64,000 nucleotides of DNA from Bacteroidota bacterium (GTDB taxonomy: Bacteria; Bacteroidota; Bacteroidia; UBA8524). This document shows positions 1-64,000 of this stretch, piece by piece. Both the position numbers and the translations under genes were made by a program. The stretch lies in assembly GCA_016124735.1 (NCBI GenBank), contig WGMZ01000031.1, positions 52,147 through 116,146 on the forward strand, in the 5' to 3' direction. The notes under the pieces are model-generated. The model saw nothing but the letters and a program-made list of their open reading frames with translations. It was not told the origin of the DNA and ran no database searches. How positions within the stretch are numbered: position 1 is the first letter of the stretch; every line of letters begins with the position of its first letter.

Positions 1-62
1 ATGCCCCGAAATTCAAAAAAAGGAAGAAGCCAAATTTGGGCATTTTAGAATCACTACGACAA

Positions 63-164
63 TACACGTATGCGAGTTGCGAATATTGCAACAAAAATGA
101 CTAACACCCGTTAGAAAGTTGCAATATTTGCAAAAACTTTTTTTTCAGTTGCAATATTCGCCAT
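63..164. promoter_or_regulatory. Three copies of a near-palindromic motif GTTGC(G)AATATT(T/C)GC at 76-92, 119-133 and 148-163, upstream of the CDS at 218. Candidate operator array.
   Basis: Direct reading shows GTTGCGAATATTGCAAC, GTTGCAATATTTGCAA and GTTGCAATATTCGCCA, each with dyad symmetry around AATATT. They are spaced about 43 and 29 bp apart, within 150 bp of a start codon. Confidence 0.4.
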
Positions 165-217
165 AGATTTTCTGAAAAGCTGCCGGAATTTTGAACCTGT
201 AACCAACAAGTCCGGCT

Positions 218-580
218 ATGAAAACACTATTCCAACTTATTTTGATTAGCGCGGTTTTGATTATCCTAATAGATATCAGTTCCTGTACGCAATCGAAACA
301 CAACGCAAACGACCGTCGTTATGAAGGTCAATTAATCGACATCAACACGCGACAACCTATTAAAAATGTCGCCGTACGTATGACCGATGAAAAAGGATCT
401 ATTGCACAAATTGTTCGCAGTGATGCCAATGGCAACTTTCAATTCGCAATTCAAGAACCCGAGAACCACGATTACTCCCTTTATATTAATGTAGATGAAT
501 TTCAGATTGTAAATCCAAACGTTCGTCTTCAGACAAATGAGAACCAAACCTGGTATTTGGTTCCCTCAGGACAACCCTGA
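218..580 (+). CDS. Small lipoprotein with a carboxypeptidase-regulatory-like (CarbopepD_reg-type) beta-sandwich domain
   Basis: The N-terminus MKTLFQLILISAVLIILIDISSC is a signal peptide with a lipobox Cys. The motif NVAVRMTDEKGSIAQIVRSDANGNFQF resembles CarbopepD_reg-like domains. Confidence 0.5.
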   Translation: MKTLFQLILISAVLIILIDISSCTQSKHNANDRRYEGQLIDINTRQPIKNVAVRMTDEKGSIAQIVRSDANGNFQFAIQEPENHDYSLYINVDEFQIVNPNVRLQTNENQTWYLVPSGQP

Positions 581-603
581 TCAAAGTTCTTTATCTCCCC
601 CGA

Positions 604-655
604 TAACAAGAAGCGCCTGCCCTCTCTCCCTTATGGGTGGGCGTCTTCTTTTCTG
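604..655 (+). terminator. Putative rho-independent terminator after the 218..580 CDS
   Basis: AAGAAGCGCCTGCCC ... GGGTGGGCGTCTTCTTTTCT forms an imperfect GC-rich stem followed by a T-run. Confidence 0.3.
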
Positions 656-1249
656 GCCGCGGTCATACCATACCACAACCTAAGAACCCAACGCCATGAA
701 AACAATAACAAGCTCCGAATTAAACACACCAATTTGCTACAGCAGCAAAAAGGTAACGCGCACCAGTTCAATCAATGAACAGACTGGCCTTCCTCAATTA
801 GACGGCCTTATAAATCGTATACTCCACATTAATAAGAGAAAATCGGTCTTTACAAGATTCTTTGTTTCAGGGACATTAATACGTCATCAATTTAAGAGTT
901 GTTTCAAATCGAAGGGGCATCAGATGAATCACTTCCTAATGTATCAGGATATATTCCACTTTTTAAATACACAATATTTAAAATATAGGTACTACAGTCA
1001 AATCAATGTCAAAAGAAAGAAAATAAATCGATATTTATTTTATATATCAAATAACCCGATTAAACTTTGAATAGTCTTTAGCGAGGCAATATCTATGAAC
1101 CTAAGATAAATATATACTATTCCAACTACGAACCTGCCACCGGCCTTTACAAGCCGGTGGCTTTAAAGAAGACAAAAACACGTATTAACAGCTTAAACAA
1201 TCTGCACAATATGAATTAAATCAAATATAAACTTATAAATCCCACAACT

Positions 1250-4200
1250 ATGAACCACGAATTTATTAAAAGAAGATTACTGCTACTCAGTGTAATTATC
1301 TATCAGACCATTTCATCTCCCATTTATTCCCAGGACATGGTGACTGCCTTCAGGCTACCATTTTCTCAATTGGATTCGACTAAGATACCTACAAACCTGA
1401 TCGATCTGAGTCCAAATTTCTCCAACCTGGATCAATACGCATCAACCAATGATACAGTCTTGTTGAATCGGGCGGACTTCTTTCAATGTGTACTCGACCT
1501 AAATAACGCAAGCCTGTTGAACTCAAGTCAAAACAGAGTATTGGACATTGACAGCGTTATCAACTCAACCAGTGCTATGATTGCTCAGAACCAACATCCT
1601 GTGGCATTTGTAGTCGATAAGATATCCATGATTCCGGATACCGTATTTACCAACTCATCATTGACCTACGACAGTTCTACAAACCGAATCATTGATAATG
1701 GATTTAACTACCAATTCCAGGAAAAGGAAATCGTTCTGGCCTCTGTATTGAACCCAATGATTACCAATGACACCCTGCATCTAAGCTTCAGCGGTGGCCT
1801 TAGTGCCAATTCGAATCTTATCAATGCAATTAATGTCCAAGTCAGTCAGGCGAATTATAGCTCCAATACCAGTATCGGCAATACCCTGGTGATTCCATTG
1901 AACTTGTCGGCCAATGTTACGGATGTTGATTTGTTAGTTACTGTTGTTACCGAAACTGGTAAATATTACCGGAAAATTCAGTTCAAAAGACAAGTTCCGG
2001 TAAGCAAACCTGATGTGACTATTAATAATCCCTTTGTAAGTGCAACATGCGAACTGAACGCTCCTTACGGTTACGGAGAGGCTCAGGCCAATGTTTTGTG
2101 GTCAGACCCTCAAAAAGGAAAAATAACCAAACCTGTAATAATCGTTGAAGGATATGATCCCAGTCCTATTCCTTATGGAGCAATCAACTGGGCTACTTTG
2201 CAGACAGGAATGTCGTACAATGAAGATGGAAAATCCGTTTATCCTCAGCTAAAAGAATTCCCTCAACTTATTTCATCTTTAACCAACAATGGATATGATA
2301 TTATATATATAAATTTTAAAAACAGTTCAGAAAGGATTGAGAAAAATGCAGCTATTCTCGCAAAATTTATACAGTATATAAAATGGATTACACAAAGTGA
2401 TGAAGAAATTACATTAATGGCCGCCTCAATGGGTGGATTAATTTCTCAAACTGCATTGAATATATTAAAATCATCGAATTGCCCGGTATGTGTCAAATCA
2501 TACTTTTCATTCGATGCACCCTATCATGGAGCATATGTACCCGATATGGTTCAAGCCTTCGTCAAATTTTCCTATGAAGCTTTATACTCTTCCCGGATTG
2601 ATTATGAGTTTAAGTTAAATACTTACTCAGCCAAGCAAATGCTCTATACCCATATTAATGACAATGGCGAGCGTGCCAGCTGGTTAAATTATTTCAGCAC
2701 ACTTGACAAACATATTGCAAGCAGTAATTACGCTATTCTATCGAGCACCAACGATGGTCAGACCTATGGTTTTAGCAATGGAGACATATTAGTGAAATGG
2801 CAAGGATGGACCAATGCTTTCAATATCAAGGTTATTGACATTACGGGATATGCGACCATGAGAAGCGACAATAAACTGGTCGACTTATTCTTCCCAAACA
2901 AGTTTTACAAAATACTCGGGCATGCAGTGCCTAGATCTTTCCTGAGTAAAACATTATACAATTCAAAGACACCTTCCTATTTCTATGAAAATGTACCCGG
3001 TAGCTCTTCCAATTATATTAACAATGTGCTTGTAAGTATGAATGCCAAGAAAAACTCATTCAATACTGGAGGGCTGGTGTCGTATGATGGACCAAAAGCT
3101 CCCAAAGGCATAAAACACTGTTTTGTTCCTTCGGTATCTGCACTCGATTATTATGACAGAAATCCACTTGCGAATCTCACAGGTGTATCTCCAAATGAAG
3201 CGAGTAATGATCATCCCTTTGATGGAATATATTTTGAACCTTCACAAAATTTGCAGCATGTAACCATCAACACGGGTAATATTAATTATCTGATTGATCA
3301 CATCTCAGATGGTAGCCAAAACACTCCGGCAACTTTGCCATTGAGCCCATTTACTTATTTCAACCATGCTTCCGGTCCAAATATGGAGTTAAATAGCTGC
3401 GCTATTTACGGTACCGGTGTGCTTGCGATTAATGAATTCCAGCTTTCCAACTTTGGAAATTTAAATACCGATCACTTTCCAACATCGCAAAAAGCCATGG
3501 TACGTACCGGAAATTGCGAAGATGCACATATAGAATGTTATGCCAACGGGAAATTTATTATTGGAGGTACAAATCCAAGCAATCAATTCTATAAAGCTGA
3601 TGTCATTTTCCGTAGCGGTAGTTCATTGGAAATTTTTGCGGATGGGGAATTGTTCATTCGGGATGGATCAAGCCTGATTATTGAAGAAGGAGCCACCTTA
3701 ATTTACCATAAAGGAGCTAAAATCCACCTGGAAGGTGAGTCGTCAAATATTGATTTACGAGGCATCCTTGAAATTGAAGATGGAGCCGTTTTCACATTTG
3801 ATAAGGGCACAGCGAGCAGGGGTGGATTTTTACGCGTACAATTTGGACATAATACCAGCGACCATATCCATACACTCGGTCCAAATTGTAAGATTCTATT
3901 GCAGGGTGACATTTCTTTCCGCGATAAAGTTCTGGTGATAGGTGCGTATACCGACTGGGTATTGCCTTCTAACATTTATGGAGCTTTTCCGGAATTGCAA
4001 GAGTTCCGGGTTGAAAATGCTTGGGTAGAATTCGAAAATGAAGGTACCCTGAATGGTGCCTGTCCCATCTATCTGGACAGAGCCACTTTCCAACAAAATA
4101 CAGCTGGCACAGGAACCGGACTTATGCTGCATGGGCAGTCTAACCTGACAATTTCCAACAGCACATTCAACAATTTCAGAATTGGCCTAAAGGCATATAA

Positions 4201-5260
4201 CAATGACCTCCAACATGATCTGAGCATTCAGAATAATCGCTTTTTCCAATGTGAAGAAGGGATTCACGTGATTGGTCAAAGTTTCAACGCTACTCAAGGG
4301 ACTCTTTCAAATTGTGGAACAGGCATAATTATCGATGCAGGAATGAATTCTACAATCGACGGAGTTGAATTTATATACAATAATGTTGGATTTGAGCCAT
4401 TGAATTTCAACAATCATGTTCGCTTTCAGGGAGCGTGGTTTTACCACAATGAAACCGGTATTGAAGACTTGTTAGAAACACCCATTACTCTGGAATGTAC
4501 ACCATTTGAATACAACACAATTGGAATCCATAGCAACGGAAAAATCAATATGAGTCCAAGCTACAGGTTCCCTGGACAAACTCTTGGAGGAGGAAACAAT
4601 ACCTTCTTCAATAATATTGACAAAGCCATTCTGCTTGACATTACTGAAATCCATCTCTCGGGAGGCGAAAACAATTTCATGACCAGTAATCAGCCTGTTC
4701 CATTTTATATAATGGGGACACTCATCTCCACACCAATATATATCCCGAATAATCTCCTGGATGTGTCAGGAAACTACTTTGATAACATCGGTGTCGGGGG
4801 AATATCTGGCGCAAGCGGTCAACTTTATCTTTTGTTTTCTTACGGTGGCGCATCCACAACGGGAGCACCGGTTCTTCTGAATGGGATTTTATTGAACAGC
4901 ATGAATACTCAGTGTTTTAACTTCCCAAGAATCTACCCCGATTTCAAATCTGAAGTTAGCTATACGCCTCCGGTATATTCTTTTGGCGAAAATTCAGCAC
5001 TGTCCAATGCGAAGGTGTATCCAAATCCAACTAAGGATTACATAGACTTAAAAATCAAAGCTCAGAAATACGAGTCGTATACCGTGCATATTTATGACCT
5101 GCAAGGAAAGGAAATCTATTCTGAAGAATTCGAGGTAAGTAGCGAATTGAATCAGAAAAGAATTCATCTGAAATCTTTGATGAAGCCTGGAATCTATTTC
5201 GTGAAATTAAGCAGTCGTTCTGGTGAAGACAAAACGTTTAAAATCAACTTGAATTATTAG
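1250..5260 (+). CDS. Large secreted multidomain protein: N-terminal alpha/beta-hydrolase (PGAP1/lipase-like) region, right-handed parallel beta-helix (pectate-lyase/NosD-like) repeats, and a T9SS C-terminal sorting domain
   Basis: The ORF is 1336 aa with a signal peptide. The nucleophile-elbow-like AASMGG follows VIIVEGYDPSP. A Gly/Asn-rich repeat runs roughly from TISNSTFNNFRIGLKAYNN to FIYNNVGF. The C-terminus (KVYPNPTKDYIDLKI ... GIYFVKL ... KINLNY) is typical of Por/T9SS CTDs. Confidence 0.75.
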   Translation: MNHEFIKRRLLLLSVIIYQTISSPIYSQDMVTAFRLPFSQLDSTKIPTNLIDLSPNFSNLDQYASTNDTVLLNRADFFQCVLDLNNASLLNSSQNRVLDIDSVINSTSAMIAQNQHPVAFVVDKISMIPDTVFTNSSLTYDSSTNRIIDNGFNYQFQEKEIVLASVLNPMITNDTLHLSFSGGLSANSNLINAINVQVSQANYSSNTSIGNTLVIPLNLSANVTDVDLLVTVVTETGKYYRKIQFKRQVPVSKPDVTINNPFVSATCELNAPYGYGEAQANVLWSDPQKGKITKPVIIVEGYDPSPIPYGAINWATLQTGMSYNEDGKSVYPQLKEFPQLISSLTNNGYDIIYINFKNSSERIEKNAAILAKFIQYIKWITQSDEEITLMAASMGGLISQTALNILKSSNCPVCVKSYFSFDAPYHGAYVPDMVQAFVKFSYEALYSSRIDYEFKLNTYSAKQMLYTHINDNGERASWLNYFSTLDKHIASSNYAILSSTNDGQTYGFSNGDILVKWQGWTNAFNIKVIDITGYATMRSDNKLVDLFFPNKFYKILGHAVPRSFLSKTLYNSKTPSYFYENVPGSSSNYINNVLVSMNAKKNSFNTGGLVSYDGPKAPKGIKHCFVPSVSALDYYDRNPLANLTGVSPNEASNDHPFDGIYFEPSQNLQHVTINTGNINYLIDHISDGSQNTPATLPLSPFTYFNHASGPNMELNSCAIYGTGVLAINEFQLSNFGNLNTDHFPTSQKAMVRTGNCEDAHIECYANGKFIIGGTNPSNQFYKADVIFRSGSSLEIFADGELFIRDGSSLIIEEGATLIYHKGAKIHLEGESSNIDLRGILEIEDGAVFTFDKGTASRGGFLRVQFGHNTSDHIHTLGPNCKILLQGDISFRDKVLVIGAYTDWVLPSNIYGAFPELQEFRVENAWVEFENEGTLNGACPIYLDRATFQQNTAGTGTGLMLHGQSNLTISNSTFNNFRIGLKAYNNDLQHDLSIQNNRFFQCEEGIHVIGQSFNATQGTLSNCGTGIIIDAGMNSTIDGVEFIYNNVGFEPLNFNNHVRFQGAWFYHNETGIEDLLETPITLECTPFEYNTIGIHSNGKINMSPSYRFPGQTLGGGNNTFFNNIDKAILLDITEIHLSGGENNFMTSNQPVPFYIMGTLISTPIYIPNNLLDVSGNYFDNIGVGGISGASGQLYLLFSYGGASTTGAPVLLNGILLNSMNTQCFNFPRIYPDFKSEVSYTPPVYSFGENSALSNAKVYPNPTKDYIDLKIKAQKYESYTVHIYDLQGKEIYSEEFEVSSELNQKRIHLKSLMKPGIYFVKLSSRSGEDKTFKINLNY

Positions 5261-5265
5261 AAATA

Positions 5266-5295
5266 CGCAACAAGGATGGACTTCGGTTCATCCTT
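5266..5295. terminator. Hairpin between convergent genes, a putative bidirectional terminator
   Basis: ACAAGGATGGACTTCGGTTCATCCTTGT forms a perfect stem with a short loop, located between the stop of the 1250..5260(+) CDS and the stop of the 5298..5552(-) CDS. Confidence 0.45.
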
Positions 5296-5297
5296 GT

Positions 5298-5552
5298 TTA
5301 ATCAATCGAACCATGGTAGCTCTTCAATTTCCCCACCACTTCCATCCGTGTAAAGACCTCCGCGGTATGCGGTGCATCTTTCAATTCGGGAGTGAGATCC
5401 TGACCGGCCCAATGTTCGTAATGTTTTCCGTTTCTCCACAATCGGCTGTGCGTCACATCGTAGATAAGTCCACGATAGGCGATCCAAATCTCGGGACGGT
5501 CTTGTCCGTTCCGAAGGGCCAGCTGAGACAAATTGAATTCGATAAGCTCCAT
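5298..5552 (-). CDS. Cytochrome b5-like heme/steroid-binding domain protein
   Basis: An 84-aa protein carries the pattern LALRNGQDRPEIWIAYRGLIYDVTHSRLWRNGKHYEHWAGQDLT, which is characteristic of small bacterial cytochrome b5-domain proteins. The overlapping ORFs in other frames are rejected. Confidence 0.55.
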   Translation of the reverse strand: MELIEFNLSQLALRNGQDRPEIWIAYRGLIYDVTHSRLWRNGKHYEHWAGQDLTPELKDAPHTAEVFTRMEVVGKLKSYHGSID

Positions 5553-5594
5553 GCTGTCGCAATACTAAAGAAAAAGCCACATTGAATGTAACCT

Positions 5595-6722
5595 ATGAAA
5601 GCGAAAGGATTCTTTATACTTCTTCTTGTATTCACCTGCGCATGCTTTAGTTGGTGGATTATTCAGCTGGAACGCCTAAACCGACAAAAACTTGAGGCTC
5701 AGGAACGTCTGATCTACCATCAGGTCGAAATGGCGCAAAATCAGCTTTTTTGGATGAGCCAGCATGATTCAGGCGCAAATTCATTCGGACCGGTGCGTGT
5801 CGGAGAACATGATTTATTTATTACCAACGCATTATGGGAGCGCCTTCAAAACAGCTTTCCTAATCTGAATTTCCATCTGGAGAATCGTTTTCTCCAAATC
5901 GAACCCAAAGCTCAGGCGCTTTCTGCTTTGAAGCAGGAGAATCAAGATTTCGGAGTTCAATTGTTGGTAGAAAGCGGTATCTTTTTTCTTCTCTTGTCTG
6001 TAGGCTTTGTATGGATATACCGTGGATTGGTGCTGGTAATTAACATGAGTCAAAGCCAAAATTCTTTTCTCGTCTCGATTACACATGAACTGAAAACTCC
6101 CATTGCCACCAATCGCCTATTGTTTGAAACACTGCTTCGTTATCAGGTGAAAGGAAAAGAGTTAGAGTCACTGGCACAATCCGGGATTAAAGGCTGTGAA
6201 CATGAGCTCGAACTGGTTGAATCCCTATTAATGGCCGCTCATCTGGAAGACAAAAATTACCATTTTCCAAAAGAAGTGATTAATCTGAGTGCCTGGCTGC
6301 AAAATGAAATGAATAAGCTCGAAAAATTATACCACCATAAAATTCAATTGAATTGCCAGATTGAACCTGATTTATTTCTCGAGGCGGAACAAAACTCTCT
6401 AAGTCTATCCCTACGAAACCTGGTATCCAACGCCTGGAAGTATTCCGATGAAAAGGGTACTGTGGAAGTAATTTTAAAAGAAACAGAAGAGGGCATCCTT
6501 TTGCAGGTTGGCGACGAAGGACAGGGAGTGGATGACCAGGATAAAAAGAAAATATTCACCAAATTTTATAGAAGTGCCAAGGCCAAATCCCAGGCAAAAC
6601 AAGGAACCGGACTGGGATTATTTATTGTGGCAGAGACCATTCGGCGCCTGAATGGGAAGATTTGGGTAGAAGACCGGATTCCAATGGGGAGCATGTTTAA
6701 CCTTTTATTAAAACCCTTATGA
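5595..6722 (+). CDS. Sensor histidine kinase (two-component system)
   Basis: Two N-terminal TM segments are followed by the H-box SITHELKTPIATN and by HATPase N/G boxes (NAWKYSD, GTGLGLFIV). The gene is translationally coupled (ATGA overlap) to the downstream regulator. Confidence 0.8.
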   Translation: MKAKGFFILLLVFTCACFSWWIIQLERLNRQKLEAQERLIYHQVEMAQNQLFWMSQHDSGANSFGPVRVGEHDLFITNALWERLQNSFPNLNFHLENRFLQIEPKAQALSALKQENQDFGVQLLVESGIFFLLLSVGFVWIYRGLVLVINMSQSQNSFLVSITHELKTPIATNRLLFETLLRYQVKGKELESLAQSGIKGCEHELELVESLLMAAHLEDKNYHFPKEVINLSAWLQNEMNKLEKLYHHKIQLNCQIEPDLFLEAEQNSLSLSLRNLVSNAWKYSDEKGTVEVILKETEEGILLQVGDEGQGVDDQDKKKIFTKFYRSAKAKSQAKQGTGLGLFIVAETIRRLNGKIWVEDRIPMGSMFNLLLKPL

Positions 6723-7432
6723 AACCACGTATTTTATTGATGGAAGACAAAGCTGAATTTCGTGCGACTTTAGCCATGAATTTGCAGCTTGAAGGCTATG
6801 TAGTTAAAGAAGCGTCTGATGGAAGAGAAGCATTGGAGATTTTCGACTCTGAGCATTTCGATCTTTGTATTCTAGATGTGATGGTTCCCGAAATAAGCGG
6901 GCATCAGGTCTGTGAGAGAATTCGTCTGAAGGAGGAAAAGCTTCCCATCATTTTTCTATCAGCGATGACCATGACACAGGACCGGATAAACGGGTTGAAA
7001 TGCGGAGCCGATGATTACGTTGTCAAACCCTTTCATCTGGAAGAATTGCTCTTAAAAGTAGAGCGTCATCTTCGCAAAGGAATATGGATGGAGAACCCTC
7101 AAAGCTCTTATAGCAGTGACGAGAAACAATTCTTCTTTGGTGAAAACGAAGTCAATTTTGACACCTATGAAGGCCAAGGCGCTCAGGGAACTTTTACACT
7201 TACAAAGAAAGAAGCCGATCTTTTGAAGCTATTTTTCGATCACCCGAATGAAATTCTTTCGAGGGAAAGAATATTGCATACCGTTTGGGGCTACAATGTC
7301 TATCCACACTCCCGCAGTGTAGACAATTTTGTGCTTTTTCTACGACAGAAATTTGAACACGATACGAAGAATCCTCTCTTTTTCCGCTCTGTAAGAGGTG
7401 CTGGTTACCGATTCACTCCTGACGGAGCTTAA
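6719..7432 (+). CDS. OmpR-family response regulator (receiver plus winged-helix DNA-binding domain)
   Basis: The receiver domain shows a D54-like site in LCILDVMVP and a K in VVKPF. The C-terminal trans_reg_C shows VWGY ... RSVDNFV ... LRQK ... RGAGYRF. Confidence 0.85.
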   Translation: MKPRILLMEDKAEFRATLAMNLQLEGYVVKEASDGREALEIFDSEHFDLCILDVMVPEISGHQVCERIRLKEEKLPIIFLSAMTMTQDRINGLKCGADDYVVKPFHLEELLLKVERHLRKGIWMENPQSSYSSDEKQFFFGENEVNFDTYEGQGAQGTFTLTKKEADLLKLFFDHPNEILSRERILHTVWGYNVYPHSRSVDNFVLFLRQKFEHDTKNPLFFRSVRGAGYRFTPDGA

Positions 7433-7462
7433 TAAGCTTCGGCTACAGGCCGGCCTACTTTT

Positions 7463-9904
7463 TTGAACCAAACATACAATCCCATGAAATCCAAGCTTCA
7501 ATCTTTTGGAATGGGCATGTTATGCCTGTTCTTTTGCTCTTCCAGTCATGCCCAAATCAGCATAAACTCATTTGGAAATTCAGGAGCTTATTCCCAGAAT
7601 TTCAATTCGCTCGACAGCAGCACCGCAACTTCTCCCTGGACCAATGATTCTACCCTGAATGCCTGGTATTGCAACGTGTCTTACTACACGGGAAACAGTG
7701 GAACGATTGCCACGGGTGGACTATACAGTTTTGGAAATGATGCGGACAGGGCACTGGGCAGTATTGCCTCTTCATCCTTGGATTTGATTCAATATGGGGT
7801 GCGAATTAAAAACAATACCGGCAGCGATGTAGATCGAGTCTATCTTCGATTTACAGGAGAACAGTGGAGACATGGAAACAGTGCGGCGGGTCTTCAATCT
7901 ATGCGAATCGCTTATGCCGTTGCCGATTCATTTACCGGATTACCCGGTAGCACAAATGAATGGAGCCCTCTTCAATTTTGGTCACCGCAGTATGGTCAAT
8001 CGGGGACATCCTTAGATGGGAACCTGGCCTCAAATCAGATGATTGTAGCAGGAGCAATGGCGGTTGACCTAAGCGACGGCAAGGAGCTTTTTATTCTATG
8101 GAGTGATACAAACAATTCCGGTTTCGATCACGCACTTGCCATCGACGACATCCTGATTGCATTTTATAGCGGGGTTTCCGACTTGCCAGTGATTGGATCG
8201 ATTGGGAAATACTATTCCGACACCGAAATGATACTTCCGGCGGATTTATTGATTGATTCACTTTGTTTCCTGGATTCGAATGGAGTATTAGGGGTCGGAA
8301 GTCACCAATTAACCTTATCCGGAGACATTTACGGTGAAGGAACCTATAAATCCAACAAATCATCCAAACTCAAAATGACAGGTAATGGTTTCTCGAATCC
8401 ATTTTATTCCAATCACGATTATGCTGACAGTACGAATCGCTTTGCGGGTCTTGAAGTGAATTTCAATCTTGCTGGCGACACATTTGAATTGGGTAACGAA
8501 CTTCAGGTATCAGGAGTTGTTGCTGCGGTTTCGGGGGAAATTGTCACCAGGGGAAGTCTACTTCTGGTGGCCGAAGATGAAACCACCTATGGGCAAATTA
8601 CCGGAAACGGAAACATTACAGGATTTGTCTCAATGGAAATGCTGGTGCCTGGAAACTCTCCAGGCTGGCGAAATATCTGCGTTCCTTTCGATACGGTTAC
8701 GGCAGGACAATTAGGGAATGAAGTGATTCTGGCAACTTCAAATGGCAGTACCATTGGTGGCATAGCCTATCAGCAGAATTTATTTTCCTGGTCTGAGAAT
8801 TCTGCTACCTGGAATGTGTTTTCCAGTGCTTCAACTTCGCTCTATGGAAAGGGCATGAACATGTATCTATACAATCCGGATAACACACGAATAAAGCTTG
8901 CTGGTCTTTACCAAAACAGCAGTTTGAATCTAGGCACTTTAAGTAAAACAGGATCAGTTTCGAATGTCAGCGGTTGGCATCTGGTTCCCAACCCATTTCC
9001 ATCTGGTATAAATTGGGACAGCCTCAGCAAGCCAGCAAGCTTGTCTGGAAGCTATTCACTCTGGAGCACTGCAGACGGAGGATATCGAAGCTGGAATGGA
9101 ACGGTTGGGGATGCTGGTTCGTTTATACCACCTATGCATGCATTTTGGGTTTACGCCAGCAGTACGCTTTCGAGTGATTTTATAATCTCATCTTCTTCCC
9201 GAACTACTGAAAAGCAAAATCATTTTGGAAAAAATGAGGGAGAAAGAAACTGCATTGAGCTCGAAGTGAAAGCGCCTTATGGAACATATAGAGATCAAGT
9301 AATTTTATATCAGGATAACAGCACACATCCATTAAAAAGCTCCATTACTGAAAAAAGGTTTGGCTTGGATGAGGCCCCCAATATTTGGTTTGTTCAGGAA
9401 CAGGTGAATGCCGGTATACTTCCTGTACCGGATTCCCTGCTTCCCGGTGATTATCCCTTAGGATTCTATTCTTCTATCTCAGGAAAATTCCGTGTAGCAA
9501 GCACGATGCTCAACTGGGATCCACTCTATGAGGCCTGGCTTATTGATAAGAAAAACCAGCTTAGACATCGACTGGATTCCGGAGACTTTACCTTCACATA
9601 TACGAACGGAGAAGCCAAAACCGATCGATTTGTTTTGCGAATTGAAAAAAGTATTACTACTTCATTGTCCAAGCCTGATGTACCTGAAGTGTATCTGTAT
9701 TCGGCCAATGGCAATCTTTACCTGATTTCAGGGTATTCGAATTATCACTACAAACTGTTTGGTATCAGCGGAAAACTGATGGCAGAAGGTCGTTCGGAAT
9801 CCAAAGAAACAATTATGAAAGGAATTGAACCCGGCATCTACTTTATTGAATGGTCAACGGCCACTCAAAGCGGAACTATTAAGTGCGTGCATCATCCGTA
9901 TTAA
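7463..9904 (+). CDS. Secreted hypothetical protein with a T9SS C-terminal sorting domain
   Basis: This 813-aa protein has a signal peptide (MGMLCLFFCSSSHAQ). Its C-terminal about 80 aa (YLYSANGNLYLIS ... GIYFIEW ... TIKCVHHPY) resembles a T9SS CTD. No catalytic domain was recognised. Confidence 0.6.
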   Translation: MNQTYNPMKSKLQSFGMGMLCLFFCSSSHAQISINSFGNSGAYSQNFNSLDSSTATSPWTNDSTLNAWYCNVSYYTGNSGTIATGGLYSFGNDADRALGSIASSSLDLIQYGVRIKNNTGSDVDRVYLRFTGEQWRHGNSAAGLQSMRIAYAVADSFTGLPGSTNEWSPLQFWSPQYGQSGTSLDGNLASNQMIVAGAMAVDLSDGKELFILWSDTNNSGFDHALAIDDILIAFYSGVSDLPVIGSIGKYYSDTEMILPADLLIDSLCFLDSNGVLGVGSHQLTLSGDIYGEGTYKSNKSSKLKMTGNGFSNPFYSNHDYADSTNRFAGLEVNFNLAGDTFELGNELQVSGVVAAVSGEIVTRGSLLLVAEDETTYGQITGNGNITGFVSMEMLVPGNSPGWRNICVPFDTVTAGQLGNEVILATSNGSTIGGIAYQQNLFSWSENSATWNVFSSASTSLYGKGMNMYLYNPDNTRIKLAGLYQNSSLNLGTLSKTGSVSNVSGWHLVPNPFPSGINWDSLSKPASLSGSYSLWSTADGGYRSWNGTVGDAGSFIPPMHAFWVYASSTLSSDFIISSSSRTTEKQNHFGKNEGERNCIELEVKAPYGTYRDQVILYQDNSTHPLKSSITEKRFGLDEAPNIWFVQEQVNAGILPVPDSLLPGDYPLGFYSSISGKFRVASTMLNWDPLYEAWLIDKKNQLRHRLDSGDFTFTYTNGEAKTDRFVLRIEKSITTSLSKPDVPEVYLYSANGNLYLISGYSNYHYKLFGISGKLMAEGRSESKETIMKGIEPGIYFIEWSTATQSGTIKCVHHPY

Positions 9905-9949
9905 TTCTGCCCACGGCAAGTAATCTACGTTTGACCAATTTCCTTACAT

Positions 9950-11269
9950 TTGACCGTGGCCAAATCATACTGGTTAAAATCCGGATTTTTTACCCTTGCC
10001 GAGCGTGGAAGCTCCCTGCTATTGGGTGTCGGTACCTTTATGATGCTGGCCCGGGCTCTGCCCAAGGAAAGCTATGGTACCTGGATGCTGTACCTTTCTG
10101 TTTACTCGTTTATTGAAGTGGCCCGTATCGGATTGCTCAAGAATCCGCTTATCCGGGCCGCTCAGGAAAGCGGAAATTCCTTTGCCAAAACACAATCCAC
10201 TGCGCTGGTTATCAACTTGATTAGCGGACTACTGGTTGCCCTTGTTTTGTATATAAGCCGAGGAGCCATTGCGGCCAGCTGGGGTGCTTCAGGTCTGGTG
10301 GGCCTGTTAGAGGTATATGCTTATGGTTTCATCCTCTTTTCACTGTACTCGCATCTGGATTTCATCCAGGCAGCCAATATGAATTTTCGCGGGCCTTCGC
10401 TGGCCATAATCGGAGAAAAACTGGTGTTTTTCAGTGGGGCTGCTTACCTCTTTTTTTCACAGACCATACTCCCAATGCACTTTCTGGCATACATGCATCT
10501 TGCCTCCATTGCAGTGGGAATTCTGGTTTCATTAAGTCATGGATGGAAATACCTGCGTTTATGGCGAAAACCAGAATCGAAATTGGCGGCCTCCATGCTG
10601 GCTTATGGTAAATATACGCTGGGGACCAATCTTGGAGCCATCCTGTTAAGAAATATTGATACCTGGATGATAGGCTGGCTGATGAATCCCGCTGCCGTGG
10701 CAACCTATAACGTGGCCATGCGGGTTGCCAATTTATTCGAGACTCCTACCCAGGCATTGGCCCAGATACTTTTTCCAAAAGCCATTCAGGAAATCAAAAA
10801 AGAAGGAAGTTCCGCCTTTAAACGTTTGTATGAAAAATCGGTGGCCCTGATTCTCATCCCCACCATTCCATTTACGCTTTTCGTTTTGATTTTTGCCTCT
10901 CCCATAGTCGACCTTCTTGCCGGCAAGGGATATACGGGTTCGGCAGAAGTATTGATGCTGACGATGCTGTTCGGCTTACTCATCCCTTTCAATAAGCAAC
11001 TGGGAATCTTAATGGATGCAGATGGAAAGGCGCGAACCAATATGCTGTTTGTGTTACGCAATGCCATTATCAATACCCTAATCAATTTTACCCTGATCCA
11101 TGAATATGGTGTAATGGGCGCGGCGATGGCCACCCTCCTTACCTTTGTGCTAAGTCTCTTTATTGAACAACGCTATGCGAAAAGACACTACGGAGTTCAG
11201 TTTATTGGGATATTCAGAGAGATGAAGAATTGGGGGATGAGAATTATGAATAAACGGGTCGGGGAGTAA
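9950..11269 (+). CDS. MOP-superfamily polysaccharide/oligosaccharide flippase (Wzx-like)
   Basis: The 439-aa protein is polytopic (about 12 TM) and matches the general pattern of polysaccharide-biosynthesis (Wzx/MurJ-type) proteins. It sits immediately upstream of the exosortase gene. Confidence 0.6.
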   Translation: MTVAKSYWLKSGFFTLAERGSSLLLGVGTFMMLARALPKESYGTWMLYLSVYSFIEVARIGLLKNPLIRAAQESGNSFAKTQSTALVINLISGLLVALVLYISRGAIAASWGASGLVGLLEVYAYGFILFSLYSHLDFIQAANMNFRGPSLAIIGEKLVFFSGAAYLFFSQTILPMHFLAYMHLASIAVGILVSLSHGWKYLRLWRKPESKLAASMLAYGKYTLGTNLGAILLRNIDTWMIGWLMNPAAVATYNVAMRVANLFETPTQALAQILFPKAIQEIKKEGSSAFKRLYEKSVALILIPTIPFTLFVLIFASPIVDLLAGKGYTGSAEVLMLTMLFGLLIPFNKQLGILMDADGKARTNMLFVLRNAIINTLINFTLIHEYGVMGAAMATLLTFVLSLFIEQRYAKRHYGVQFIGIFREMKNWGMRIMNKRVGE

Positions 11270-11325
11270 GCATGAAACTACTCCTTTAACACTATTACGT
11301 TCCCAACTTTTATTACCTTTCAGCT

Positions 11326-11913
11326 ATGCCAGACAACTCGTTAAAAACACTAATTCAAGAAAATAAAGGGGTCTTATTTTTTCTCCTGCGCTTTCTTGGA
11401 GCATTTAGCGCGTTAAGTCTAATGTATGCCATCTGGGTGGAGAGTTTTGGAGATCAGGCTGACTCATTTTCCTGGTTTGTTGGGAAAAACCTCAATTTCC
11501 TATTTGCTGGAAAATTGAAGCTAGATCAATTGGAAGGTCATGCAGCTATTGCCGTTGATTACAATGGGAGCACTGCGGTGAGTTTGTTTGAAGGATGCAA
11601 TGGAATGGCTGTAATGATTCTCTTTTTTGCTTTTGTATTCGCGTTCAAAGGCAGGTGGGGTGACTTAGTCTGGTTTGTTCCGTTCGGGTTGATTGTCATT
11701 CATCTTTTCAATCTTGCCCGCCTGGCTTTATTGATTCAAATGGCAGCGAATAATAGTCCACTTTTCCACTTCATGCATAAATACCTGTTCTCTCTTATCA
11801 TCTATGCTGCTGTATTTGGACTGTGGATCATCTGGGTAAAGAGAGCGAGTCGCTTTGTGAAACAGCTCAAAACAAAGAAACAAACTATTCCAACAGAAGG
11901 GTCAGACGAATAA
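11326..11913 (+). CDS. xrtF: Exosortase family protein, XrtF-type
   Basis: The protein is about 195 aa and multi-TM. The segment EGCNGMAVMILFFAFVFAF ... IVIHLFNLARLALL fits the short Bacteroidetes XrtF exosortases, which carry a conserved Cys-Asn core. Assignment is by recognition, not by search. Confidence 0.55.
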   Translation: MPDNSLKTLIQENKGVLFFLLRFLGAFSALSLMYAIWVESFGDQADSFSWFVGKNLNFLFAGKLKLDQLEGHAAIAVDYNGSTAVSLFEGCNGMAVMILFFAFVFAFKGRWGDLVWFVPFGLIVIHLFNLARLALLIQMAANNSPLFHFMHKYLFSLIIYAAVFGLWIIWVKRASRFVKQLKTKKQTIPTEGSDE

Positions 11914-12538
11914 TTAGATTGTTGAGATTCTCAGTTTTTAAAGGCTGAAGCTGATACATGGCGGCAATTTTGTACCCTTTGATGCAGCCTTTCCTAATAT
12001 CGCGTAAAAAGTAGAGCTCTTCCCTGAATTGATTTAAACCACTTTCCCCATTGCTTAGGTTAAACTGATAATGGTACTCTGTATTCAATCCAATATGACT
12101 TTCCCCGATTTTTCTATCCAAAACAAAATGAGCTCTTGTCCGCAGAGAGGTATGTGTTTCATAAAAGCGTTCGTCGAGTCGACCGTGCAGATGAATGGTA
12201 TACCTATCATTCAACGAATGCTTCCAATCCAAATCCTGCTGCAACCTATATTCCCATGAAAGGGATTTGGCTGTATTCAGCGCATTCCAAACCGTTTGAA
12301 ACCGGGAAAAACTCAATCCCGTTTGAATAGATTTACTCGCTTTGTAGTTCAATCCTGCTCGGAACATATACTGGCTCGTATGAAAATTACTCATATAAGG
12401 GCGAAAATCGGACTCTGCATAGATGGATTTATTCTCCGTTATAGAGCGGCTACCATAAAGGCGAAACCAAACCTGGTGCTGCTGGGAATAGGTCCATCCA
12501 GAAAATAAAAGGGAAAGGAAAAGAAAAACGAACTTCAT
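11885..12538 (-). CDS. Predicted outer-membrane beta-barrel protein (DUF2490-like)
   Basis: The N-terminus is a signal peptide (MKFVFLFLSLLFSGWTYSQ). The sequence shows alternating amphipathic beta-strand character with aromatic-rich segments. It overlaps the xrtF 3' end by 29 bp in convergent orientation. Confidence 0.4.
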   Translation of the reverse strand: MKFVFLFLSLLFSGWTYSQQHQVWFRLYGSRSITENKSIYAESDFRPYMSNFHTSQYMFRAGLNYKASKSIQTGLSFSRFQTVWNALNTAKSLSWEYRLQQDLDWKHSLNDRYTIHLHGRLDERFYETHTSLRTRAHFVLDRKIGESHIGLNTEYHYQFNLSNGESGLNQFREELYFLRDIRKGCIKGYKIAAMYQLQPLKTENLNNLIIRLTLLLE

Positions 12539-13079
12539 GGATTGTCCCGATGTTTGCCAAGGTGTAGGATTCGCTGAAAGCGCGTCAAATTTTCTTTATT
12601 TTTCCCAAAGATTAGGTATGCCGAGTCATCTTTTTCAATTTAGTATCCGTCAACTATTCTGGATTGCTTTGGCATTTGCAGGATGGGGATTTGTCTATGT
12701 TTTTCAGGAATTCGACTTCACCCGGTTTGAGTTTAGAATCGGCCAGTATGCGGAGGGTCATATTCCGGACGGAGAATCCTGGCGCTTCGCCGTGAACAAG
12801 AGCCTTCGTTTCTTTTTCAATGATTTGTTTTCCCTTTTGTTCATTTACGGATTATTCCAAAACAGGAATTATATCCGAATCGGTTTGGTGGTGATGGCCT
12901 TCGGGTTATTTCTTCTCTTACCCGTTTATCTGACTCTGGCCATTCTATACAAGGATTCTATCTTCCATCTATTGACCTTTTTGCACCGCATCACCATGAA
13001 TCCCTGGATGATGCTTTTATTGGTTCCTGCTTTTTATTTTATTCAGATGAAGAAGGATCAGGATGATTCCAGGGAGTAA
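12537..13079 (+). CDS. Exosortase F system-associated membrane protein (putative); the true start is possibly the internal Met near 12618
   Basis: This small polytopic membrane protein lies beside xrtF and fits the known pairing of XrtF with the 'exosortase F system-associated protein'. The N-terminus is uncertain. Confidence 0.4.
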   Translation: MDCPDVCQGVGFAESASNFLYFSQRLGMPSHLFQFSIRQLFWIALAFAGWGFVYVFQEFDFTRFEFRIGQYAEGHIPDGESWRFAVNKSLRFFFNDLFSLLFIYGLFQNRNYIRIGLVVMAFGLFLLLPVYLTLAILYKDSIFHLLTFLHRITMNPWMMLLLVPAFYFIQMKKDQDDSRE

Positions 13080-14583
13080 CCCCAAAACCTTCATGATAAA
13101 TCTTGAGGGTGTCGGGCACACATGGAGTAGGTGTATCGCCGCAATATATACAACTTTCAGGACGATAATAACTGTGAGGAGCGTTCACCCAATCCGGATT
13201 AATCACAGGATATGGAGTGGGGCTGATTAACATGGCAAGTGAAACCTTAAAACTATCTCCGCAGTGTAAGAGATGAAGGTTGGACTTTCCTGAAGTATTC
13301 ATCCATACCATTATGGCCAAGGCCATTCCAAAAACAGGGAGTTGGAAATTTTTCAGGATGCGTTGGGAAAAATCCTGCTGAAACATAAGCATGATTCCCG
13401 CAATTGCCAAACCCAGTCCGAAGCGATAATTCGGCGCCAGAACCACCCATAGTAGCAAAAATATTAAAGACCATACCGACCAGAACGGAACCCTACCTAC
13501 CTTCTCCTTTCTGAGGGTAAAAAGAAGATAGATCCCGGAACCCAGGATTAAAGCATTCATGATGACCTTGTAAGTCTTTAGATGAAACAAAGCCAAAAGG
13601 CGCTCTGTCCAGGAGAAGTCAGCGTTTAGCCAATCTTGGGCCGAATATCCTACGCCATAAATTTCCGCCAGTACTCCCCTACTAAATGCCAGTAGCATTT
13701 CATTTGGAAGGGTGTATGCTGCAGGCCACCAGCTGCTAGGCAATGGGAACAATACGTGTCCACTCAGTACCTGATTTTTCATCATCCATACGATTCCCAT
13801 CAGGACTGGCAACAGCGACCATCGAATAAATGATGATCTGTATTTTAACAAGGGATAGCAGCCGGCAAGGACCAATGAAAAGGCGGTGGCTTTCAGGCCA
13901 ATGATCAGAACCAGGAGCCATGACCAATCCTTCATCCTTAATTCTTTATGGTTTAGCAAGATGAAGCCTGTGAGTAAAATGATTGGTAAGTCGGGCGAAG
14001 GAGCGTTGAGAAATGGAGCACTCAATACCATTGCAAATGAAATTCCTGAAAGGGAGATTCCCTTTCGAAGCCCATCCACGCAAAAGATGAAAAGCAAAAG
14101 CCCATTAAAATTCCATATCCGGTCTGGAGTAATGGAATCCCAATAAAAGAATGAGGACAAGAGATGCCAGGATGAACCCAGTCCTAAACGAATATTCCAT
14201 TGGGCCAATCCTTCTTCAAATCCAAAGTCAGAAAACCATTTAATGCTCTGCAGGTAATAGGACAAATCATCATTAATCCATACCGGCAAGGATGAAATAA
14301 AGAGACAAGCCAAAAGTATCACGGTTTCCTTCCATTGCGCTGTTTTCAAGGAAAAAGCGCCATGCCTTCGATCCCGTATTTCGAGAAGGACAGCGCCAAG
14401 AAGAAAAAGGAGAAAAAAACGTGCGGGAAGGAAAAAGGACCAAAGATGTCCCAGCAACAGCCAGGCAGAGAGTCCGGAAACAAAATTGAGAAACAGCTGA
14501 TCTTCCCGATAGGTTCCTATTAACCGACTTAGCCTTAGGCTTGCCAGAAATAATAGCGTCCATGCAAGGAGGAGAAGCAGCAT
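13039..14583 (-). CDS. Large polytopic membrane protein of unknown function with a Cys/Pro-rich C-terminal tail. It is the last gene of the minus-strand polysaccharide operon.
   Basis: The 514-aa protein has more than 10 predicted TM helices. The C-terminus reads YYRPESCIYCGDTPTPCVPDTLKIYHEGFGVTPWNHPD. No family was recognised. It is co-directional and nearly contiguous with the upstream genes. Confidence 0.5.
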   Translation of the reverse strand: MLLLLLAWTLLFLASLRLSRLIGTYREDQLFLNFVSGLSAWLLLGHLWSFFLPARFFLLFLLGAVLLEIRDRRHGAFSLKTAQWKETVILLACLFISSLPVWINDDLSYYLQSIKWFSDFGFEEGLAQWNIRLGLGSSWHLLSSFFYWDSITPDRIWNFNGLLLFIFCVDGLRKGISLSGISFAMVLSAPFLNAPSPDLPIILLTGFILLNHKELRMKDWSWLLVLIIGLKATAFSLVLAGCYPLLKYRSSFIRWSLLPVLMGIVWMMKNQVLSGHVLFPLPSSWWPAAYTLPNEMLLAFSRGVLAEIYGVGYSAQDWLNADFSWTERLLALFHLKTYKVIMNALILGSGIYLLFTLRKEKVGRVPFWSVWSLIFLLLWVVLAPNYRFGLGLAIAGIMLMFQQDFSQRILKNFQLPVFGMALAIMVWMNTSGKSNLHLLHCGDSFKVSLAMLISPTPYPVINPDWVNAPHSYYRPESCIYCGDTPTPCVPDTLKIYHEGFGVTPWNHPDPSSSE

Positions 14584-14606
14584 GGGTGGAAGATACGAAG
14601 GAAAGT

Positions 14607-15614
14607 TTATTCCGCGGCGGCGTAGATTTTTTCGATGATTTCTACGACTTTCATGCCGTCTTCGCCGCGTGTTGCGATTGGAGCATTGTGTTTGAGAACG
14701 TCGATAACGTTTTGGATAACGAAGGCATGGTTCCCGGCACTTCCTTTGTAGCCGCCATAATCATTGGGTGGCAGGGATTCTTTTATTTCTGGAACATTAT
14801 AATCTTTAATATGAGCAAATTCTATTCTGTCCATATATTGGCCCCCAATTTTAAAGGCACCATTTTCTGCAAGGACTGTCATGCTGCTCTCCATATTCTC
14901 TTCGAAAACTGAAGTTGAAAACTGAATGCTACCAACTCCCCCATTCCGAAATTCGAAATGTACCATTCCACTGTCGGCAAATTCGGTAGAGTCGGTATGA
15001 TTGTGATTGAACAATCTGGTTTGAATATTTTGAATATCCCCAAACACCCAATACATCACATCGATAAAGTGGGAGAATTGGGTAAAAAGCACTCCACCAT
15101 CCAGTTCTTTTGTTCCCCGCCAATTGATTTCTGATTTCGGGCCGACTTGGTAGTAGCGCTTATCGCGGTTCCAGAAACAGCGAATATGTACTTCAAAGAT
15201 TTTTCCCAGTTGCCCGGACTCAAGCACCTCTTTCATCCAGATGGATGGAGGACTGTACCTGTTTTGCTTGACTACAAATACCTGACGGTTCAAGTCTTTT
15301 GCCAATTCTATCAACTCCCCACAGGAGGAGGATGATAGTCCCATGGGTTTTTCAATCAGCACATGCATTCCTGCCCGGACAGCTTTTTTGGCCATTGGGA
15401 GGTGCAATCCGTTGGGAAGTGCGATCACTGCAACATCTGCCTGTCCTCCTGAGGTCAGGAATTCCTCCAAGCTGGTAAAAAAAGGTTTCTTGTTTATCCA
15501 CTTCCCTTTATCGACATCGATGGTTCCTTCCAGCCTTGCTTCCGGATGCACTTCAATCAACGTTGCGTGTCGTTTTCCGATATGGCCATAACCGAGAAGT
15601 AGGAAGCGAATCAT
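14607..15614 (-). CDS. Gfo/Idh/MocA-family NAD(P)-dependent oxidoreductase (WbpB-like nucleotide-sugar dehydrogenase candidate)
   Basis: The N-terminal Rossmann motif is MIRFLLLGYGHIGKRH. The 335-aa length and fold pattern fit Gfo/Idh/MocA, and the gene sits in a sugar-modification context. Confidence 0.75.
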   Translation of the reverse strand: MIRFLLLGYGHIGKRHATLIEVHPEARLEGTIDVDKGKWINKKPFFTSLEEFLTSGGQADVAVIALPNGLHLPMAKKAVRAGMHVLIEKPMGLSSSSCGELIELAKDLNRQVFVVKQNRYSPPSIWMKEVLESGQLGKIFEVHIRCFWNRDKRYYQVGPKSEINWRGTKELDGGVLFTQFSHFIDVMYWVFGDIQNIQTRLFNHNHTDSTEFADSGMVHFEFRNGGVGSIQFSTSVFEENMESSMTVLAENGAFKIGGQYMDRIEFAHIKDYNVPEIKESLPPNDYGGYKGSAGNHAFVIQNVIDVLKHNAPIATRGEDGMKVVEIIEKIYAAAE

Positions 15615-15708
15615 TGGGCGAATTTATAAATCTCGGAGAACTAAACTCCATATAAAAGAAAACCCGTTGAATTGCTCCAACGGGTCTATAATAAAATACC
15701 ACTAATTA

Positions 15709-17055
15709 TCAGGCCGAAGCCGTTTGGTTTTGGGCTTTCTGAACTACCCCAATTCCGTAGTAAATGAACCCTTTATCTTTTAATTCGCTTGAATCATATA
15801 TGTTTCTTCCATCGAAAATGACCTTGTCATTCATAATTTCGGTCATTTGCTCAAAGTTCGGAAAACGGAATTCTGGCCATTCTGTGGCCAAAATTAAAGC
15901 GTCCACACCTTTGAGGGTATCATATTGTTCTGCACAGTATTCGATTTTGTTGCCAATCATATGTTTGGCTTCTTCCATTGCAACTGGGTCAAAGGCCTTT
16001 ACTTTAGCACCTGCACTAAGTAAATGCTCAATAATTACTAAAGATGGGGCTTCGCGCATATCGTCCGTTTTCGGCTTGAAGGAAAGTCCCCAGAATCCGA
16101 AGGTTTTTCCAGTGAGATCAGTACCAAAATGTGAAACCACTTTATTGTACATCACTTCTTTCTGTGCTTCATTCACTTCTTCAACAGCTGTAAGGACACG
16201 CATATTATACCCTTTCTCCGCTGCGGTTCTAATCAAAGCCTTCACATCTTTAGGAAAACAGGAGCCACCATATCCAATTCCCGGATAGATAAATTTTGTT
16301 CCAATCCGCGCGTCGGAGCCAATTCCTTTACGTACTAAATTTACGTCTGCACCAACAATTTCGCATAGATTGGCAATGTCATTCATGAAACTAATCTTTG
16401 TAGCGAGCATCGAATTTGCGGCATATTTTGTCATTTCCGCAGAAGGAATATCCATGAAAATTACCGGGTGCCCGTTCAGGGTAAATGGTTTATATAGTTT
16501 TGCCATTATTTCCTGAGCTTTTTGGGATGAAATCCCCACAACAATGCGATCTGGTTTCAGAAAATCTTCAATTGCCGCGCCTTCTTTCAGGAACTCAGGA
16601 TTTGAAGCAACGTCGTATTCAATATCCACATTGCGTTGTGCCAGAGCTTCTTTGATCGCACTGTTTACTTTTTCAGCCGTTCCTACCGGAACGGTCGATT
16701 TGGTAACCACAACACCATAATTATTCATATTTTCACCAATTTCACGTGCAACTGCCAACACGTACTTCAAATCAGCAGAGCCGTCCTCTCCAGGAGGAGT
16801 TCCCACAGCGATAAAAGCCACATCAGCACCCTTTATTGCATCTCCAAGATTCGTTGAAAACCGGAGACGTTTGGCCTCGTAATTCTTGATTACCATTTCC
16901 TCAAGACCTGGCTCATATATTGGCATGATACCATTTCTAAGTCCTTCTATCTTTTTCTGATCAATATCGACGCAGACTACATCTATTCCAACTTCAGCAA
17001 AACAAGTTCCTGTCACAAGTCCTACATAACCGGTTCCTACTACTACAATTTTCAT
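15709..17055 (-). CDS. ugd: UDP-glucose 6-dehydrogenase
   Basis: The N-terminus is MKIVVVGTGYVGLVTGTCFAEVG and the catalytic-Cys motif is GGSCFPKDVKAL. At 448 aa it fits the UDP-glucose/GDP-mannose dehydrogenase family. Confidence 0.9.
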   Translation of the reverse strand: MKIVVVGTGYVGLVTGTCFAEVGIDVVCVDIDQKKIEGLRNGIMPIYEPGLEEMVIKNYEAKRLRFSTNLGDAIKGADVAFIAVGTPPGEDGSADLKYVLAVAREIGENMNNYGVVVTKSTVPVGTAEKVNSAIKEALAQRNVDIEYDVASNPEFLKEGAAIEDFLKPDRIVVGISSQKAQEIMAKLYKPFTLNGHPVIFMDIPSAEMTKYAANSMLATKISFMNDIANLCEIVGADVNLVRKGIGSDARIGTKFIYPGIGYGGSCFPKDVKALIRTAAEKGYNMRVLTAVEEVNEAQKEVMYNKVVSHFGTDLTGKTFGFWGLSFKPKTDDMREAPSLVIIEHLLSAGAKVKAFDPVAMEEAKHMIGNKIEYCAEQYDTLKGVDALILATEWPEFRFPNFEQMTEIMNDKVIFDGRNIYDSSELKDKGFIYYGIGVVQKAQNQTASA

Positions 17056-17124
17056 GTTCTTAGGTAATTTCTGTGTTTTAAATAATTTTATTGCTCAGAA
17101 CTCTGAGGCAAAACCGACATCATT

Positions 17125-18273
17125 TCAATTGTTCTGCAATTCCAAAATCTTTTCTACAATTCTGGAAGCAGTTTTACCATCCCAAAGAGGTGGAACTTCT
17201 CCTTTTTTCCAATTTCCTTCGAAGAGTCTTTTCATGGCCGGTGCAATAGCCTTAGGATCTGTACCAAGCAATTCATTTGTTCCCATTTCAATAGTTTCAG
17301 GACGTTCTGTATTGTCGCGCAGGGTCATGCAGGGAATACCCATTACGGTGGTTTCTTCTGTGATTCCTCCTGAATCGGTGATTACAGCCTTACTATTTTC
17401 TACCAGGTAATTAAACTCCAGATAACCCAGTGGTTCTACCATTATCAATCTGTCATGGTGGATGTCTAAACCTTCCAGTATCTGACGCGTCCGGGGATGC
17501 ACCGGAAAAATCAATTTTAAGGATTCTGAATTATCAATGATTGCCTGAATCAAGTCCTTCAGCTTTGATTCTTCATCGACGTTAGCCGGACGATGCAAGG
17601 TCATGACAATATAGTTCCCTTTTTCCAGATTTTGTTCCTTCCAGCATTGCGGTTGGGTAAACCTGGGTCTCTGCTTTAATAGCGTATCGATCATGGTATT
17701 CCCTACCAGATGAATTTGATCTTCTCTGGCGCCAAGTTTCCTCAGATTATTATTTGCCAACTCTGTGGTGGTATAGAAGTGGTCTGTGATGCTGTCTGTA
17801 AGCATGCGGTTAATTTCTTCCGGCATGGTCAAATCATGCGATCTGATTCCCGCCTCCACGTGTGCAACTTCTATGTTTAGCTTTTTCGCTGCAATGGAAC
17901 AGGCCATGGTAGAAGTCACATCTCCAACCACTAAAGTGAGATTACAGGGCTTTTCCAACAATAATGCTTCATAGGCTACCATAATTTTTGCCGTTTGCTC
18001 AGCCTGGGTCCCCCCGCCAGCACCCAGGTTGACATCCGGCTCTGGAATTCCCAACTGCTCAAAAAATTGTTCTGACATATTCCGATCGTAATGCTGTCCG
18101 GTATGAACCAATCGGTATTCGAGTTTATTTCCCGTTTCCTGTGCGTCTTTGATTGCATCAATAATTGGAGCAATCTTCATGAAATTAGGGCGTGCGCCGG
18201 CGATAAGGTCTATAAGGTAATTCATACTTTGGTTTGAAAATAAAAAAGTAGAGATATACGAGAAATCAAACAA
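17125..18273 (-). CDS. wecB: UDP-N-acetylglucosamine 2-epimerase (non-hydrolysing)
   Basis: The segment IAGARPNFMKIAPI ... VHTGQHYDRNMS ... is characteristic of WecB/MnaA and the length is 382 aa. Confidence 0.9.
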   Translation of the reverse strand: MFDFSYISTFLFSNQSMNYLIDLIAGARPNFMKIAPIIDAIKDAQETGNKLEYRLVHTGQHYDRNMSEQFFEQLGIPEPDVNLGAGGGTQAEQTAKIMVAYEALLLEKPCNLTLVVGDVTSTMACSIAAKKLNIEVAHVEAGIRSHDLTMPEEINRMLTDSITDHFYTTTELANNNLRKLGAREDQIHLVGNTMIDTLLKQRPRFTQPQCWKEQNLEKGNYIVMTLHRPANVDEESKLKDLIQAIIDNSESLKLIFPVHPRTRQILEGLDIHHDRLIMVEPLGYLEFNYLVENSKAVITDSGGITEETTVMGIPCMTLRDNTERPETIEMGTNELLGTDPKAIAPAMKRLFEGNWKKGEVPPLWDGKTASRIVEKILELQNN

Positions 18274-19531
18274 TCATCCCTGCAGCCACCGTTTCATTTG
18301 TGGCTTCATCTACTAAAATTAAACTGCCGGTATTTCGGTTTTTTCGATAAGCATCTTTTAATACTGCCTTTGTGGTGCGAAGTTTTGCCCGGAAGATGTC
18401 GTTCATTCCGATATTTTTATCTGACTCGTCCTTGCTCAGGGAATTAATATTCAACTTATATATCACCTCCTTCACCATGGTTCGCATTTCATTACTTGTA
18501 TGGCGAAGGATATATTTTGAGGATGGATTCAAACCTCGGTTATTCAACCAGCACATCATCAATTCCAGGTCTTGGGTCGAATCTGGCTGATTATTAGGTT
18601 TTGCGAGCATATCTCCTCTGCTTACATCGATATCATCGTCGAGAGTCATAGTAACAGACATTGGAGGAAAAGCCTCGGACACTTTCTCTTCTCCAACCAT
18701 GATTTCTTTGATTTTCGATTTAAACCCACTCGGCAGAACAATGATCTCTTCGCCTGGGCGAAAAACCCCTCCGTCGATGCGACCGGCATAACCCCGGAAA
18801 TCGTGATATTCCTGCCTATGGGGACGAATTACCGTCTGAATCGGGAACCTAGCATCCAGGTGATTATAATCACTTCCAATATGAATATTTTCCAGCGTGT
18901 GCAGTAAGGTTGATCCTTCGTACCAGCTGGTTTTTGTGGAACGATTCACCACATTATCCCCTTCCAGGGCTGAAATAGGAATAAACCGAATATCCTGCAC
19001 ATCCAATTTGGAGGCAAAGGCTTCGTATGTTTTTACAATCTCGTTAAAACGTTCCTGGTCGTAATCAACAAGGTCCATCTTATTTACACACACAATAATG
19101 TGTGGTATTTGTAAAAGGGAGGCAATATAACTGTGGCGATAAGTTTGTTCAATCACCCCTTTTCTCGCGTCAATTAAAATCAATGCAAGGTTTGCTGTAG
19201 AGGCTCCAGTCACCATATTCCGGGTATACTGAATATGCCCGGGAGTGTCTGCAATAATGAATTTTCTGCGCGGTGTGGCAAAGTAACGGTAGGCCACATC
19301 GATGGTGATGCCCTGTTCTCTTTCGTCCTTGAGTCCATCGGTAAGTAAGGACAAATCAATATGTGCTAATCCTTTTTTCTGGCTGCTACCTTTCACTGCT
19401 TCCAGTTGATCCTCAAAGATGGATTTTGAATCGTACAATAAGCGACCGATTAAGGTACTTTTTCCATCATCTACGCTTCCAGCAGTGGTGAAGCGAAGCA
19501 GCTCCATATCCAAATAACCCGACTGTGTCAT
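18266..19531 (-). CDS. cysN: Sulfate adenylyltransferase subunit 1 (GTPase)
   Basis: The G1 motif GSVDDGKSTLIGRLL is followed by DTPGH, NKMD and an EF-Tu-like domain architecture. It is adjacent to cysD. Confidence 0.9.
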   Translation of the reverse strand: MTQSGYLDMELLRFTTAGSVDDGKSTLIGRLLYDSKSIFEDQLEAVKGSSQKKGLAHIDLSLLTDGLKDEREQGITIDVAYRYFATPRRKFIIADTPGHIQYTRNMVTGASTANLALILIDARKGVIEQTYRHSYIASLLQIPHIIVCVNKMDLVDYDQERFNEIVKTYEAFASKLDVQDIRFIPISALEGDNVVNRSTKTSWYEGSTLLHTLENIHIGSDYNHLDARFPIQTVIRPHRQEYHDFRGYAGRIDGGVFRPGEEIIVLPSGFKSKIKEIMVGEEKVSEAFPPMSVTMTLDDDIDVSRGDMLAKPNNQPDSTQDLELMMCWLNNRGLNPSSKYILRHTSNEMRTMVKEVIYKLNINSLSKDESDKNIGMNDIFRAKLRTTKAVLKDAYRKNRNTGSLILVDEATNETVAAGMIV

Positions 19532-19552
19532 GTTTTGTAATCCAAATAATTG

Positions 19553-20458
19553 TTAAAAATACCCTTGTTTTTTGCGGTCTTCCATTGCCGTTTCCGATCT
19601 TTTATCGTCGGCTCTAGTGCCTCTTTCCGTCATTCGTGTTGCTGCAATTTCGACGATGATATCTTCGAGTGTCGAGGCATTTGATTCAACGGCCCCGGTA
19701 ATAGGCATGTCGCCGCATGTGCGATAACGAACTGTTTTGGTCATTTTCACTTCATCTCCCCGCATATTCAGGTAATCGCTCACTGCGAGCAAAGTCCCAT
19801 TCCTTTCAATGACTTCGCGTTCATGTGCGAAATACAAAGAGGGCAGTGGAATATTTTCGGCAAGAATATATTGCCATACATCCATCTCGGTCCAGTTGCT
19901 AATTGGGAATACACGGAAATGTTCGCCCATATTCTTTTTGCCATTAAAAATGTTCCACAATTCCGGACGCTGATTTTTTGGATCCCATTGTCCAAAATCA
20001 TCCCGATGGGAAAAAAAGCGTTCTTTAGCTCGGGCTTTTTCTTCATCGCGGCGTGCGCCTCCCATTGCTGCATCAAACTTATTCGCTTCAATGGTGTCCA
20101 ATAAGGTAGTTGTTTGAAGTGCGTTCCGGCTGGCATTCAGGCCAGTCTCCTCCGCCACCTTACCCTGGTCGATAGAGTCTTGTACAAGACCCACAACCAA
20201 GCGGGCACCCAAATTTTCCACCAGTTTATCCCGGAAGTCAATGGTTTCCGGAAAATTGTGCCCGGTGTCTATATGCACCAGGGGAAAGGGAATCTTGGCC
20301 GGCCAAAATGCCTTTTTTGCGAGATGCGTAAGCACAATGCTGTCCTTACCTCCGGAAAATAAAATTGCCGGATTTTCAAATTGGGCAAAAACTTCGCGAA
20401 TCACAAAGATGGATTCTGCTTCAAGTTCCTGTAAATGTCTAAGCGAATAATTACTCAT
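19553..20458 (-). CDS. cysD: Sulfate adenylyltransferase subunit 2
   Basis: The PAPS-reductase-like PP-loop SGGKDS is present and the 301-aa length and CysD family pattern fit. It overlaps the cysC start. Confidence 0.9.
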   Translation of the reverse strand: MSNYSLRHLQELEAESIFVIREVFAQFENPAILFSGGKDSIVLTHLAKKAFWPAKIPFPLVHIDTGHNFPETIDFRDKLVENLGARLVVGLVQDSIDQGKVAEETGLNASRNALQTTTLLDTIEANKFDAAMGGARRDEEKARAKERFFSHRDDFGQWDPKNQRPELWNIFNGKKNMGEHFRVFPISNWTEMDVWQYILAENIPLPSLYFAHEREVIERNGTLLAVSDYLNMRGDEVKMTKTVRYRTCGDMPITGAVESNASTLEDIIVEIAATRMTERGTRADDKRSETAMEDRKKQGYF

Positions 20459-21053
20459 TCGTATGGATTCTGGGAATTATAAAATCAATAATATTATTTG
20501 TACAGACTTCTATATTCTGTAAATGGGTTGATACACGAAGTTCAGGATTTTCAGGAATTTCAAATGGCGAGTCGATTCCGGTAAAATTGCTAATCAAACC
20601 TTTCCTTGCCTTTTGGTATAAACCCTTTACATCGCGGCTTTCGCAAACTTCAACAGGACAATCTACATGGATTTCCACGAATGCATAACCAAGTATTTCA
20701 CGCGCCTGAAGGCGATCGCCAGCAAAAGGTGAAATGAAAGCGGTTAATACGACCAGTCCCGCGTCATTCATCAATTTAGCCACTTCTGAAATACGGCGGA
20801 TATTTTCAATTCTTCCTTTTGAGCTAAAATCAAGATCTTTATTCAGTCCGGTTCTTATATTGTCTCCATCGAGCAAATACGTTCGTATTCCTTTATCGGC
20901 CAGTGCTTGTTCCACAAGGTTAGCCAGAGTAGATTTCCCTGATCCTGAAAGCCCCGTAAACCAAAGAGTTTGCGACTTATGTCCGTTCAAACGCTCTCGA
21001 AAAACCCGATCGATCTTATGCTGATGAGGTATAATATGAAGTTTTTCAGTCAT
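20451..21053 (-). CDS. cysC: Adenylyl-sulfate (APS) kinase
   Basis: The Walker A motif LSGSGKSTLA is present and the 200-aa length and APS kinase pattern (LDGDNIR) fit. Confidence 0.9.
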   Translation of the reverse strand: MTEKLHIIPHQHKIDRVFRERLNGHKSQTLWFTGLSGSGKSTLANLVEQALADKGIRTYLLDGDNIRTGLNKDLDFSSKGRIENIRRISEVAKLMNDAGLVVLTAFISPFAGDRLQAREILGYAFVEIHVDCPVEVCESRDVKGLYQKARKGLISNFTGIDSPFEIPENPELRVSTHLQNIEVCTNNIIDFIIPRIHTNE

Positions 21054-22813
21054 GAATATTTGAATAATAACCAGGCCAACACAATTCCTGAATAAATAAT
21101 TGTCAAAGGTAGTCCGAATCGAATAAAATCAATAAAGCGATAATTTCCGGGACCATATACCATCAAATTAGTCTGATATCCGACTGGGGTCATGAAACTG
21201 CAGGAGGCTCCAAACGCCATAGCCATAAAAACACCCGTTAACTCTATATTGGCATGTGTCGCCATGGAAAGTCCCAAAGGAAATATCACAGAAATTGCTG
21301 CTGCATTGGTTATAAACTGGGTTAATAATGTAGTGGCAAAATAAACGAGGACGATAATGCTTCCTTTACCCATGTTGGCACTCCATTCAGATAATCCCGA
21401 ACTCACCCAATCTGCTGCCCCAGAACCAATTAATGCCTGGCTTAACGCCATGGCACTGCCCAGAATGATCAACAAATCCAAAGAAATATTCTTTTTCATC
21501 TGGTCGTAATTGCTCATTTTGAATGCAAGGGTCAATCCAAGCATTAATAAAAGCGTCACGAATAAAGAGTAGAAACCAAATGGAAGTCCTGCAAGAATCA
21601 GGGTGCTACCCAGAAGGTAGAGGTTCTTTTTTCTTTTGGGTAATTCCACGGTCTGACTGAGCTCTGAAACAATGTACAAATCCTTACCCGACCGCGCTTT
21701 TGAGAGAAAAGTCTTTCCTGCAGAAATCAAAAGCAAATCGCCCTTGTCCAGAACTATTTCTCCCAATTTTCCTCTAAGTTTTTCACCATTCCGGTGAATA
21801 GCAATTACCGCCGCATCGAGATTTTCCCGAAATGCATATTCCTTTAAAGTCGCGCCAATCAAGCCCGAATTGGCCGGAATCACACTTTCCATTACCTGCA
21901 TCCCATCTCCGATATCTAATTCGGAATGTGATGGAATTGTAAGTCCCTGAATCTTCCTGACCAATTCCAACACTTTTTCGGGTTCGCCGGCAAAAAACAA
22001 GCGATCCTCTTTTTGAACTCGTTCGTCAGGAGAAACAGGGCTCATGGCTATTTTATTTCGGATAATTTCAATCAGAAAAATCCCATCCAAATTTCGTAGC
22101 CCAGCTTCCTGTATTGTTTTTCCAACCAAAGCCGCTCCGTTTTCCACCTTAGTTTCTACGAGATATTCTTTAAAATTCTCGGTGACTTCGCGGATTAAAT
22201 CCGAATTATCAGGAAGCAACTTCTTAAAAAACAGCAATATATACACAATGCCCCCGATACTTACCAGGACTCCCGGTATCAGAAAGTCCATAATACCAGG
22301 GCTAGCGATTCCAGATTCCTGAATAAAACCAATAAGTATCATATTGGTTGAGGTGCCCAATACCGTAATCATTCCTCCCAATATTGTGGCATAGGATAAA
22401 GGTATAAGTAATTTTGAAGGAGAAACAGAATTCTTCTTCCCCCACTGGTATACGTAGGGAATCATCATAGCGACAATGGGGGTATTATTCATCACCGAGG
22501 ACAAACCTGCCACGGTAATTCCCATGCGAATTAAAAACTGACGGGGACTTCTCGCTCCTTTGTATAATTTATCAAAAGTCCCAACCAGATTAAAATGGCT
22601 ATTGACTGCAGAAGTCAGTATGATCAGCAGGAAAATGGTGATGACAGAAGCATTTGAATAGCCGGCAAGGAACTCATTTACAGGGATGGTTCCGGTAACC
22701 AGTAAAATGGTCGCAGCCCCTCCAAAAACATAAGAAGCTCTCCACCGGTCAATTAATAGAGTGACGATGGTGAGCGCCAAAACGGATAATACGAGTATAC
22801 TATCGGTCGTCAT
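21050..22813 (-). CDS. SLC13/DASS-family anion transporter with two internal TrkA-C domains (likely sulfate uptake)
   Basis: The 587-aa protein has N- and C-terminal polytopic halves separated by a soluble region of about 170 aa with TrkA_C-like character. It is co-operonic with cysDNC and cysQ. Confidence 0.75.
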   Translation of the reverse strand: MTTDSILVLSVLALTIVTLLIDRWRASYVFGGAATILLVTGTIPVNEFLAGYSNASVITIFLLIILTSAVNSHFNLVGTFDKLYKGARSPRQFLIRMGITVAGLSSVMNNTPIVAMMIPYVYQWGKKNSVSPSKLLIPLSYATILGGMITVLGTSTNMILIGFIQESGIASPGIMDFLIPGVLVSIGGIVYILLFFKKLLPDNSDLIREVTENFKEYLVETKVENGAALVGKTIQEAGLRNLDGIFLIEIIRNKIAMSPVSPDERVQKEDRLFFAGEPEKVLELVRKIQGLTIPSHSELDIGDGMQVMESVIPANSGLIGATLKEYAFRENLDAAVIAIHRNGEKLRGKLGEIVLDKGDLLLISAGKTFLSKARSGKDLYIVSELSQTVELPKRKKNLYLLGSTLILAGLPFGFYSLFVTLLLMLGLTLAFKMSNYDQMKKNISLDLLIILGSAMALSQALIGSGAADWVSSGLSEWSANMGKGSIIVLVYFATTLLTQFITNAAAISVIFPLGLSMATHANIELTGVFMAMAFGASCSFMTPVGYQTNLMVYGPGNYRFIDFIRFGLPLTIIYSGIVLAWLLFKYS

Positions 22814-23600
22814 TTCCGGCTTTCACAATAAACCAGGGATTTAACAGGTTTTCCTTGTTATAAGTCAATTCAATACCCGTTTCCGGGTTAAAGACGCGGC
22901 ATCCACTTGCCTTTGCGATTGCATGGCCGGCGGCAGTATCCCATTCCATGGTGGGAGCGAAACGGGGATAAATCTGAGCCGTGCCTTCCGCCACCATACA
23001 TATTTTCAATGAGGATCCGATGGATATCCATTCTATCTCCCCATGTTTTATTCTTAATTCTTGAATAAAAGACTCTGTTTCCCCCGAAAGATGGGACCTG
23101 CTACCAACAACAGTGTAAGGTTCACCTAGTGGTTGAGCAGATATTTTCACTTTCGAGGCATCAATTTCTTCCCATCCCGATTCTGGGTGAACTTTTTCGG
23201 CTTTATAACTCATTCCCGCATCCCCACCCCAATAAAGTTTCTTTAGTACCGGAGCATATACGACACCCCATACGGGTGCGCCGTTTTCTATCAATGCGAT
23301 GTTAACCGTAAACTCTCCATTTCTTTTGATGAATTCCTTGGTACCATCCAGGGGGTCCACCATCCAAAATCTTTTCCATTCACTTCTGTTCTCGTAGCAA
23401 TCCCTGCTCGATTCTTCACTTAGGACAGGAATACCGGTATCAGACAGATATTTAATAATTACCTGGTGTGCCTGCTCATCTGCCTCGGTCAATGGGCTTT
23501 TATCCTCCTTAAGCTCCACTTTGAATTCGTTTTCGTACACATTTAAAATTTTCCTGCCGGCTGCTAAGGCTGCTTCTAATGCTTGACGAAATTCACTCAT
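22800..23600 (-). CDS. cysQ: 3'(2'),5'-bisphosphate nucleotidase (PAP phosphatase)
   Basis: The inositol-monophosphatase-family metal-binding motif WMVDPLDGTKEF is present and the length is 266 aa. It lies adjacent to the PAPS genes. Confidence 0.8.
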   Translation of the reverse strand: MSEFRQALEAALAAGRKILNVYENEFKVELKEDKSPLTEADEQAHQVIIKYLSDTGIPVLSEESSRDCYENRSEWKRFWMVDPLDGTKEFIKRNGEFTVNIALIENGAPVWGVVYAPVLKKLYWGGDAGMSYKAEKVHPESGWEEIDASKVKISAQPLGEPYTVVGSRSHLSGETESFIQELRIKHGEIEWISIGSSLKICMVAEGTAQIYPRFAPTMEWDTAAGHAIAKASGCRVFNPETGIELTYNKENLLNPWFIVKAGNDDR

Positions 23601-23826
23601 TTGTAATGTGCTCTAATTTTAAATTCTGCTTCATTCCCATTGAATTTGAGGGTGTTCAAAGGTACTTAAGTTGTTCGGTAATTTCCTGTTTCTGAATGAT
23701 TTACTAAATTATCCCTTTCCATTGCAAACACGAATTCGGACATAGGTCAAATTGACTGATTGCCAAATGAGCATGCATTGCCAACATATTCTAATCAGAC
23801 GCAGAAGAATGCCTGTCCCAGAATTC

Positions 23827-24483
23827 TCAGACCGTAATGTCCGACTCCACCAATTCACCAGCACCAATGAAGGCCTTGTTTCCAACCAGAGTTGCTTTAA
23901 TAATTTGCGCTCCGGTTCCTATATACACATCATCGCCTATTTGTGCTCCACCACTGATCAAAACTCCCGACATGATGGTGCATCTGTTCCCAATGATTGC
24001 GTCATGATTTATTCCAACATGGAGATTCAACAAATTAAAACTCCCAATTTGAATATTCGTGGTAAGGATGACTCCTTGCTGAATGATATTACCTTGCCCC
24101 AAAAAAATATTTTCCGGATTCTGAAAGGAGACACCAGAATGAATAAGATTAGGAAAATAAAGATGAGTGTTCCGCGGTTTTCCCGAATCATCAATCAATT
24201 CATGCAGAATCTTAGACTTGAAAACCGGGTTGCCAATTGCGATAAAAACATCCGTATCTTCTTCAATATTAGCCAAATCAGTCAGAGATCCTTCTACTTC
24301 ATGGCCATTGATGTAGGTCCCCTTCTGCATTCCATCGTCAAAGAAAGAAATTATTGCATAATTGCCTCGTTTTTCGCATTTCAAAAGCGCGGCAACTTCT
24401 CTGCCCAATCCACCTGCTCCGACTATTGCTGCTTTCATGCCATGTGGAATTTCAAATCCAACGATATTTTCCTGAGTCTGCAA
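23827..24483 (-). CDS. NeuD/PglD-family hexapeptide-repeat sugar acetyltransferase
   Basis: The N-terminal Rossmann-like stretch KAAIVGAGGLGREVAALL is followed by C-terminal left-handed beta-helix hexapeptide repeats (IGNRCTIMSGVLISGGAQIGDDVYIGTGAQI). Confidence 0.7.
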   Translation of the reverse strand: MQTQENIVGFEIPHGMKAAIVGAGGLGREVAALLKCEKRGNYAIISFFDDGMQKGTYINGHEVEGSLTDLANIEEDTDVFIAIGNPVFKSKILHELIDDSGKPRNTHLYFPNLIHSGVSFQNPENIFLGQGNIIQQGVILTTNIQIGSFNLLNLHVGINHDAIIGNRCTIMSGVLISGGAQIGDDVYIGTGAQIIKATLVGNKAFIGAGELVESDITV

Positions 24484-24513
24484 TACAAGTTAATTTCCTC
24501 CGAGCTTTAGTGA

Positions 24514-25470
24514 TTATTTATTATCGGATTTGTTCAATACCAGTTTAGGTAATACCAATTTTAAGGTAGTGAATAAAACCAGTAGTGACATTAGTATAAT
24601 CAGGCTGATTTGTAATTTGTTCACACTGTAAATCAGAATGAGATTGATTGTAACCTGAGCAATGCCATATATCACTGCCACCAGAACATGAGGCCAAGCC
24701 AATTCATTAGCCAGTACCTGGTAAACATGCAGGCGGTGTGCTTTAAAGATATTTTCACCTCGAATCAATCTTTGAATAATTGTCAAAATGGAATCGGCAC
24801 CATACACAGAAAAAAACAGAATATATTCCCAACTTCTCGTTTGAATCATGAGTAGCAGCATCATAAAGGCCAGGATATAAGCCATCCCTACACTTCCAAC
24901 ATCCCCAGCGAAGGTTTTCGCTTTTTTTCGGACATTAAATAGTGCGAACACCAAATTACCCACCAGTAAAACCCGAATTAAGTCCGGGTCAATGAATTGA
25001 ATATCCAGATTGATTAAATAGTAAGATGCCAGAATAGAGGTAGAATAGAAAACTGTGATTCCATTAATTCCATCCATAAAGTTAAAGGCGTTAATCCAAC
25101 CGATAACTAGTACATAGGCAAGAATCCAATAGTGCCAATGAAAAGAAAAGATATTCAACTGGAGCAGAATTAAGCTTACACTAATGACGTGCATCAATAT
25201 TCTCAAGCGCCGGGAAAGATCAAATCTATCATCCAAAAAACTGATGCCGGCGATAAGAACCAGTCCACCTACAAACCATGAATATTGCATTCCAAACAAG
25301 GCATACCACGCAATAACGGCGAGGGTAAAAACAATACCTCCACCACGAATCGTTATAGAACTATGTGAGCTTCTCTCATTTGGCTTATCAATGATGTTGA
25401 ACTTGTCAGCCAACTTGAAATATCCCAGGATCAGGAGTAATAAGAGAATAAAAATGAGGAAATAAGTCAT
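24514..25470 (-). CDS. Polyprenyl-phosphate N-acetylhexosamine-1-phosphate transferase (WecA/WbpL/MraY family), the initiating transferase
   Basis: The protein is 318 aa and polytopic. The family signature NAFNFMDGINGI and DD-containing loops are present. Confidence 0.8.
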   Translation of the reverse strand: MTYFLIFILLLLLILGYFKLADKFNIIDKPNERSSHSSITIRGGGIVFTLAVIAWYALFGMQYSWFVGGLVLIAGISFLDDRFDLSRRLRILMHVISVSLILLQLNIFSFHWHYWILAYVLVIGWINAFNFMDGINGITVFYSTSILASYYLINLDIQFIDPDLIRVLLVGNLVFALFNVRKKAKTFAGDVGSVGMAYILAFMMLLLMIQTRSWEYILFFSVYGADSILTIIQRLIRGENIFKAHRLHVYQVLANELAWPHVLVAVIYGIAQVTINLILIYSVNKLQISLIILMSLLVLFTTLKLVLPKLVLNKSDNK

Positions 25471-26396
25471 TTTGAATTAAAGCTTTGTATGGTTTCCTTC
25501 AGTCCGTCACGAGCCGCAATAGGCATTCGTTCCCAACCAAGAGCAAGTTTAATTTTATCATTCGACACCAAGTAACTTTCCGTCAATTTTTGCAGTCTGG
25601 CAGAATTGAGTGGCAATTTAAGCATGTCTCCAGCCTTAGCCATAAACTGAATTATGGAAGGTGAAATATTCCATATTTTCCCTTTCTTCCCTATACTTTC
25701 ACCAATTAATTTGACCAAATCGTTGGTGGATAAATCTTCATCATCTGCAACATTATATGTCCCAGCTGGAAAATCATCCATTTCGCAAATATTCAGAATT
25801 ACCTCAGTCAGATTTCCTACCGATAAATAGGATCTTCTGTTTTCGAATGCTCCGAGTGGATAGGGCATTCCATTTTTCAGGAAACTGTATAGCAGGTTGA
25901 GATTTCCTTTGTTCCCAGGCCCGTGAATCATGCAGGGACGTAAGATAATCAAGCGTTTTCCTGCTGGAAGTGTTTTTGATTGAAGATAACTTTCTGCCTC
26001 GCGTTTAGAAGCTCCGTAAGGATTATCCACTTCAAAAGCATCTGTTTCTTTGAGGATTCCTTTCACAGAGGAAGCAACCGCCTTTACTGAACTCATGAAT
26101 ATAAAATGAGTTGCTGTTTCATCTGCCATAAAAGCTTCGAACACTTTTTCTGTGAGTCCGACATTTATCAAGTTATAATCGGAAGCCAGACTTTTGTTCT
26201 TCAAATCATGAGCCTTTCCTGCCAGATGTATCCATGCTTTGGCATGAATATTTGCGGCATCCAATTCGTCCCAGGTAATGGTTGCCGGATAAGATTTACT
26301 CCTCGAAATACCCATGACTTTATGCCCGGTAGCTACAAGTTTTAGAGCCAGATTCTTACCAACAAATCCGCTGATGCCAGTTATGACTATGTTCAT
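25467..26396 (-). CDS. NAD-dependent nucleotide-sugar epimerase/dehydratase (short-chain dehydrogenase/reductase, SDR, fold)
   Basis: The N-terminus is MNIVITGISGFVGKNL, with a YxxxK-type catalytic region. The length is 309 aa. Confidence 0.7.
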   Translation of the reverse strand: MNIVITGISGFVGKNLALKLVATGHKVMGISRSKSYPATITWDELDAANIHAKAWIHLAGKAHDLKNKSLASDYNLINVGLTEKVFEAFMADETATHFIFMSSVKAVASSVKGILKETDAFEVDNPYGASKREAESYLQSKTLPAGKRLIILRPCMIHGPGNKGNLNLLYSFLKNGMPYPLGAFENRRSYLSVGNLTEVILNICEMDDFPAGTYNVADDEDLSTNDLVKLIGESIGKKGKIWNISPSIIQFMAKAGDMLKLPLNSARLQKLTESYLVSNDKIKLALGWERMPIAARDGLKETIQSFNSK

Positions 26397-27577
26397 GAAA
26401 GGTAACCTAAAATAGATGCTGCCAGCTTATCATTAATAGCTGCCCGTGTAAAATCCTGTTTAAACTGAATACGCTCTTCCTCGTGGTATGTGTAATTCTT
26501 CAACTGTTCTACCATGCTTTGAACATCTCCCGGATCAAAGAGGATAGAATTGGGAACATTCTTGCGGATAAACTCATTGGCAAAACCGCCAACGCCGGCT
26601 ATAATGGGAATGTTATACGCACCCATTTCAAATATTTTGGATGGCAAGACTTTTTTAAAGGCATCGTAGTCGTTCAAATGCAAAAAGAAAAAGTCTGTGT
26701 TTTTATAAATCTCAAAAAGTTCCGACCTTTTTACAGGTGGGTGCAGTTCCACGTTCTTGGGCTTGAATTCTGCCAGGGCCTCTTCCAATTTGGCTTTTGC
26801 TCCACCGTCACCAATAACCAGAAACTCATACTGCCCTTCAAGTGCCTTTGCTGCCTGAGGAATAATCTTATGAAGACCTTGCCCTTCCCCCATATTTCCA
26901 GCATAAACGATTTTATAGGGTGGCTTTGGGTTGCGGGTGCTGGACATTTCCATCTCCAGAAAGGCATCATCTATTCCATTGGGAAATTCCGAATATTTCG
27001 GACGAGTATACTTTGCGAAATAAGGTTTAAATCCTCCTGAAATCAGGTTGATATGTTTGGCGTCGGAAAACGTCTTTTTCTCCACATACTTTAAAATCGG
27101 CAGCACCATGCTCTTAATCAATTTGTTCTGCAAAACATCTTTCATGGTATCCACAAAAATGTCGCGTATATCGAGATAAAGGGGTGCTTTCTTTTTCCTG
27201 GCAATTTTATACCCCAGATAGGCTGTAAATAAGCGGCTGCTGGAGGCAAATACCAAATCATACTTTTGTTGACGGGCTATTTTTTGAGCCTGTGAATAGT
27301 AATTATAGAATGACTTGATTTGATCCATGAACCCACTTTGATGTGTCGGTATCGCGATTCGGTGAATCGTCATGTTTCCCCGCCTTTCCAACTCAGGAGC
27401 TTCACTTTGAAAAGTGCTGTACCTATTGGGTTGCGTACTGATAATATCTATCTGGTTGTCCTCTCCGAATTTACTTGCCAGGGTCTTGGCTAAGGGGCTG
27501 TTTCGAAAAGAGCCGGCACATAAATCCGGCTCAAAATAGAAGGTTAAATAAAGTATCCTTTTCGGCTTGGTTTCCAA
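26393..27577 (-). CDS. Glycosyltransferase family 4
   Basis: The protein has a GT-B fold. Its C-terminal domain carries the GT4 EX7E-like region (GEGQGL ... E). Confidence 0.7.
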   Translation of the reverse strand: METKPKRILYLTFYFEPDLCAGSFRNSPLAKTLASKFGEDNQIDIISTQPNRYSTFQSEAPELERRGNMTIHRIAIPTHQSGFMDQIKSFYNYYSQAQKIARQQKYDLVFASSSRLFTAYLGYKIARKKKAPLYLDIRDIFVDTMKDVLQNKLIKSMVLPILKYVEKKTFSDAKHINLISGGFKPYFAKYTRPKYSEFPNGIDDAFLEMEMSSTRNPKPPYKIVYAGNMGEGQGLHKIIPQAAKALEGQYEFLVIGDGGAKAKLEEALAEFKPKNVELHPPVKRSELFEIYKNTDFFFLHLNDYDAFKKVLPSKIFEMGAYNIPIIAGVGGFANEFIRKNVPNSILFDPGDVQSMVEQLKNYTYHEEERIQFKQDFTRAAINDKLAASILGYLS

Positions 27578-27590
27578 TTTTCTTTTTTAA

Positions 27591-29138
27591 TTAGTTGGTG
27601 ATGATGCTGATTTCGCTCACAAGCTCTTTGGAAAAGCTGATTCGTAATCCGAATGTGTCCTGCTCCTTATTGAAAAACGGTGAATATTTTCGACTCACCT
27701 TCTCCATTTTTTCCTGACCCAGGAATTTGAAATTTACCCGGCCGTTTACCAATGCTCCTTCATCCGTCATTTCAATCTGACAGGATGGATGAAACAGCAG
27801 ATTTAGCTCCCCCTGAGGGTTTGACCCTTTGAGCAAATCTACCAATCGCAACGCATTTGAATTCGCCCTAAATTGCCTTTCATGCACAATTCCGGCTTTT
27901 CTGTATCCGTCATGCCAGGCTATCAGTTCATTCGTAGTGTCTTGTGCTATATGGCATTTCGCCCTTCTTCCCACTCTGAATCCACTCCAAATTTCGGATG
28001 AATTCGCACCATTTACAGTTACAGTATTATGGTTTCTTGTAGACCGTTCCTCGCTTCGCGTGGATGAAATCTGGTATGTGGACGTGCCCGGGTCTACGAT
28101 AACCGGACTTTCATCTACGTACAGACAAAAACTCAAAGTATCTGCATGAGCATGCCCCGGTTGATACTCTGGCGTCAGATTTCCGCAGGTGGTATACAAG
28201 GTCATGTTTCCAGAATCCATCCTTCTGAAACCAGAATCCATTGCCTGATTTAAATTGGAAATTGGCAATTGGCAGGCCTGAAATCTGGAACGAATTTCAT
28301 CCGGTTCCGGCGCTATGCCATAGGCCGAGTCATTGAACAGAGGCCAATCCGACATGAATGTTAGCCAGTTCATAAATGCACCGGCCCTTTCTAAAGTATC
28401 CTTTAACTTTTGAATCAAATCCGGCTCTCCTGCCTGCTTATGCCGACAATAAATGTAAACATCAAGCAATCGGTCTGTGAGTATCAGATGATACATTGGA
28501 CTTCTTTCATAATGACATCCATCCTGATAAAATTGTTCCTCCAACTGCTCTTTCAAAATGCTGGCTGCATAATCCTGCCAGTTTGATTCTTTAAAAAACA
28601 GTCCGGCCATATAAAGTGCACAGGCATTTTCAAGAAGATGATTCGCTAACAGATGAAACTCAAAATTATCTCTGAGCCGGGTGGCATCGTCCCAAATTAC
28701 CTGTATATATTCCCGTTTATTGATGCCAAATTGCTCAATAAATTTAATCCAGTTGATGATGCGTAATGAGGTCGGATACGGCTGCTTTCCAATATTTAAG
28801 TTCGGATATTGGCGAACAAAATCATCCATCAATTTCTGACCCTGCTCTTCCTTGCATTCGGCCAGAATAGAGAAATAATTGAGATTATAGGTCCAAAGCA
28901 ATCCAAATTGCTGATTCTCCCAATTCACGGGAAAATGGATTGGAATACTAAGATTGATGAATTGCAATTCCTGAAATTCCCGCCGCTCCTTCTTTTCCCA
29001 CCAGTTAAATCGATCTATTTGGGTTGCTGGTGCCTGACTGTACCTGATTCGTTTGCCCGGAATACGAAGTAGTATCTGGTGATAAATCTGGGTGAACTTA
29101 AGATGGACTACCGTGCGAATAATCTGGCCCAATTTCAT
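27591..29138 (-). CDS. Heparinase II/III-like family protein without a signal peptide (cytoplasmic). It is a candidate polymer-modifying enzyme, possibly a uronyl C5-epimerase-type.
   Basis: The 515-aa protein has an N-terminal alpha/alpha-toroid-like region and a C-terminal beta-sandwich typical of Hepar_II_III-fold proteins. No N-terminal signal or lipobox is present (MKLGQIIRTVVHLKFTQIYHQ). Confidence 0.55.
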   Translation of the reverse strand: MKLGQIIRTVVHLKFTQIYHQILLRIPGKRIRYSQAPATQIDRFNWWEKKERREFQELQFINLSIPIHFPVNWENQQFGLLWTYNLNYFSILAECKEEQGQKLMDDFVRQYPNLNIGKQPYPTSLRIINWIKFIEQFGINKREYIQVIWDDATRLRDNFEFHLLANHLLENACALYMAGLFFKESNWQDYAASILKEQLEEQFYQDGCHYERSPMYHLILTDRLLDVYIYCRHKQAGEPDLIQKLKDTLERAGAFMNWLTFMSDWPLFNDSAYGIAPEPDEIRSRFQACQLPISNLNQAMDSGFRRMDSGNMTLYTTCGNLTPEYQPGHAHADTLSFCLYVDESPVIVDPGTSTYQISSTRSEERSTRNHNTVTVNGANSSEIWSGFRVGRRAKCHIAQDTTNELIAWHDGYRKAGIVHERQFRANSNALRLVDLLKGSNPQGELNLLFHPSCQIEMTDEGALVNGRVNFKFLGQEKMEKVSRKYSPFFNKEQDTFGLRISFSKELVSEISIITN

Positions 29139-30190
29139 GCCGACAAAAATGTTTTGATTTCATCCAAATTCCAGGTCATCATGCCGCTTGACAAGCCTTT
29201 TAATGCCCTTCCATGTGCAATGAGTTGAGTGGCATTCCCCTTGGTTTCAATGAACCTGATTTCTGCATAACGGAAGTATTTCTGGTATTTCGTCGGGAAA
29301 AAATCCCTTTTGAATTTTGCAATCAATTTCCAGTCTGTTCCATTCATGCTTGCATATACGCATGCGTGATCCTCATCATTCACAGGGCTAGGTTCCGTTA
29401 CCGTCGAAACAAAGTCTATTCCCCCCAAGCGAATAGCATGAAATGCGCTGCTGTTGATTTCGCACAAGGGATTTAATGATTTATTCGTTGGGTCGAAATG
29501 TTGAATCCAGTTTCTTTCTGAAGGAGAGTCCATTGGAACTATTATTCCGCCCGGCCCCGGGATCACCTCGACTGCACGATACTGCTGACTTCCTGTCCCT
29601 TCTTTGATCAGGGTAGCGAAATGGTCTCCTGTAAAATAGAGTCCCGATTCATCATCAGAATCTCCGGTTAATACCCAAAATCCATTTCGATACTCATCGT
29701 ATATGCAGCCGTGTACATGCCTGATTTCAGCAGCTTTGAATTTCCAAACCTCTCTCCAATTCACCCCATCGTTTGTGCCAAATACACGAACTTCTCCCCG
29801 ATCTGCGTTGGAAAAATATTCTCCAAAACAGGCAAATCCATCGGGTGAAATGCCCAAGTTCAACGGGCGTGAACCCTTGAAAGAGGAGAAAGTCCATTCT
29901 TCGGAAAAACCGGAATTGGAATAAATCACTTTTTTGTTTTCTACCCTCAGAAATCCATCAAGAAACGGGTAAATGCTATGTACTCCAAGACGAAGCACTC
30001 TCCGAAAAATTGCCCAATTCCCAAGGAGCTTCTCTTTCCAGGATTTGGCCCATTTGATTCCATTTTCCCTCCTACCGTTTTCATGGATCCAAACCAATCG
30101 GGTTGCCTGTGAAACTAAAATCGCTTTCCGCTCTGCATCGTAATAAAGCGGTTCATTGTTAACGTGGAAAGAAACCTTCGGTGTTTGCAT
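29135..30190 (-). CDS. Hypothetical protein (351 aa) of unknown function within the polysaccharide operon
   Basis: It shares a co-directional 4-bp overlap with the upstream gene. There is no signal peptide. It is beta-rich with Trp/Gly-rich segments and no family was recognised. Confidence 0.5.
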   Translation of the reverse strand: MQTPKVSFHVNNEPLYYDAERKAILVSQATRLVWIHENGRRENGIKWAKSWKEKLLGNWAIFRRVLRLGVHSIYPFLDGFLRVENKKVIYSNSGFSEEWTFSSFKGSRPLNLGISPDGFACFGEYFSNADRGEVRVFGTNDGVNWREVWKFKAAEIRHVHGCIYDEYRNGFWVLTGDSDDESGLYFTGDHFATLIKEGTGSQQYRAVEVIPGPGGIIVPMDSPSERNWIQHFDPTNKSLNPLCEINSSAFHAIRLGGIDFVSTVTEPSPVNDEDHACVYASMNGTDWKLIAKFKRDFFPTKYQKYFRYAEIRFIETKGNATQLIAHGRALKGLSSGMMTWNLDEIKTFLSA

Positions 30191-31128
30191 TATTTTTTAA
30201 GTTTCAATCTCCATGGATAGACCAGCATAAACGCCCAGGAAAGCATCTGGTGCATAGTCAAAGCGAGATGCTTATAGAAGGGCAATTTTACCGGATGGCG
30301 CTCGTAACCATTTTTAAAAATGAAACCATTCACTTTTTGAATCATGGCTATCTGGTAATCGCTAAACTCCTTTTCCCATTTGCGGGTATTCGATGTTAAT
30401 AAAGGACCAAAGGTTTCCTTTTTCCAGGAAACCTCATGTGCTGAAACCAGCTCCTTCGCACTTTCTGAAAAGGCCAGCATAGCCGGGTCATAATCTACTC
30501 CAACATGAACGCATATTTGCTTTAACGTTTCCTCTGCATTGCCAATCAAGGTTTCATAATTCAATTCCAGATAGGCTTCACCAAAGTATTTTTTTCCCAA
30601 ACGACGGCCTCTTGGCATTTGCGCCCGATAGATATAGGCATGAAGAAAAAAGGGCCAGGATTTCGACCAGTCTGCCTTGGTGCGACTCAGAACCACATCT
30701 CTTGGATCGCGCATCAGGTGGATGACTCTGGCATCCGGAAAAAAGTGCTTCAGTTCGCTGACAAAGTCCATATTTCGCGGGTCCTTATCGCCCAAATGAT
30801 GCTTCTGTTTTTCATCCAGGTAAGCCTTTGCCAATGCATTGAACCAGCTCATTTCAGATTCAAGTTCATCATCCGGCAAGTTGTCACTTATTTGGACTTC
30901 GCTAATTTTCGCCCTCTTAAAATCATCGTCTTCTCTTAAAAGAGATAGAATTTCCTCCCTCGTTAACCCATTAAAGGCCTGTTTAATGATATATTTTCTA
31001 AAAAAGTGCGTTTCCGGAAGAAAAGCAATATCCGGATGTGCATTCAGCATGCTTTGCAAAAGACTCGTCCCTGATCTTCCTACTCCAAAAATGAAAATTG
31101 GCTTATTTATTTTCTGCATACCAGGCAC
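30190..31128 (-). CDS. Sulfotransferase-family protein (PAPS-dependent)
   Basis: The 5'-PSB loop is FIFGVGRSGTSLL and the 3'-PB motif is LMRDPRDVVLSR. The length is 312 aa. Confidence 0.8.
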   Translation of the reverse strand: MPGMQKINKPIFIFGVGRSGTSLLQSMLNAHPDIAFLPETHFFRKYIIKQAFNGLTREEILSLLREDDDFKRAKISEVQISDNLPDDELESEMSWFNALAKAYLDEKQKHHLGDKDPRNMDFVSELKHFFPDARVIHLMRDPRDVVLSRTKADWSKSWPFFLHAYIYRAQMPRGRRLGKKYFGEAYLELNYETLIGNAEETLKQICVHVGVDYDPAMLAFSESAKELVSAHEVSWKKETFGPLLTSNTRKWEKEFSDYQIAMIQKVNGFIFKNGYERHPVKLPFYKHLALTMHQMLSWAFMLVYPWRLKLKK

Positions 31129-32944
31129 TTAAAAAGAGTAAACGGTAAATTTTAAATGTATTATTCGCCTTATTAGCAAAGTGATCGTTAATGATGTCCT
31201 GAAGTTTTTCGCGATTCAGTCGCTCAGTTAACCCCTTGTTATAAAAGTATTTCATGATTCGCTCCGGGCCAAGATTACCGATTTTTTTATCCAATGGTGG
31301 ATGAAACCCGGCTTTTCTGCGATCAACTAATTCCTTTGGGATTCTGGAAACAAGTACATCATACAAAGGAATTTTTCTTCTCTTCAGAGTAATGAGTCGG
31401 CTATCCGGTTCTGCCAGGGTATTCTCCAGAAGCTCAGGAGTGGCTAATGGAACCCTCAGTTCAATGCTTGCCTGCATACTGGATTTATCTGCCACCATGA
31501 AATTATGACTTAGAAAGCCCTGAACATCCACAAGCATCGCTTTTTTCACGGAGCTGAAATGCCGGTAAGGAGCATGAATAGCCTTTACATCATTTTGATA
31601 TCTCTTCAAGTCTTCTCCATTTGAAGTCAGGGCTTCAATTTCTGCATTGGAAAATGGAGTCAGCAATGCCTGATACGACTTAGAGAAAGAATTCTCTCTA
31701 AAAAAATTACTAAAACGTTCCAGCTTTTTAGAGAAGAACTTAGATCGTTTCATCAGTGGTTTTGCGAGAGGCCACACAAATCTGCCCAATTTGGTAACGA
31801 GTAAGAGCTGGTAACGCGGATAACCGGCAAAAATTTCATCTGCTCCCATTCCACTCAGCATGACCGTACACCCTCTTTTTCTTGCTTCAATGGAGATATG
31901 CTTCGATACAGAGAAGGTAAAATCTGCAATCGGCTCTTCGACCAAACGGGCCACTTCTTCCACTGAATTTAAAAATGCTTCCGGACTATCTTCTTCTACT
32001 GCCGGAGGTAACTCAATCAGATCGACCTTCAGCTCTTTTGCGATTTTTCTTCCATAATCCAGGTCGCTGGTAAATCCGGATTCCTTCACTTCCTCCTGAT
32101 TTTCGCTCAGTATCATCGTTGTGGTTTCCGTCTCCATGGAGGATAATATCAGGCTCGAGTCCACACCACCGCTGAAAAACAACCCAACAGGCACATCACT
32201 CAGCAAGTGATTTGAAATGCTCTTGTCAAGAACCTCATCCCAGGAAGTTGTTCTTTTCACAGCTTGAGCAGTCCAATATTCGGTAATGGATGGGTTCGAA
32301 ATTTCATTTTTCAAATCAAATCCAATCCAGTTTCCAGGAGCAACTTTATGTGTATGATTAAAACCGGTACGCGGTTCATATAAAAATCCAGCCGACAAGA
32401 AATCTGTCCAGACCTTCGGATCAATTTCCGGTTTCTTGCCCAAAACCTTCCAAATTGCTTTGAGCTCGGAAGCCCAAATCAATTGACCATCCCAGTAATA
32501 ATAATACAGAGGTTTAATTCCTAATTTATCCCGGCATAACCAAAGCTTCTGTTCAACTGTATCGTAAATTACAAAAGCGAACATGCCCTGGAAATCTTTG
32601 AATCCCTCGGTGCCGAATTCAATAAAGTATTTGAGCAGAACTTCTGTATCAGAACTTGTTCTGAAGTTGTGACCCTTTGCGGACAATATTTCCTTCAGCT
32701 GGAGAAAATTGTAAATCTCGCCGTTGAAAGTCAGGATATAGCGTTCATCTTCGGAGAAGAAGGGTTGATTGGATCGGGGATCCAAATCCAAAATGCTCAG
32801 ACGAACATGTCCTAATACAACATGGTGGTCGGCTGCCGTAAGCTCATGGTAATTCTGAAAATCCGGCCCCCGATGAAGGATGCTTTGAATTCCTGCCTCA
32901 ATATTCAGGCTATTATTAGAGATATATCCTACTACTCCGCACAT
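31103..32944 (-). CDS. Asparagine synthetase B-like glutamine amidotransferase (WbpS-like candidate uronate amidotransferase)
   Basis: The N-terminus MCGVVGY carries the Ntn nucleophile Cys2. A PP-loop SGGVDSS is present and the length is 613 aa. Confidence 0.85.
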   Translation of the reverse strand: MCGVVGYISNNSLNIEAGIQSILHRGPDFQNYHELTAADHHVVLGHVRLSILDLDPRSNQPFFSEDERYILTFNGEIYNFLQLKEILSAKGHNFRTSSDTEVLLKYFIEFGTEGFKDFQGMFAFVIYDTVEQKLWLCRDKLGIKPLYYYYWDGQLIWASELKAIWKVLGKKPEIDPKVWTDFLSAGFLYEPRTGFNHTHKVAPGNWIGFDLKNEISNPSITEYWTAQAVKRTTSWDEVLDKSISNHLLSDVPVGLFFSGGVDSSLILSSMETETTTMILSENQEEVKESGFTSDLDYGRKIAKELKVDLIELPPAVEEDSPEAFLNSVEEVARLVEEPIADFTFSVSKHISIEARKRGCTVMLSGMGADEIFAGYPRYQLLLVTKLGRFVWPLAKPLMKRSKFFSKKLERFSNFFRENSFSKSYQALLTPFSNAEIEALTSNGEDLKRYQNDVKAIHAPYRHFSSVKKAMLVDVQGFLSHNFMVADKSSMQASIELRVPLATPELLENTLAEPDSRLITLKRRKIPLYDVLVSRIPKELVDRRKAGFHPPLDKKIGNLGPERIMKYFYNKGLTERLNREKLQDIINDHFANKANNTFKIYRLLFLSAWYAENK

Positions 32945-34035
32945 TAGTTATTGCCTACTATTTCAATAAATTTTCGATTCCAATCGGTCGAATTAAACTC
33001 TTTCGATCTTTCGTATGATTGCTCACCCATTTCTTTCAACATGGCTTGATTGTTCACCAATTTCCGCATTACATCCGCCAGACCCTTATTATTTTCTATA
33101 GGCACCAAAAAGCCATTCCGACCCTCTTCAACCAATTCGTCGAGAAAGCGCCACCTTGTGGTCACAATTGGTAAGCCCGCTTCCATTGCTTCAATCAAAG
33201 CACCCGGATATCCTTCACCTTTCCAAAAAGATGGATACACAAAGGCATCGGCTTGCAGTAATTGTTTTCCAATTTCGGCATGTGGAAGTTCTCCAAGATA
33301 CTGGATGGTTGGTGTCTGCTCCAGCTGCCTGAGAATAGTATCATCGGTGCATTTTCCTATCACCTTTACAATAAAATCCGCCTCTTGCTTCGACAGAATC
33401 ATGCAAGCTTCGACCAAAACCTGTATCCCCTTTTCTTTTTTTACATGACCGACATAGACAAAGGTGGTTTTATCGGATGGCAATTTTTCTTCCTTTCGCA
33501 CTAATTTGTTTGCTGGCCGAGACGTTGGAAACCATTCAATATTCTCAACAGATCCTATGTTCTCTTTCCAAAAAGTGATTAAGCCCTTTGTTTGTAGCAG
33601 AATTCTATCAGAGGACCCTAGCCGTTTATAGTACCACTTATGCAGAGGTTTCGCCTCACAATAAAGGTCCAAGTCGCTGCCAAATAAGCGAATTTGAAAT
33701 TTTCTCTTAAAAATCCGTGCCATTGCAAAAAACACTATTCCCCATGGCCCCACCCTTTGTGGGTTTGCATGGAATGAAATAATCTGATAGAAAGGAATCG
33801 ATAGTAGTATTTGAAAGAAAAGTTTAATCTGCAAAAGCATATTGGCAAATCTGCCCGGCAACACCCTCAAGCTAATCAGACTAAAGTCCAGGTTACTTTT
33901 TTCTATGTCTTTGAGCAGAAGATCAAAAGACACCCGCGTTCCTCCCAGAGGAGGTGGCAATGGACCTATTAAAAGGATACGCTTTTTTAGCTCAGCCATT
34001 TTTCTTTCCAGGTTTGGAAAATATACAAATGCCAA
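32944..34035 (-). CDS. Glycosyltransferase family 4
   Basis: The C-terminal half of the GT-B fold carries FVYPSFWKGEGYPGALIEAMEAGLPIV (EX7E). Confidence 0.75.
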   Translation of the reverse strand: MAFVYFPNLERKMAELKKRILLIGPLPPPLGGTRVSFDLLLKDIEKSNLDFSLISLRVLPGRFANMLLQIKLFFQILLSIPFYQIISFHANPQRVGPWGIVFFAMARIFKRKFQIRLFGSDLDLYCEAKPLHKWYYKRLGSSDRILLQTKGLITFWKENIGSVENIEWFPTSRPANKLVRKEEKLPSDKTTFVYVGHVKKEKGIQVLVEACMILSKQEADFIVKVIGKCTDDTILRQLEQTPTIQYLGELPHAEIGKQLLQADAFVYPSFWKGEGYPGALIEAMEAGLPIVTTRWRFLDELVEEGRNGFLVPIENNKGLADVMRKLVNNQAMLKEMGEQSYERSKEFNSTDWNRKFIEIVGNN

Positions 34036-35888
34036 AGTTTTCGTTCACTGAGATTTTCACCCGCAAGAAAGCGATCACGGTAATGGATAATCTCGGGAAC
34101 ATTAAAATAGGCAGAATCCAATTTCTCCTCATTTATCACATCCATAAGCGTGGCCTTCAATGGCCCTCTCAACCATTCTGCGAGAGGAACAACAAATCCT
34201 TGCTTTGGCTTATCAATCTGTTTCTTATCGATCAAATCCCAGACAATTCTTTTGAGCAGATATTTTCCAGTTTGTTCATTTATCTTGAGATGATTACTTA
34301 GAGCAAAGGATTCCTCAATTATCCGGTAATCGAGTAGCGGCTCCCGTCCTTCGATGGAGAACCACATGGTTGAACGATCTACCTTGGTCATAATTTGATC
34401 CGGCAAATGTGTTCGGACATCCGTGAAGAGCATATCGGCCAGTGGATTTCCTGAACGAAGGACATTTTTAAATCGTCCAGGCTCGTCGCCTTCGATATGC
34501 ACCCATTTATTAATTTCTTCGTCCGAAATATATTTCGAGATTCCCCGCAGAATATCTACAATGTCTTTTTGTTTCAGAAGACTTTTAATTTTCCTGATTC
34601 TACCCAGCGGATTTCGTTTTCCCACCAATTTTTCCGCAACTGAATCAGGCATTAGCAGCGCCACTTCGCAACCCAGGATGTAAATTAAACGAAGCGGGGA
34701 ATTACTCATTTTATGAATCTTGAGCGCCCATTTGTGTTTATCGTACCCACCAAAAATTTCATCACCTCCATCAGCAGAAAGGACTACCTTCACTTTTTCA
34801 CTTGCCAGTTCACTAACCATCATGGTTGGTATTGCACTTGGATCACCAAATGGTTCATCAAACAGAAATGGAATATCCTGCAAGTATCTCAAGGCATCCT
34901 CTATGGCACAAACACGACTTGAATGCGTCGTTCCGAAATGGGCAGCGATTTTTTTTGCATCATCTGACTCATCAATTTTTTTATCCTGAAACCCTATGGT
35001 AAATGTTTTAAGGTCTTCCCTCTTTTCTGAGAGTTTTCCCACCAATAAGGTGCTATCATATCCACCACTTAAAAATACTCCAACAGGCACATCCGCAATC
35101 ATCCTGTAGTTGAATGCTGAATCAAATAATTGATTAAAAGTCTTTACTCCTTTTGATTCATCATGTATCGCATGTTTTTTAAGTTCTGACAGCGCATTTT
35201 CTTTGAAATGCCAGTATTCAGTGTCATTCGTTTCGAAACCGTTTAAGTTCAATTCGAGGTAATGCCCGGGAGAAATTTTATGAATTCCTTTATATATACA
35301 GAGATGTCCCGGAACATACCCGAATTGCATGAAATCTTTAATGGCCCGAGGATTCAATACCGGCTTGAATTCCGGGTGACCAAAAAAAGTTTTTAATTCT
35401 GAGCCAAAATAGAAATTCCCCTCATTCCATCCATAATACAACGGCTTAACCCCCACCCTGTCGCGAACAAAGAACATTTTACCTTTCACCTTATCTAACA
35501 AGGCAAATGCAAACATTCCATTCAGATGATGGACAAAATCAATCCCATAAGATCCATACAAGGCCAACAATACTTCCGTATCAGAATTTGATTGAAACGG
35601 GTATTTCGCTTCTTTCAGGAATTCATCTTTAAGTTCCTGATAATTGTAAATCTCTCCATTGAAAACAATTACCACCGATTTATCGTGGTTATACATAGGT
35701 TGGTTGGCCACTTCAGACAAGTCGATTATCGAAAGGCGTTTATGAACCAATCCTATGTGATGATTTCCGACAGTCTCAATTTGAATCCCCGTGCTATCCG
35801 GACCGCGGTAGTCAATGGCTTTTCCCATCGCTTCCATGGTAGATTCTGTGACAATTGACTTACTAAGTAATCCTGAAAAGCCGCACAT
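33987..35888 (-). CDS. Asparagine synthetase B-like glutamine amidotransferase (second copy)
   Basis: The N-terminus MCGFSGL carries Cys2. A PP-loop SGGYDST is present and the length is 633 aa. The gene overlaps the downstream GT4 by 49 bp. Confidence 0.85.
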   Translation of the reverse strand: MCGFSGLLSKSIVTESTMEAMGKAIDYRGPDSTGIQIETVGNHHIGLVHKRLSIIDLSEVANQPMYNHDKSVVIVFNGEIYNYQELKDEFLKEAKYPFQSNSDTEVLLALYGSYGIDFVHHLNGMFAFALLDKVKGKMFFVRDRVGVKPLYYGWNEGNFYFGSELKTFFGHPEFKPVLNPRAIKDFMQFGYVPGHLCIYKGIHKISPGHYLELNLNGFETNDTEYWHFKENALSELKKHAIHDESKGVKTFNQLFDSAFNYRMIADVPVGVFLSGGYDSTLLVGKLSEKREDLKTFTIGFQDKKIDESDDAKKIAAHFGTTHSSRVCAIEDALRYLQDIPFLFDEPFGDPSAIPTMMVSELASEKVKVVLSADGGDEIFGGYDKHKWALKIHKMSNSPLRLIYILGCEVALLMPDSVAEKLVGKRNPLGRIRKIKSLLKQKDIVDILRGISKYISDEEINKWVHIEGDEPGRFKNVLRSGNPLADMLFTDVRTHLPDQIMTKVDRSTMWFSIEGREPLLDYRIIEESFALSNHLKINEQTGKYLLKRIVWDLIDKKQIDKPKQGFVVPLAEWLRGPLKATLMDVINEEKLDSAYFNVPEIIHYRDRFLAGENLSERKLWHLYIFQTWKEKWLS

Positions 35889-35944
35889 ATAAGTTAATTA
35901 TTGAATTCGGTTTTGTTTGTTATCTTTTGCTTTGATTGAAAAAA

Positions 35945-37081
35945 TTATAACCCTGCCCGTTTAATTACTTCGAATAAATCTTGAGCAGCCAGGGATTCAT
36001 GGTAATAATATCCTCTTTCGATGCGCTCCTTTTCCATTAGCTGCCTGTCCTCCTCAAGAGTTAATTCCATTGCATTTGCAAGGGCATGGAAATCATCCAC
36101 CTGAACGAGTCTTCCATATTTTCCGTTCTCCAGAATTTCTGTTGGCCCGGTTTTGCAAGCAGTGCTCACAACAGGAACTCCTGTTGCCAAAGCTTGAATC
36201 AATACATTTGGAAGTCCCTCATAACGGGATGACAATACAAAAAGGTCTGCCTTGTGCAGATAAGGCAAAGGGTTAGAAACATAGCCCTTGATTGTGACAT
36301 ATTCTTCTAAACGCAATTCGTGGATAATTTTTATTATCTGAAGGTAATAAGCATCCTCCTTATTGTATTCTCCAAGTATGGTGAGGTGAATATTCTTAAA
36401 TTTATTTCTAAGAAGGTCCAGACTTTTAAGCAACATATCGAAGCCCTTTTGAAAATCCATCCGACCAATCGCCACTATATTCTTTTCCGCCTTTGGGAGT
36501 CCTTCCTTTACAGTTTCCTGCATAAGTATTTTGAAATCCTCTCCTATGACAGGATTTCTAACAAGCAGGACTCTATCTTTTTTCAATGAATAGAAAGATG
36601 CTATCTCTTGCACCATTTCTTCGGAAACAGAAATGATTCCCGAATAAAAACGGAATAAAATTCTTGCAGCAAAAATATGCACCCGCACACTGAATCGAGC
36701 GCTTTCCCAAGCTTGTTTGGGCGCAATAGCCTCCCTGAAAAATATCGGAATCGAACTTCCAGAAAAAATTTTCGCCAAAGCAATGACATTTCCTGCATTG
36801 TGGAGCGAGGTAATGACACAATCAAATTTCTTCAATTTTAGAAATTTGAACCAATCCGGAAGGGTTTTAAGAATGTTGCTGCGCTTTAAACGAAGTACCT
36901 CAAACTTATCCGACAGTTCGGTTTTAAGAGCTCCTCCTTCCTGGCCAATAACCAGACTTACCCGGTAATGTTCCGACAGGATATTTGCGTACTTTATCAG
37001 GTTCTTTTCTGCCCCACCTCCCGCCATTCTCGGCAGAAATATGGCGATACGTCCTGTGTTCATTCTATGATTCATTCGCAA
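35945..37081 (-). CDS. Glycosyltransferase family 4
   Basis: The protein has a GT-B fold with C-terminal LSSRYEGLPNVLIQALATGVPVV (EX7E region). The true start may be an internal Met. Confidence 0.75.
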   Translation of the reverse strand: MRMNHRMNTGRIAIFLPRMAGGGAEKNLIKYANILSEHYRVSLVIGQEGGALKTELSDKFEVLRLKRSNILKTLPDWFKFLKLKKFDCVITSLHNAGNVIALAKIFSGSSIPIFFREAIAPKQAWESARFSVRVHIFAARILFRFYSGIISVSEEMVQEIASFYSLKKDRVLLVRNPVIGEDFKILMQETVKEGLPKAEKNIVAIGRMDFQKGFDMLLKSLDLLRNKFKNIHLTILGEYNKEDAYYLQIIKIIHELRLEEYVTIKGYVSNPLPYLHKADLFVLSSRYEGLPNVLIQALATGVPVVSTACKTGPTEILENGKYGRLVQVDDFHALANAMELTLEEDRQLMEKERIERGYYYHESLAAQDLFEVIKRAGL

Positions 37082-37115
37082 GGTCTTCGGTGGAATGGCC
37101 TATAAATAATTCTTT

Positions 37116-38297
37116 TCATTTTGGGTCGATGTCGACACTCTTGTGATTAAGCCTGTAATTTCCGTATAGTAAGATCGGCAACATGATCGTTGTGAAATTA
37201 AAACTCAATCCAGACGCAATAATCAATACCAGACTAAGATTAAAAATACCCGATATATATTTACGAAGCACAAAAATTGAAAGAATCAATCCAATGATTC
37301 CCCCTCTGTACAAAGTATCAACCCAAAAGGTATCTCCCAAAAATATACCGTCAGGTTGTTGAAAACCATATCCAATCCATGGATTCGATTCAATACTGCG
37401 AATCGTTTCGTAATTCAACAAATCATGATTGGAAGCATCATACCTTGAAGAATATCCTTTTGAAATCAAATCAGCAAATCCACTGTACCCCGCATTTTCC
37501 AAAATTGAACTGAAAATTGGACCTATAAAAATAGCTGCAACCAAACCCACCCAAGGTAAAATAAGAAACGCCCGAGTTCCCTTTCCAACCAGTCTGTAAT
37601 AACTGTAAAGGAGCAATAAAATGAGTCCTATATAATACGCTTTGGAAAGTGTAAAAATTCCTAAAACAGCAGCGGCACCAAACCATCGCCATTTCTTCAA
37701 GCTGGCAAAGAAAAATGCCGTATAAAGGGAAAAGGCTGACAAATAAAGTGGAGTAAAGAAAACTCCGGTTTTTCGAGTGATCGTGCCATACCAATCCAGA
37801 GAATCTGATAAGTTAACACTCCTCGCATCTGAGAAATAATATTCTTTCAATAGCTCCACCGATTCCTTTGGATAGAATTCCTGATACAATACGGCCAAGC
37901 AATTCAGTACTACCATTATCTTAGAAAATCTTTCAAGGACAGGTAAGATAATATCTGATTGGTTTTCGTAGTAAAATAAAAAAACAAGAAAGGCTACATG
38001 TCCCAGTATTGGGATGTATGGAATTTTAGCAAAACCCGTTAAAGAGGAAAACAGGTACAATACAAACAAGCATATATATAGAAATTGTCCGGTTTGAAGC
38101 CGTTTTCGTTCTAAGATTTGCCATAATAAAATGAAAGGGAAAATGACATAGTAATTTGAAATAGCCAGATCTGATATCTTATACGGAGGTGCACCCAGAA
38201 TAATGCAAAGAATTAATGCAAGGCTAGAAATCCGATTAAAACGATAAAGGATTATACTGTAAATGGAGAGAACAAAAACAAAAATGTTAACCAGCAC
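37116..38297 (-). CDS. O-antigen polymerase/ligase-like polytopic membrane protein (Wzy-type candidate)
   Basis: The 393-aa protein has about 10 TM helices and a larger periplasmic loop near the C-terminal third. It sits in a Wzx/Wzy-dependent locus context. Confidence 0.55.
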   Translation of the reverse strand: MLVNIFVFVLSIYSIILYRFNRISSLALILCIILGAPPYKISDLAISNYYVIFPFILLWQILERKRLQTGQFLYICLFVLYLFSSLTGFAKIPYIPILGHVAFLVFLFYYENQSDIILPVLERFSKIMVVLNCLAVLYQEFYPKESVELLKEYYFSDARSVNLSDSLDWYGTITRKTGVFFTPLYLSAFSLYTAFFFASLKKWRWFGAAAVLGIFTLSKAYYIGLILLLLYSYYRLVGKGTRAFLILPWVGLVAAIFIGPIFSSILENAGYSGFADLISKGYSSRYDASNHDLLNYETIRSIESNPWIGYGFQQPDGIFLGDTFWVDTLYRGGIIGLILSIFVLRKYISGIFNLSLVLIIASGLSFNFTTIMLPILLYGNYRLNHKSVDIDPK

Positions 38298-38385
38298 GCG
38301 CTATATTAAATTTATTCAGAAATAAATAAGGACGTACCATTAGAGGCCCCGCCTTGTTTCAGGAATTTGGGTAGTAGTGCTTCTG

Positions 38386-39429
38386 CTATCCGGAAAAATC
38401 ACCAAAGTAAAATTCCGCGATTTTGGGATATAATCGAAATGTTTGAAGAATGTATTGATAGTCGTATGAGTTTTTATTCAACTCCAATGACTTTTTGTAC
38501 TCACCATAGTGAGTCAGGTATTTATCCTTACTGACAACCGGGTTTAATTGGTAGTTAGGACTCACTTCCAGTATGAGTGGTTTGGTCGATAAATCATCGT
38601 TTTGCCAGGCAATATCGAAAGCGCCAGTAACCATTTTCAATTTTCTAAACTCCTGAAGGATAAATGCTCGCCAGTTTTCAGGGAAAGAAACAAAATCAAC
38701 CTTGGACCCATGACCAGTTGAGGTCGGCTTCCATTCATCTGCCAGGTTAATACGCCAATAATGATGTACAATTTCGTTCCCAGTTAGAATAACTCGTAAG
38801 TCTCTTCGCATATTCAGTAATTCCTGAATTAGAATCGCATCATTCCTTTTCAGGTAATCATCATTTAATAAGGATAGAAGCTCCTCCTTGTTGTTGACTT
38901 TATGGACTCCTTTGGCACTGGCAGAATGCACTTCTTTTAATAGGCATGGATATTCAAGAGCTTCCAGATCAATCTCCTCAATGGTATGGAAGCTTTGTGT
39001 TTGAGGCGTGCTGATATTCAAGCGGCGGAATTCATTGGACATATGCGTCTTATTCTCCCAAAACAATGCTTCGTTTAATTCAGGGATTACTTTATTTCCC
39101 TGCTCTTTAAGCTGCTCGATGATAAAGCAAAGATTTTTCGAATAGTTGGCAAACTTCTGTCTATTCAAATAGCCGCGATCATAACTCATTATAATCGTAC
39201 AATTCTTCAGGCGCCCAATATCTTCTCCTTTAAAAACCGTATATGGAATGTCCATTTCAACCAAGGCTTTCTCCCAAGCAAAATCATTCACCGCCGTATC
39301 AGAAAACCAATACCTCCATCCCCGATTCGGCTTCCAGATAACAACATCCGCATTCGCAAACCTCTTCCGGGAAGAGAGGGTCAATAAAGCCCACAAGCGA
39401 AATAATTTTTTAATTAATTTCTTCATCAC
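38386..39429 (-). CDS. ATP-grasp-fold ligase (candidate amide-bond-forming enzyme)
   Basis: The central region YPCLLKEVHSASAKGVHKV ... ILIQELL ... DLRVILTGNEIVHHYW follows the ATP-grasp pattern (Lys, acidic and Arg residues). No signal peptide is present. Confidence 0.55.
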   Translation of the reverse strand: MMKKLIKKLFRLWALLTLSSRKRFANADVVIWKPNRGWRYWFSDTAVNDFAWEKALVEMDIPYTVFKGEDIGRLKNCTIIMSYDRGYLNRQKFANYSKNLCFIIEQLKEQGNKVIPELNEALFWENKTHMSNEFRRLNISTPQTQSFHTIEEIDLEALEYPCLLKEVHSASAKGVHKVNNKEELLSLLNDDYLKRNDAILIQELLNMRRDLRVILTGNEIVHHYWRINLADEWKPTSTGHGSKVDFVSFPENWRAFILQEFRKLKMVTGAFDIAWQNDDLSTKPLILEVSPNYQLNPVVSKDKYLTHYGEYKKSLELNKNSYDYQYILQTFRLYPKIAEFYFGDFSG

Positions 39430-39943
39430 GCAGCTTTTTAATTTCTGACAGGCCGTGGTATTGAAGATTCAACTCTTGAACGGCTCTGATAATATCTGAG
39501 TACAATTTTTCCTGTCCTCGCTCCTGGTTATAAGACAAATCATCATAATAAATGACCGAAGCATATTTACTTACAAGCAGCCTCAGGTACTTTAATTTAT
39601 GTCTTGCAGAAGGCACAATTATGCATTCCGAAGAAATATTATTTTCTTTTAACCAATCTCGAGTTACCCTAAAAAGCTCCATCTTTCGTGCTGTAAGGAT
39701 GAGAATCTTATAGCCTTTACTTTCGTACTCTTTTAATTTATTTATTACTCCGCGAATGGGCTTTGCCGATGCATACGCCTTTCTGGAATATCCACCCTTT
39801 ACCAAACATGGCCAGGTATCTGCCAGTGTATTATCCAAATCAAACACGACCAAATTCGCAGCATTTATAGTAAGTCTGAGCTTTTTCTTGTTGTAGTTGA
39901 GCCAATCCAGGAGTATAAATAATACTTCTCTTATTCTTGTCAT
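39410..39943 (-). CDS. HAD-superfamily phosphatase
   Basis: Motif I VVFDLDNTLAD (DxDxT) is present. The length is 177 aa and the gene overlaps the ATP-grasp gene start. Confidence 0.65.
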   Translation of the reverse strand: MTRIREVLFILLDWLNYNKKKLRLTINAANLVVFDLDNTLADTWPCLVKGGYSRKAYASAKPIRGVINKLKEYESKGYKILILTARKMELFRVTRDWLKENNISSECIIVPSARHKLKYLRLLVSKYASVIYYDDLSYNQERGQEKLYSDIIRAVQELNLQYHGLSEIKKLRDEEIN

Positions 39944-39944
39944 C

Positions 39945-41108
39945 TTACAGACCCAGTTCCACTGGGAGTTTCATCAGGGATTTAATTGCATTCACAATGA
40001 CTTCATTCTCATCTTTCGAACGCGCTGCAACTCTTATGAATTGACCATTCAAACCAATTTTATCCGAACAATTTCTGACATAGACGCCATGGTCTGACAA
40101 AAGTCTTGCCTGCGCATGTCCAGAATTCAGTCCATTCATGAGCTCAATTAATACGAAATTGGCTTTCGAAGGGTACACTTTTATTCCTTCAATTGCCTGT
40201 AGTTCAGCAATGAAAAACAAAGACTCCGTGATGTATTTCTTTCGTACAATTTCGTAGGCATCATTAAAGTCCTTCCTCACATAGAGTCGAAAAAAGTATT
40301 CTGAAAGACCGTTTAAGTTCCACAAGTAACCATTCGAAAATAATTCCTTCACCCATTCACTCTTCATGACCGCATATCCGCAACGCAAACCAGCAACACC
40401 AAAATCTTTCGACATACTTTTAACTAAAATCACATTGTCATTTTCCAGAACAATAGGCAATACCGATTTAAGCTCCATATCGCTACTCTCATATGCAAAA
40501 TGAATAAAACTCTCATCGACAATAATGTTATCCAGATAGCTTAACTCCGCTATAATTCTAGATATATCTTCGAATTTTAAATAGCCACCATCCGGATTAT
40601 TCGGATTGATTAATACAATAGAACTTGCTCCGCTATTTTTGACAAAATCGATATATTCATCTACATCCAATTTAAAATTCTTTTCCTTCTTTAATTCATA
40701 AAAAACAACCTCAATATTGGGTGTGATGTATTCATAATAGGAGGAAAAAGTTGGTATATTAACAATTAGTTTGCCCTTAACGTAACGATGCAAAACTGCT
40801 TGAATTGCCTCTATCGCACCGTTCCCAACAAAAATACGCGCTGGATCTATTTTCAAATTTTTACCTAATAACTCGGCAATTTCAGAACTTTGTGAGGGAT
40901 AAAATTCTAATACACGGTTGATTTTTCCTGTGTCAATTAGTTCTCGCTTAAAGTATTCGAGAAATAGTTCCGTTGCGTAAGGATTGCTTAAGAAGCAGGC
41001 ATCTACCTTAATTTTTAACTCAGGTATCTCCTCCAACATTGTAAATATGCTTGGAGAGTGTGTTCCAGAACGACTTTTTAGTTCTAATATTTTATCAAAC
41101 ATTTCCAT
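39945..41108 (-). CDS. Class I/II PLP-dependent aminotransferase (HisC/CobD-like)
   Basis: NPNNPDG and the PLP-Lys motif SMSKDFGVAGLRCGY are present. The length is 387 aa. Confidence 0.8.
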   Translation of the reverse strand: MEMFDKILELKSRSGTHSPSIFTMLEEIPELKIKVDACFLSNPYATELFLEYFKRELIDTGKINRVLEFYPSQSSEIAELLGKNLKIDPARIFVGNGAIEAIQAVLHRYVKGKLIVNIPTFSSYYEYITPNIEVVFYELKKEKNFKLDVDEYIDFVKNSGASSIVLINPNNPDGGYLKFEDISRIIAELSYLDNIIVDESFIHFAYESSDMELKSVLPIVLENDNVILVKSMSKDFGVAGLRCGYAVMKSEWVKELFSNGYLWNLNGLSEYFFRLYVRKDFNDAYEIVRKKYITESLFFIAELQAIEGIKVYPSKANFVLIELMNGLNSGHAQARLLSDHGVYVRNCSDKIGLNGQFIRVAARSKDENEVIVNAIKSLMKLPVELGL

Positions 41109-42345
41109 AATTACGGAGACTATTGGTATTTAAAAACAAATTCAATCCTTTCATCAGGGAGACAAATGCATAAACTATAATTAGGGTATAAAGCACGCCA
41201 ATTTCAGCATAGGCTTTCACCAAAGGGATTATGACTATAAAATTTAAGATCGCCGAATAGAGTAATATTCTGCTCATTTTTCTTTCCTTGTGCTCAATGA
41301 CAAAAAAATTCGAAAAAATGGGCCCAAATGGCAGCAACAAGATGACAAATGAAGTGACGTGCAGGAGGTTCACAATATTCTCATCCTTGTTTCCCTGCAA
41401 TAAAATAGCAATGGGTCCAGCCAAATAATAAATCACGAAAGCTCCTACGACAAATACCACGGAAAGACCCAAAGTAAATTGCCTTCTCATTTTGATATAT
41501 TTATCACGCTGGCTGATAAACCATTGCGCCATATTGGGAAATGTGGCTTGTACAAGTGGTTGAGCCAGCGAAGAACCAGCTTTGATCATCTTATCGGCAA
41601 CACCAAAAATACCTACTGCTCCGTCTCCCGCATAATACCCCAGAATCAGAACATTTGTTGACCCATAAGTGCTTACAAGAACCCTGGAAATAAATACATG
41701 CCATCCTAACTTCAATTCTTTCATAATGGCCCGGTAAGGTGGTATCTGAATACGAAAATTCTCCAGTTTAAGTGCTATTCCGAATCCAATTAGCCCGGAT
41801 ATTAACCAACCACTTGACAGTAAAAGAATGGTAGCCCCTATTTGTGTCGATTCGCGAATAAATAGAAAAATTAGACCTATAGAAATGAATTTGGAAATAA
41901 CATTGATAATGGTCAGAATTCGCATTTTTTTTATTCCCTGAAAATACCAAACAGGAAAGAAAGCGTTGCCAACAACCATAAGGAATCCATAAAAATAATT
42001 CAATCTATCCTGAGGAGTATCCAACCATAGTATTATGCCTATAAATGGAATAACTGTGGCAAATAATAAAACTATCTTAGATATCTGTATGCGAATAAAT
42101 GCGGTATTCCTCTCCTCCGAACTCGTGCATTGCCCTATTGTGCGTGTACCGGTCAGGTTAAAACCATAATCAACAATGATGTTAAAATAGGACATGATGG
42201 CCTGGATGAAAATGACCTGACCATATCCCTCCTTCCCAATTACCCGAAACAGAAAAGGGATTACAAGAAGCGGTGTAAGGTAATTCGCTGCTTGCATAAA
42301 ACCCAGTGCTACCGTATTTCCGATAATTTGTTTCCGCTCGGTCAA
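41095..42345 (-). CDS. wzx: Oligosaccharide-unit flippase Wzx (MOP superfamily)
   Basis: The protein is 416 aa with 12 TM helices and follows the polysaccharide-biosynthesis-protein pattern. Confidence 0.7.
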   Translation of the reverse strand: MTERKQIIGNTVALGFMQAANYLTPLLVIPFLFRVIGKEGYGQVIFIQAIMSYFNIIVDYGFNLTGTRTIGQCTSSEERNTAFIRIQISKIVLLFATVIPFIGIILWLDTPQDRLNYFYGFLMVVGNAFFPVWYFQGIKKMRILTIINVISKFISIGLIFLFIRESTQIGATILLLSSGWLISGLIGFGIALKLENFRIQIPPYRAIMKELKLGWHVFISRVLVSTYGSTNVLILGYYAGDGAVGIFGVADKMIKAGSSLAQPLVQATFPNMAQWFISQRDKYIKMRRQFTLGLSVVFVVGAFVIYYLAGPIAILLQGNKDENIVNLLHVTSFVILLLPFGPIFSNFFVIEHKERKMSRILLYSAILNFIVIIPLVKAYAEIGVLYTLIIVYAFVSLMKGLNLFLNTNSLRNYGNV

Positions 42346-43367
42346 GAGTTGATTTTATAAAATTTATTATACCAATCGATAAATGAAGCAATTCCTTCCT
42401 GCACAGAAGTGTTCGGTTCATAATTTGTAATCTTTTTGAGCTTGCCCACATCCGCCCAGGTTTGGTGTACATCACCTGGTTGCATTTCTCTGAAAATAAG
42501 TTGTGCCTTTTTCCCGATTGTTTCTTCCATCACACGGATAAATTGCATTAAATCTACAGGGGCTCCTCTGCCAATATTCAAAATACTATATGGTTCAGTA
42601 TAACCTTCTGCTAAAACCAATAAACGAATTCCGTTCACAATATCTTCTACAAATGTAAAATCACGTGCCATGTCTCCATTATTAAAAACCTGGATAGGCT
42701 TGTCTTCCGTAATAGCTTTCGCAAACAACATGGGAGCCATGTCGGGTCGGCCCCACGGTCCGTAAACGGTAAAAAAACGCAGTCCGATAGTCTGAATTCC
42801 ATACAGATGACTATACGTGTGGGCCATCAACTCATTTGCTTTCTTTGTGGCGGCATAAAGACTCACGGGATTAGATACTTCCTGTGATTCCGTGAAAGGG
42901 ACGGTACTAGAATCTCCATAAACACTTGAACTGGAGGCATAAATTAAGGTCGGTACTTTTCGATGACGACATCCTTCTAAAATATTCATGAATGCATCGA
43001 TATTCGCAGAAATGTACGCATGCGGGTTCTCCAACGAATATCTCACGCCCGGTTGAGCAGCCAAATGAACAACATGAGTGAATGTAAACTGACCAAACAA
43101 ATTCTCTACCGATTTGCGATCGGAAAGATCCATACGAATGAAAGTATAGAATTGATTTATTTTTGATTTGACTGGTTCATTCCACTTTAAATTTTCGGTT
43201 TCTATACCCGAATCTTCCAATCTGGCTAACTTCAGTTTGATGTCATAATAATTATTGATGGAGTCCACTCCAACAATGTGATATCCATCTTTCCACAGTG
43301 CCTTTACCAGCTGGTGTCCTATAAATCCAGCAGTTCCAGTTACAAGAATGGTTTTATTTCTATCCAA
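42342..43367 (-). CDS. UDP-GlcNAcA/UDP-GlcA 4-epimerase (TviC/WbpP/CapI-like SDR)
   Basis: The N-terminus is TILVTGTAGFIGHQL followed by DSINNYYDIKLKLARL, which is characteristic of the CapI/TviC subfamily. It overlaps the dehydrogenase partner downstream. Confidence 0.8.
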   Translation of the reverse strand: MDRNKTILVTGTAGFIGHQLVKALWKDGYHIVGVDSINNYYDIKLKLARLEDSGIETENLKWNEPVKSKINQFYTFIRMDLSDRKSVENLFGQFTFTHVVHLAAQPGVRYSLENPHAYISANIDAFMNILEGCRHRKVPTLIYASSSSVYGDSSTVPFTESQEVSNPVSLYAATKKANELMAHTYSHLYGIQTIGLRFFTVYGPWGRPDMAPMLFAKAITEDKPIQVFNNGDMARDFTFVEDIVNGIRLLVLAEGYTEPYSILNIGRGAPVDLMQFIRVMEETIGKKAQLIFREMQPGDVHQTWADVGKLKKITNYEPNTSVQEGIASFIDWYNKFYKINS

Positions 43368-43410
43368 AATATACTCTTTGCTGCTAATAAATAAATGAGT
43401 ATTTCACACC

Positions 43411-44703
43411 TTAAAGTCTCGAATCTACAAGAGATTTGTCTAACACGCCTTTGATATCAAAGACAACAGAATTAGTAGTGGTAAGCACTGAAAAATCTAA
43501 TTTCAAGAATTCATCGTGTGCAACGGCCAGAACCACGGCTTCATAACTCATTCCAGGGCTCTCTTTGGTAATTTCCAAACCGTACTCATGTTTGACTTCC
43601 TCCTCGTTTGCCCAGGGATCATAAATATCTACCATGCACCCGAAGCCCTTTAATTCGGAAACGATATCGACTACACGGGTATTTCGAATATCCGGACAAT
43701 TTTCCTTAAAGGTGAAGCCCATGACCAGCACATTGCTGCCCTTTATGGTATGACCTTTTTGAATCATCAATTTGACGACTTTGTTTGCCACGAACATGCC
43801 CATATTGTCATTCACTCTTCTTCCGGAAAGAATTACCTGGGGATGATATCCCAAGGTTTCTGCTTTGTGCGCCAGATAATAGGGATCCACGCCAATACAA
43901 TGTCCACCAACCAATCCTGGCTTGTATTTTAAAAAGTTCCATTTTGTGCCGGCGGCGGCCAAAACATCGTTGGTATCAATACCAATTCGATCGAAAATCA
44001 AAGCCAGTTCATTTACAAAGGAAATGTTGACGTCTCGTTGTGCATTTTCAATTGCCTTTGAAGCTTCAGCTACTTTAATGTTCGGTGCTTTATGTGTTCC
44101 TGCTGCAATAATTGATGCATACAATGCATCGACAAAATCTGCAACATCCGGTGTGGACCCAGAAGTTACCTTCATGATTTTAGTCAAAGTATTCACTTTA
44201 TCCCCCGGATTGATACGCTCAGGAGAATATCCGCAATAAAAGTCTTGATTAAAGACTAATCCTGAATTCGATTCCAGCACAGGAACGCAATCTTCTTCCG
44301 TGCAGCCAGGATAGGTTGTTGACTCATAAATAACGATATCGCCTTTTTTAAGAATTTGTCCAATACTGGCACTGGCAGAAATAAGTGGTCTGAGATCCGG
44401 AGATTTGCTGGAATCAACCGGAGTAGGTACGGTGACAATGTAAACATTGCATACTTCTATTTCATTCCGGTCAGATGTAATTTTTAATCCTGCATGAGGA
44501 TCACCATTTCCTAAAGCAATTTTTAGTTCGCTTTCATCCGCTTCCAGAGTTGAATCTTTGCCCGATGCCAATTCGCGGACTCTATGGCTGTTTATGTCAT
44601 ATCCAACTGTTTTAAATTTTTTGGAAAATTCAAGGGCTAATGGAAGGCCGACATAGCCTAATCCAATTACAGCGATTTTAGCTGATTTCAATTCTTGCAC
44701 CAT
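43411..44703 (-). CDS. UDP-N-acetyl-D-glucosamine (or mannosamine) 6-dehydrogenase (TviB/WbpA/WecC-like)
   Basis: The N-terminus is [18 protein letters not shown]. The catalytic Cys region [11 protein letters not shown] is present and the 430-aa length is typical of the TviB/WbpA class. Confidence 0.85.
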
Positions 44704-45221
44704 AACATTAAATTCGATTCTCTTAAAACGGTGTTTTTTTCTGCCTCAAATTCTTCTCGATTGAACAGAACATACCTTATTTTTCTTTTTATTTGAACTT
44801 CTACTTTTTCCAGCAACCTCATCAGATAGGCTTTATCGATATCTCCTACAAAGATTAAATCAATAATAGGACTATCCAGCCCCTTTCCTAATTCTCCAAC
44901 AAGATATACTTCTTCAAGCTGTCCTAATCGACTAACTACCCGATCTACAATTTGATCCAGGCCTGTATATTTGAGCAGGATATTATGAATGTCTGCAAAA
45001 AGCGGATGCTGCCTATTGGCTCCAAACAATTTGCGGTTTCCCTGATGAACGGACATCAAAAGTCCGGCTTTCTCAAATCTGTTTAGTTCAAGTCTTATTG
45101 CATTTGTGCTTTCACCAAATTCAGATTCAAGGCTCCTCAAATAGGCAGAGGTATCTGCATTAAGAAAAAATTTCAGCAATAGTTTCACCCTGGTTTTGGA
45201 TGAAATTAAAATATCAATCAC
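44688..45221 (-). CDS. Putative winged-helix transcriptional regulator
   Basis: The N-terminal wHTH-like segment is [11 protein letters not shown] ... [18 protein letters not shown]. The length is 177 aa. It lies between wzc and the sugar-biosynthesis genes. Confidence 0.4.
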
Positions 45222-45447
45222 GAAACGATTTTATTTTACTAAAAGGATTCGCATTAGGTACGCAGGCTACACAGCTTCGCCACGTCAGTCCCATACCTGA
45301 ATGCTTATTGAGTAAAAAAACTACTCAAATATGCTCGAATTTTCAATAAATGCAAAACCGCGAGATTACTTTTAATATTTTCTTAATGTTCCAAAAGTCC
45401 TTTGAACGCTCGCTGCTTGAAGTCTCTCCTAATCTGTTATGTTTGAA

Positions 45448-47847
45448 CTAGTTTTTCCTGAGACGCAGTTTGGATTTTTTCTTCTGATGGTCCTCTTCAT
45501 AATAGCCATATCCATAACCGTAGCCATAACCGTAGCCATAGCCGTATCCGTAGCCATAGCCGTAACCATATGTTGAACTTACTCCTACATCATTCATGAT
45601 GACGGAAATCGACTTGTTACTGTGATTTTCCTCCAAATAATTTAATGAAGTCAACATTGGCTTTCTTGTGTATGATTGCCGAATTACATAAATAACAATA
45701 TCCGCAAACTTCATCAAATCATTCGCATCTGCCACCAATCCCATCGGAGGCGTATCCATTACAATATAGTCGAATCTTTCTTTTAGCTCAATGAGCATTT
45801 CTGCGAACTTCTCGCTCATCAATAATTCAGCAGGATTGGGTGGTGTCGGACCAGATGGGATTACGAATAAATTCGGGTTCATGGTCGGATGGATTACATC
45901 TTTCAGTTTCTCCGCACCAATAAGGTAATTCACTACACCCTTTTCGTTGGTAAGGTTGAAGTCATCAAAAATTGTGGGGTTCCGTAAGTCCAAACCAAGG
46001 ATGACTGTTTTCTTTTCCCCCAACGCAAGAATGGAAGCTAAGTTCATAGAACAATATGTTTTTCCTTCACCAGAAATGCTGGAGGTCACCAAAATAACTT
46101 TCTTCTCCTTACTGATAGATAAATACTGAAGATTTGTTCTTATCGCCCGGAAAGATTCGGATATACTCGTCTTAGGGTGTTCAAGTACAATTAAGTTCGT
46201 GCTCTTTTCACTGTGACCAACCAATCCCAATATATTTGCCTTGGAAATGCTTTGAACTTCTGCCAATTCATGTACTCTGTTGTCGAAATAACTGAATATC
46301 GAAATGCCACCTATCGGAATTAAAATACCAAGTAAAAATCCGATTGCATAATTCAGTGACTTTTTTGGAGAAATTACACCCAAAGCTACCGCTTCATCAA
46401 TAATCTTATTAGGTGAAACAATCGATGCCTTATTAATTTCACTTTCAGCCTTTTTCTCAAGAAGTAAAGTAAATAATGCGTCGTTCAGTAAATATTTTCT
46501 CTCAATAGTTAAATAGGTTCTTTCAACCTGAGGTAGTTTCGCAATTTCTTCATCGTATGAATTAATCTGGCGATCTAATTCCTGAATTCTGATGGATGAC
46601 CCTTGTTTTTGAGAATTCAGATTCTCCACCAATGTTTTTTTAAGCAATACTATCTGAGCATCAATACCATTCAGCAAGGTTCCTTCCTTCACAATCCCTG
46701 ATAACATATCCTGCCTCTGCGAATTCAAATGAATTAATTCATTTACCAAACCAATTAACACCGGATCTTGAACGCCCATCGAAGAAGGGGCCACAATATC
46801 GTCTATGGATCTACGGCCATGTACATAGTCTTCTAAAAAGTTCAGGTATTGGATTTGCAGGTCCTCTGATGACTTTTTGGCAATCAATACATCCAGTTTC
46901 TCAAAAATTCTTCCTCCTTCTTCCCCGATAGTTGTCAATCGGTGTGAAGAGTGAAAATCTTCTCTCAGATTTTCAACCTGATCCAGACTGTCCGACACTA
47001 TCGCCAATTGGGAATTTATAAAGTCAATGGTCTTTTCGGACTTTTCCTTGGCTTCCTTCAAACCAAATTGAATATAGGTTCGTGCAAGAGTATTTAAATA
47101 ATCTTTGATTTTTAACTCATTTCTACCTTTCAACTCCATTCTTATAGCCGACGATCCTTCCGCCTCTGGGTCAATCACCAGGTCTTTGTTGTATTTTTCG
47201 ATGAGAGATTCCTCGGTGTTAAACTTGATAGACATTCGTTCATTTCCCTTCACTGGCCCCTTCCTTATTAACCTGAAGTAAAACCCGTTCCAGCCAATAT
47301 TTTTATCAAATTCATATTCGTCCCGAAGTGTGGTATCCCACAAATCTTCAATCTCGTCCCTGTTTAATAGCTTCCAATTTCCTTCATTATCAAACTCTAT
47401 TTCGAGATTGACTTTTTCCATATACTCCGGAATACTGTCATATATCAATTTAATAGGCACATCCGGACCGTAGGTTTCATTGCTAAGCAGGCGACCAACA
47501 ATAAAATAGCTAATCCCAAAATCCAATTGATCAAGCGTGAGCCTGGTCATCTTGCGAGATTTAATTTTTACTACCTCATTCTCAAAAGTCAAGCGTGGGT
47601 TATAATAGCCCAAGGCGGACATCAATTGTTCAGGACCAAAAGATTCCTTTTCACTGCCATCGTCAATTAATAGTTTTAACTCTGTCTTATAGGTTGGTAA
47701 GGTATATCTGTTAACGAGATACGCAACAGACAAACCCAACAAAATACCGAATACGATTATTGGCCAAAAAGATAAAATTCTAAAAAGTAATGCCTTTAAA
47801 TCAATCGATTCACTTGCATTAGATGATTGGCGTTCCGAAGAAGTCAT
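45448..47847 (-). CDS. wzc: Polysaccharide co-polymerase / tyrosine autokinase (Wzc, BY-kinase) with a C-terminal (YG)11 tyrosine tail
   Basis: An N-terminal Wzz-like domain has two TM segments and long coiled coils. The C-terminal kinase has Walker A VTSSISGEGKTY and Walker B-like VIMDTPP. The tail is STYGYGYGYGYGYGYGYGYGYGYYEE. Confidence 0.85.
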   Translation of the reverse strand: MTSSERQSSNASESIDLKALLFRILSFWPIIVFGILLGLSVAYLVNRYTLPTYKTELKLLIDDGSEKESFGPEQLMSALGYYNPRLTFENEVVKIKSRKMTRLTLDQLDFGISYFIVGRLLSNETYGPDVPIKLIYDSIPEYMEKVNLEIEFDNEGNWKLLNRDEIEDLWDTTLRDEYEFDKNIGWNGFYFRLIRKGPVKGNERMSIKFNTEESLIEKYNKDLVIDPEAEGSSAIRMELKGRNELKIKDYLNTLARTYIQFGLKEAKEKSEKTIDFINSQLAIVSDSLDQVENLREDFHSSHRLTTIGEEGGRIFEKLDVLIAKKSSEDLQIQYLNFLEDYVHGRRSIDDIVAPSSMGVQDPVLIGLVNELIHLNSQRQDMLSGIVKEGTLLNGIDAQIVLLKKTLVENLNSQKQGSSIRIQELDRQINSYDEEIAKLPQVERTYLTIERKYLLNDALFTLLLEKKAESEINKASIVSPNKIIDEAVALGVISPKKSLNYAIGFLLGILIPIGGISIFSYFDNRVHELAEVQSISKANILGLVGHSEKSTNLIVLEHPKTSISESFRAIRTNLQYLSISKEKKVILVTSSISGEGKTYCSMNLASILALGEKKTVILGLDLRNPTIFDDFNLTNEKGVVNYLIGAEKLKDVIHPTMNPNLFVIPSGPTPPNPAELLMSEKFAEMLIELKERFDYIVMDTPPMGLVADANDLMKFADIVIYVIRQSYTRKPMLTSLNYLEENHSNKSISVIMNDVGVSSTYGYGYGYGYGYGYGYGYGYGYGYYEEDHQKKKSKLRLRKN
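45501..45570. repeat. Near-perfect tandem DNA repeat (period about 6 to 12 bp) encoding the (Tyr-Gly)n tail of Wzc
   Basis: The plus-strand sequence ATAGCCATATCCATAACCGTAGCCATAACCGTAGCCATAGCCGTATCCGTAGCCATAGCCGTAACCATA is the reverse complement of TAY/GGN codon pairs. Confidence 0.8.
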
Positions 47848-47856
47848 AAGTTAGGA

Positions 47857-48732
47857 TTAGGTCTTACTGATATAGTATACAATGATAATCGTCGATGAAA
47901 GTACCGATAAAACAGATACCAATGATTGAAAACCGGTAGTCCCTGTGCCAAGTGCTCTGATTGCTAATGGTTGCACATATATTATATCATTCGGTTGTAT
48001 GTAATAATAAGGGGATGATATTATAGATTCATCCAGTAAATTGACCTTGTGAATTCGAGTCCCATCAGGATACTGCCTCATAATTGTTACCTCGCTTCTT
48101 TTCGCCAATTCTGTTAAATCTCCTGCATTTGCAATCGCTTCAAACAAAGTCATTCGATTCTGTAATACCATGAACTTACCGGGTCGCTTTACTTCACCGA
48201 GAACTGAATATCTCAATCCTCCCAGTCGCACCGTTGTGTACACATTACTCAGGTATTGATTAAACGTGGATTGAACAATTGAATTTGCTTCAAATACATT
48301 TAACCCTTCCAATTTCATTTTTCCAATAATCGGTAAATAAACAAAGCCTGAATCATCTATAGTAAAACCCGTCAAGTAGAAATAGTCCCCACCCTGTTGC
48401 AAAGCACTAGACATATTCATATTCATTCGCTGTTCAAAGATGTTTTGCAAAATCGGATTATCAGAAGCCAGCTTGACATCTATGCCCACAATATCACCCT
48501 TTTGAAGTCGATAATTATTGCGTTGCACATCATACAAGGTATCAGCCTGCTGATTTATATCTTGAAGATAGATGATTTTCTTATTCGGCACACAGCCAAT
48601 TATTCCCAACATCAGGAACAATGGAAGGAAAAAGTTTGTAGCTCTTTGACTCAAAATCGAAACAATTTTGGGCGAAGATAGGACTAAGAGTTCGGTTTTC
48701 AGAATTCCAAATTCAGTTTTGTATGCATACAA
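47857..48732 (-). CDS. wza: Polysaccharide export outer-membrane protein Wza (Poly_export plus SLBB domains). The true start is likely the internal Met giving the lipoprotein signal LMLGIIGC.
   Basis: A lipobox-like LGIIGC is present. The Poly_export-like segment is YRLQKGDIVGIDV and the SLBB-like segment is YSVLGEVKRPGKF. The C-terminus is hydrophobic. Confidence 0.75.
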   Translation of the reverse strand: MYAYKTEFGILKTELLVLSSPKIVSILSQRATNFFLPLFLMLGIIGCVPNKKIIYLQDINQQADTLYDVQRNNYRLQKGDIVGIDVKLASDNPILQNIFEQRMNMNMSSALQQGGDYFYLTGFTIDDSGFVYLPIIGKMKLEGLNVFEANSIVQSTFNQYLSNVYTTVRLGGLRYSVLGEVKRPGKFMVLQNRMTLFEAIANAGDLTELAKRSEVTIMRQYPDGTRIHKVNLLDESIISSPYYYIQPNDIIYVQPLAIRALGTGTTGFQSLVSVLSVLSSTIIIVYYISKT

Positions 48733-48751
48733 ATCACCTACCCTTCCTTTA

Positions 48752-48901
48752 CTCTATATGACTGAGAAAATACAATATCAAGGTGATTGTTCCGAATATA
48801 AAAGTTATAATCAAACAGCCAATTGCCAAGTTGAATAAGGAAGCTTTGCTTAATGAGAACTTTTTATTGAACCTTTCTATTTTGTAAAATTCATTGTCCA
48901 T
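48752..48901 (-). CDS. Small ORF (about 49 aa) encoding a single-TM peptide immediately upstream of wza; possible operon leader or small membrane protein
   Basis: The minus-strand translation is MDNEFYKIERFNKKFSLSKASLFNLAIGCLIITFIFGTITLILYFLSHIE. It is below the ORF-track length cutoff and sits 20 bp upstream of the wza ORF. Confidence 0.3.
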
Positions 48902-48993
48902 AAATATTTCCTTTCATTCTATTTACGGAAAATGGTTACAGGTAGTTCTTAGACTCGAAATTAATTGGAAGTGCTGCTTTGAATGGGCCTTCT

Positions 48994-49153
48994 GGGCGGG
49001 GCGGGGGGCAAGGGGCAGAGGGCGTGGAGCAAGGGGCAGGGAGTAAAGAGCAGAGGGCGTGGAGCAAGGAGCGAGGGGCAGGGAGCGAGGGGCAGGGAGC
49101 AAGGGGCAGAGGGCAAGCAGAGAGCGTGGAGCCAGCGGGCAGGGAGCAGGGAG
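48994..49153. repeat. Polypurine (G/A-rich on the plus strand), GC-rich imperfect tandem repeat with G-quadruplex and triplex potential
   Basis: GGGCGGGGCGGGGGGCAAGGGGCAGAGGGCGTGGAGCAAGGGGCAGGGAG ... GGGGCAGGGAGCGAGGGGCAGGGAGCAAGGGGCAG ... The stretch is about 160 bp with only about 4 T and about 25 C. The 14-21 bp units GGGGCAGGGAGCGA and GGAGCAAGGGGCAGAGGGCGT recur. The local GC is far above the window average. Confidence 0.8.
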
Positions 49154-49244
49154 TTCGCTGCTAAGTGAAGAAAAGTTTGTCGAAACCAGGTTAAAAAGGG
49201 GATTCACACTTGATTGTGAACCATAGCTTCTCGAAATTTATAGG

Positions 49245-49619
49245 ATGAATGAGTTTCGATTTGAGAACATGCGGATATGGCAAGAAGGGATGAGACTCTC
49301 CATTATGCTCTTCGAAATTGCTAATCTAGCCGAAGACAAAAAATACTTTCGTTTTGCAGATCAACTTCGTGGCGCTACAATGAGCATTACAAACAATATT
49401 GCCGAAGGCGCAGGATCAACTTCAGATAAGGACTTCGCACATTTTCTGAATATTAGTAAACGCTCCATTTATGAATGCGTAAATATCTTACACCTTTATG
49501 AAATGTGCATGCTTATTCAAGCTGATAAACGCGAAACACTCTATCCAAATCTTGCTGCTTTGAGCAAACAAATCACCAATTTCAGAAAAGCACTTTTATC
49601 AAAAGAAAGAAAAATGTAA
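49245..49619 (+). CDS. Four-helix-bundle protein (TIGR02436 / '23S rRNA intervening-sequence protein' family)
   Basis: The 124-aa protein carries the segment W ... A ... L ... SITNNIAEGAGSTSDKDFAHFLNISKRSIYE, which is characteristic of this family. Confidence 0.7.
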   Translation: MNEFRFENMRIWQEGMRLSIMLFEIANLAEDKKYFRFADQLRGATMSITNNIAEGAGSTSDKDFAHFLNISKRSIYECVNILHLYEMCMLIQADKRETLYPNLAALSKQITNFRKALLSKERKM

Positions 49620-49647
49620 AGAGCTCCATGCCCCCGTCCCCCTGCTC

Positions 49648-51117
49648 CTAGCGCGAATAGTTCGGCGCCTCCTTGGTAATTGTAATATCGTGCGGATGAG
49701 ACTCTCTCACTGCCGCCGGGGAGATTTTCACAAACTGCGCTTGCTGCAATTCTTCAATCGTCTTCGCACCGCAGTATCCCATTCCTGCTTTCAAGCCTCC
49801 TACATGCTGGTAAACAATCTCTTTCAGACTGCCCTTGTATGGAACAATTCCCACAATACCTTCGGGTACCAATTTGGCTATTTCTTCTTCTGCATCCTGG
49901 AAATAACGGTCTTTTGAACCTTGCTTCATTGCTTCAATAGATCCCATTCCGCGATACGATTTTACCTTCCTTCCTTCGTAGATGATGGTTTCACCCGGAG
50001 ATTCCTCTACCCCCGCAAACATGGAACCTGCCATAATGGTGCTGGCTCCCGCCACAATTGCTTTTACAATATCTCCACTGTAACGTATTCCTCCATCTGC
50101 TATGATCGGCACCCCGGTTCCCTGCAAGGCGGCTGCCGAATCCATAATGGCCGATAATTGGGGAACACCAATGCCCGCAATAATTCGTGTGGTGCAGATG
50201 GAACCTGGTCCCACTCCAACCTTCACCGCATCTGCTCCTGCATCCACAAGATGTTTTGCTGCAGCCCCGGTAGCCACGTTACCAACAATGATCTGAAGAT
50301 CCGGAAATTTCGACTTGACCCTTTTCAGTTCCTGCGCCACATACATGGAATGTCCATGTGCCGTATCAATGGTAATTACATCAACCCCCGCAGCAACCAA
50401 TGCTTCCACTCTTTCGAGCGTCTCCGCCTTGATGCCAACGGCAGCCCCAACCATTAAGCGACCTAAATTGTCCTTATTCGCTAAGGGGTTATCGCTGTGC
50501 TTGAGTATATCTTTATATGTGATCAAGCCGGTAAGTCTGCCGTTTTTATCCGTTACCGGTAATTTCTCGATTCGGTGCTGTTTGAGTATCTCTTCTGCCT
50601 GCCCCAAGGTAGTGCCCTCGGGCGCCGTAACCAGACCTTCCTGCGTCATCACATCCTTGACCATTTTGCCTTTGTCGTACTCGAACCTTAAATCGCGATT
50701 TGTCAAAATACCCACCAGTTTCTTTCCTTCGTCTACAACAGGAATACCTCCAATTTTATTCTCCTTCATCAATTCCAGAGCTTTGCCGATGGTATCTTTC
50801 GGATACAATGTAATCGGATCTAAAATCATCCCGCTTTCCGATCTCTTCACGCGGCGCACTTCCAAAGCCTGCTTCTCAATGCTCATGTTTTTATGAAGTA
50901 TTCCAATTCCTCCAACCTGAGCAAGAGCAATTGCCAGTCCTGATTCTGTGACCGTGTCCATCGCCGCAGAAACGATTGGCACATTGATATTCAATTCACG
51001 GGTCAGTTTAGTAGTGGTAGTTACTTCCCGAGGAAGAATTTCTGAGTATGCAGGAACAACGAGAACATCATCAAAAGTCAGTGACTCTCCAATGATTTTG
51101 TTTGTGAAATCGATCAT
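49648..51117 (-). CDS. guaB: IMP dehydrogenase
   Basis: The start [22 protein letters not shown] is the internal Met at 51117. The ORF-track start at 51174 adds 19 residues that do not resemble IMPDH. Tandem CBS domains, the catalytic region [11 protein letters not shown] and the [12 protein letters not shown] motif are present. Confidence 0.9.
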
Positions 51118-51319
51118 AATGGCAATTATTCTGAGGCTTTTCAGATTGAAGCCGATTGCCGGTTTATAGAGCAAACGACCTAAATGAGGGTACCTCGTTT
51201 GCGGTGCAAAGATAGCTTATAAGTTTGGAATTAAGAATTAAGAAATTCTTATTCTTTTGTAGTGGGATGTTCGACCGCGATTCATGTTTAAACCGAGTTA
51301 GTCGGTGTTGGAGTCTGGT

Positions 51320-51400
51320 TAATCCCGGGTCAGTTCGAGAACTAAACAGTGTGATTTCTCGATCGTCTGGCACTTCTCGAACAGGCTCGAAGTGACTGAA
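51320..51400. repeat. Degenerate copy of the palindromic repeat family seen at 58.8-59.65 kb
   Basis: GTCAGTTCGAGAACT ... CACTTCTCGAACAGGCTCGAAGTGACTG shares the GTCAGTTCGAG / CTCGAAGTGAC arms with the repeats flanking the GIY-YIG gene. Confidence 0.5.
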
Positions 51401-51414
51401 TCTCAAAAGTCAGT

Positions 51415-54003
51415 TCAGGAATTTTTGCGGGAAGAATACCTCAGCTTCTCCGAAATAGCCATCAGGAAACCTATAATCATCACGATGGTTCCCCCCCATA
51501 AAAAATTAATGTACGGAAATACGATCGCTTTTAAGATGATATAGTCTTTTACCGGCGGCTTAACCGCCACATCAAACACAAATGTCGTTTTTGAATAGTC
51601 TTCCGGAGTTGTCCGGATATCCGTAAATTTAAAACGCAGTCCCAAATCGGGCAGTTCATCCGGAATGCTCACCGACTGATCGCCCTGCAATGCAAACACC
51701 GGATGGGCATACAAGGTGTCTTGTGCTCCCTCTACCTTCATCTCTGCCATAAGCACATGGTCGGCATCTTCCAGTCCCATTTCCTTTTTGTCCGTACTCG
51801 GTGTTACCAATGTTAAAATCGCATCCCCATTGTCGGTATGGATGGTATCACCCAAGCGAATTTCATAGGTATGAAACTGCTCATAGGGCGCTTTTCGGGC
51901 CGACTCTTTATCCGGTACCGAGCTCACATGAGTGAAGACATCGTGCGATAAATAATGCCGTGTATCCGGGTTGCTAACGAGTCCCATTTTTGGATTTACC
52001 TGGGCATTTGGTTGAAGCACAAATTCATCGTTTGTATAAGTCTTTGTCTTCCGGTCAAATCCCCGATAACGAACTTTGTAGTAGGTATTTGGACCAATCG
52101 TGGTGTCGCCAAAATAGGTGGCTTCATAGTCTCCCAACAAGGTCGGCTGATTCTTCAAGAGCAGCACATGCTCTCGGTTGGCTTCGTCGTCAAAGTTTTC
52201 GCTGAAAGCCATCCCGCTTTGATTGATGGAAATCACATGCTTGCCCGAACCCGAACTGATAATGCCAACCAGCATCAATCCAAAACCAATATGCGCAACA
52301 GAACCACCCGCCACATTTAACTTGCCCTTGAGAGTATTCATCCAGTAAAAGGAATTGCCCACAATGGCAAATACTGCACTTAACAAAAAGGCCACCAATA
52401 GCGCGTCACGAAGATGGAAGAGGATAACCAACAACAGGGTAATGCCCATCGATGAAAGTAGTACTATGGTAAACTGAAGCCAGAATTTCTTCATGTCGGT
52501 TTTGCGGTACTTCAATAACTGACCAAAACCCACCATCATCCCAATAATCAAAGCAATTGGCAACTGCCACTGGTTGTAGTAGGCCACCACATCAACAGGA
52601 GGAGCCTTATCAAAATCAAAGAGTTTGTTCCATACCGGCATGGATGTATTGAGGATAACCTGAAAACAAGAAATCACAAAAACCAATGCCCCGATATACA
52701 TCCAAAACTCCCTGGTTCCCAGCTCTTCGTCTGCCTGCGAGGTTTTTGGAACAATCTGATAAATAGAATAAAATACAGCCCCAAGACTGATTGCAATCAA
52801 TGGAATATGGACGGCTTCAACATATCCCTGCCACATTGCAATGGCTGTTCCGACTGCCAATAAGGCCAGAAATACAGACCGTAGTTTCTTTCCTTTCAGT
52901 GCCAGATAAGAAGGCAATGCGATAAAGAAGAAGAGAAACAGCAGCAGCTGACCGCTCATCCCCAAATCCGTAAATGCGTGAACCGAGGTGTTCCCCAATA
53001 TGCCACTTCGTGTTAGAAATGTTGCATACAAGACAAGGATAAATCCAAAAATTGCCAGGATATAGCTGATATAAAGTGCTTTTCCTGTTTTTGTAAAGAT
53101 GATGAGCGTATGGCTAAGACCAATCAATAACAACCAGGGAATGAGGGAAGCGTTTTCAACCGGGTCCCAGGCCCAGTATCCGCCAAAGCTCAATGATTCG
53201 TAGGCCCAGAAACCACCCATTACGATGCCCGTTCCCAGCACCATTACCCCGAATAAGGTCCATGTGAGAGCCGGCTTGATCCATTCTTTGATTTTGCCAA
53301 GCATAAGGCCAGCCATGGCGTATGCAAAAGGCACGATGGAAGCCGCAAAACCCAGGAACAAGGTGGGTGGGTGTATCACCATCCAATAATTCTGGAGCAA
53401 AGGATTCAAGCCATTTCCATCTCTTATCCCGGTGAGGTAGTTCTCTGCTCCCCGTATTTGGATAAAAGGAAGTTGGAAAATTTCAGGTTGTGCATCCCGA
53501 AGCAATATAAAGGGGTTACTTCCAATCCTGGCTCCGGCAATTTCAATGCCCAGCAACATGGTGGACAGCATCACCTGGGCCAATGAAATAATCATCATCA
53601 CCGGCGCTTCCCATTCTTTTGTGCGGTACATCAATATCCATCCAAGAATCACATGCCAGGTCATCCAAAGAAGAAAGCTTCCTTCCTGCCCTTCCCAGAA
53701 ACAACTTACCATGTAGCGCAGCGGCAGTTCCAGTGAGGAATGCTGGTAAGCATATTGGTATTCGAAATAATGCTGTTGGATGATTACAAAAAGGCTCGCG
53801 AAAATGCTGACCACCGCCAGGCCATGAATCCAGAATCCAATTCTGCCAAGTCGCTTCCAAAAGGTGCGATCCGGTTCATTGAATGTTGCAAATGCATATA
53901 CAAATGCAGTGAAAAGCGATGCAGCAAAAGAAAGGTAAACACTAATTTTACCGAGGTTGCCAATCCATAAATGCTCTCCTGTGAAGGATAGGACTTCTGT
54001 CAT
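51415..54003 (-). CDS. ccmF: Cytochrome c-type biogenesis heme lyase subunit CcmF
   Basis: The 862-aa polytopic protein carries the WWD motif GGYWAWDPVENASLIPWLL. It sits immediately downstream of ccmE, ccmD and ccmC. Confidence 0.8.
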   Translation of the reverse strand: MTEVLSFTGEHLWIGNLGKISVYLSFAASLFTAFVYAFATFNEPDRTFWKRLGRIGFWIHGLAVVSIFASLFVIIQQHYFEYQYAYQHSSLELPLRYMVSCFWEGQEGSFLLWMTWHVILGWILMYRTKEWEAPVMMIISLAQVMLSTMLLGIEIAGARIGSNPFILLRDAQPEIFQLPFIQIRGAENYLTGIRDGNGLNPLLQNYWMVIHPPTLFLGFAASIVPFAYAMAGLMLGKIKEWIKPALTWTLFGVMVLGTGIVMGGFWAYESLSFGGYWAWDPVENASLIPWLLLIGLSHTLIIFTKTGKALYISYILAIFGFILVLYATFLTRSGILGNTSVHAFTDLGMSGQLLLFLFFFIALPSYLALKGKKLRSVFLALLAVGTAIAMWQGYVEAVHIPLIAISLGAVFYSIYQIVPKTSQADEELGTREFWMYIGALVFVISCFQVILNTSMPVWNKLFDFDKAPPVDVVAYYNQWQLPIALIIGMMVGFGQLLKYRKTDMKKFWLQFTIVLLSSMGITLLLVILFHLRDALLVAFLLSAVFAIVGNSFYWMNTLKGKLNVAGGSVAHIGFGLMLVGIISSGSGKHVISINQSGMAFSENFDDEANREHVLLLKNQPTLLGDYEATYFGDTTIGPNTYYKVRYRGFDRKTKTYTNDEFVLQPNAQVNPKMGLVSNPDTRHYLSHDVFTHVSSVPDKESARKAPYEQFHTYEIRLGDTIHTDNGDAILTLVTPSTDKKEMGLEDADHVLMAEMKVEGAQDTLYAHPVFALQGDQSVSIPDELPDLGLRFKFTDIRTTPEDYSKTTFVFDVAVKPPVKDYIILKAIVFPYINFLWGGTIVMIIGFLMAISEKLRYSSRKNS

Positions 54004-54407
54004 GATTCCGACGCGTTATACTGGCTTTCTTCCAGTTTGCCGTCGTTGTATTTAGACGGGCATTTTAATAAAATACTGGATGCACGGAAATTTTCTCCAT
54101 CCATTTTTCCAATTATCACCACCTTTTCCGACCGCTCTAAATCAGCGGGTTTCGGACTGTTGAATATCACCTTACGCACCTCCTGGGTGCTGTCTTTCAA
54201 ATAAAATTCAAGATGATTGGGGTCCATCTCGGGATTGTACTTCAAGCTCGAGTCTCGCACCAGTTGACCAATCACGTGAAACTCTTTTCCGGGAGTAGCT
54301 TTGGCTGTTTCAAATGTTACGTATTGTGAAGCATTGCCATATAAACTGATGATTGCTGCTATTCCGACTGCAATCAATACAATGATGATAATATAACGGG
54401 GCTTCAT
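54000..54407 (-). CDS. ccmE: Cytochrome c maturation heme chaperone CcmE, CxxxY variant
   Basis: An N-terminal TM anchor is followed by an OB-fold-like body. The C-terminal LLKCPSKY aligns with the canonical CcmE LAKHDENY heme-binding motif, with His replaced by Cys. Confidence 0.65.
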   Translation of the reverse strand: MKPRYIIIIVLIAVGIAAIISLYGNASQYVTFETAKATPGKEFHVIGQLVRDSSLKYNPEMDPNHLEFYLKDSTQEVRKVIFNSPKPADLERSEKVVIIGKMDGENFRASSILLKCPSKYNDGKLEESQYNASES

Positions 54408-54625
54408 CCTTTGCTCTCCTTTTCCAATTTTTTTACTCTGCGATCGAGGTAGATCAAAAACACAATCAAACCAATAAATATGGTTGCCAGGACGGCCACC
54501 ACTACATTAATTTTTCCGTTTGCCCTCATTACGTCTGCCATTTCAGCATCCTGAGCCGATGCGGCCATTGTGATTAATAGCGAAATAAGTAAGGTCATGA
54601 GTCTATTCATCTTCCAGCTCCTCAT
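54404..54625 (-). CDS. Small membrane protein in the CcmD position
   Basis: The 73-aa protein has one or two hydrophobic segments and lies between ccmC and ccmE, overlapping both at its ends. Confidence 0.4.
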   Translation of the reverse strand: MRSWKMNRLMTLLISLLITMAASAQDAEMADVMRANGKINVVVAVLATIFIGLIVFLIYLDRRVKKLEKESKG

Positions 54626-55271
54626 GTAGTTCTAATTTTTTAATGCGTGTTCTTAAAGTGGCTATCCAGGTTCCTATCAAAATCCATCCCAGCACAGCGG
54701 GATAAAATACCATTCTCATTCCATCGTCCAGGTCGTATTTACTGAATCCGGGATTCCCTCCATTTCCTGGATGCAAAGAATCGTTGATTCGCGGCAATAC
54801 AAATATGAGCACGACGAAAATGGGATAGGCAAAAATATTGAATACCGCACTGACCCTGGCTCTTTTTTCATGGTCCTCAATGGCCTGCCTCAGGATGTAA
54901 TAACCGGCATAAATAAGCATGCCAATCGCCACTCCATTTAACTTCGGATCATTTGTCCAGAAAAAGCCCCAGGTAAACTGGGCCCATATCATCCCGGTCA
55001 GAATGCCAAACAAGCCAAGCATCATTCCTGTATAAGTGAATTCTGTGGCCCGTATGTCAAATTTTTTCTTCTGATTTCCAAGATATATTATGCTCATCAC
55101 AAAAGAAGCCGTGAGCATGGCTATCATGGAAAACCACATCGGAACATGGAAATACAGGTTCCGGATGCTTTCATTCAGAATATCTAATCTGGGCACAGGA
55201 TTCAGGAGTCCGGCAATTACGCTGTAAAATACCAGCGCGGCGCCCAGAAATTTCCACCAGTTCTTTTTCAT
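54603..55271 (-). CDS. ccmC: Heme exporter protein CcmC
   Basis: The 222-aa polytopic protein carries a Trp-rich loop WAQFTWGFFWTNDPKLNG (WWD-type). Confidence 0.7.
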   Translation of the reverse strand: MKKNWWKFLGAALVFYSVIAGLLNPVPRLDILNESIRNLYFHVPMWFSMIAMLTASFVMSIIYLGNQKKKFDIRATEFTYTGMMLGLFGILTGMIWAQFTWGFFWTNDPKLNGVAIGMLIYAGYYILRQAIEDHEKRARVSAVFNIFAYPIFVVLIFVLPRINDSLHPGNGGNPGFSKYDLDDGMRMVFYPAVLGWILIGTWIATLRTRIKKLELHEELEDE

Positions 55272-55329
55272 GCGATTGGAGCTGCAAAGGTAGTGAAGAA
55301 AATGAGATGAGGAATGCTATCTTCGCGCC

Positions 55330-55866
55330 ATGATTTTATCGGACAAACGCATCCAGGAAGAAATCGATAAAGGCAGCATTTTGATTGAGCCTTTCCGCAA
55401 AGAATGTCTGGGAACCAATTCTTATGATGTACACCTCGGAAGATACCTCGCAACCTATATCAACCGGGAGCTCGATGCGCGTGAACACAATAAAATCGAC
55501 ATATTCGAAATCCCTTCAGATGGATTTGTTCTGCATCCCGGTATCCTGTACCTCGGCGTAACTGAAGAATACACGGAAACGCATAAACATATTCCTTTCC
55601 TCGAGGGAAAAAGTTCTACCGGACGTTTGGGAATCGATATCCATGCCACTGCCGGGAAAGGAGATGTAGGGTTCTGTAATACCTGGACTCTGGAAATCTC
55701 AGTTGCCCAGCCGGTGAGAATTTATGCAGGGATGCCTATTGGCCAACTCATCTATTTTCAGGTGGAAGGAGAAATTGAAAACAGCTATTCCACTAAAAAA
55801 GGCGCCAAATACAATACCCGCACTGTAAAACCGGTGGAGAGTATGATGTGGAAGAATAAGTTTTAG
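55330..55866 (+). CDS. dcd: dCTP deaminase
   Basis: The N-terminus is MILSDKRIQEEIDKGSILIEPF ... GTNSYDVHLG. The 178-aa length and dUTPase-like fold pattern fit. Confidence 0.85.
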   Translation: MILSDKRIQEEIDKGSILIEPFRKECLGTNSYDVHLGRYLATYINRELDAREHNKIDIFEIPSDGFVLHPGILYLGVTEEYTETHKHIPFLEGKSSTGRLGIDIHATAGKGDVGFCNTWTLEISVAQPVRIYAGMPIGQLIYFQVEGEIENSYSTKKGAKYNTRTVKPVESMMWKNKF

Positions 55867-56056
55867 TCAGACCATGGAGTTCCCTATTCCAAGTAATAGT
55901 AGCTGTCAAATTTTCGTTGGACTGTCGATTGGAGAGACGCCGAACGACTTTTACTGCGTCACTCCTTAATACGAGAGCGATCCGGCGTCTTGCCGAATAA
56001 GATAGTTGAATCCAGTTTAAAGAATATTTGCAGGAAGTTGGTAGTTGGAAATTACT

Positions 56057-56960
56057 TTAGGGATACAAATTACTGATTCTGAATGCCATCACCGTTCGAT
56101 CATCCGAACAAGAAACAAACGTATTTTCATCCATCCAGATGATGGAATTGACCGAACTAGTATGAGCAGCAAGCCGTTCCCGGTCTATCACTTTTAGCAA
56201 CTGACCGTTTTCAGCATTCCATAGTTTGATGCTTTTATCCATGCTTCCCGAAACGAGGTATTTTTCATCCGGGCTCAAAGCCAATGCATGAATGCTGTAC
56301 CAGTGGGCTTCCAATTCCTGTATTCTTTTCTGATCTTTCCAAATATGGATATGTGCATCTCGTCCGGCAGAATACAGAAATTCTTTTGAGCCACACATTA
56401 CGAAGACAGAATTCTTACTCATTTCCCAAACAGTCCCGGTCTCCCAGGTACTGGCATCTATCGACCAGGCTTTTCCTGCTGAGCCAGAAACAAACAATTG
56501 TTCTTTATGTCTCCAAATGCTGCGTAAACTTTTATCAGAGAGAGGAATTTCCCACTCCAGATGACGTTCCGTATTCCAAACCCTCAGGTTTCCATCCCCT
56601 CCGGCAGATATCAATTGTTTATTCTGATAGCTCAGCTCAAATATCGATTCCGGGTGTGCCTGCCATTGAGCCAACAACACATTCGTGTTCACGTCAATTT
56701 CATAAATACTTCCAACACGTGTACCCAAAGCACATCGACCGGTTTTATTATCGTATGCCACGCTGAAAATCTGTTCCGGAATACGTGCCAATAAACGGCC
56801 ATCTTTTTCTCCGATATTCCATTTTACCAGCATACCTCCGCCACCGGCAGAAAGAAAATGCAGTGCATCCACCTGGCATAATGCATAGACACTTTGCTGA
56901 TGCCCCCTGAATTCCGCTATTTTTGAAACCTGTATGCCCAAGATCTGGCAAAAATATAGT
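56057..56960 (-). CDS. WD40-repeat protein. The start is uncertain: the ORF-track ORF extends to 57175 but overlaps the divergent PPTase gene.
   Basis: WD signatures recur about every 40 aa (LISAGGDGNLRVWN, LVSGSMDKSIKLWN, FVSCSDDRTVMAF), giving 6-7 blades. Confidence 0.6.
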
Positions 56961-56969
56961 AATTCCGGG

Positions 56970-57551
56970 AGTATGCTCGGCGTTTGGGATATTACCGAAT
57001 CGATAGAAGACATGCGCGACCAATTGCAGGTGGATGAAATCCCTTCAATTAAAAATGAACTACGATTAAGACAATATCTCGGTTCGCGCATACTCCTGCA
57101 GGAAATGCTTCGCGAATTGAAGGTTGAAAATGTTCGACTGCACAAAATGGATAGCGGGCAACCGTATCTTTCCATACCTCAATGGAATGTGAGCATTTCA
57201 CATGCCGACCGCTTTGCCGCCATTGCACTCTCTCCGCAAAGAATTGGCATTGACATTGAAAAATTGAGTCCACGAATCAAACGTATTCAGAATAAGTTCA
57301 TGAATAAAGAAGAATTAGCCTGCTTAAAGGATGAGGAAGATTTGAATTGGATGCATGTAGTTTGGTCGGCCAAAGAAGCTTTATTTAAATACCATCCTGG
57401 TAGAGATTTCGATTTCAGGACTCATCTTCTTGTGAAACCGGAAGGCAATAATCGTCTACATGCAGAAATTCATCAGACACATCCTACAGAACAACTTTAT
57501 GTGGAATACGAATGGATACAGGACTTTGTGCTGGCCTGGACTGAATTCTAA
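56970..57551 (+). CDS. 4'-phosphopantetheinyl transferase (Sfp/EntD-type). The start is taken at the internal Met (MLGVWDI).
   Basis: The conserved GIDIEK and WSAKEALFK motifs are present. Confidence 0.7.
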   Translation, partial: SMLGVWDITESIEDMRDQLQVDEIPSIKNELRLRQYLGSRILLQEMLRELKVENVRLHKMDSGQPYLSIPQWNVSISHADRFAAIALSPQRIGIDIEKLSPRIKRIQNKFMNKEELACLKDEEDLNWMHVVWSAKEALFKYHPGRDFDFRTHLLVKPEGNNRLHAEIHQTHPTEQLYVEYEWIQDFVLAWTEF

Positions 57552-57620
57552 TTGATTAACATGACTTGCATCACATTGCGTTCGATTGAATTTGCGTATC
57601 TTGCGGACCAATTTTGATAA

Positions 57621-58724
57621 ATGAATTTTAAAAAACCCAAATTTTCGCATGAACAACATGCGGAGTTTTTCGTAACCCTGAAGAAAAGAGTGAATCACTA
57701 TTTTCAGCAGAATCAGTTCAGCACTACAGGGGATCAACGCATGATTTTCAAAACGATTTTCATGTTTACTCTTTACCTTACTCCCTATTTCATGATTCTT
57801 TTCGGAGATTTCAGTTCTGGCTGGATCTATCTTACCCTATGGCTCATCATGGGTTTTGGTATGGCAGGAATCGGATTGAGCATCATGCACGACGCCAATC
57901 ATGGGGTCTATTCTAAAAATAAAATGTTGAATAACCTGATGTGTTATTCCATGAATCTCATAGGAAGCAACGCATTCATCTGGAAAATTCAGCACAATGT
58001 TTTGCATCACAGCTTCACCAATATTGAAGGAGCGGATCAGGACATAGACATTTCCTTCGTAATGCGCTTTTCTCCGCATCAGGAGCACCGTTGGTTTCAT
58101 AATTTCCAGCATTATTATGCCTGGATTTTGTACTCCTGGATGACCCTGGCGCGGGTATTTATTTCAGATTTTACGCGTATCAAACAGTACCGTGCAATGA
58201 ATCTGGTATCTCAAAAACAGGCAAAAAAGGAATTGCGTATTTCCATCATGTGGAAGCTTTCTTATTTCGTGTACATCCTGATTCTTCCAATTTTAATCCA
58301 TCCGGAACATTGGGCTTTGTTTCTGCTTAGCTTCTTCATGATGCACTTTATCTGTGGATTTATTCTGGCATTGATATTCCAAACAGCTCACGTAATGCCG
58401 AGCTGCGAGTACCCTTTAATGAATGAAGAAGGTAAAATTGAAAACAGCTGGGCAGTTCATGAACTGTTAACCACTACCAACTTCTCTCCTAAAAGCCGTT
58501 GGTTCAGTTGGGCTATTGGCGGATTGAATTTTCAGGTAGAACATCACCTGTTTCAGAATATTTCACACGTTCATTACCGTGACATCAGTAAGATTGTGCG
58601 CCAAACAGCAGAAGAATTTGGCCTTCCGTACAATTCGGAAGGATCGTTCATTAAAGCCGTATGGAACCATGCTAAAATGCTCCGCGCTCTGGGTAAAGGG
58701 CAGATGGAGCTGGTGAAAGCCTAA
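57621..58724 (+). CDS. Membrane fatty-acid desaturase
   Basis: Three His boxes are present: HDANHG, HNVLHH and QVEHHLF. The N-terminal half has four TM helices. Confidence 0.85.
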   Translation: MNFKKPKFSHEQHAEFFVTLKKRVNHYFQQNQFSTTGDQRMIFKTIFMFTLYLTPYFMILFGDFSSGWIYLTLWLIMGFGMAGIGLSIMHDANHGVYSKNKMLNNLMCYSMNLIGSNAFIWKIQHNVLHHSFTNIEGADQDIDISFVMRFSPHQEHRWFHNFQHYYAWILYSWMTLARVFISDFTRIKQYRAMNLVSQKQAKKELRISIMWKLSYFVYILILPILIHPEHWALFLLSFFMMHFICGFILALIFQTAHVMPSCEYPLMNEEGKIENSWAVHELLTTTNFSPKSRWFSWAIGGLNFQVEHHLFQNISHVHYRDISKIVRQTAEEFGLPYNSEGSFIKAVWNHAKMLRALGKGQMELVKA

Positions 58725-58811
58725 TCCATTCCGGCACCTAATACTGGTCAGCAGTTTAATACGAAATAAACGAAAGTCACTCAGGAAACTGGGTGGCTTT
58801 TTTGTTTCAGT

Positions 58812-58945
58812 CAGTTCGAGCTTGTCGAGAACTGCTTTACCCTTATTGAGTTCACTTCTCGACAAGCTCGAAGTGACTTTGCAAGCTCGAAGTGACTTTA
58901 CAAGCTCGAAGTGACTTTGCAAGCTCGAAGTGACTTCAACCAATG
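58812..58945. repeat. Palindromic repeat unit (about 70 bp hairpin) followed by 3.5 copies of the 19-bp tandem GCAAGCTCGAAGTGACTTT
   Basis: GTCAGTTCGAGCTTGTCGAGAACTGCTTTACCCTTATTGAGTTCACTTCTCGACAAGCTCGAAGTGACTTT has about 22-bp arms with one mismatch. It is followed by (G/A)CAAGCTCGAAGTGACTTT repeated. Confidence 0.85.
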
Positions 58946-59010
58946 TTGAAATAAAGTAAAATTACATTTCCTACTTGACCTCGTTAATCCTCATTTATTA
59001 AATTCTGAAA

Positions 59011-59301
59011 GTGCGTATTTTCTATGTCTATATAGTGCTCTGTTCAGACTCAACTTATTATGTCGGCATTACAAACGACTTAGTTAGAAGAATACTCGAA
59101 CATAATTCTGGAAAATTTCAAAATTCCTATACTGCTCACAGAAGACCCGTTAAACTCGTTTTCTCAGAAAAATTATTTGATCCTAGCGAGGCTATCAGAC
59201 GAGAAAAACAAATTAAACGGTGGGGACAAGCCAAGAAGAAAGCTTTGATAGCAGGAGATTTCAAATCACTTCCACATTTATCAAAGAGCAAGTCTTCATG
59301 A
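59011..59301 (+). CDS. Small GIY-YIG-domain nuclease-family protein
   Basis: The 96-aa protein begins FYVYIVLCSDSTYYVGITNDLVRRILEHN, the GIY ... YIG core with Arg and Glu. Confidence 0.75.
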   Translation: MRIFYVYIVLCSDSTYYVGITNDLVRRILEHNSGKFQNSYTAHRRPVKLVFSEKLFDPSEAIRREKQIKRWGQAKKKALIAGDFKSLPHLSKSKSS

Positions 59302-59304
59302 TAA

Positions 59305-59647
59305 GTCAGTTCGAGCCTGTCGAGAACTGCTTTATCCTTATTGAGTTCACTTCTCGACAAGCTCGAAGTGACTTTGAATATGCTATTTGCCACGGAATTT
59401 ATAAATACGACCGTCCATTTCAGTCAGTTCGAGCTTGTCGAGAACTGCTTTACCCTTATTGAGTTCACTTCTCGACAAGCTCGAAGTGACTTTGAATATG
59501 CCATTTGCCACGGAATTTATAAATACGACCGTCCATTTCAGTCAGTTCGAGCCTGTCGAGAACTGCTTTATCCCTATTAAGTTCACTTCTCGACAAGCTC
59601 GAAGTGACTTTACAAGCTCGAAGTGACTTTGCAAGCTCGAAGTGACT
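59305..59647. repeat. Tandem array (about 118-bp unit times 2.6) of the same palindromic element, ending in 19-bp CAAGCTCGAAGTGACTTT tandem copies
   Basis: Units span 59305-59422 and 59423-59540 and are more than 95% identical. Each contains the GTCAGTTCGAGC(C/T)TGTCGAGAACTG ... CACTTCTCGACAAGCTCGAAGTGAC hairpin plus the spacer GAATATGC(T/C)ATTTGCCACGGAATTTATAAATACGACCGTCCATTTCA. A partial third unit and the 19-bp repeats follow. Confidence 0.85.
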
Positions 59648-59653
59648 AACTTC

Positions 59654-62600
59654 CTACTCCGAAATATTCCTGAAATACTCGCGGATCTTTTCCTTGTAAT
59701 ATGGGCGCAACTCAGCAGGGACGTTTTTTAACAATTCGTTTTCCCGTTCCTTTTGTTTGAGGTATTCTTCTAATTCAGGAGGCAGGGTTCTTTCATTCTG
59801 TTTGCCTTCCTTGGATTCGCGTTTTTTATCCTGCTCTCTTGTCTGCTCTGCTTTCTCATGTTCCAGCATGCGTGTTTCGATATCGCGCACACGTTTCAAG
59901 GTTTCCAGATTCAATTTTTTATTGACGAGGTCTTTCTCCAACTTCTCCATCTCTTCGATGGTTTTCTGCAATTCGCCGGCCTCTTTTCCATTCCCTTCTT
60001 GCTGCAATTGCTTTTTCATTTCCTGGAGCATGCGACGTATCATTTCCTGCTGGGCAGCCATTTGCGCCCATTGTTTGCTACCCGGAGACTGACCATTCTC
60101 TTGCTGCCCCTTCATTTTTCCCAATTCCTTCTTTAATTGCTCCTGCATCTCTCTCATCTTCTTCATATCGCCCTGACCTTTTTTTGGCTTGGACTTTTTA
60201 GAACTACCGCCTCCTGACCCGTCACTGCTCATCATGTCATCCTGCATATTCTTCAGGATTTCACTTAGCATAACAGCCAAATTATTCATGCTGGTCATGG
60301 TGTATTGCTGAGACACTGCCGCATCTCTGGTTTGACGTTGTGATAGTTGATACAATGAGCGATTGAGGTTATCATTGATTTGCCCCATCTGTTTATTGAT
60401 ATAACTCTTCAACACAATGGCGCGTTTACTCAATGCCAATAAACTGTCTTCTATAATTTTCGAATCATCGCGAATCTTTTTCTGTTTTTGAACCAGTTCA
60501 ACATATTTAGGGTTATAACCCTGTATCGCCGACAATTCATCTATCAAACTCTCCTGATCAAATGAGAGTTGAATCAAATTTTCAAGAATTCCACGGAGTG
60601 TTTCATAGTCTTCCATATGTTGCTCCATCTCTGTCGATTTCATTTCCTGACGCATTTTATCCGCCAGGTCTTTCATCTTCTTGGCTGCTTCTTTCTGCTT
60701 TTTGGAAGCTTTCTCATTCTCCTTTTCCTTCAGCTGATCTGAACCCTCTTCCATCTCCTGACTAATGCTATCCATTTCCTCTTCCGGCACCTCATAATCC
60801 ATTGGTTCCTCCAATTGCTCATTCAGGCTATCGGTTTTATCCATGTCTTCCTGAAGCTTTTCAAATTCCTTATTCAGAGAATCCTGCTTTTGTTTCAGCC
60901 CTTCAGGAGTGCCTTTTTCTTCCTTTGTTTCCTCCGCCAGTTTTTCCTGTTCTTCCGCCAGCTTGTCCAGCTCCTCTACCTGTTCATCCATCCGCTTCTC
61001 CACTTCAAAGCGTTTGTACATTTCCAGCATGCGGTCTAACTGCTTATCAAGCTCCTTTTCACCCAATTCCATCTTTTCCAGCTCCTGCTTCAAAAGATCT
61101 TTGTTTTGATCCTCCATCATTCGCTGCATATCTTCCATCATCTTCTTCAACTCGTCGGAGAAGAGCTCGTCAAACATTTTTTCAAGTTGGCGCTGTTTTT
61201 CCAACATTTCCTGTTGAAGCGGGTTGAATTCATTGTTCTGCTGATTGATGTTCTCATTTTTCTTTTTCAACTCATCAATCTGCTTTTTCAACTCTTCCTG
61301 CTTTTTCAAGAGCTCCTCCAAATCTTTCTTGTCCTGCCAGGTAAGTTCTTTCTTCTCCAGAAGCTTTTGCTGCAACTTTCTGATGTCCTTAGCCAATTTT
61401 CTGGTCTCCTTCATCGCTTCCTCCAGCTCTTGTTTCACTTCATTGCTTCGCTTTTCGTTCTGCTGTTTCAGCTGATCTCTGTTGGCTATTTCATACAACT
61501 TCGTCTGAGAAAGTGTACGCTTAGGTCCGTGAATCCCATCGTTATCATAAATCTCGAAATAGTATTCCAGTTTATCTCCCGGTTCAATACCCAATTCAGT
61601 CAGGTCCCAAACGTGAAAGAACTGCTGTTCCTTTTTCCCCGGACTTAGTGCTAATTTAATTTTATCCCCTTTTCCTCTTTTGGAAGGATTCTCCGAACTG
61701 ATAAAGTGATAAACAAACTGCAGAGATGAAAATCCATAGTCATCGCTTACTTCTCCTACAAAATAGGCAACACGGCCCTGGCTGTTGTCTTCTTTCTCTT
61801 GCACCTGAATAGATGGATATGCATCCTGTATAATGTTGATTTGAAAAGGAACAGAATCCTGGATAACACCTTTTTCTCTTTCAAGTCCGATATAATAGCG
61901 CAGATTTTTGAACAAGTTCCTGCTGATCCGGAAATCATCTTCACCCTTCTGTTTCAGGTATTCAATAGGTTCTTCTCCTAAACGAATCCACACACCTTGT
62001 GCATTTTTTACCTGGATATCCCAATTAACTCTGGTTCCTTCCGGAATATTCAAATCACCGGTATTGTCCAAAGACTCATCTTTTAATCCGGTATAAGTCG
62101 GATAGTTCAGATGGATTTTCATTCCTGCCATTAAGGCCTTGGAGACTACCTGAAAATGATAGGTTTCCGATTGAAAGGTTCCCGCTTCAAAATCAAAATC
62201 AAAATCCTTCTGAAGGTTCCGCATCAGGTAACGGTGCTCGTCTCCTCCCATGGCATTCATCTTATACCGTTTTCCATCTGATAGGAAGTAAACGTCCTGC
62301 GGTATTTCTTCGCCCTGAAGTTTGAGAATAAGCTCCACTTCATCATTTTGACCGGCTTTCAAGTCCTTGTTTTCCAGGATAAATTTAAACGGCGCTTCTT
62401 CCGCAAATTCTTTGTTGTACTGTACCAGGCGTAGGGTTCCTTCCCGCATGATTCGTGCATTGATGAAAAACAAGCCTATTCCCGCTACGACCGGTATTAT
62501 CAGGTATTTTAAGTACTTTCTGTTCGCTTTGAAATCAATGGCCTGAACGAACGGAATTGGCTTCAGTTCCTCACTTTTTTGCCGAATACTGGCCTCAATT

Positions 62601-62980
62601 AAAGTTTGATTTCCAATATCCTTTCCTGCCAGCTCATTTAATTGAAGCGTATTTAAGAGCTTGTCTTTTACTTCTCCGAAATGCTCTCCGATAATTCGGC
62701 TGGCCTGTTCATGGTTGATTCTTTTTCCAATAGAAAGCAATCCGGCAAGCGGCACAATGAGGTACCGATAAAATATAAACAAGATGAGTGCTAACGAGCT
62801 ATAAAATAAAAACGCTCTCACCCCGGAGTGAAAGCGTCCATAATATTCTAAAAGAGTAACGAGAAGGTAGTCGACTAATGCAATGGCCAGGAAATAAATC
62901 AATCCTTTAATCAATAAGTTTTTGTAATACTTTCTGATAAAGGCATCGAGTTTTTGTATGAGTAGTTCGTAGGCAGACAC
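59654..62980 (-). CDS. Large (1108 aa) N-terminally membrane-anchored protein with a very long K/E/Q-rich coiled-coil region (possibly DUF4175-like)
   Basis: Two or three N-terminal TM helices are followed by a globular region of about 450 aa, then about 500 aa of heptad-like charged sequence (EELKKQIDELKKKNENINQQ ... EKLAEETKEEK ...). Antisense ORFs in this region arise from low complexity. Confidence 0.6.
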   Translation of the reverse strand: MSAYELLIQKLDAFIRKYYKNLLIKGLIYFLAIALVDYLLVTLLEYYGRFHSGVRAFLFYSSLALILFIFYRYLIVPLAGLLSIGKRINHEQASRIIGEHFGEVKDKLLNTLQLNELAGKDIGNQTLIEASIRQKSEELKPIPFVQAIDFKANRKYLKYLIIPVVAGIGLFFINARIMREGTLRLVQYNKEFAEEAPFKFILENKDLKAGQNDEVELILKLQGEEIPQDVYFLSDGKRYKMNAMGGDEHRYLMRNLQKDFDFDFEAGTFQSETYHFQVVSKALMAGMKIHLNYPTYTGLKDESLDNTGDLNIPEGTRVNWDIQVKNAQGVWIRLGEEPIEYLKQKGEDDFRISRNLFKNLRYYIGLEREKGVIQDSVPFQINIIQDAYPSIQVQEKEDNSQGRVAYFVGEVSDDYGFSSLQFVYHFISSENPSKRGKGDKIKLALSPGKKEQQFFHVWDLTELGIEPGDKLEYYFEIYDNDGIHGPKRTLSQTKLYEIANRDQLKQQNEKRSNEVKQELEEAMKETRKLAKDIRKLQQKLLEKKELTWQDKKDLEELLKKQEELKKQIDELKKKNENINQQNNEFNPLQQEMLEKQRQLEKMFDELFSDELKKMMEDMQRMMEDQNKDLLKQELEKMELGEKELDKQLDRMLEMYKRFEVEKRMDEQVEELDKLAEEQEKLAEETKEEKGTPEGLKQKQDSLNKEFEKLQEDMDKTDSLNEQLEEPMDYEVPEEEMDSISQEMEEGSDQLKEKENEKASKKQKEAAKKMKDLADKMRQEMKSTEMEQHMEDYETLRGILENLIQLSFDQESLIDELSAIQGYNPKYVELVQKQKKIRDDSKIIEDSLLALSKRAIVLKSYINKQMGQINDNLNRSLYQLSQRQTRDAAVSQQYTMTSMNNLAVMLSEILKNMQDDMMSSDGSGGGSSKKSKPKKGQGDMKKMREMQEQLKKELGKMKGQQENGQSPGSKQWAQMAAQQEMIRRMLQEMKKQLQQEGNGKEAGELQKTIEEMEKLEKDLVNKKLNLETLKRVRDIETRMLEHEKAEQTREQDKKRESKEGKQNERTLPPELEEYLKQKERENELLKNVPAELRPYYKEKIREYFRNISE

Positions 62981-63038
62981 AGCAGCTTGAGCGTTATAGG
63001 TAATTGCTTCTCTTCATAATAACGAATCCTTGGCAGGC

Positions 63039-63545
63039 TTATTTTAATCCTGCTTCTGCCACCATTTTATCCAAAGTCTCACTGAATCTCTGAGGATCTT
63101 CATAGCCTGGATTGATGAACAGTTTATTGTTTTGAGGAAGAATAAAGTAAGTGGTTGGGTATCCTGTACGATATTCCTTGGAAAGCATTGCGTGAAGTTC
63201 CCGGCCAGTGTAGGCAGTTGTATCAATATAATACGTCTGATTCAGTTCAGGATTGAACTTAATCGCTACGAAATGCTTGTTAATTTTCTTTATGATTTCA
63301 GGGTCTGAGTAGGTCTCGCGGTCCATCTTTTTGCACCAGCCACACCAATCGGTATAGGCATCCACAAGGATGATTTTATTCTCAGATATACCGCGCTTAT
63401 AGCCAGAATTCCAGCCTTCCCACTTCAATTCAGGTTGTTGCTGAATTACATTGAAGCTTTCTGCCGAAAAAATCAACACCAAGGCTGTCGCTATTGTTAA
63501 AACCCTTCTCATTTTCTTTTCCCAATGATTCAAAAATTGTTCCAT
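63039..63545 (-). CDS. Thioredoxin-fold protein
   Basis: The N-terminus is a signal peptide. The redox motif WCGWCKKMD (CxxC) is present and the length is 168 aa. Confidence 0.7.
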   Translation of the reverse strand: MEQFLNHWEKKMRRVLTIATALVLIFSAESFNVIQQQPELKWEGWNSGYKRGISENKIILVDAYTDWCGWCKKMDRETYSDPEIIKKINKHFVAIKFNPELNQTYYIDTTAYTGRELHAMLSKEYRTGYPTTYFILPQNNKLFINPGYEDPQRFSETLDKMVAEAGLK

Positions 63546-63575
63546 TGGAAGGAATGACCATTTAATCCCGTTAAC

Positions 63576-64000
63576 TTACTTTTCTCCAAATATTTCATCG
63601 AGGCTTAAAATCTTCACTTTTCCAAATTTCTTGAGCAGCTTTTTATCTATCTTATCTTTTGAACCGAGGATGCAATAGTAAAAAGCTTTTTTAGCAAAGT
63701 ATCGGGATTGAAAATCACTGACCATGGAAAGATTAATGGCATTCAACTGGTCATAGATGATTTTATTGATGTCGTAATCCCGACCCATTCTTTTCGCTGT
63801 CAGGTAGCTGAAGAATATTTGTTCGTCGAGTACCCGATTCGTTTCGAGGCTTTGTTTCAATGACCTCTGTGCTTTTTGAATAGCATCGTGGTTCGAGGGT
63901 AATGTATTGAATAAATTGACCATGGCCGGAACCGCATCGGCTAATTTATCGCTTTGTGTTCCGATATAAGCCATCACGACATTCGGTTGGCTCGGTTTAG
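63576..64000 (-). CDS. C-terminal fragment of a peptidase M16 (insulinase)-like family protein; the N-terminus lies beyond the window edge
   Basis: On the minus strand the ORF extends upstream of the first in-window Met at 63977, through 64000 (the window edge), with no stop codon. Its sequence pattern resembles the inactive C-terminal domain of M16-type peptidases. The call is tentative. Confidence 0.4.
   Translation of the reverse strand, partial: KPSQPNVVMAYIGTQSDKLADAVPAMVNLFNTLPSNHDAIQKAQRSLKQSLETNRVLDEQIFFSYLTAKRMGRDYDINKIIYDQLNAINLSMVSDFQSRYFAKKAFYYCILGSKDKIDKKLLKKFGKVKILSLDEIFGEK

Follow-up and report, generated by a model that had tools for sequence, protein, structure and literature searches.

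Archaeosortase A of Haloferax volcanii, which acts on PGF-CTERM proteins, is the best-characterised model with a catalytic core homologous to that of exosortase F (XrtF): its substrate's C-terminal TM anchor is cleaved and a lipid is attached. The catalytic residues of archaeosortases are a Cys (in an E-G-C-N motif), an Arg and a His. Compared with XrtF, this system is archaeal, recognises another motif on an S-layer glycoprotein substrate and has no partner protein. XrtA (EpsH) of Proteobacteria, which acts on PEP-CTERM proteins, belongs to the same superfamily as XrtF (TIGR04178), follows the same tripartite C-terminal signal logic and likewise has genomic ties to EPS loci and to AsnB-like and sugar-modifying genes (PMC7468200). 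XrtF is much shorter than XrtA, is without the extra N-terminal TM segments or the EpsI domain, and requires a separate small partner. A published idea provides a precedent for what follows the cut: exosortases would join the newly formed C-terminus to a compound of the amino-sugar type, the product of adjacent Wbp/Vim/AsnB genes (PMC7468200). Surface attachment by transpeptidation onto a Wbp/Vim-derived amino sugar is also the business of PorU in the T9SS of Bacteroidota, and T9SS-type proteins and Wbp-like genes recur beside xrtF; PorU, however, is an unrelated outer-membrane protease of the gingipain family, and its signal is a folded C-terminal domain (CTD) of ~80 aa rather than a TM anchor.

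Within Bacteroidota, XrtF and its partner have been studied in Flavobacterium johnsoniae (Fjoh_1448/Fjoh_1449). Deletion of either gene abolishes biofilm and zorb formation and reduces surface colonisation, and the two deletions have identical biofilm-null phenotypes, like those of T9SS and DegT-aminotransferase mutants (PMC10936215). The first-pass annotation of the DNA described here, which called XrtF function experimentally undefined, is outdated in light of these knockouts. The substrates of XrtF are still called unknown (PMC12188702), and papers of both 2024 and 2025 state that the XrtF targets are unknown.

We analysed a 64-kb stretch of DNA (hereafter the window) from an uncultured Bacteroidota genome, which encodes, in order, a MOP flippase, XrtF, a DUF2490 protein and the XrtF partner. 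This order, proposed at the first pass, is real: all four ORFs (4/4) were found where they had been placed, each with a profile match above its curated threshold. All XrtF relatives are from Bacteroidota, and T9SS CTD proteins are encoded in the window. A protein 100% identical to the partner, from a ‘Bacteroidetes bacterium’ MAG at NCBI, already bears the name ‘exosortase F system-associated protein’. The exosortase F two-gene membrane system of the window is an ordinary member of a family that routine annotation picks up, and its context is informative but rearranged. The account that we consider probable, though well short of certain, is that a genuine XrtF and an obligate partner would carry out glycan-linked substrate transfer, with the pair split in this genome and a substrate mini-gene lost locally.

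The xrtF gene (11326..11913, + strand) encodes a short polytopic exosortase-family membrane protein of 195 aa, a putative cysteine transpeptidase. Its best exosortase model is TIGR04128 (XrtF; 114.3 bits, cutoff 90), and it also matches the superfamily signature TIGR04178 (44.3 bits, cutoff 23). An alignment of 24 XrtF homologues shows no variation at E89, G90, C91, R132 or H151, and conservation of at least 90% at N92. The protein that had been recognised from its Cys-Asn core as XrtF-like is therefore just that, with conserved residues of the catalytic type; that it cleaves a C-terminal sorting signal, or acts on one as a transpeptidase, is putative. The start at 11326 is favoured because HMM coverage begins at residue 10 and the homologue alignment agrees. 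An AF2 model was obtained with a pLDDT of 91, and a search for a structural homologue supporting an XrtF mechanism found none. Among the loci compared, two XrtF clades, that of the window with its close lineages and the Cytophagales type, are phylogenetically separate. The F. johnsoniae pair resembles that of the window in passing both TIGR04128 and TIGR04127 (the partner model) as a two-gene Bacteroidota system, and its XrtF is likewise short and core-only (~175–195 aa), with the same invariant Cys/Arg/His. Flavobacterium XrtF proteins are ~30–38% identical to that of the window and score ~208 bits on TIGR04128, as against 114. The window pair further differs in being split by the DUF2490 gene, and the histidine kinase–response regulator (HK-RR) genes, MOP flippase gene and polysaccharide island that lie by xrtF in the window are found at none of 32 Flavobacterium loci.

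The second-best model for the window enzyme is XrtX (NF046081), at 103.1 bits and below its cutoff of 170. This cutoff is failed by all 9 of the 9 XrtF-type enzymes scored (100–120 bits), with close relatives that have PID-CTERM neighbours scoring 101–113 bits. From the consecutive accession numbers we presume that NCBI pairs XrtX with PID-CTERM (NF046080). The likeness between the systems lies in the mini-proteins encoded beside xrtF in sister lineages, which pass the PID-CTERM model (43–49 bits, cutoff 26); a difference is the TIGR04127 partner of the window system. No mention of XrtX or PID-CTERM was found in the literature searched.

The partner, an exosortase F system-associated membrane protein (12618..13079, + strand; 153 aa, ~4–5 TM helices), matches TIGR04127 at 57.4 bits (cutoff 35), in keeping with its earlier description as a small polytopic partner. 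Its coordinates had been given as 12537..13079. No relative has anything corresponding to the first 27 codons of that ORF, and the true start is therefore Met28 at nt 12618. In an alignment of 21 homologues, 40 columns are invariant, among them those of the FLHR..NP motif, and the conserved polar residues are Q, D, N..R, N-D and F-L-H-R-x-x-x-N-P. The AF2 model has five helices (pLDDT 87.5). We rejected the idea of a diverged exosortase paralogue (hhalign probability 0.15%). At its 3′ end the partner gene overlaps a convergent LIC_10190-family gene by 41 nt (13039–13079).

Between xrtF and the partner lies a gene on the opposite strand (11885..12538, −) for a DUF2490 outer-membrane beta-barrel-type protein with an N-terminal signal peptide. 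Its assignment to DUF2490 held, with PF10677 matched at 58.6 bits over residues 22–172 (gathering threshold 29.8). The first pass had the gene overlapping both neighbours; it does overlap the xrtF 3′ end (11885–11913, 29 nt), but with the partner start moved to 12618 the DUF2490 and partner genes diverge over a 79-nt spacer. A DUF2490 gene in this position is unique to the window, being absent there in the 73 other loci. In all 73 of these, xrtF and the partner gene are adjacent, abutting or overlapping, whereas here the partner lies 704 nt downstream on the same strand; xrtF–partner spacing, as compared across loci, is 843 nt in the window and 41–279 nt in the others. A homologue search with the DUF2490 protein returned only the protein itself and no close homologue, and the sole other DUF2490 copy in the neighbourhoods, beside cysN in locus L091, is a distant paralogue (25% identical). 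No insertion-element signature was found around the gene: neither a target-site duplication nor a GC anomaly is present, and repeats are short and at chance level. In every lineage, DNA alignments of the xrtF 3′ end lose homology just past the last TM helix and are thus uninformative on a DUF2490 insertion. We judge the DUF2490 gene to be a lineage-specific interruption and no component of the module. With an opposite-strand gene splitting the pair, the partner needs its own promoter. None was convincingly predicted in a sigma-70 scan; these promoter and terminator scans gave fewer predictions than shuffled controls and are unsuited to Bacteroidota promoters. By eye, the sequence TAttTTTc at 12597–12604, upstream of the partner start, comes close to the Bacteroidota −7 element.

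Preceding xrtF on its own strand are genes for a histidine kinase (5595–6722, +; Pfam HATPase_c/HisKA) and an OmpR-type response regulator (6719–7432, +; Pfam Response_reg/Trans_reg_C). This HK-RR pair is a conserved neighbour in the clade, being upstream of xrtF in the window and in L082, L087, L091 and L092. It is followed by a gene for a secreted protein of about 806–813 aa (7463..9904, +) with a weak T9SS C-terminal domain (TIGR04183, 18.5 bits against a cutoff of 23). Orthologues of this 813-aa protein occur in L087 (47%) and L091 (39%), and it has a ~320-aa domain in common with a 1532-aa T9SS protein of L038 (E 2e-10). The MOP-superfamily (Wzx-like) flippase gene (9950..11269, +) ends 56 nt upstream of xrtF, and no terminator was predicted between the two. 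The flippase call made at the first pass stands, with PF13440 at 92 bits (cutoff 23) and PF01943 at 48 bits. Against NCBIfam equivalogs of the WzxC, TuaB and MurJ type the protein scores 26–50 bits, reaching none of the cutoffs (235–580), and it is a superfamily member without a specific equivalog assignment. Its counterparts in L081, L087, L088, L091 and L103 share 73–89% identity with it, and linkage to xrtF is seen in 5 of the 8 close lineages. Taken together, HK, RR, the ~800-aa T9SS-type protein, MOP flippase, xrtF and partner are a conserved plus-strand unit of the lineage that abuts a variable surface-polysaccharide island; co-transcription of the xrtF unit is inferred.

Mini-proteins of 55–70 aa are encoded adjacent to xrtF in sister lineages and are plausible XrtF substrates. 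They start with a signal peptide that ends in A-x-A|Q-P, continue with a Pro-rich linker of 8–20 Pro/Gly/Asp/Asn residues and close with a PID-CTERM-like C-terminal signal, in which the motif P-x-P-[LI]-[DTSG]-G-[GI] is followed by a TM helix and then by a basic Lys/Arg tail. They are thus nearly bare sorting signals, whereas PEP-CTERM substrates are larger and Ser/Thr-rich. The PID-CTERM variant (NF046080) belongs to the clade of the window and lies beside xrtF in L081, L082/83 and L084-86. An uncatalogued ‘VP[IL]xGIE’ variant belongs to Cytophagales, with a gene in 21 of the 21 Cytophagales-type loci that reach pglF; the two types detect each other by HMM. The family of the 813-aa protein sits elsewhere directly before a PID-CTERM-like mini-gene, as an 813-like protein does in L102, L103, L105 and L106. 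None of the 32 Flavobacterium loci has a mini-gene within 10 kb of xrtF. The cognate sorting-signal protein search called for at the first pass came up empty for the window and its flanks: a regex, three custom HMMs and a generic signal-peptide/TM-tail scan found no PID-CTERM-like ORF in the 64-kb window, nor was one present in ~17 kb of flanks (7 kb upstream and 10 kb downstream). Any substrates are therefore encoded elsewhere in the genome. One ORF, 54404–54610 (−), has a signal peptide and a TM/basic tail but is without the motif; it was rejected as a substrate and is CcmD-like in appearance.

These features bear on whether the locus is decaying, its operon broken by DUF2490, its local substrate gene deleted and xrtF and its partner left as relics. 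The uniquely disrupted spacing of the pair and the missing partner promoter prediction are consistent with decay, as is the gap of only 45 nt between the 813-aa gene and the MOP gene, the very site where the L103 fragment has a mini-gene and terminator (in the order 813-like protein, mini-gene, terminator, MOP). Both ORFs are nevertheless full length, free of frameshifts and stop codons, and retain all residues invariant in the 24 XrtF and 21 partner homologues. Loci without the mini-gene are also common, L087, L088, L091 and L092 among them, all with an intact and adjacent pair, and mini-genes are often far from xrtF, many of those in metagenomes being >5 kb from any xrtF. We regard decay as quite unlikely, and favour a genuine XrtF whose pair was split.

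Downstream, the first-pass annotation had placed the XrtF module directly beside a sulfated EPS locus. The two are adjacent, but on opposite strands: the xrtF unit is a separate transcription unit convergent with the EPS cluster (13039–48732, −). The first gene of this cluster encodes a LIC_10190-family (DUF8201) polytopic membrane protein (13039..14583, −; NF047510, 169.8 bits, cutoff 100) and is adjacent to or near the xrtF pair in the window, L082, L084, L091 and L092; a search for a relative of this protein with a solved structure found none. Pfam matches then identify a GFO/IDH/MocA oxidoreductase (14607–15614, −), a UDP-sugar 6-dehydrogenase (15709–17055, −) and a UDP-GlcNAc 2-epimerase (17125–18273, −), which together (14607..18273) are a Wbp-like enzyme set; none reached cutoff on equivalog models of Wbp enzymes. 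Pfam scans show that the rest of the Wzx/Wzy-type cluster (18266..48732, −) holds cysN/D/C, an SLC13-type (sulfate) permease and cysQ (18266–23600, −), a sulfotransferase (30190–31128, −), Wzx (41095–42345, −), Wzc (45448–47847, −) and Wza (47857–48732, −), along with an initiating GT4, glycosyltransferases, two AsnB-like amidotransferases and a heparinase II/III-like gene. The MOP flippase upstream of xrtF is a second flippase, distinct from this Wzx. The label ‘sulfated’ is reasonable, since the sulfotransferase, cysQ, the SLC13-type permease and cysC/D/N are all present.

Comparison with relatives separates sulfation from the glycan link. Sugar genes lie beside the xrtF pair in 8/8 close lineages (XrtF identity 59–74%), each with a GFO orthologue (62–76% identical) within ~10 kb of xrtF, whereas cysNDC is near the pair in only 3/8. 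Among Cytophagales-type loci, 45 of 48 have xrtF and partner inside an amino-sugar operon, pglC-pglD-xrtF-partner-degT-T9SS protein-mini-gene-pglF, on one strand with gaps <100 nt. In Flavobacterium, the one genus in which XrtF has been studied genetically, sugar genes occur within 10 kb of xrtF in 0 of 32 loci (probes for the neighbourhood counts included DegT, PglD, PglF and Bac_transf). The proposed physical link to a sulfated EPS operon accordingly survives as a conserved link to nucleotide-amino-sugar and glycan genes in general, and not to sulfation specifically.

It could be that the neighbourhood is coincidental, xrtF and its partner being a housekeeping envelope pair at a spot where polysaccharide islands tend to insert. 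The Flavobacterium loci fit this, as do the opposite, convergent strands of the xrtF unit and the EPS cluster and an EPS island content that differs between lineages. In L092 the pair abuts an M16 peptidase gene and pyrH, which in the window lie beyond 63.5 kb, which gives the island the look of a variable segment inserted between flanks that are conserved. On the other hand, two separate XrtF clades independently keep the pair by amino-sugar genes (the 45/48 Cytophagales-type operons; GFO in 8/8 and flippase in 5/8 close lineages), and F. johnsoniae xrtF and DegT aminotransferase mutants have a common phenotype (PMC10936215). Coincidence is in our view distinctly improbable, and from gene order the XrtF–glycan linkage appears not to be coincidental. 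The first pass had also entertained a pair ubiquitous at unrelated loci; this is not what the close lineages and Cytophagales-type loci show, but it is in part what Flavobacterium shows.

By analogy with the PEP-CTERM/exosortase and PGF-CTERM/archaeosortase systems, we propose that XrtF may be an inner-membrane cysteine transpeptidase (C91/R132/H151) acting with an obligate small polytopic partner. It would recognise a tripartite, PID-CTERM-like tail (P-x-P-[LI]-[DTSG]-G-[GI], TM helix and basic cluster), cut off the membrane anchor and pass the new C-terminus to an acceptor. The acceptor would probably be a glycan or glycolipid from the adjacent amino-sugar enzymes, flipped by the neighbouring MOP flippase, and the products would help to build the surface matrix and biofilm. 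In this genome, the DUF2490 gene would have parted xrtF from its partner, and the mini-substrate gene of sister lineages is missing locally.

A different role is conceivable, in which XrtF serves the biology of T9SS cargo or of an anchor glycan, and not capsular or sulfated EPS: the conserved neighbours (the large T9SS-type protein, the Wbp-like sugar set and the flippase) would build or decorate an A-LPS-like anchor glycan, and XrtF would process a small peptide component of that pathway. In both clades the mini-gene repeatedly has a T9SS-CTD protein gene as its upstream neighbour, and the recurring xrtF neighbours (GFO, WbpB-like; UDP-sugar dehydrogenase; DegT; hexapeptide acetyltransferase; 2-epimerase; AsnB-like) are reminiscent of the Wbp/Vim pathway, the source of the T9SS linking sugar (PMC7468200). 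F. johnsoniae xrtF mutants also phenocopy porU, porV, porZ and sprA mutants (PMC10936215). This support is purely associative, however: no sugar enzyme reaches a Wbp equivalog cutoff, the T9SS CTD of the 813-aa protein is below threshold, and the known T9SS sortase is PorU, which is no exosortase. We hold an anchor-glycan role to be unlikely, and return to glycan-linked transfer by XrtF and its partner.

A more specific, joint reading of these data is offered tentatively, as somewhat less than probable: XrtF substrates may be the 55–70 aa ‘bare sorting signal’ pre-proteins, with the peptide product coupled to a flipped glycan for biofilm. The mini-genes would share their loci with xrtF, the gene for a large T9SS-type protein and those of an amino-sugar pathway; signal peptidase and XrtF cleavage would leave a Pro-rich peptide of ~10–20 residues; and XrtF would couple this peptide to a glycan or glycolipid that the MOP flippase flips, giving a peptide-capped or peptide-anchored surface polysaccharide. 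If so, the window would represent a naturally arisen form of the system, with the partner uncoupled from the enzyme and the substrate gene gone from the locus.

The window module alone adds little, as the pair was already named by the NCBI pipeline, and its value is comparative. Outside Flavobacterium, XrtF is tied tightly and repeatedly to amino-sugar and glycan genes, with a conserved flippase. The mini-gene loci point to better model organisms than a rearranged MAG locus, namely Cytophagales isolates such as Chryseolinea, and the mini-genes themselves are concrete, testable candidates for the targets of XrtF.

All four open reading frames proposed in the first-pass annotation proved real, each scoring above its curated threshold: a MOP/Wzx-type flippase (9950-11269, plus strand; PF13440, 92 bits), XrtF (11326-11913, plus; TIGR04128, 114.3 bits against a cutoff of 90), a DUF2490 gene (11885-12538, minus; 58.6 bits, cutoff 29.8) and the exosortase F system-associated membrane protein, here called the partner (ORF 12537-13079, plus; TIGR04127, 57.4 bits, cutoff 35). 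The model for the sister exosortase XrtX gives the window XrtF 103 bits, under its cutoff of 170. An alignment of 24 homologues shows E89-G90-C91, R132 and H151 of XrtF to be invariant, and the partner is 100% identical to an NCBI-annotated 'exosortase F system-associated protein' of a Bacteroidetes MAG. The XrtF system was correctly identified and could already be annotated.

Two gene starts deserve comment. Judged from the alignments, the 163-aa XrtF returned by the gene caller is wrong, and the 195-aa start agrees with both the model and the homologues. Codons 1-27 of the partner ORF have a counterpart in no relative and the HMM match starts at residue 65; the true start is Met28 (nt 12618), for a product of 153 aa. 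With this revised start, the DUF2490 and partner genes are divergent and 79 nt apart. Of the end overlaps first described for DUF2490, the one with xrtF stands (3' ends, 29 nt) and is the sole overlap among the three genes, while that with the partner does not.

The EPS cluster (13039-48732) lies on the minus strand throughout. It contains Wza, Wzc and Wzx, glycosyltransferase and two AsnB-like genes, sulfur genes (a sulfotransferase, cysQ, a permease and cysC/D/N), and genes for a 2-epimerase, a UDP-sugar dehydrogenase, a GFO/IDH/MocA (GFO) oxidoreductase and an LIC_10190-family membrane protein. Given this strand, the xrtF unit adjoins the cluster in convergent orientation; the adjacency reported earlier holds, but the module is separate from the EPS operon. 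In the close-lineage locus L092, the xrtF pair abuts an M16 peptidase gene and pyrH, the same genes that lie beyond 63.5 kb in the window's genome. Comparison with loci L092 and L116 places the xrtF unit on one side of the island (13039-49000) and the M16 peptidase, pyrH, tsf, rpsB, rpsI and rplM on the other. In L092 these two sides lie almost next to each other, which indicates that the polysaccharide island is a variable insert at a conserved site by the xrtF unit. Within the cluster, the interval that separates cysQ from the initiating GT4 gene (23600-24514) carries two overlapping ORFs on opposite strands, 23752-24510 (plus, 252 aa) and 23827-24483 (minus, 218 aa).

The spacing of the exosortase pair was measured at each locus as the projected distance from XrtF V171 to partner G49. 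In 73 other loci, none of which has an intervening gene, this distance ranges from 41 to 279 nt with a median of 83; in the window it is 843 nt. The wedged DUF2490 gene encodes a signal peptide and has a solid Pfam match, and a search of 5.8 billion proteins returned no close homologue besides itself. The only other DUF2490 copy in the compared neighbourhoods, beside cysN in the close-lineage locus L091, is 25% identical. Considering the unique spacing, the orphan status and the divergent L091 copy, we conclude that DUF2490 is a lineage-specific interruption and not a component of the module. Neither a GC anomaly nor insertion repeats were found around it, and the flanking xrtF and partner genes retain all invariant residues. 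In the same protein database, the 5-residue words of the DUF2490 protein are common to no other protein cluster; its gene neighbours, unlike DUF2490 itself, all have homologues at 60-90% identity.

A distant set of 80 loci from species-representative genomes (30-42% XrtF identity) consists entirely of XrtF-type enzymes, and all five that were scored clear the XrtF cutoff but not that of XrtX. The partner is detectable in 60 of the 80 and is directly downstream of xrtF in every one of those 60. In the partner (12618-13079), an F-L-H-R-x-T-M-N-P-W motif is strictly conserved and several polar residues embedded in the membrane (Q, D, N, R, N-D) are invariant, a pattern that fits an enzyme or a substrate-binding subunit better than a passive scaffold. 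The partner's short 'FH..F[ML]H[KR]' string resembles the XrtF H151 region, a resemblance that is not statistically significant; profile similarity between the two proteins was not found, nor was an informative structural neighbour for either.

Neighbourhoods were probed for genes including DegT, PglD, PglF and Bac_transf. Outside Flavobacterium, 45 of the 48 loci, drawn from Cyclobacteriaceae, Chryseolinea, Ohtaekwangia and allied groups, have xrtF and the partner inside a same-strand amino-sugar operon. The Cytophagales-type order, seen at L038 of the isolate Chryseolinea sp. H1M3-3 (8400-19000) and 44 other loci among L002-L078, is pglC-like, pglD-like, xrtF, partner, degT, a large T9SS protein, a mini-gene and pglF-like. 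No such amino-sugar gene was found within 10 kb at any of 32 Flavobacterium loci.

The close XrtF homologues (59-74% identity) come from metagenomes and MAGs only, and their contigs (L081-L093) represent eight lineages, the window counted. A common backbone of an ~800-aa secreted T9SS-like protein (the 813-aa product of 7463-9904, plus, in the window), then xrtF and the partner, is joined upstream of xrtF in 5/8 by histidine kinase and response regulator genes (5595-7432, plus) and in 5/8 by the MOP flippase. The flippase is 73-89% identical across lineages in which XrtF itself reaches just 60-74%; such conservation is unusually high for a Wzx-type protein and suggests that the window flippase (9950-11269) has a fixed, non-serotype substrate. 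Sugar genes lie downstream of the pair in convergent orientation, with a GFO orthologue at most ~10 kb away in all eight lineages, LIC_10190/DUF8201 in five and cysNDC in three; the presence of PglD-like, ATP-grasp, Bac_transf and DegT genes varies. An 84-aa cytochrome-b5-like gene (~5298-5552, minus) lies between a 1336-aa T9SS protein and the histidine kinase, on the opposite strand, and its position is conserved in L082 and L087. The neighbourhood counts support a glycan-synthesis connection in two clades; at the level of clades, this linkage is genuine. The proposed functional tie to sulfated EPS therefore survives for amino-sugar glycan genes in general, but not for sulfation specifically, nor for Flavobacterium.

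In three close lineages, xrtF is adjoined by a 55-56 aa protein (for example, MKKFILLALFVGIGYVANAQPANPTNPVPLDGGISLLVAAGAAYGVKKYRSSNKV) in which a signal peptide is followed by a short Pro-rich linker, the motif PVPLDGG, a TM helix and, last, a basic tail. Scores against the NCBI PID-CTERM sorting-domain model are 43-49 bits (cutoff 26). PID-CTERM mini-proteins of 55-70 aa occur at L081 (9763-9930), L083 (9812-9982), L084 (1251-1418) and, L103 (596-765) included, the 20 metagenome loci L094-L113. Each amounts to little more than a signal peptide joined to a bare sorting signal, and in sister lineages they lie beside xrtF or beside an 813-like protein and the MOP flippase. Each of the 20 hits from a reverse scan of metagenomes with the back-translated motif was a mini-protein built in this way. 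Of the Cytophagales-type loci that reach pglF, 21/21 carry an analogous mini-protein whose motif is 'VP[IL]xGIE'; these mini-proteins fall under the cutoffs of PID-CTERM and every other NCBIfam sorting-domain model, and an HMM built from them cross-detects the PID-CTERM minis (E 3e-6 to 3e-4). At L109 (1870-2298, minus), a PID-CTERM tail is carried by a larger Pro/Gly-rich protein of at least 143 aa directly beside Wza/Wzc export genes, giving this sorting signal a direct EPS-export neighbour.

Several long contigs have the 813-like/mini-gene pair with xrtF absent within 5-9 kb, so linkage of the mini-gene to xrtF is frequent and not obligatory. The order in L103 is 813-like protein, mini-gene, terminator hairpin and a MOP flippase with 87% identity to that of the window; in the window, the gap between the 813-aa gene and the flippase is only 45 nt. 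No mini-protein ORF was found in the 64-kb window by regex, three HMMs and a generic scan, nor in flanks of 7 kb upstream and 10 kb downstream. One 68-aa ORF (54404-54610, minus) has a signal peptide, TM helix and basic tail but was rejected, as the PID-CTERM motif is absent; it overlaps the start of a 222-aa ORF (54603-55271) and by eye resembles a CcmD-type small membrane protein. The window arrangement is a rearranged variant, with the pair split and the mini-gene missing.

In F. johnsoniae, deletion of xrtF or Fjoh_1449 abolishes biofilm and zorb formation and reduces sand colonisation, and T9SS and DegT-aminotransferase mutants behave in the same way (PMC10936215). A Wbp/Vim linking-sugar pathway has been described for T9SS cargo, together with the speculation that exosortases attach their substrates to an amino-acid-modified sugar supplied by neighbouring genes (PMC7468200). 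The GFO, dehydrogenase, DegT, acetyltransferase, epimerase and AsnB neighbours are consistent with this idea; no sugar enzyme here reaches the Wbp equivalog thresholds. We propose that XrtF and its partner may form an inner-membrane transpeptidase complex that would cut the TM/basic anchor off PID-CTERM-like proteins. The freed, very short Pro-rich peptide would then be coupled to a glycan or glycolipid, an acceptor putatively made by neighbouring enzymes and flipped by the conserved MOP protein. On this model, the substrates of this genome would necessarily be encoded elsewhere.

In the literature searched, we found no mention of PID-CTERM or XrtX and no description of the PID-CTERM mini-proteins, and XrtF targets were still stated to be unknown in 2025 (PMC12188702). 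The chief interest of this system lies outside the window, where the mini-proteins offer a concrete candidate substrate for XrtF.

Follow-up and report, generated by a model that had tools for sequence, protein, structure and literature searches.

A 36-kb cluster of a marine-type Bacteroidota metagenome-assembled genome (MAG) very probably directs the building and export of a sulfated and amidated surface polysaccharide. The gene families present make it likely that this region, contained in a window of 64,000 nucleotides (the whole stretch of DNA analysed), encodes the Wzx/Wzy-dependent synthesis of a capsule or exopolysaccharide, with three decoration chemistries and its own supply of sulfate donor. 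A Wzx/Wzy-type sulfated and amidated product had been proposed by a sequence-only reading, and is supported by the PAPS-binding motifs of the sulfotransferase, by the conserved gene context and by precedents for the PAPS cassette. Every family named in that reading was recovered with Pfam or NCBIfam profiles.

Gene run and export machinery

In the ORF listing of the window, 30 consecutive ORFs of at least 177 aa occupy the minus strand between 13039 and 48732, from wza at 48.7 kb to the gene of a Cys-rich membrane protein at 13.0 kb, with a coding density of 98% across the ~36-kb co-directional run (Table 1). Fifteen junctions are overlaps and 13 are gaps of 0-94 bp; two gaps of 226 bp (23601-23826 and 45222-45447) contradict the earlier statement that gaps are under 100 bp throughout. 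These gaps also speak against a single super-operon, which is unproven because a terminator-like hairpin follows ugd and a promoter-type box precedes cysQ. The centroid structure of the hairpin alone reaches -16.7 kcal/mol, and the 69-nt segment containing it folds with an MFE of -17.2 (z -3.43; 1 of 200 shuffles equally stable). The box at 23657-23664 is the sole intergenic minus-strand copy within the cluster, and guaB, a cytochrome c assembly gene and a WD40 gene are each preceded by a box of the same TAnnTTTG type. The co-directional genes thus probably form several transcription units. A T9SS-sorted protein is encoded in the flank, consistent with Bacteroidota.

Table 1. Features of the polysaccharide cluster in gene order, all on the minus strand (coordinates are those of the window)
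Feature	Coordinates	Evidence
50-aa ORF, putative leader, one hydrophobic segment	48749..48901	ORF and translation; no Pfam match
Wza-type outer-membrane polysaccharide export protein (OPX)	47857..48732	Poly_export 1.2e-12, SLBB_2, SLBB
Wzc-type chain-length regulator/tyrosine autokinase	45448..47847	GNVR, AAA_31; TIGR01007 155 bits (cut-off 108)
177-aa protein, candidate regulator	44688..45221	N-terminal third helix-turn-helix-like by reading; 226-bp gap precedes
TviB-like UDP-N-acetylhexosamine 6-dehydrogenase, putative product UDP-GlcNAcA or related HexNAc uronate	43411..44703	UDPG_MGDP_dh x3
SDR nucleotide-sugar epimerase, possibly UDP-GlcNAcA 4-epimerase	42342..43367	Epimerase 7.6e-53
Wzx flippase	41095..42345	Polysacc_synt 1.3e-36; ~7 or more TM segments
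PLP enzyme (class I/II), probably serine/threonine-O-phosphate decarboxylase making amino-alcohol phosphate	39945..41108	PDB 6oux
HAD-superfamily phosphatase	39410..39943	Several weak HAD-type Pfam matches, most under gathering cut-off
ATP-grasp ligase, candidate uronate amidoligase	38386..39429	RimK 3e-7, Dala_Dala_lig_C 2.7e-6
~10-TM membrane protein, candidate Wzy polymerase	37116..38297	Hydrophobicity count; position
GT4 glycosyltransferase (c)	35945..37081	Glyco_trans_1_4 9e-32, Glycos_transf_1 1e-30
AsnB-type glutamine amidotransferase 2	33987..35888	Asn_synthase 8e-78, GATase_7; N-terminus MCG
GT4 glycosyltransferase (b)	32944..34035	Glycos_transf_1 1.5e-30
AsnB-type glutamine amidotransferase 1	31103..32944	Asn_synthase 3.7e-52, GATase_6/7; N-terminus MCG
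PAPS-dependent sulfotransferase, 309 aa from NCBI's ATG	30190..31119	Sulfotransfer_3 1.2e-34
351-aa protein, 7-bladed beta-propeller	29135..30190	AF2 model pLDDT 95; generic propeller matches only
Cytoplasmic heparinase-III-like (PL12-fold) enzyme	27591..29138	Hepar_II_III_C 2e-44, Hepar_II_III_N; no signal peptide
GT4 glycosyltransferase (a), WcaI-like	26393..27577	Glycos_transf_1 2e-14; 3' of heparinase-like gene in many loci
SDR epimerase/reductase, 309 aa	25467..26396	Epimerase 8e-24
WecA/MraY-family initiating HexNAc-1-P transferase	24514..25470	Glycos_transf_4 3.9e-19; at least 7 TM segments
PglD/NeuD-like sugar N-acetyltransferase	23827..24483	PglD_N 6e-14, Hexapep; TIGR03570 137 bits (below cut-off 160.8)
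Intergenic gap with Bacteroidetes-type -7 box TAccTTTG	23601..23826 (box 23657-23664)	Motif TAnnTTTG; precedes cysQ
CysQ 3'(2'),5'-bisphosphate nucleotidase, PAP removal	22800..23600	TIGR01331 280 bits (cut-off 229)
SLC13/DASS-type anion transporter, probably sulfate	21050..22813	CitMHS 5.5e-46, TrkA_C x2, Na_sulph_symp 2.4e-12
CysC APS kinase	20451..21053	APS_kinase 9.8e-66; TIGR00455 244 bits, above cut-off
CysD sulfate adenylyltransferase small subunit	19553..20458	NF009214 448 bits (cut-off 413)
CysN sulfate adenylyltransferase GTPase subunit	18266..19531	TIGR02034 549 bits (cut-off 336)
WecB UDP-GlcNAc 2-epimerase	17125..18273	Epimerase_2 1.8e-101; TIGR00236 328 bits (cut-off 210)
Ugd UDP-glucose 6-dehydrogenase	15709..17055	UDPG_MGDP_dh x3; NDP-sugar dehydrogenase model 479 bits, above cut-off
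Terminator-like hairpin, 12-bp stem, T-rich tail	15660..15687	In 94-bp gap 3' of ugd
GFO/IDH/MocA-family sugar oxidoreductase	14607..15614	GFO_IDH_MocA domains x3
LIC_10190-family polytopic membrane protein, Cys-rich C-terminal part	13039..14583	NF047510 170 bits (cut-off 100)

Among the export proteins, Wza carries a lipoprotein-like hydrophobic N-terminus ending in Cys, as read directly from the sequence, and the C-terminal tyrosine tail of Wzc is (GY)12. The gene described as Wzy-like does encode ~10 TM segments, but matches no Pfam or NCBIfam family even at E<=1, and its assignment follows topology and position. The 177-aa protein has no Pfam or NCBIfam family above threshold (weak PaaX match, E 0.016). 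The description of the last protein of the run as Cys-tailed holds, and NCBIfam places it in the LIC_10190 family. Six genes were absent from the sequence-only reading, namely those of the heparinase-like, 351-aa, PglD-like, second SDR, GFO/IDH/MocA and 177-aa proteins.

Sulfotransferase module and PAPS supply

The sulfotransferase (100% identical to NCBI entry GC180_09275) is alignable to the sulfotransferase domains of 4gox and 4gbm (CurM) and to TPST1/2. Four motifs, for PAPS binding and of the catalytic region, are invariant in 120 homologues: GxGRSGT (5'-PSB), PETH, KDP and RDPR..S (3'-PB). Because both PAPS-binding motifs, 5'-PSB and 3'-PB, are among them, the identity proposed earlier withstands alignment. 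The gene is translationally coupled inside a block of glycosyltransferase genes, a position kept in ~25 other polysaccharide loci.

Its obligate neighbour is the propeller protein, which adjoins it in 27 of 29 loci, has only 81 homologues and gave no sequence match in Pfam, NCBIfam or PDB. The heparinase-like protein finds its best Foldseek matches in heparinase III (5jmd, 4mmh, 4fnv); in the alignment with that enzyme (4mmh/4mmi), its N166, Y216 and H329 coincide with the corresponding Asn, Tyr and His, and all three are invariant in 116 homologues. None of the three proteins has a signal peptide, so that sulfation would have to share a compartment with PAPS.

In ~25 loci of Bacteroidota, Planctomycetota, Marinisomatota and other groups, these genes keep the order sulfotransferase, propeller, heparinase-like; the same order, sometimes accompanied by GT4 and WecB genes, is found in Flavobacteriales, Cytophagales, Neomarinimicrobiota, Planctomycetota, Chromatiaceae and Clostridiales. 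Two Planctomycetota loci (L017 and L018) share the seven-gene order AsnB, GT4, AsnB, sulfotransferase, propeller, heparinase-like, GT4, two others (L023 and L026) lack only the first AsnB gene, and L013 holds the same genes in a different arrangement. A further conserved block consists of heparinase-like, GT4, SDR (here 25467-26396) and Glycos_transf_4 genes.

Among the genome loci examined, PAPS genes lie at most 10 kb from this module in only two other genomes, so the module clearly functions elsewhere without a local cassette. These are Christiangramia sediminicola, whose locus associates cysN and cysQ with three sulfotransferases, Wzx, Wzy, Wza and Wzc, and one Hyphomicrobiales MAG with cysD only. 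With a separate promoter-like box and a gap of 226 bp in front of it, the cys cassette could instead meet a general demand for PAPS or take part in sulfur assimilation. A dedicated supply of sulfate donor is still the reading that we favour, and is the one adopted below.

Sugars, amidation and a model for assembly

Of the three acidic sugars announced earlier, two are accounted for by nucleotide-sugar dehydrogenases; WecB, by itself, yields neutral UDP-ManNAc and was rejected as an acid-sugar enzyme. Ugd scores 556 bits with the TuaD model (cut-off 700). The TviB-like dehydrogenase (NF011729 TviB, 560 bits; cut-off 592) does adjoin an SDR epimerase, but the latter is TviC-like only generically (GalE 146 bits, TviC 138 bits, neither reaching its cut-off). 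AsnB 2 scores 499 bits with the EPS amidotransferase model TIGR03108, under the cut-off.

The PLP enzyme, named an aminotransferase in the sequence-only reading, is of class I/II but is ~50% identical over its full length (residues 9-380; 5.5e-110) to PDB 6oux, a "threonine phosphate decarboxylase-like enzyme", a name taken from the annotation of SMUL_1544; CobD and HisC models reach ~156-158 bits, under their cut-offs. Serine/threonine-phosphate decarboxylase is the likelier identity. The HAD protein is below cut-off with both TIGR01689 (capsule biosynthesis phosphatase, 34 bits) and the HAD-IIIA model (36 bits). The decarboxylase, HAD phosphatase and ATP-grasp genes form a conserved module, their order being kept in all six metagenome loci that retain upstream sequence.

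From gene families assigned by profile matches, we infer substrates and step order as follows. UDP-GlcA (Ugd), a UDP-HexNAc uronate (TviB-like enzyme, alone or together with the SDR epimerase) and UDP-ManNAc (WecB) would be produced in the cytoplasm. The WecA-family enzyme would prime undecaprenyl phosphate, on which the three GT4s would assemble a repeat unit of ~4 sugars. Before the unit leaves the cytoplasmic face, the two AsnB-type enzymes may turn carboxylates of uronates into primary amides; the trio of decarboxylase, ATP-grasp and HAD enzymes may couple a uronate carboxylate to an amino-alcohol phosphate, ethanolamine phosphate being the likeliest, and afterwards remove the phosphate; and the heparinase-III-like enzyme could act on uronate C5, as epimerase or eliminase. 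Sulfate would be imported by the SLC13 transporter, converted to PAPS by CysDN and CysC and transferred by the sulfotransferase together with its propeller partner, CysQ clearing the inhibitory product PAP. Finally, the unit would be flipped by Wzx, polymerised by the putative Wzy under Wzc control and exported by Wza.

Comparison with known systems

Clusters of this type are known from a few marine bacteria. The cysQ-transporter-cysC-cysD-cysN cassette has direct precedents in the capsule gene clusters of two strains whose capsules were proven by chemistry to be sulfated: Cobetia marina KMM 1449, which has cysN/C, cysD and cysQ along with a sulfate permease and a sulfotransferase (PMC11766843), and Vibrio sp. 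KMM 8419, with a second cysNDC copy and sulfotransferases, termed a "hallmark" (PMC11641403). In Bacteroides thetaiotaomicron, a similar PAPS cluster adjoins a proven sulfotransferase (PMC9417993). With such loci already published as a hallmark (PMC11641403), the earlier argument from rarity was overstated: a PAPS cassette with a sulfotransferase in a polysaccharide locus is supported, and is not new in kind.

The new element of the cluster is the sulfotransferase-propeller-heparinase-like order common to several phyla, and the decarboxylase-HAD-ATP-grasp trio as a conserved module is likewise new here. Although its ATP-grasp and HAD family scores are weak, this trio is alike in biochemical logic to Cj1436, Cj1438C and Cj1435 of Campylobacter jejuni, in which glucuronate is amidated with ethanolamine or serinol (PMC11800397).

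Gene content and transcriptional organization of the cluster

The cluster forms a genuine, coherent polysaccharide locus of the Wzx/Wzy/Wza/Wzc kind, and its most likely role is the Wzx/Wzy-dependent synthesis of a sulfated and amidated polysaccharide. Judging from the enzymes encoded, the product would very probably be a uronic-acid-rich polymer carrying primary amides, an amino-alcohol amide and O-sulfate, made with its own local supply of PAPS. The ORF listing, translations and junction statistics revealed 30 consecutive minus-strand ORFs and, in addition, an ORF of 50 aa, with a coding density of 98% and neither frameshifts nor truncated ORFs. Every family named in the sequence-only reading was recovered with Pfam and NCBIfam, and the hallmarks of a capsule or EPS locus are present, i.e., an OPX protein, a tyrosine autokinase with its Tyr tail, Wzx, an initiator and three GT4 proteins. 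Absent from that reading were the heparinase-like gene, ORF15 (a predicted seven-bladed beta-propeller), the acetyltransferase, the second SDR and the GFO/IDH/MocA oxidoreductase. Its count of three acidic sugars was too high: the cluster encodes two nucleotide-sugar dehydrogenases, and WecB alone leads to neutral UDP-ManNAc. The presumed Wzy matched no Pfam or NCBIfam family even at E<=1 and is a candidate by position only; Wzy proteins are highly divergent.

Features of the cluster and its flanks (window coordinates)
Feature	Position in transcription order	Coordinates	Strand	Family match or remark
Two-component system		5595-7432		Just upstream of the plus-strand group
Plus-strand group		7463-11913	+
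Second Wzx/MurJ-like flippase		9950-11269	+	Polysacc_synt_3, 5e-26
Cluster		13039-48732	-	30 genes
50-aa ORF		48749-48901
Wza	1st		-	Poly_export and SLBB (Pfam)
Wzc	2nd		-	GNVR, AAA_31; TIGR01007 above cut-off; C-terminal (GY)12 tail
226-bp gap		45222-45447		wzc / 177-aa ORF
177-aa protein, candidate locus-specific regulator	3rd	44688-45221	-	N-terminal third HTH-like on reading; directly after 226-bp gap; sole family match PaaX, E 0.016
TviB-like dehydrogenase	4th		-	560 bits vs cut-off of 592
SDR epimerase	5th		-	TviC/GalE-like in a generic sense only
Wzx flippase	6th		-	Polysacc_synt, 1.3e-36
Class I/II PLP enzyme	7th	39945-41108	-
HAD phosphatase	8th	39410-39943	-
ATP-grasp protein	9th	38386-39429	-
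Presumed Wzy	10th	37116-38297	-	About 10 TM segments
GT4 (GT4c)	11th	35945-37081	-
AsnB	12th		-
GT4 (GT4b)	13th	32944-34035	-
AsnB (AsnB1)	14th	31103-32944	-
Sulfotransferase	15th	30190-31119	-
ORF15	16th	29135-30190	-	351 aa
Heparinase II/III-like protein	17th	27591-29138	-
GT4 (GT4a)	18th	26393-27577	-
SDR	19th		-
WecA/MraY-family initiator	20th		-	Glycos_transf_4, 3.9e-19
PglD-like acetyltransferase	21st		-
226-bp gap		23601-23826		Before cysQ
CysQ, SLC13/DASS transporter, CysC, CysD, CysN, WecB, Ugd	After 226-bp gap		-	Transporter with two TrkA_C domains
Terminator-like hairpin		15660-15687		In gap after ugd
GFO/IDH/MocA oxidoreductase	After hairpin		-
LIC_10190-family membrane protein	Last	13039-14583	-	NCBIfam
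Tandem repeat		48998-49153		Array of about 150 bp
23S-rRNA-intervening-sequence-protein family gene		49245-49619	+	124 aa; four-helix-bundle
WD40-repeat beta-propeller		56057-57175	-	372 aa

The sequence-only reading had also described a single super-operon with gaps under 100 bp. Such spacing holds for nearly all junctions (15 overlaps and 13 gaps of 0-94 bp), but two gaps, one before cysQ and the other between wzc and the ORF for the 177-aa protein, measure 226 bp. A TAccTTTG box matching the Bacteroidetes -7 consensus is located 57-64 nt ahead of the cysQ start codon; within the cluster, no other intergenic copy occurs on the minus strand. The TAnnTTTG motif also precedes guaB, the WD40 gene and a gene for cytochrome c assembly; window-wide it is not enriched (43 found vs. 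about 60 expected), and its intergenic placement is weak evidence. Counts of sigma-70-type promoters in the window are at chance, as expected for Bacteroidota. Terminator counts are at chance as well, and a single 12-bp intergenic hairpin was retained. This strongest terminator-like hairpin of the region occupies the 94-bp gap after ugd and has a T-rich tail (centroid, -16.7 kcal/mol; the folded 69-nt segment has a z of -3.4, with 1 of 200 shuffles as stable). Finally, G+C content is about 0.38 from wza to GT4c (window positions ~34000-48700) vs. 0.41-0.45 for the remaining cluster and its flanks, a step which suggests that the half encoding export and the amide module is mosaic or horizontally acquired. 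Given the promoter-type box, the hairpin and the G+C step, a single 36-kb transcript is rather unlikely, and the super-operon stays unproven despite co-directional genes. The functional coherence of the cluster does not depend on this question.

The same features lend some credit to another view, in which several neighboring loci (export genes; the block for a decorated repeat unit; the block with PAPS, WecB and Ugd genes; the GFO/LIC_10190 pair) form a mosaic that makes more than one glycan or is partly inactive, rather than one pathway. Besides the G+C step, the two 226-bp gaps and the hairpin, the second Wzx-like flippase on the opposite strand and the stand-alone occurrence in Spirosoma of the block of heparinase-like, GT4, SDR and Glycos_transf_4 genes speak for such an assemblage. 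However, Wza, Wzc, the initiator and the minus-strand Wzx are each present only once, yet required by every block; the amide-forming enzymes encoded in the first blocks require the Ugd of the last one; and the intact, dense coding argues against inactive parts. We therefore regard a mosaic of separate pathways as unlikely, and favor one polysaccharide pathway.

The flanks hold further features of their own. The left flank comprises a DUF2490 gene, small ORFs and the plus-strand Wzx-like flippase, which is flanked by proteins of 813 and 195 aa, both without a family match. This plus-strand group, adjoined by the two-component system, may belong to another glycan system or regulate the cluster. 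The last cluster gene, which pairs with the GFO oxidoreductase beyond the hairpin, encodes a membrane protein whose tail is rich in Cys (CGD...CIYCGD...C) and looks extracytoplasmic. To the right, a degenerate G+C-rich tandem repeat (periods of 7, 14, 21 and 35; plus-strand unit approximately GGAGCAAGGGGCAG, the gene strand being rich in pyrimidines) lies between the cluster start and the 23S-rRNA-intervening-sequence-protein-like gene, itself alone on its strand between guaB and the cluster. Further right, the WD40 propeller, unrelated to ORF15, neighbors fatty-acid desaturase and cytochrome c maturation genes. No Rfam family and no tRNA was found in the window. A T9SS-sorted protein in the flank of the cluster agrees with Bacteroidota, and the sulfotransferase is identical to a protein of a Bacteroidetes bacterium MAG (locus tag GC180_09275).

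Sulfotransferase and PAPS cassette

The sulfotransferase scores 120.9 bits against Sulfotransfer_3 (PF13469; gathering cut-off, 27) and aligns to the sulfotransferase domains 4gox and 4gbm (CurM) as well as to human TPST1/2. In these alignments, GVGRSGTS corresponds to the 5'-phosphosulfate loop (GVPRSGTT in TPST) and RDPRDVVLS to the 3'-phosphate motif (RDGRASVHS in TPST). The segment P-E-T-H falls on P-E-L-H of 4gox, which we take to be the catalytic Glu/His region of such domains. Residues G12, G14, R15, S16, G17, T18, E36, K112, R137, D138, P139, R140 and S145 are invariant in 120 homologues. Both PAPS-binding motifs, on which the sequence-only reading had made its case depend, are hence present and invariant. 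Neither a signal peptide nor a TM segment was detected in the protein, which would have to act in the cytoplasm, where PAPS is.

CysQ, CysC, CysD and CysN each score above their curated NCBIfam cut-off, and the transporter combines CitMHS, TrkA_C and Na_sulph_symp matches. The step from PAPS genes plus a sulfotransferase to a sulfated polymer is well founded, and the principle that such genes occur together in a capsule locus is already documented. The capsule of Cobetia marina KMM 1449, chemically proven to be sulfated, is encoded by a BGC with cysN/C, cysD, cysQ, a sulfate permease and a sulfotransferase (PMC11766843). In Vibrio sp. KMM 8419, the BGC contains a second cysNDC copy and sulfotransferases, a combination termed by its authors a "hallmark" of sulfated polysaccharide synthesis (PMC11641403). 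The window carries the genes of this hallmark, with cysD, cysN, cysC, cysQ and the SLC13/DASS transporter, and with the sulfotransferase embedded among glycosyltransferases. In Bacteroides thetaiotaomicron, the PAPS cluster BT_0411-0415 lies beside the sulfotransferase BT_0416 (PMC9417993).

The PAPS cassette could also be an ordinary sulfur-assimilation or general PAPS pathway that merely adjoins the sugar genes, any sulfation of the polymer then being independent of its location. E. coli-type assimilation also uses CysDNC and CysQ, the 226-bp gap and the TAccTTTG box before cysQ would permit separate transcription, and cys genes are absent within 10 kb of most related sulfotransferase-propeller loci. 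Nevertheless, no cysH, cysI/J or sir (sulfite reductase) was found within the 64-kb window, and the cassette has same-strand sugar genes on both flanks, with WecB overlapping cysN by 8 bp. Moreover, the same set of transporter, cysC/D/N and cysQ recurs in the BGCs of proven sulfated capsules and beside BT_0416, and a Christiangramia locus likewise has cysN and cysQ directly before its sulfotransferases. An assimilatory role is thus decidedly improbable, and a cassette dedicated to the polymer is the preferred reading.

Predicted amidation and the sulfotransferase-propeller module

Two distinct amidation systems are predicted. First, both AsnB proteins contain full GATase and Asn_synthase domains and begin with Met-Cys, the Ntn nucleophile. 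AsnB enzymes of the WbpS and WbtH type presumably accompany TviB/TviC-type genes where a GalNAcA amide is made. As in the O-antigen systems of P. aeruginosa O6 (WbpS) and F. tularensis (WbtH), an AsnB-family gene occurs with a TviB/TviC-type pair; unlike them, the window cluster has two AsnB copies.

Second, the PLP enzyme, HAD phosphatase and ATP-grasp protein are encoded side by side. The PLP enzyme had been labeled an aminotransferase, but a role as sugar aminotransferase was rejected: it is not of the DegT type, and its best match is a decarboxylase, PDB 6oux, to which it is about 50% identical over residues 9-380 (5.5e-110). The molecule name of 6oux, "threonine phosphate decarboxylase-like enzyme," is also the annotation of SMUL_1544, a gene governing norcobamide synthesis in Sulfurospirillum. 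Going by this identical, unusual name, 6oux is probably SMUL_1544, which is reportedly an L-serine-O-phosphate decarboxylase yielding ethanolamine phosphate. The PLP enzyme would accordingly produce an amino-alcohol phosphate from a substrate that we infer from this match. The ATP-grasp protein was assigned to its family through RimK (3e-7). A metagenome scan with this protein returned 13 loci, and in all six that extended far enough upstream the order PLP, HAD, ATP-grasp is kept amid GT4, Wzx and Ugd genes.

A comparable system operates in Campylobacter jejuni HS:2, where Cj1436 leads to ethanolamine phosphate and Cj1437 to serinol phosphate (PMC11800397). The ATP-using C-terminal domain of Cj1438 joins either amino-alcohol phosphate to the C6 carboxylate of already incorporated glucuronate, and the HAD enzyme Cj1435 then strips the phosphate (PMC11800397). 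The same three enzyme classes are adjacent in the window, with Wzx next to them and Ugd in the locus. Taken with the decarboxylase match and the conserved order, this points to an amino-alcohol uronamide module that would operate as in C. jejuni; for the ATP-grasp and HAD proteins, the likeness is one of enzyme class. In C. jejuni, by contrast, the ligase and a glycosyltransferase form a single fused protein and an ABC transporter performs export, whereas the nearest solved relative of the window PLP enzyme is 6oux, a decarboxylase of the SMUL_1544 type.

ORF15 has no Pfam domain, and a search of 5.8 billion clusters gave no more than 81 homologues. With a 16-sequence ORF15 alignment, 54 loci were retrieved from GTDB species genomes, and all 30 window proteins were run against them in a tblastn matrix. 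Where the ORF15 homologue is at least 35% identical, a sulfotransferase homologue lies directly beside it in 27 of 29 loci, the exceptions being one rearranged order and one locus cut by a contig end. The heparinase-like gene follows in 20 of these 29 loci, and then usually a WcaI-like GT4, WecB or both. No sulfotransferase was found in the 26 loci with distant ORF15 homologues (at most 34% identity), among which WecB lies within 3 kb in 10 and the heparinase-like gene occurs in two. Carriers of the module include Flavobacteriaceae (Christiangramia sediminicola, Muriicola marianensis, Gaetbulibacter aestuarii), Cytophagales (Roseivirga, Cyclobacteriaceae), three Neomarinimicrobiota MAGs, about eight Planctomycetota MAGs, one Chromatiaceae genome and one Clostridiales MAG. 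Gene calls with Pfam labels independently confirmed the module order in Christiangramia and Roseivirga.

The seven-gene order AsnB, GT4, AsnB, sulfotransferase, propeller, heparinase-like, GT4 is complete in two Planctomycetota loci (L017, L018), lacks only the first AsnB in L023 and L026, and is rearranged with the same genes in L013. Since proteins of these five loci (Planctomycetota and unclassified MAGs) are only about 30-46% identical to those of the window, the recurring order implies a probably old, horizontally shared block. Together with the window locus, the approximately 25 related loci indicate a putative sulfation module, recurrent and horizontally shared, in heterotrophic marine phyla. 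The related locus of the cultured flavobacterium C. sediminicola SM2212 (JAVJIU010000001.1, 353701-374600) encodes three sulfotransferases (two Sulfotransfer_3/1, one Sulfotransfer_2), CysN, CysQ and an AMP-binding enzyme, along with Wzx, Wzy_C, Wza, Wzc and Wzi.

That the sulfotransferase instead acts on a lipid, small metabolite or protein, as BT_0416 does on cholesterol, is very improbable: although its closest solved sequence relatives are polyketide synthase domains (4gox, 4gbm of CurM) and protein-tyrosine rather than carbohydrate sulfotransferases, and a Bacteroides steroid sulfotransferase adjoins a PAPS cluster, its gene overlaps AsnB1 and abuts the propeller gene within the glycosyltransferase block between GT4b and GT4a, its position beside propeller, heparinase-like, GT4 and WecB genes is kept in some 25 polysaccharide loci of several phyla, and no lipid or polyketide genes occur in the cluster.

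The heparinase-like protein belongs to a very large family (~520 aa, more than 6,400 matches) annotated as "alginate lyase family" or COG5360. Residues N166, Y216 and H329, invariant in 116 homologues, correspond in alignment to Asn, Tyr and His of Pedobacter heparinase III (4mmh/4mmi), presumably the catalytic Asn240, Tyr294 and His424 of HepC. The closest structures to its AF2 model (pLDDT, 92.8) are PL12 heparinase III enzymes (5jmd, 9e-21; 4mmh; 4fnv), followed by PL33, PL17 and PL15 lyases. The predicted fold, an (alpha/alpha) toroid plus beta-sandwich, resembles that of Pedobacter HepC (4mmh) and Bacteroides BT4657 (5jmd), but the window protein is about 130 residues shorter, only ~16% identical and devoid of a signal peptide, and its gene belongs to biosynthetic loci, beside GT4 and WecA-type initiator genes. 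A degradative lyase or heparinase was rejected on account of this context and the missing signal peptide. We conclude that it is a predicted biosynthetic, cytoplasmic enzyme abstracting the uronate C5 proton on the growing unit, with epimerization or elimination as the outcome. A literature search for heparinase II/III-like genes in biosynthetic loci found only the archaeal epimerase Agl32, of a different fold. In Spirosoma sp. SC4-14 (CP147518.1, 1334791-1356383), the gene occurs without propeller or sulfotransferase, in the order WecB, a 727-aa fused zinc-ADH/GFO (bidomain) oxidoreductase, heparinase-like, GT4, SDR, Glycos_transf_4; this block is widespread.

A bolder and doubtful proposal is that the sulfotransferase, propeller and heparinase-like protein do in prokaryotes what glycosaminoglycan maturation enzymes do elsewhere. 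In this scheme, a uronate of the lipid-linked unit would be epimerized at C5 by the lyase-fold enzyme (e.g., GlcA to IdoA, or ManNAcA to L-GulNAcA), and the dedicated sulfotransferase-propeller pair would then sulfate the epimerized product. A parallel exists in animal dermatan-sulfate epimerase, whose second isoform bears an O-sulfotransferase domain. Invariant residues suited to C5-proton abstraction, a cytoplasmic and biosynthetic setting, and the ties of the heparinase-like gene to WecB, uronate genes and GT4 in many loci allow for such a scheme. It is weakened by the occurrence of the gene without any sulfotransferase, by the absence of dermatan-sulfate epimerase from the top 50 structural matches of the model, and by evidence that fits epimerase and eliminase alike. 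If true, marine Bacteroidota, Planctomycetota and Marinisomatota, generally regarded as breaking down sulfated glycans, would turn out to be widespread makers of GAG-like sulfated polymers.

Significance and relation to known sulfation systems

Sulfated polysaccharides have industrial and medical value and form a large, slowly degraded pool of marine carbon. Few bacterial producers are known, and marine members of the Bacteroidota tend to be regarded as consumers. In one MAG survey, the Bacteroidetes bins contained no sulfotransferase (PMC9723792), and our literature search found no Bacteroidota or Planctomycetota producers of sulfated polysaccharides. The module offers a putative bacterial carbohydrate sulfotransferase together with its own PAPS supply and recycling genes, a combination of use in the engineering of sulfated glycans, and supplies two uncharacterized partner enzymes, the beta-propeller and the lyase-fold protein. 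Two kinds of amidation combined with sulfation would swap weak carboxylate charges for strong sulfate charges. The prediction is directly testable in cultured carriers, namely M. marianensis, G. aestuarii and C. sediminicola SM2212, the latter being a good experimental model for bacterial sulfated capsules.

In the literature searched, we found no description of a Bacteroidota host, of a Wzx/Wzy context combined with two amidation systems, or of a cross-phylum sulfotransferase-propeller-lyase-fold module. The loci of Cobetia KMM 1449 and Vibrio KMM 8419 share with the window cysD, cysN, cysC and one or more sulfotransferases among glycosyltransferases, and that of Cobetia also cysQ and a sulfate permease (PMC11766843, PMC11641403). 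Both hosts, however, are Gammaproteobacteria that export through an ABC transporter (Kps); the backbones are neutral (Rha/Man/Glc), and their polymers are chemically shown to be sulfated. In contrast, the window locus belongs to Bacteroidota, is of the Wzx/Wzy/Wza/Wzc type, is predicted to give a uronic-acid-rich product, and adds two predicted amidation systems and the heparinase-like/propeller module.

The BT_0411-BT_0416 cluster presumably has the same gene order as the window (cysQ, transporter, cysC, cysD, cysN). Likened by gene content, it is from the same phylum and places transporter and PAPS genes right beside a sulfotransferase, but the acceptor of BT_0416 is cholesterol, not a glycan, and the cluster is without polysaccharide assembly machinery (PMC9417993). 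Finally, the xss genes of Synechocystis resemble the window, in gene content, by combining Wzx/Wzy-type machinery with sulfotransferases to make a sulfated EPS, synechan; the portion of that source consulted describes a cyanobacterial system with XssQ/R/S regulators and two named sulfotransferases, and mentions no amidotransferase, ATP-grasp or heparinase-like genes (PMC13125312).

Follow-up and report, generated by a model that had tools for sequence, protein, structure and literature searches.

Within a 64,000-nucleotide stretch of contig WGMZ01000031.1 from a Bacteroidota bacterium (hereafter the window), five co-oriented genes probably form a module for PAPS supply and clean-up that sits in a Wzx/Wzy-type polysaccharide locus and feeds a cytoplasmic sulfotransferase encoded at 31128..30190. 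We report the identities, order and shared orientation of these genes, and their recurrence in other genomes. The first-pass annotation of this DNA had proposed PAPS as a sulfuryl donor in place of an assimilatory role. The donor part of that reading is well supported, on firmer grounds than those first given: the sulfotransferase in the same locus, relatives whose polysaccharide loci contain the cassette close to sulfotransferases, and published precedents. As judged from its genes, the organism most likely makes a sulfated polysaccharide.

The cassette lies entirely on the minus strand, and its transcription order is cysQ, permease, cysC, cysD, cysN:
22800..23600, minus strand: cysQ, 3'(2'),5'-bisphosphate nucleotidase (PAP to AMP), first gene of the cassette
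21050..22813, minus strand: permease, SLC13-like / SAC1-SLT-like, with two central TrkA_C (RCK_C) domains
20451..21053, minus strand: cysC, APS kinase (APS to PAPS)
19553..20458, minus strand: cysD, ATP sulfurylase small subunit
18266..19531, minus strand: cysN, ATP sulfurylase GTPase subunit, without a fused kinase domain

All five open reading frames were placed and named correctly at first reading, with CysQ, CysC, CysD and CysN above NCBIfam cut-offs. CysQ exceeded the equivalog model TIGR01331 (279.8 bits, cut-off 228.8), also matched Pfam Inositol_P, scored below the cut-off of the enterobacterial model NF008182 (241.7 vs 379), and showed no hydrophobic segments when scanned for them. 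CysC matched NF003013 at 263.5 bits (cut-off 163) and Pfam APS_kinase at E 1e-65, CysD matched NF003587 at 465.9 bits (cut-off 195) and TIGR02039 at 436 bits (cut-off 396.6), and CysN matched TIGR02034 at 549 bits (cut-off 336.1). CysD, CysN and CysC, each over a curated cut-off, are the predicted PAPS-synthesis set. The GC content of the cassette, looked at for signs of a horizontally inserted island, is 0.43, like that of its flanks.

Because the cassette is on the minus strand, two earlier statements are reversed: it begins rather than ends at cysQ, and cysQ precedes the transporter instead of directly following it. Three junctions overlap (cysQ-permease by 14 nt, permease-cysC by 4 nt, cysC-cysD by 8 nt), cysD and cysN are separated by a 21-nt spacer, and wecB begins 40 nt after cysN, at an ATG (18225) that both the gene caller and the TIGR00236 alignment favour. 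The claim that all of these genes are translationally coupled holds at the three overlaps and fails at the cysD-cysN spacer, at the gap before cysQ and at the 40 nt before wecB. Two features bear on the extent of the transcription unit:
23601..23826, minus strand: intergenic gap of 226 nt upstream of cysQ, a possible internal promoter
15660..15687, minus strand: terminator-like hairpin, its 12-bp stem leading into a T-rich run

A single match to the Bacteroidota-type box TAnnTTTG lies upstream of cysQ (23664..23657) and is only a weak lead, since the box shows no enrichment across the window (43 matches vs 59.6 expected). A sigma-70 scan gave background numbers (31 sites found vs 27.7 expected), and Rfam had no match anywhere in the window, the 226-nt gap included. 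Downstream of the cassette no terminator-like site was found before 15687..15660, where the hairpin (RNA fold -17.2 kcal/mol, z -3.1) is likely the 3' end of the cassette's transcription unit. We infer co-transcription of the cassette with the other genes of the locus, the 226-nt gap before cysQ making it less certain for the upstream ones.

The assembly and export genes, the sulfotransferase and the PAPS genes all belong to one locus:
13039..48732, minus strand: whole Wzx/Wzy-type polysaccharide locus holding the cassette, from Pfam and NCBIfam scans
47857..48732, minus strand: Wza
45448..47847, minus strand: Wzc
41095..42345, minus strand: Wzx
37116..38297, minus strand: Wzy-like membrane protein
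24514..25470, minus strand: WbpL/WecA-type initiating transferase
23827..24483, minus strand: PglD-like acetyltransferase, upstream of cysQ
17125..18225, minus strand: wecB/wbpI-type UDP-HexNAc (UDP-GlcNAc) 2-epimerase (TIGR00236, 328 bits vs 210), immediately downstream of cysN
15709..17055, minus strand: UDP-sugar 6-dehydrogenase with three UDPG_MGDP_dh domains, last before the terminator-like hairpin
14607..15614, minus strand: Gfo/Idh/MocA oxidoreductase
13039..14583, minus strand: LIC_10190-family membrane protein

Three GT4 glycosyltransferases, two AsnB-like amidotransferases, an ATP-grasp protein, a HAD protein and an aminotransferase are also encoded. Polysaccharide genes do lie on both sides of the cassette, as had been noted, with the PglD-like acetyltransferase upstream and the WecB-type epimerase downstream; together with the UDP-sugar dehydrogenase and the Gfo oxidoreductase further downstream, they represent one nucleotide-sugar pathway.

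The sulfotransferase, overlooked by the first-pass annotation, is encoded 6.6 kb upstream of the cassette in the same minus-strand locus, between amidotransferase and glycosyltransferase genes:
30190..31128, minus strand: sulfotransferase of the PAPS-dependent type; gene callers start it at ATG 31119 (309 aa)

It matched Sulfotransfer_3 (PF13469; 120.9 bits vs 27, E 1.2e-34) and Sulfotransfer_1 (PF00685; 42.5 vs 22, E 6.6e-11), and its sequence matches in the PDB were 4gox and TPST1/2. The 5'-PSB loop GVGRSGTSLL aligns with GVPRSGTTLM of TPST1 and the 3'-PB motif RDPRDVVLS with RDGRASVHS, and a scan for membrane segments found none.

In the mechanism we propose, the SLC13-like permease would bring in sulfate, its presumed substrate, from which CysD and CysN would make APS; CysC would phosphorylate APS to PAPS, the cytoplasmic sulfotransferase would use this PAPS, and CysQ would clear PAP, the inhibitory by-product. 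The target of sulfation would be the undecaprenyl-diphosphate-linked repeat unit, or a precursor, before the Wzx flip, the timing and the acceptor sugar both being presumptive. Sulfation would have to precede the flip because polymerisation takes place outside the cytoplasm, where PAPS is absent. Wzy would then polymerise sulfated, uronic-acid-rich and probably amidated units, and Wzc and Wza would export what may be a sulfated polymer. Sulfation before the flip has a parallel in Halobacterium salinarum, where assembly of a lipid-linked glycan at the cytoplasmic face and its sulfation both come before flipping (PMC12624080). There the sulfation, by Agl30/Agl31, is coupled to uronic-acid C5-epimerisation, which it follows, by Agl32, an epimerase described as unrelated to the C5-epimerases known otherwise (PMC12624080); unlike the window polysaccharide, the product is an archaeal, dolichol-linked protein glycan.

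The nearest relatives repeat this gene order (cysQ-permease-cysC-cysD-cysN), again within polysaccharide loci and often with sulfotransferases. Two of these loci (L002 and L003) carry permeases 58% and 54% identical to that of the window, and no sulfotransferase was seen within 10 kb upstream in either. Pontibacter flavimaris (L005) has the same order with a sulfotransferase two genes downstream, and a JGI contig has it with Wzx, sulfotransferase and Wzy directly downstream. The closest homologue of the window sulfotransferase is in Christiangramia, in a locus that opens cysN-cysQ-ST-ST-Wzx-Wzy. The sulfotransferase homologues in L086-L089 sit inside Wza/Wzc/Wzx loci; in three of four sulfotransferase-anchored loci no PAPS genes were found within 10 kb. 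Our first sulfotransferase HMM was too narrow, and an iterated HMM yielded five more candidates, all confirmed by Pfam. In L006, L043, L059, L074 and L075, loci from two phyla, the permease gene has a Pfam-confirmed sulfotransferase no more than 10 kb away. In the 113 ORFs beside 13 other full cassettes, nucleotide-sugar and polysaccharide enzymes were the commonest Pfam families, and no PAPS reductase or sulfite reductase family recurred.

The placement of a PAPS module with a sulfotransferase in a polysaccharide locus is already known from other bacteria. The per-gene order of Bacteroides thetaiotaomicron BT_0411-BT_0415 is, we believe, cysQ-transporter-cysC-cysD-cysN. This PAPS cluster adjoins the sulfotransferase BT_0416; BT_0412 is a predicted sulfate importer and BT_0413-0415 complete PAPS synthesis, per-gene identities not being given (PMC9417993). 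Both systems belong to the same phylum and have a predicted sulfate importer inside a PAPS cluster serving a PAPS-dependent sulfotransferase, and the window order fits the published outline of BT_0411-0415 (PMC9417993), a likeness by description and not by comparison with the BT sequences. The Bacteroides sulfotransferase is encoded right beside its PAPS cluster and sulfates steroids, cholesterol among them, whereas that of the window lies 6.6 kb away within a Wzx/Wzy locus, and sugar-nucleotide genes flank the window cassette on both sides, unlike BT_0411-0415.

Two sulfated capsule gene clusters offer a further comparison. In Cobetia marina KMM 1449, whose capsule is sulfated by chemical proof, one cluster contains cysNC, cysD and cysQ along with a sulfate permease and sulfotransferases (PMC11766843). 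For Vibrio sp. KMM 8419, the presence of PAPS genes and sulfotransferases in a polysaccharide cluster was described as a 'hallmark' of making sulfated polysaccharides (PMC11641403). The window shares with both the PAPS genes and sulfotransferase in a polysaccharide cluster, and with Cobetia only the cysQ and, by description, the sulfate permease. Their polymers are chemically shown to be sulfated, whereas the window organism is an uncultured MAG known from its genes; they are Gammaproteobacteria with ABC-transporter (Kps) export, the window locus is of the Wzx/Wzy type, and CysN and CysC, fused in Cobetia, are separate here. Rhizobial NodPQ/NodH offers another likeness: an additional set of sulfate-activation genes is devoted to supplying PAPS for a carbohydrate sulfotransferase of the Sulfotransfer_3 type, the type also matched here. 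That set is plasmid-borne, has neither transporter nor cysQ, and the sulfate goes to a lipo-chitooligosaccharide signal. PMC11625862 mentions NodH and KpsS.

As first reported, the window contains no cysH, sulfite reductase or cysK, with no match among its 53 ORFs of at least 150 aa, where the sole PAPS_reduct match is CysD itself. A further 7-10 kb on each side (~84 kb in all) held none of these and no further cys genes. Parts of the first argument from these genes do not hold. The lack of cysH from 64 kb is weak evidence, and cysQ is first and not last in the cassette. Reduction of PAPS by CysH, as in E. coli, needs a PAP phosphatase equally, so the presence of CysQ does not discriminate between the donor and assimilatory routes. 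A rather unlikely alternative is dual use: this would be the organism's only cysDN/cysC set, with PAPS or APS going both to cysteine (cysH and sulfite reductase lying elsewhere) and to polysaccharide sulfation. Nothing within the window speaks against this, and a separate promoter responding to sulfur status could lie in the 226 nt that precede cysQ. Dual use fits less well with the lack of a recurring reductase family beside the 13 other full cassettes and with Bacteroides, which depends on reduced sulfur yet probably carries the same cassette. The Vibrio precedent also argues otherwise, its cluster-borne cysC/N/D being a second copy beside housekeeping genes (PMC11641403).

The permease is a predicted sulfate importer. 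Its Pfam matches are CitMHS (157.6 bits), Na_sulph_symp at the C-terminal end (47 bits, cut-off 27) and two TrkA_C domains (80.8 bits); hydrophobic segments span residues 1-201 and 400-585, and the TrkA_C pair occupies the central loop between these membrane halves. The description of a DASS transporter with a TrkA-C insertion stands as to the two TrkA_C domains. The insertion is not special to this gene, since all 120 permease homologues listed have PF02080 (TrkA_C), and the DASS model TIGR00785 was matched below cut-off (92.1 bits vs 198.6, residues 418-581 only); given this miss and the CitMHS placement, we file the permease as SLC13-like and not as a canonical DASS member. At residue 536 the sequence ASCSFMTPVGYQTNLMV fits what we take to be the PROSITE pattern PS01271, the signature of Na:sulfate symporters, which 53 of the 120 homologues listed also match.

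Scanned against GTDB on its own, the permease sequence found no relative, and an alignment query was needed. The nearest permease is 58% identical, and GTDB holds no close representative of the organism. Relatives of the permease directly adjoin cysQ/C/D/N in 31 of 80 GTDB loci. Between the two substrates first suggested, sulfate or dicarboxylate, this adjacency in 31 of 80 genomes and the signature favour sulfate, and regulation through TrkA_C is plausible. The central TrkA-C pair and the signature recall, by description and not by direct sequence comparison, the algal SAC1/SLT Na+/sulfate transporters, whose SLC13-like halves are split by cytoplasmic TrkA-C domains, two in SAC1 (PMC8780407, PMC3355512); those are eukaryotic proteins of sulfur acclimation, unlike the window permease.

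A different anion (a dicarboxylate, thiosulfate or a nucleotide such as PAPS or PAP), or a sensing role like that of SAC1, is about as unlikely as dual use. The missed DASS cut-off and the best Pfam match to CitMHS would agree with it, as would several Bacteroidales MAGs in which a permease relative accompanies cysQ alone, without cysC/D/N within 10 kb, and SAC1 is itself discussed as a sensor (PMC8780407, PMC3355512). It sits poorly with the signature and with relatives that directly adjoin cysC or cysDN in many genomes of several phyla, and both BT_0412 (PMC9417993) and the Cobetia permease (PMC11766843) are read as sulfate importers; PAPS export would be needless for a cytoplasmic sulfotransferase.

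As to the acceptor, the surrounding genes suggest a repeat-unit sugar. Sulfation of a lipid or small molecule instead, comparable to cholesterol sulfation by BT_0416, seems improbable: the Bacteroides cassette does serve a steroid sulfotransferase (PMC9417993), and the best PDB matches are polyketide and tyrosyl-protein sulfotransferases and not carbohydrate ones, but the gene lies between those for an amidotransferase and glycosyltransferases, and the L086-L089 homologues likewise occupy Wza/Wzc/Wzx loci. Least probable of all is a purely assimilatory cassette in a polysaccharide locus by coincidence, the first-pass annotation's own refutation scenario: cysDN, cysC and cysQ are ordinary assimilatory members in enterobacteria, but here they are co-oriented and enclosed by genes of a single sugar pathway, distant relatives show the same embedding, the sulfotransferase of the locus needs PAPS, and no reductase genes lie within ~84 kb.

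Alongside its role as the predicted consumer of PAPS, the sulfotransferase belongs to a conserved triad (31128..27591), also present in Christiangramia, Roseivirga and two MAG loci, with two further members:
29135..30190, minus strand: uncharacterised beta-propeller protein, kept beside the sulfotransferase
27591..29138, minus strand: heparinase II/III-like protein without a signal peptide

The beta-propeller protein, whose gene also adjoins the sulfotransferase in L086-L089, had no Pfam or NCBIfam match; its AlphaFold model (pLDDT 94.5) retrieved only generic propellers in Foldseek (TM-scores up to 0.59, 6-14% identity). The heparinase-like protein matched Hepar_II_III_C (E 2e-44) and Hepar_II_III_N (E 7e-16), with a weak PDB match to heparinase III, and we infer only that it may be a C5-epimerase-like or lyase-fold modifier. 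It is a speculative idea, about as doubtful as another anion for the permease, that the triad is an undescribed bacterial modification module in which a uronic acid of the lipid-linked repeat is first epimerised, or otherwise acted on at C5, by the cytoplasmic lyase-fold protein and next sulfated by the sulfotransferase. If true, the outcome would be a sulfated, glycosaminoglycan-like polymer from environmental Bacteroidota, its cofactor supplied by the PAPS cassette.

The locus leaves the understanding of sulfur metabolism unchanged. To our knowledge, few bacteria are documented as makers of sulfated polysaccharides, and prokaryotic carbohydrate sulfotransferases are barely characterised. The combination of cysQ, permease and cysCDN with a sulfotransferase in a Wzx/Wzy locus is a recurring and easily recognised signature in Bacteroidota, cultured Pontibacter and Christiangramia relatives included, and it could guide the search for sulfated-glycan producers and their enzymes.

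Family scans place the five-gene sulfate-activation cassette of the window within one long minus-strand polysaccharide locus (~48732 to 13039), which also encodes a sulfotransferase 6.6 kb upstream of cysQ that was absent from the first-pass annotation. The parts of this locus, in order of transcription, are as follows.

5' part, minus strand: Wza, Wzc, UDP-sugar dehydrogenase, epimerase, Wzx flippase
Next, minus strand: class I/II aminotransferase, HAD protein, ATP-grasp protein, Wzy-like membrane protein
Next, minus strand: three GT4 glycosyltransferases, two AsnB-like amidotransferases
Next, minus strand: sulfotransferase, protein without a family match, heparinase II/III-like protein
Next, up to the cassette, minus strand: NAD-dependent epimerase, WbpL/WecA-type initiating transferase, PglD-like acetyltransferase
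3' of the cassette, minus strand: WecB-type 2-epimerase, UDP-sugar dehydrogenase, Gfo/Idh/MocA oxidoreductase, LIC_10190-family membrane protein

The sulfotransferase is on the minus strand at 31128..30190 (gene callers start it at 31119) and matches Sulfotransfer_3 (E 1.2e-34) and Sulfotransfer_1. By sequence it matches solved PAPS-dependent enzymes, namely the olefin-synthase sulfotransferase 4gox (E 3e-11) and tyrosylprotein sulfotransferases 1 and 2, and both cofactor loops align (GVGRSGTSLL with GVPRSGTTLM, RDPRDVVLS with RDGRASVHS). Neither it nor CysQ contains a hydrophobic segment. The family match, the cofactor loops and the lack of such a segment together indicate that the locus encodes a cytoplasmic consumer of PAPS, which supports the initial proposal that PAPS acts here as a sulfuryl donor.

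That proposal had been built on the absence of cysH, sulfite reductase and cysK, which was borne out: no PAPS/APS reductase, sulfite reductase or cysteine synthase was found among all 53 window ORFs of at least 150 aa, nor in the 7–10 kb flanking either window end. The predicted sulfotransferase is nonetheless far stronger evidence for PAPS consumption than the missing cysH. The presence of cysQ, previously taken as a mark of sulfotransferase flux, does not discriminate, because the PAPS-reductase pathway needs CysQ equally. A dual role, in which this is the sole cysDNC set and also serves sulfate assimilation, we consider unlikely.

All five ORFs of the cassette (18266..23600) are read from the minus strand, and family scans agree with the gene names first given to them.

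22800..23600, minus strand, CysQ (TIGR01331, 279.8 bits against a cut-off of 228.8)
21050..22813, minus strand, permease of 587 aa (CitMHS match, two TrkA_C stretches, C-terminal Na_sulph_symp match)
20451..21053, minus strand, CysC (NF003013, 263.5 against a cut-off of 163)
19553..20458, minus strand, CysD (NF003587, 465.9 against a cut-off of 195)
18266..19531, minus strand, CysN (TIGR02034, 549 against a cut-off of 336.1)

Given the strand, transcription runs cysQ, permease, cysC, cysD, cysN, so that the cassette starts with cysQ rather than ending there as first described. Full translational coupling is only partly correct: cysQ and the permease gene overlap by 14 nt, permease and cysC by 4 nt and cysC and cysD by 8 nt, but a 21-nt spacer separates cysD from cysN, a 226-nt gap lies 5' of cysQ, and cysN is 40 nt from the downstream epimerase gene, taking the ATG at 18225 that the gene caller and the TIGR00236 alignment prefer. 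Polysaccharide genes do lie on both sides, with the PglD-like acetyltransferase upstream and the WecB-type 2-epimerase downstream. No terminator-like hairpin was found between the acetyltransferase gene and cysQ. A strong one at 15687..15660 (minus strand; 12-bp GC-rich stem followed by a T-rich run, z -3.1), 22 nt past the UDP-sugar dehydrogenase stop, probably ends the cassette-bearing transcription unit, and the Gfo and LIC_10190 genes would then be transcribed separately.

Elsewhere in the locus, 31103..35888 and 38386..41108 (minus strand) hold the two AsnB-like amidotransferases, the ATP-grasp protein, the HAD phosphatase and the class I/II aminotransferase, a set suggesting that uronic acids of the repeat unit are amidated or decorated with amino acids. 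By the 3' end, on the opposite strand (5595..11269, plus), are genes for a histidine kinase and response regulator, for an 813-aa protein that matched no family and for a second flippase-like protein (Polysacc_synt_3/MurJ-like); synteny of the kinase–regulator pair with the LIC_10190-family gene (13039..14583, minus strand) is kept in L003, a permease-anchored locus of another genome. Outside the locus and unrelated to the cassette are a bacterial WD40-repeat protein (372 aa, 56057..57175, minus strand) and a DUF4175 protein (1108 aa, 59654..62980, minus strand).

The permease had been called an SLC13/DASS transporter with TrkA-C domains. The TrkA_C pair stands, but the protein scores 92 bits on the curated DASS model TIGR00785 (cut-off 198.6), and we therefore describe it as SLC13-like and not as a canonical DASS transporter. 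The pair sits between two membrane halves and is family-wide among homologues, not an insertion special to this transporter. The same layout is published for the algal SAC1, a relative of SLT Na+/sulfate transporters (PMC8780407, PMC3355512), and the permease matches a Na:sulfate symporter signature. These features, and how closely the gene is linked to cys genes across genomes, make sulfate import the best reading, and the Bacteroides counterpart BT_0412 is likewise read as a sulfate importer (PMC9417993). The TrkA_C pair could plausibly regulate transport. In six loci from Bacteroidales, Flavobacteriales and other MAGs (L014, L015, L017, L019, L036, L083), the permease is paired with cysQ only and no cysC, cysD or cysN lies within 10 kb, which would be odd were it solely an importer of sulfate for activation.

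The permease shares 58% identity with its nearest homologue, and searching GTDB with it as a single protein, at one genome per species, gave no match, implying a poorly represented lineage; the window also holds a type IX secretion tail protein, consistent with Bacteroidota. The loci of the closest permease homologues, L002 (58% identical) and L003/L004 (54%), share the order cysQ-permease-cysC-cysD-cysN, and in each the cassette closes a series of glycosyltransferase, epimerase, acetyltransferase and Gfo genes. In the cultured Pontibacter flavimaris (GCA_001907195.1, 91-113 kb of LVWA01000005.1) this cassette likewise occurs among glycosyltransferases, with a sulfotransferase two genes downstream, and on a JGI contig from a further relative the cassette is followed directly by Wzx, sulfotransferase and Wzy. 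An extra gene for a ~475-aa FAD/NAD(P) oxidoreductase (Pyr_redox_2/NAD_binding_9) lies between cysD and cysN in L003 (13257-14705) and between the permease gene and cysC on the JGI contig (7993-9411), and is absent from the window.

A profile-based GTDB scan with the permease returned 80 loci. A cysQ, cysC, cysD or cysN gene lay within 10 kb in 33 of them; in 31 it was the immediate neighbour of the permease gene and shared its strand, and 13 contained cysC, cysD and cysN together; cys-linked loci span Bacteroidota, Bacillota, Balneolaceae, Planctomycetota and Proteobacteria. Among 113 ORFs around the 13 full cassettes, nucleotide-sugar and polysaccharide enzymes were the commonest Pfam families (Epimerase 7, Polysacc_synt_2 6, UDP-sugar dehydrogenase, GT1, GT2 and Wzx-type 3 each), and no reductase family was among those hit at least twice. 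Iterating a sulfotransferase profile brought out such genes close to the permease in five loci, one more from Bacteroidota and four from Bacillota, and Pfam confirmed each of them. The closest sulfotransferase homologue (from the cultured Christiangramia sp. SM2212, GCA_031344135.1, 53% identical) belongs to a locus beginning cysN-cysQ-ST-ST-Wzx-Wzy, whereas the other three sulfotransferase-anchored loci have no PAPS genes within 10 kb; the linkage is thus frequent, not obligatory.

In the window and in each of the four loci examined that are anchored on the sulfotransferase (one in Christiangramia, one in Roseivirga, two in MAGs), the polysaccharide genes include a triad: the sulfotransferase, a beta-propeller protein and a heparinase II/III-like protein.

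Window, 27591..31128, minus strand, triad
L086, 10001-13604, triad
L087, 10001-13555, triad
L088, 10001-13509, triad
L089, 8946-12537, triad with sulfotransferase and beta-propeller genes in swapped order

A GT4 and a WecB-type epimerase usually follow. The second member (351 aa in the window, no Pfam family) is modelled confidently as a beta-propeller (pLDDT 94.5) for which a structure search found no specific relative; Arg, His, Asp, Glu and Tyr residues are invariant among homologues, many of which come with a longest contig equal in length to that of a sulfotransferase homologue, suggesting that the two share contigs. The heparinase II/III-like protein has no signal peptide and is predicted to be cytoplasmic. 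We speculate that the triad might modify uronic acids, for example by C5 epimerisation coupled to sulfation. Just upstream of the L089 triad (416-8795) are three secreted sulfatase genes, two with type IX secretion tails, and this locus joins predicted sulfation and desulfation functions.

We hypothesize that sulfate would be imported and converted by CysDN to APS and by CysC to PAPS, that the cytoplasmic sulfotransferase would consume the PAPS, and that CysQ would then hydrolyse the PAP. Since Wzx/Wzy polymerisation takes place outside the cytoplasm, sulfation must precede it, and its acceptor would be either the lipid-linked repeat unit or a precursor made before that. A precedent is known from Halobacterium, where a dolichol-linked tetrasaccharide is sulfated and then flipped (PMC12624080). 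Among the closest systems, the Bacteroides PAPS cluster BT_0411-0415 serves the steroid sulfotransferase BT_0416 (PMC9417993), and the Cobetia marina capsule cluster carries cysNC, cysD, cysQ, a sulfate permease and sulfotransferases, its polymer being proven sulfated by structure (PMC11766843). A Vibrio capsule cluster has second copies of cysC, cysN and cysD, and its authors regard PAPS genes with sulfotransferases inside a polysaccharide cluster as a hallmark of sulfated polysaccharide synthesis (PMC11641403). This kind of locus is already known; the window extends it to an uncultured lineage of Bacteroidota, one with a Wzx/Wzy pathway and a sulfated polysaccharide as its predicted product.
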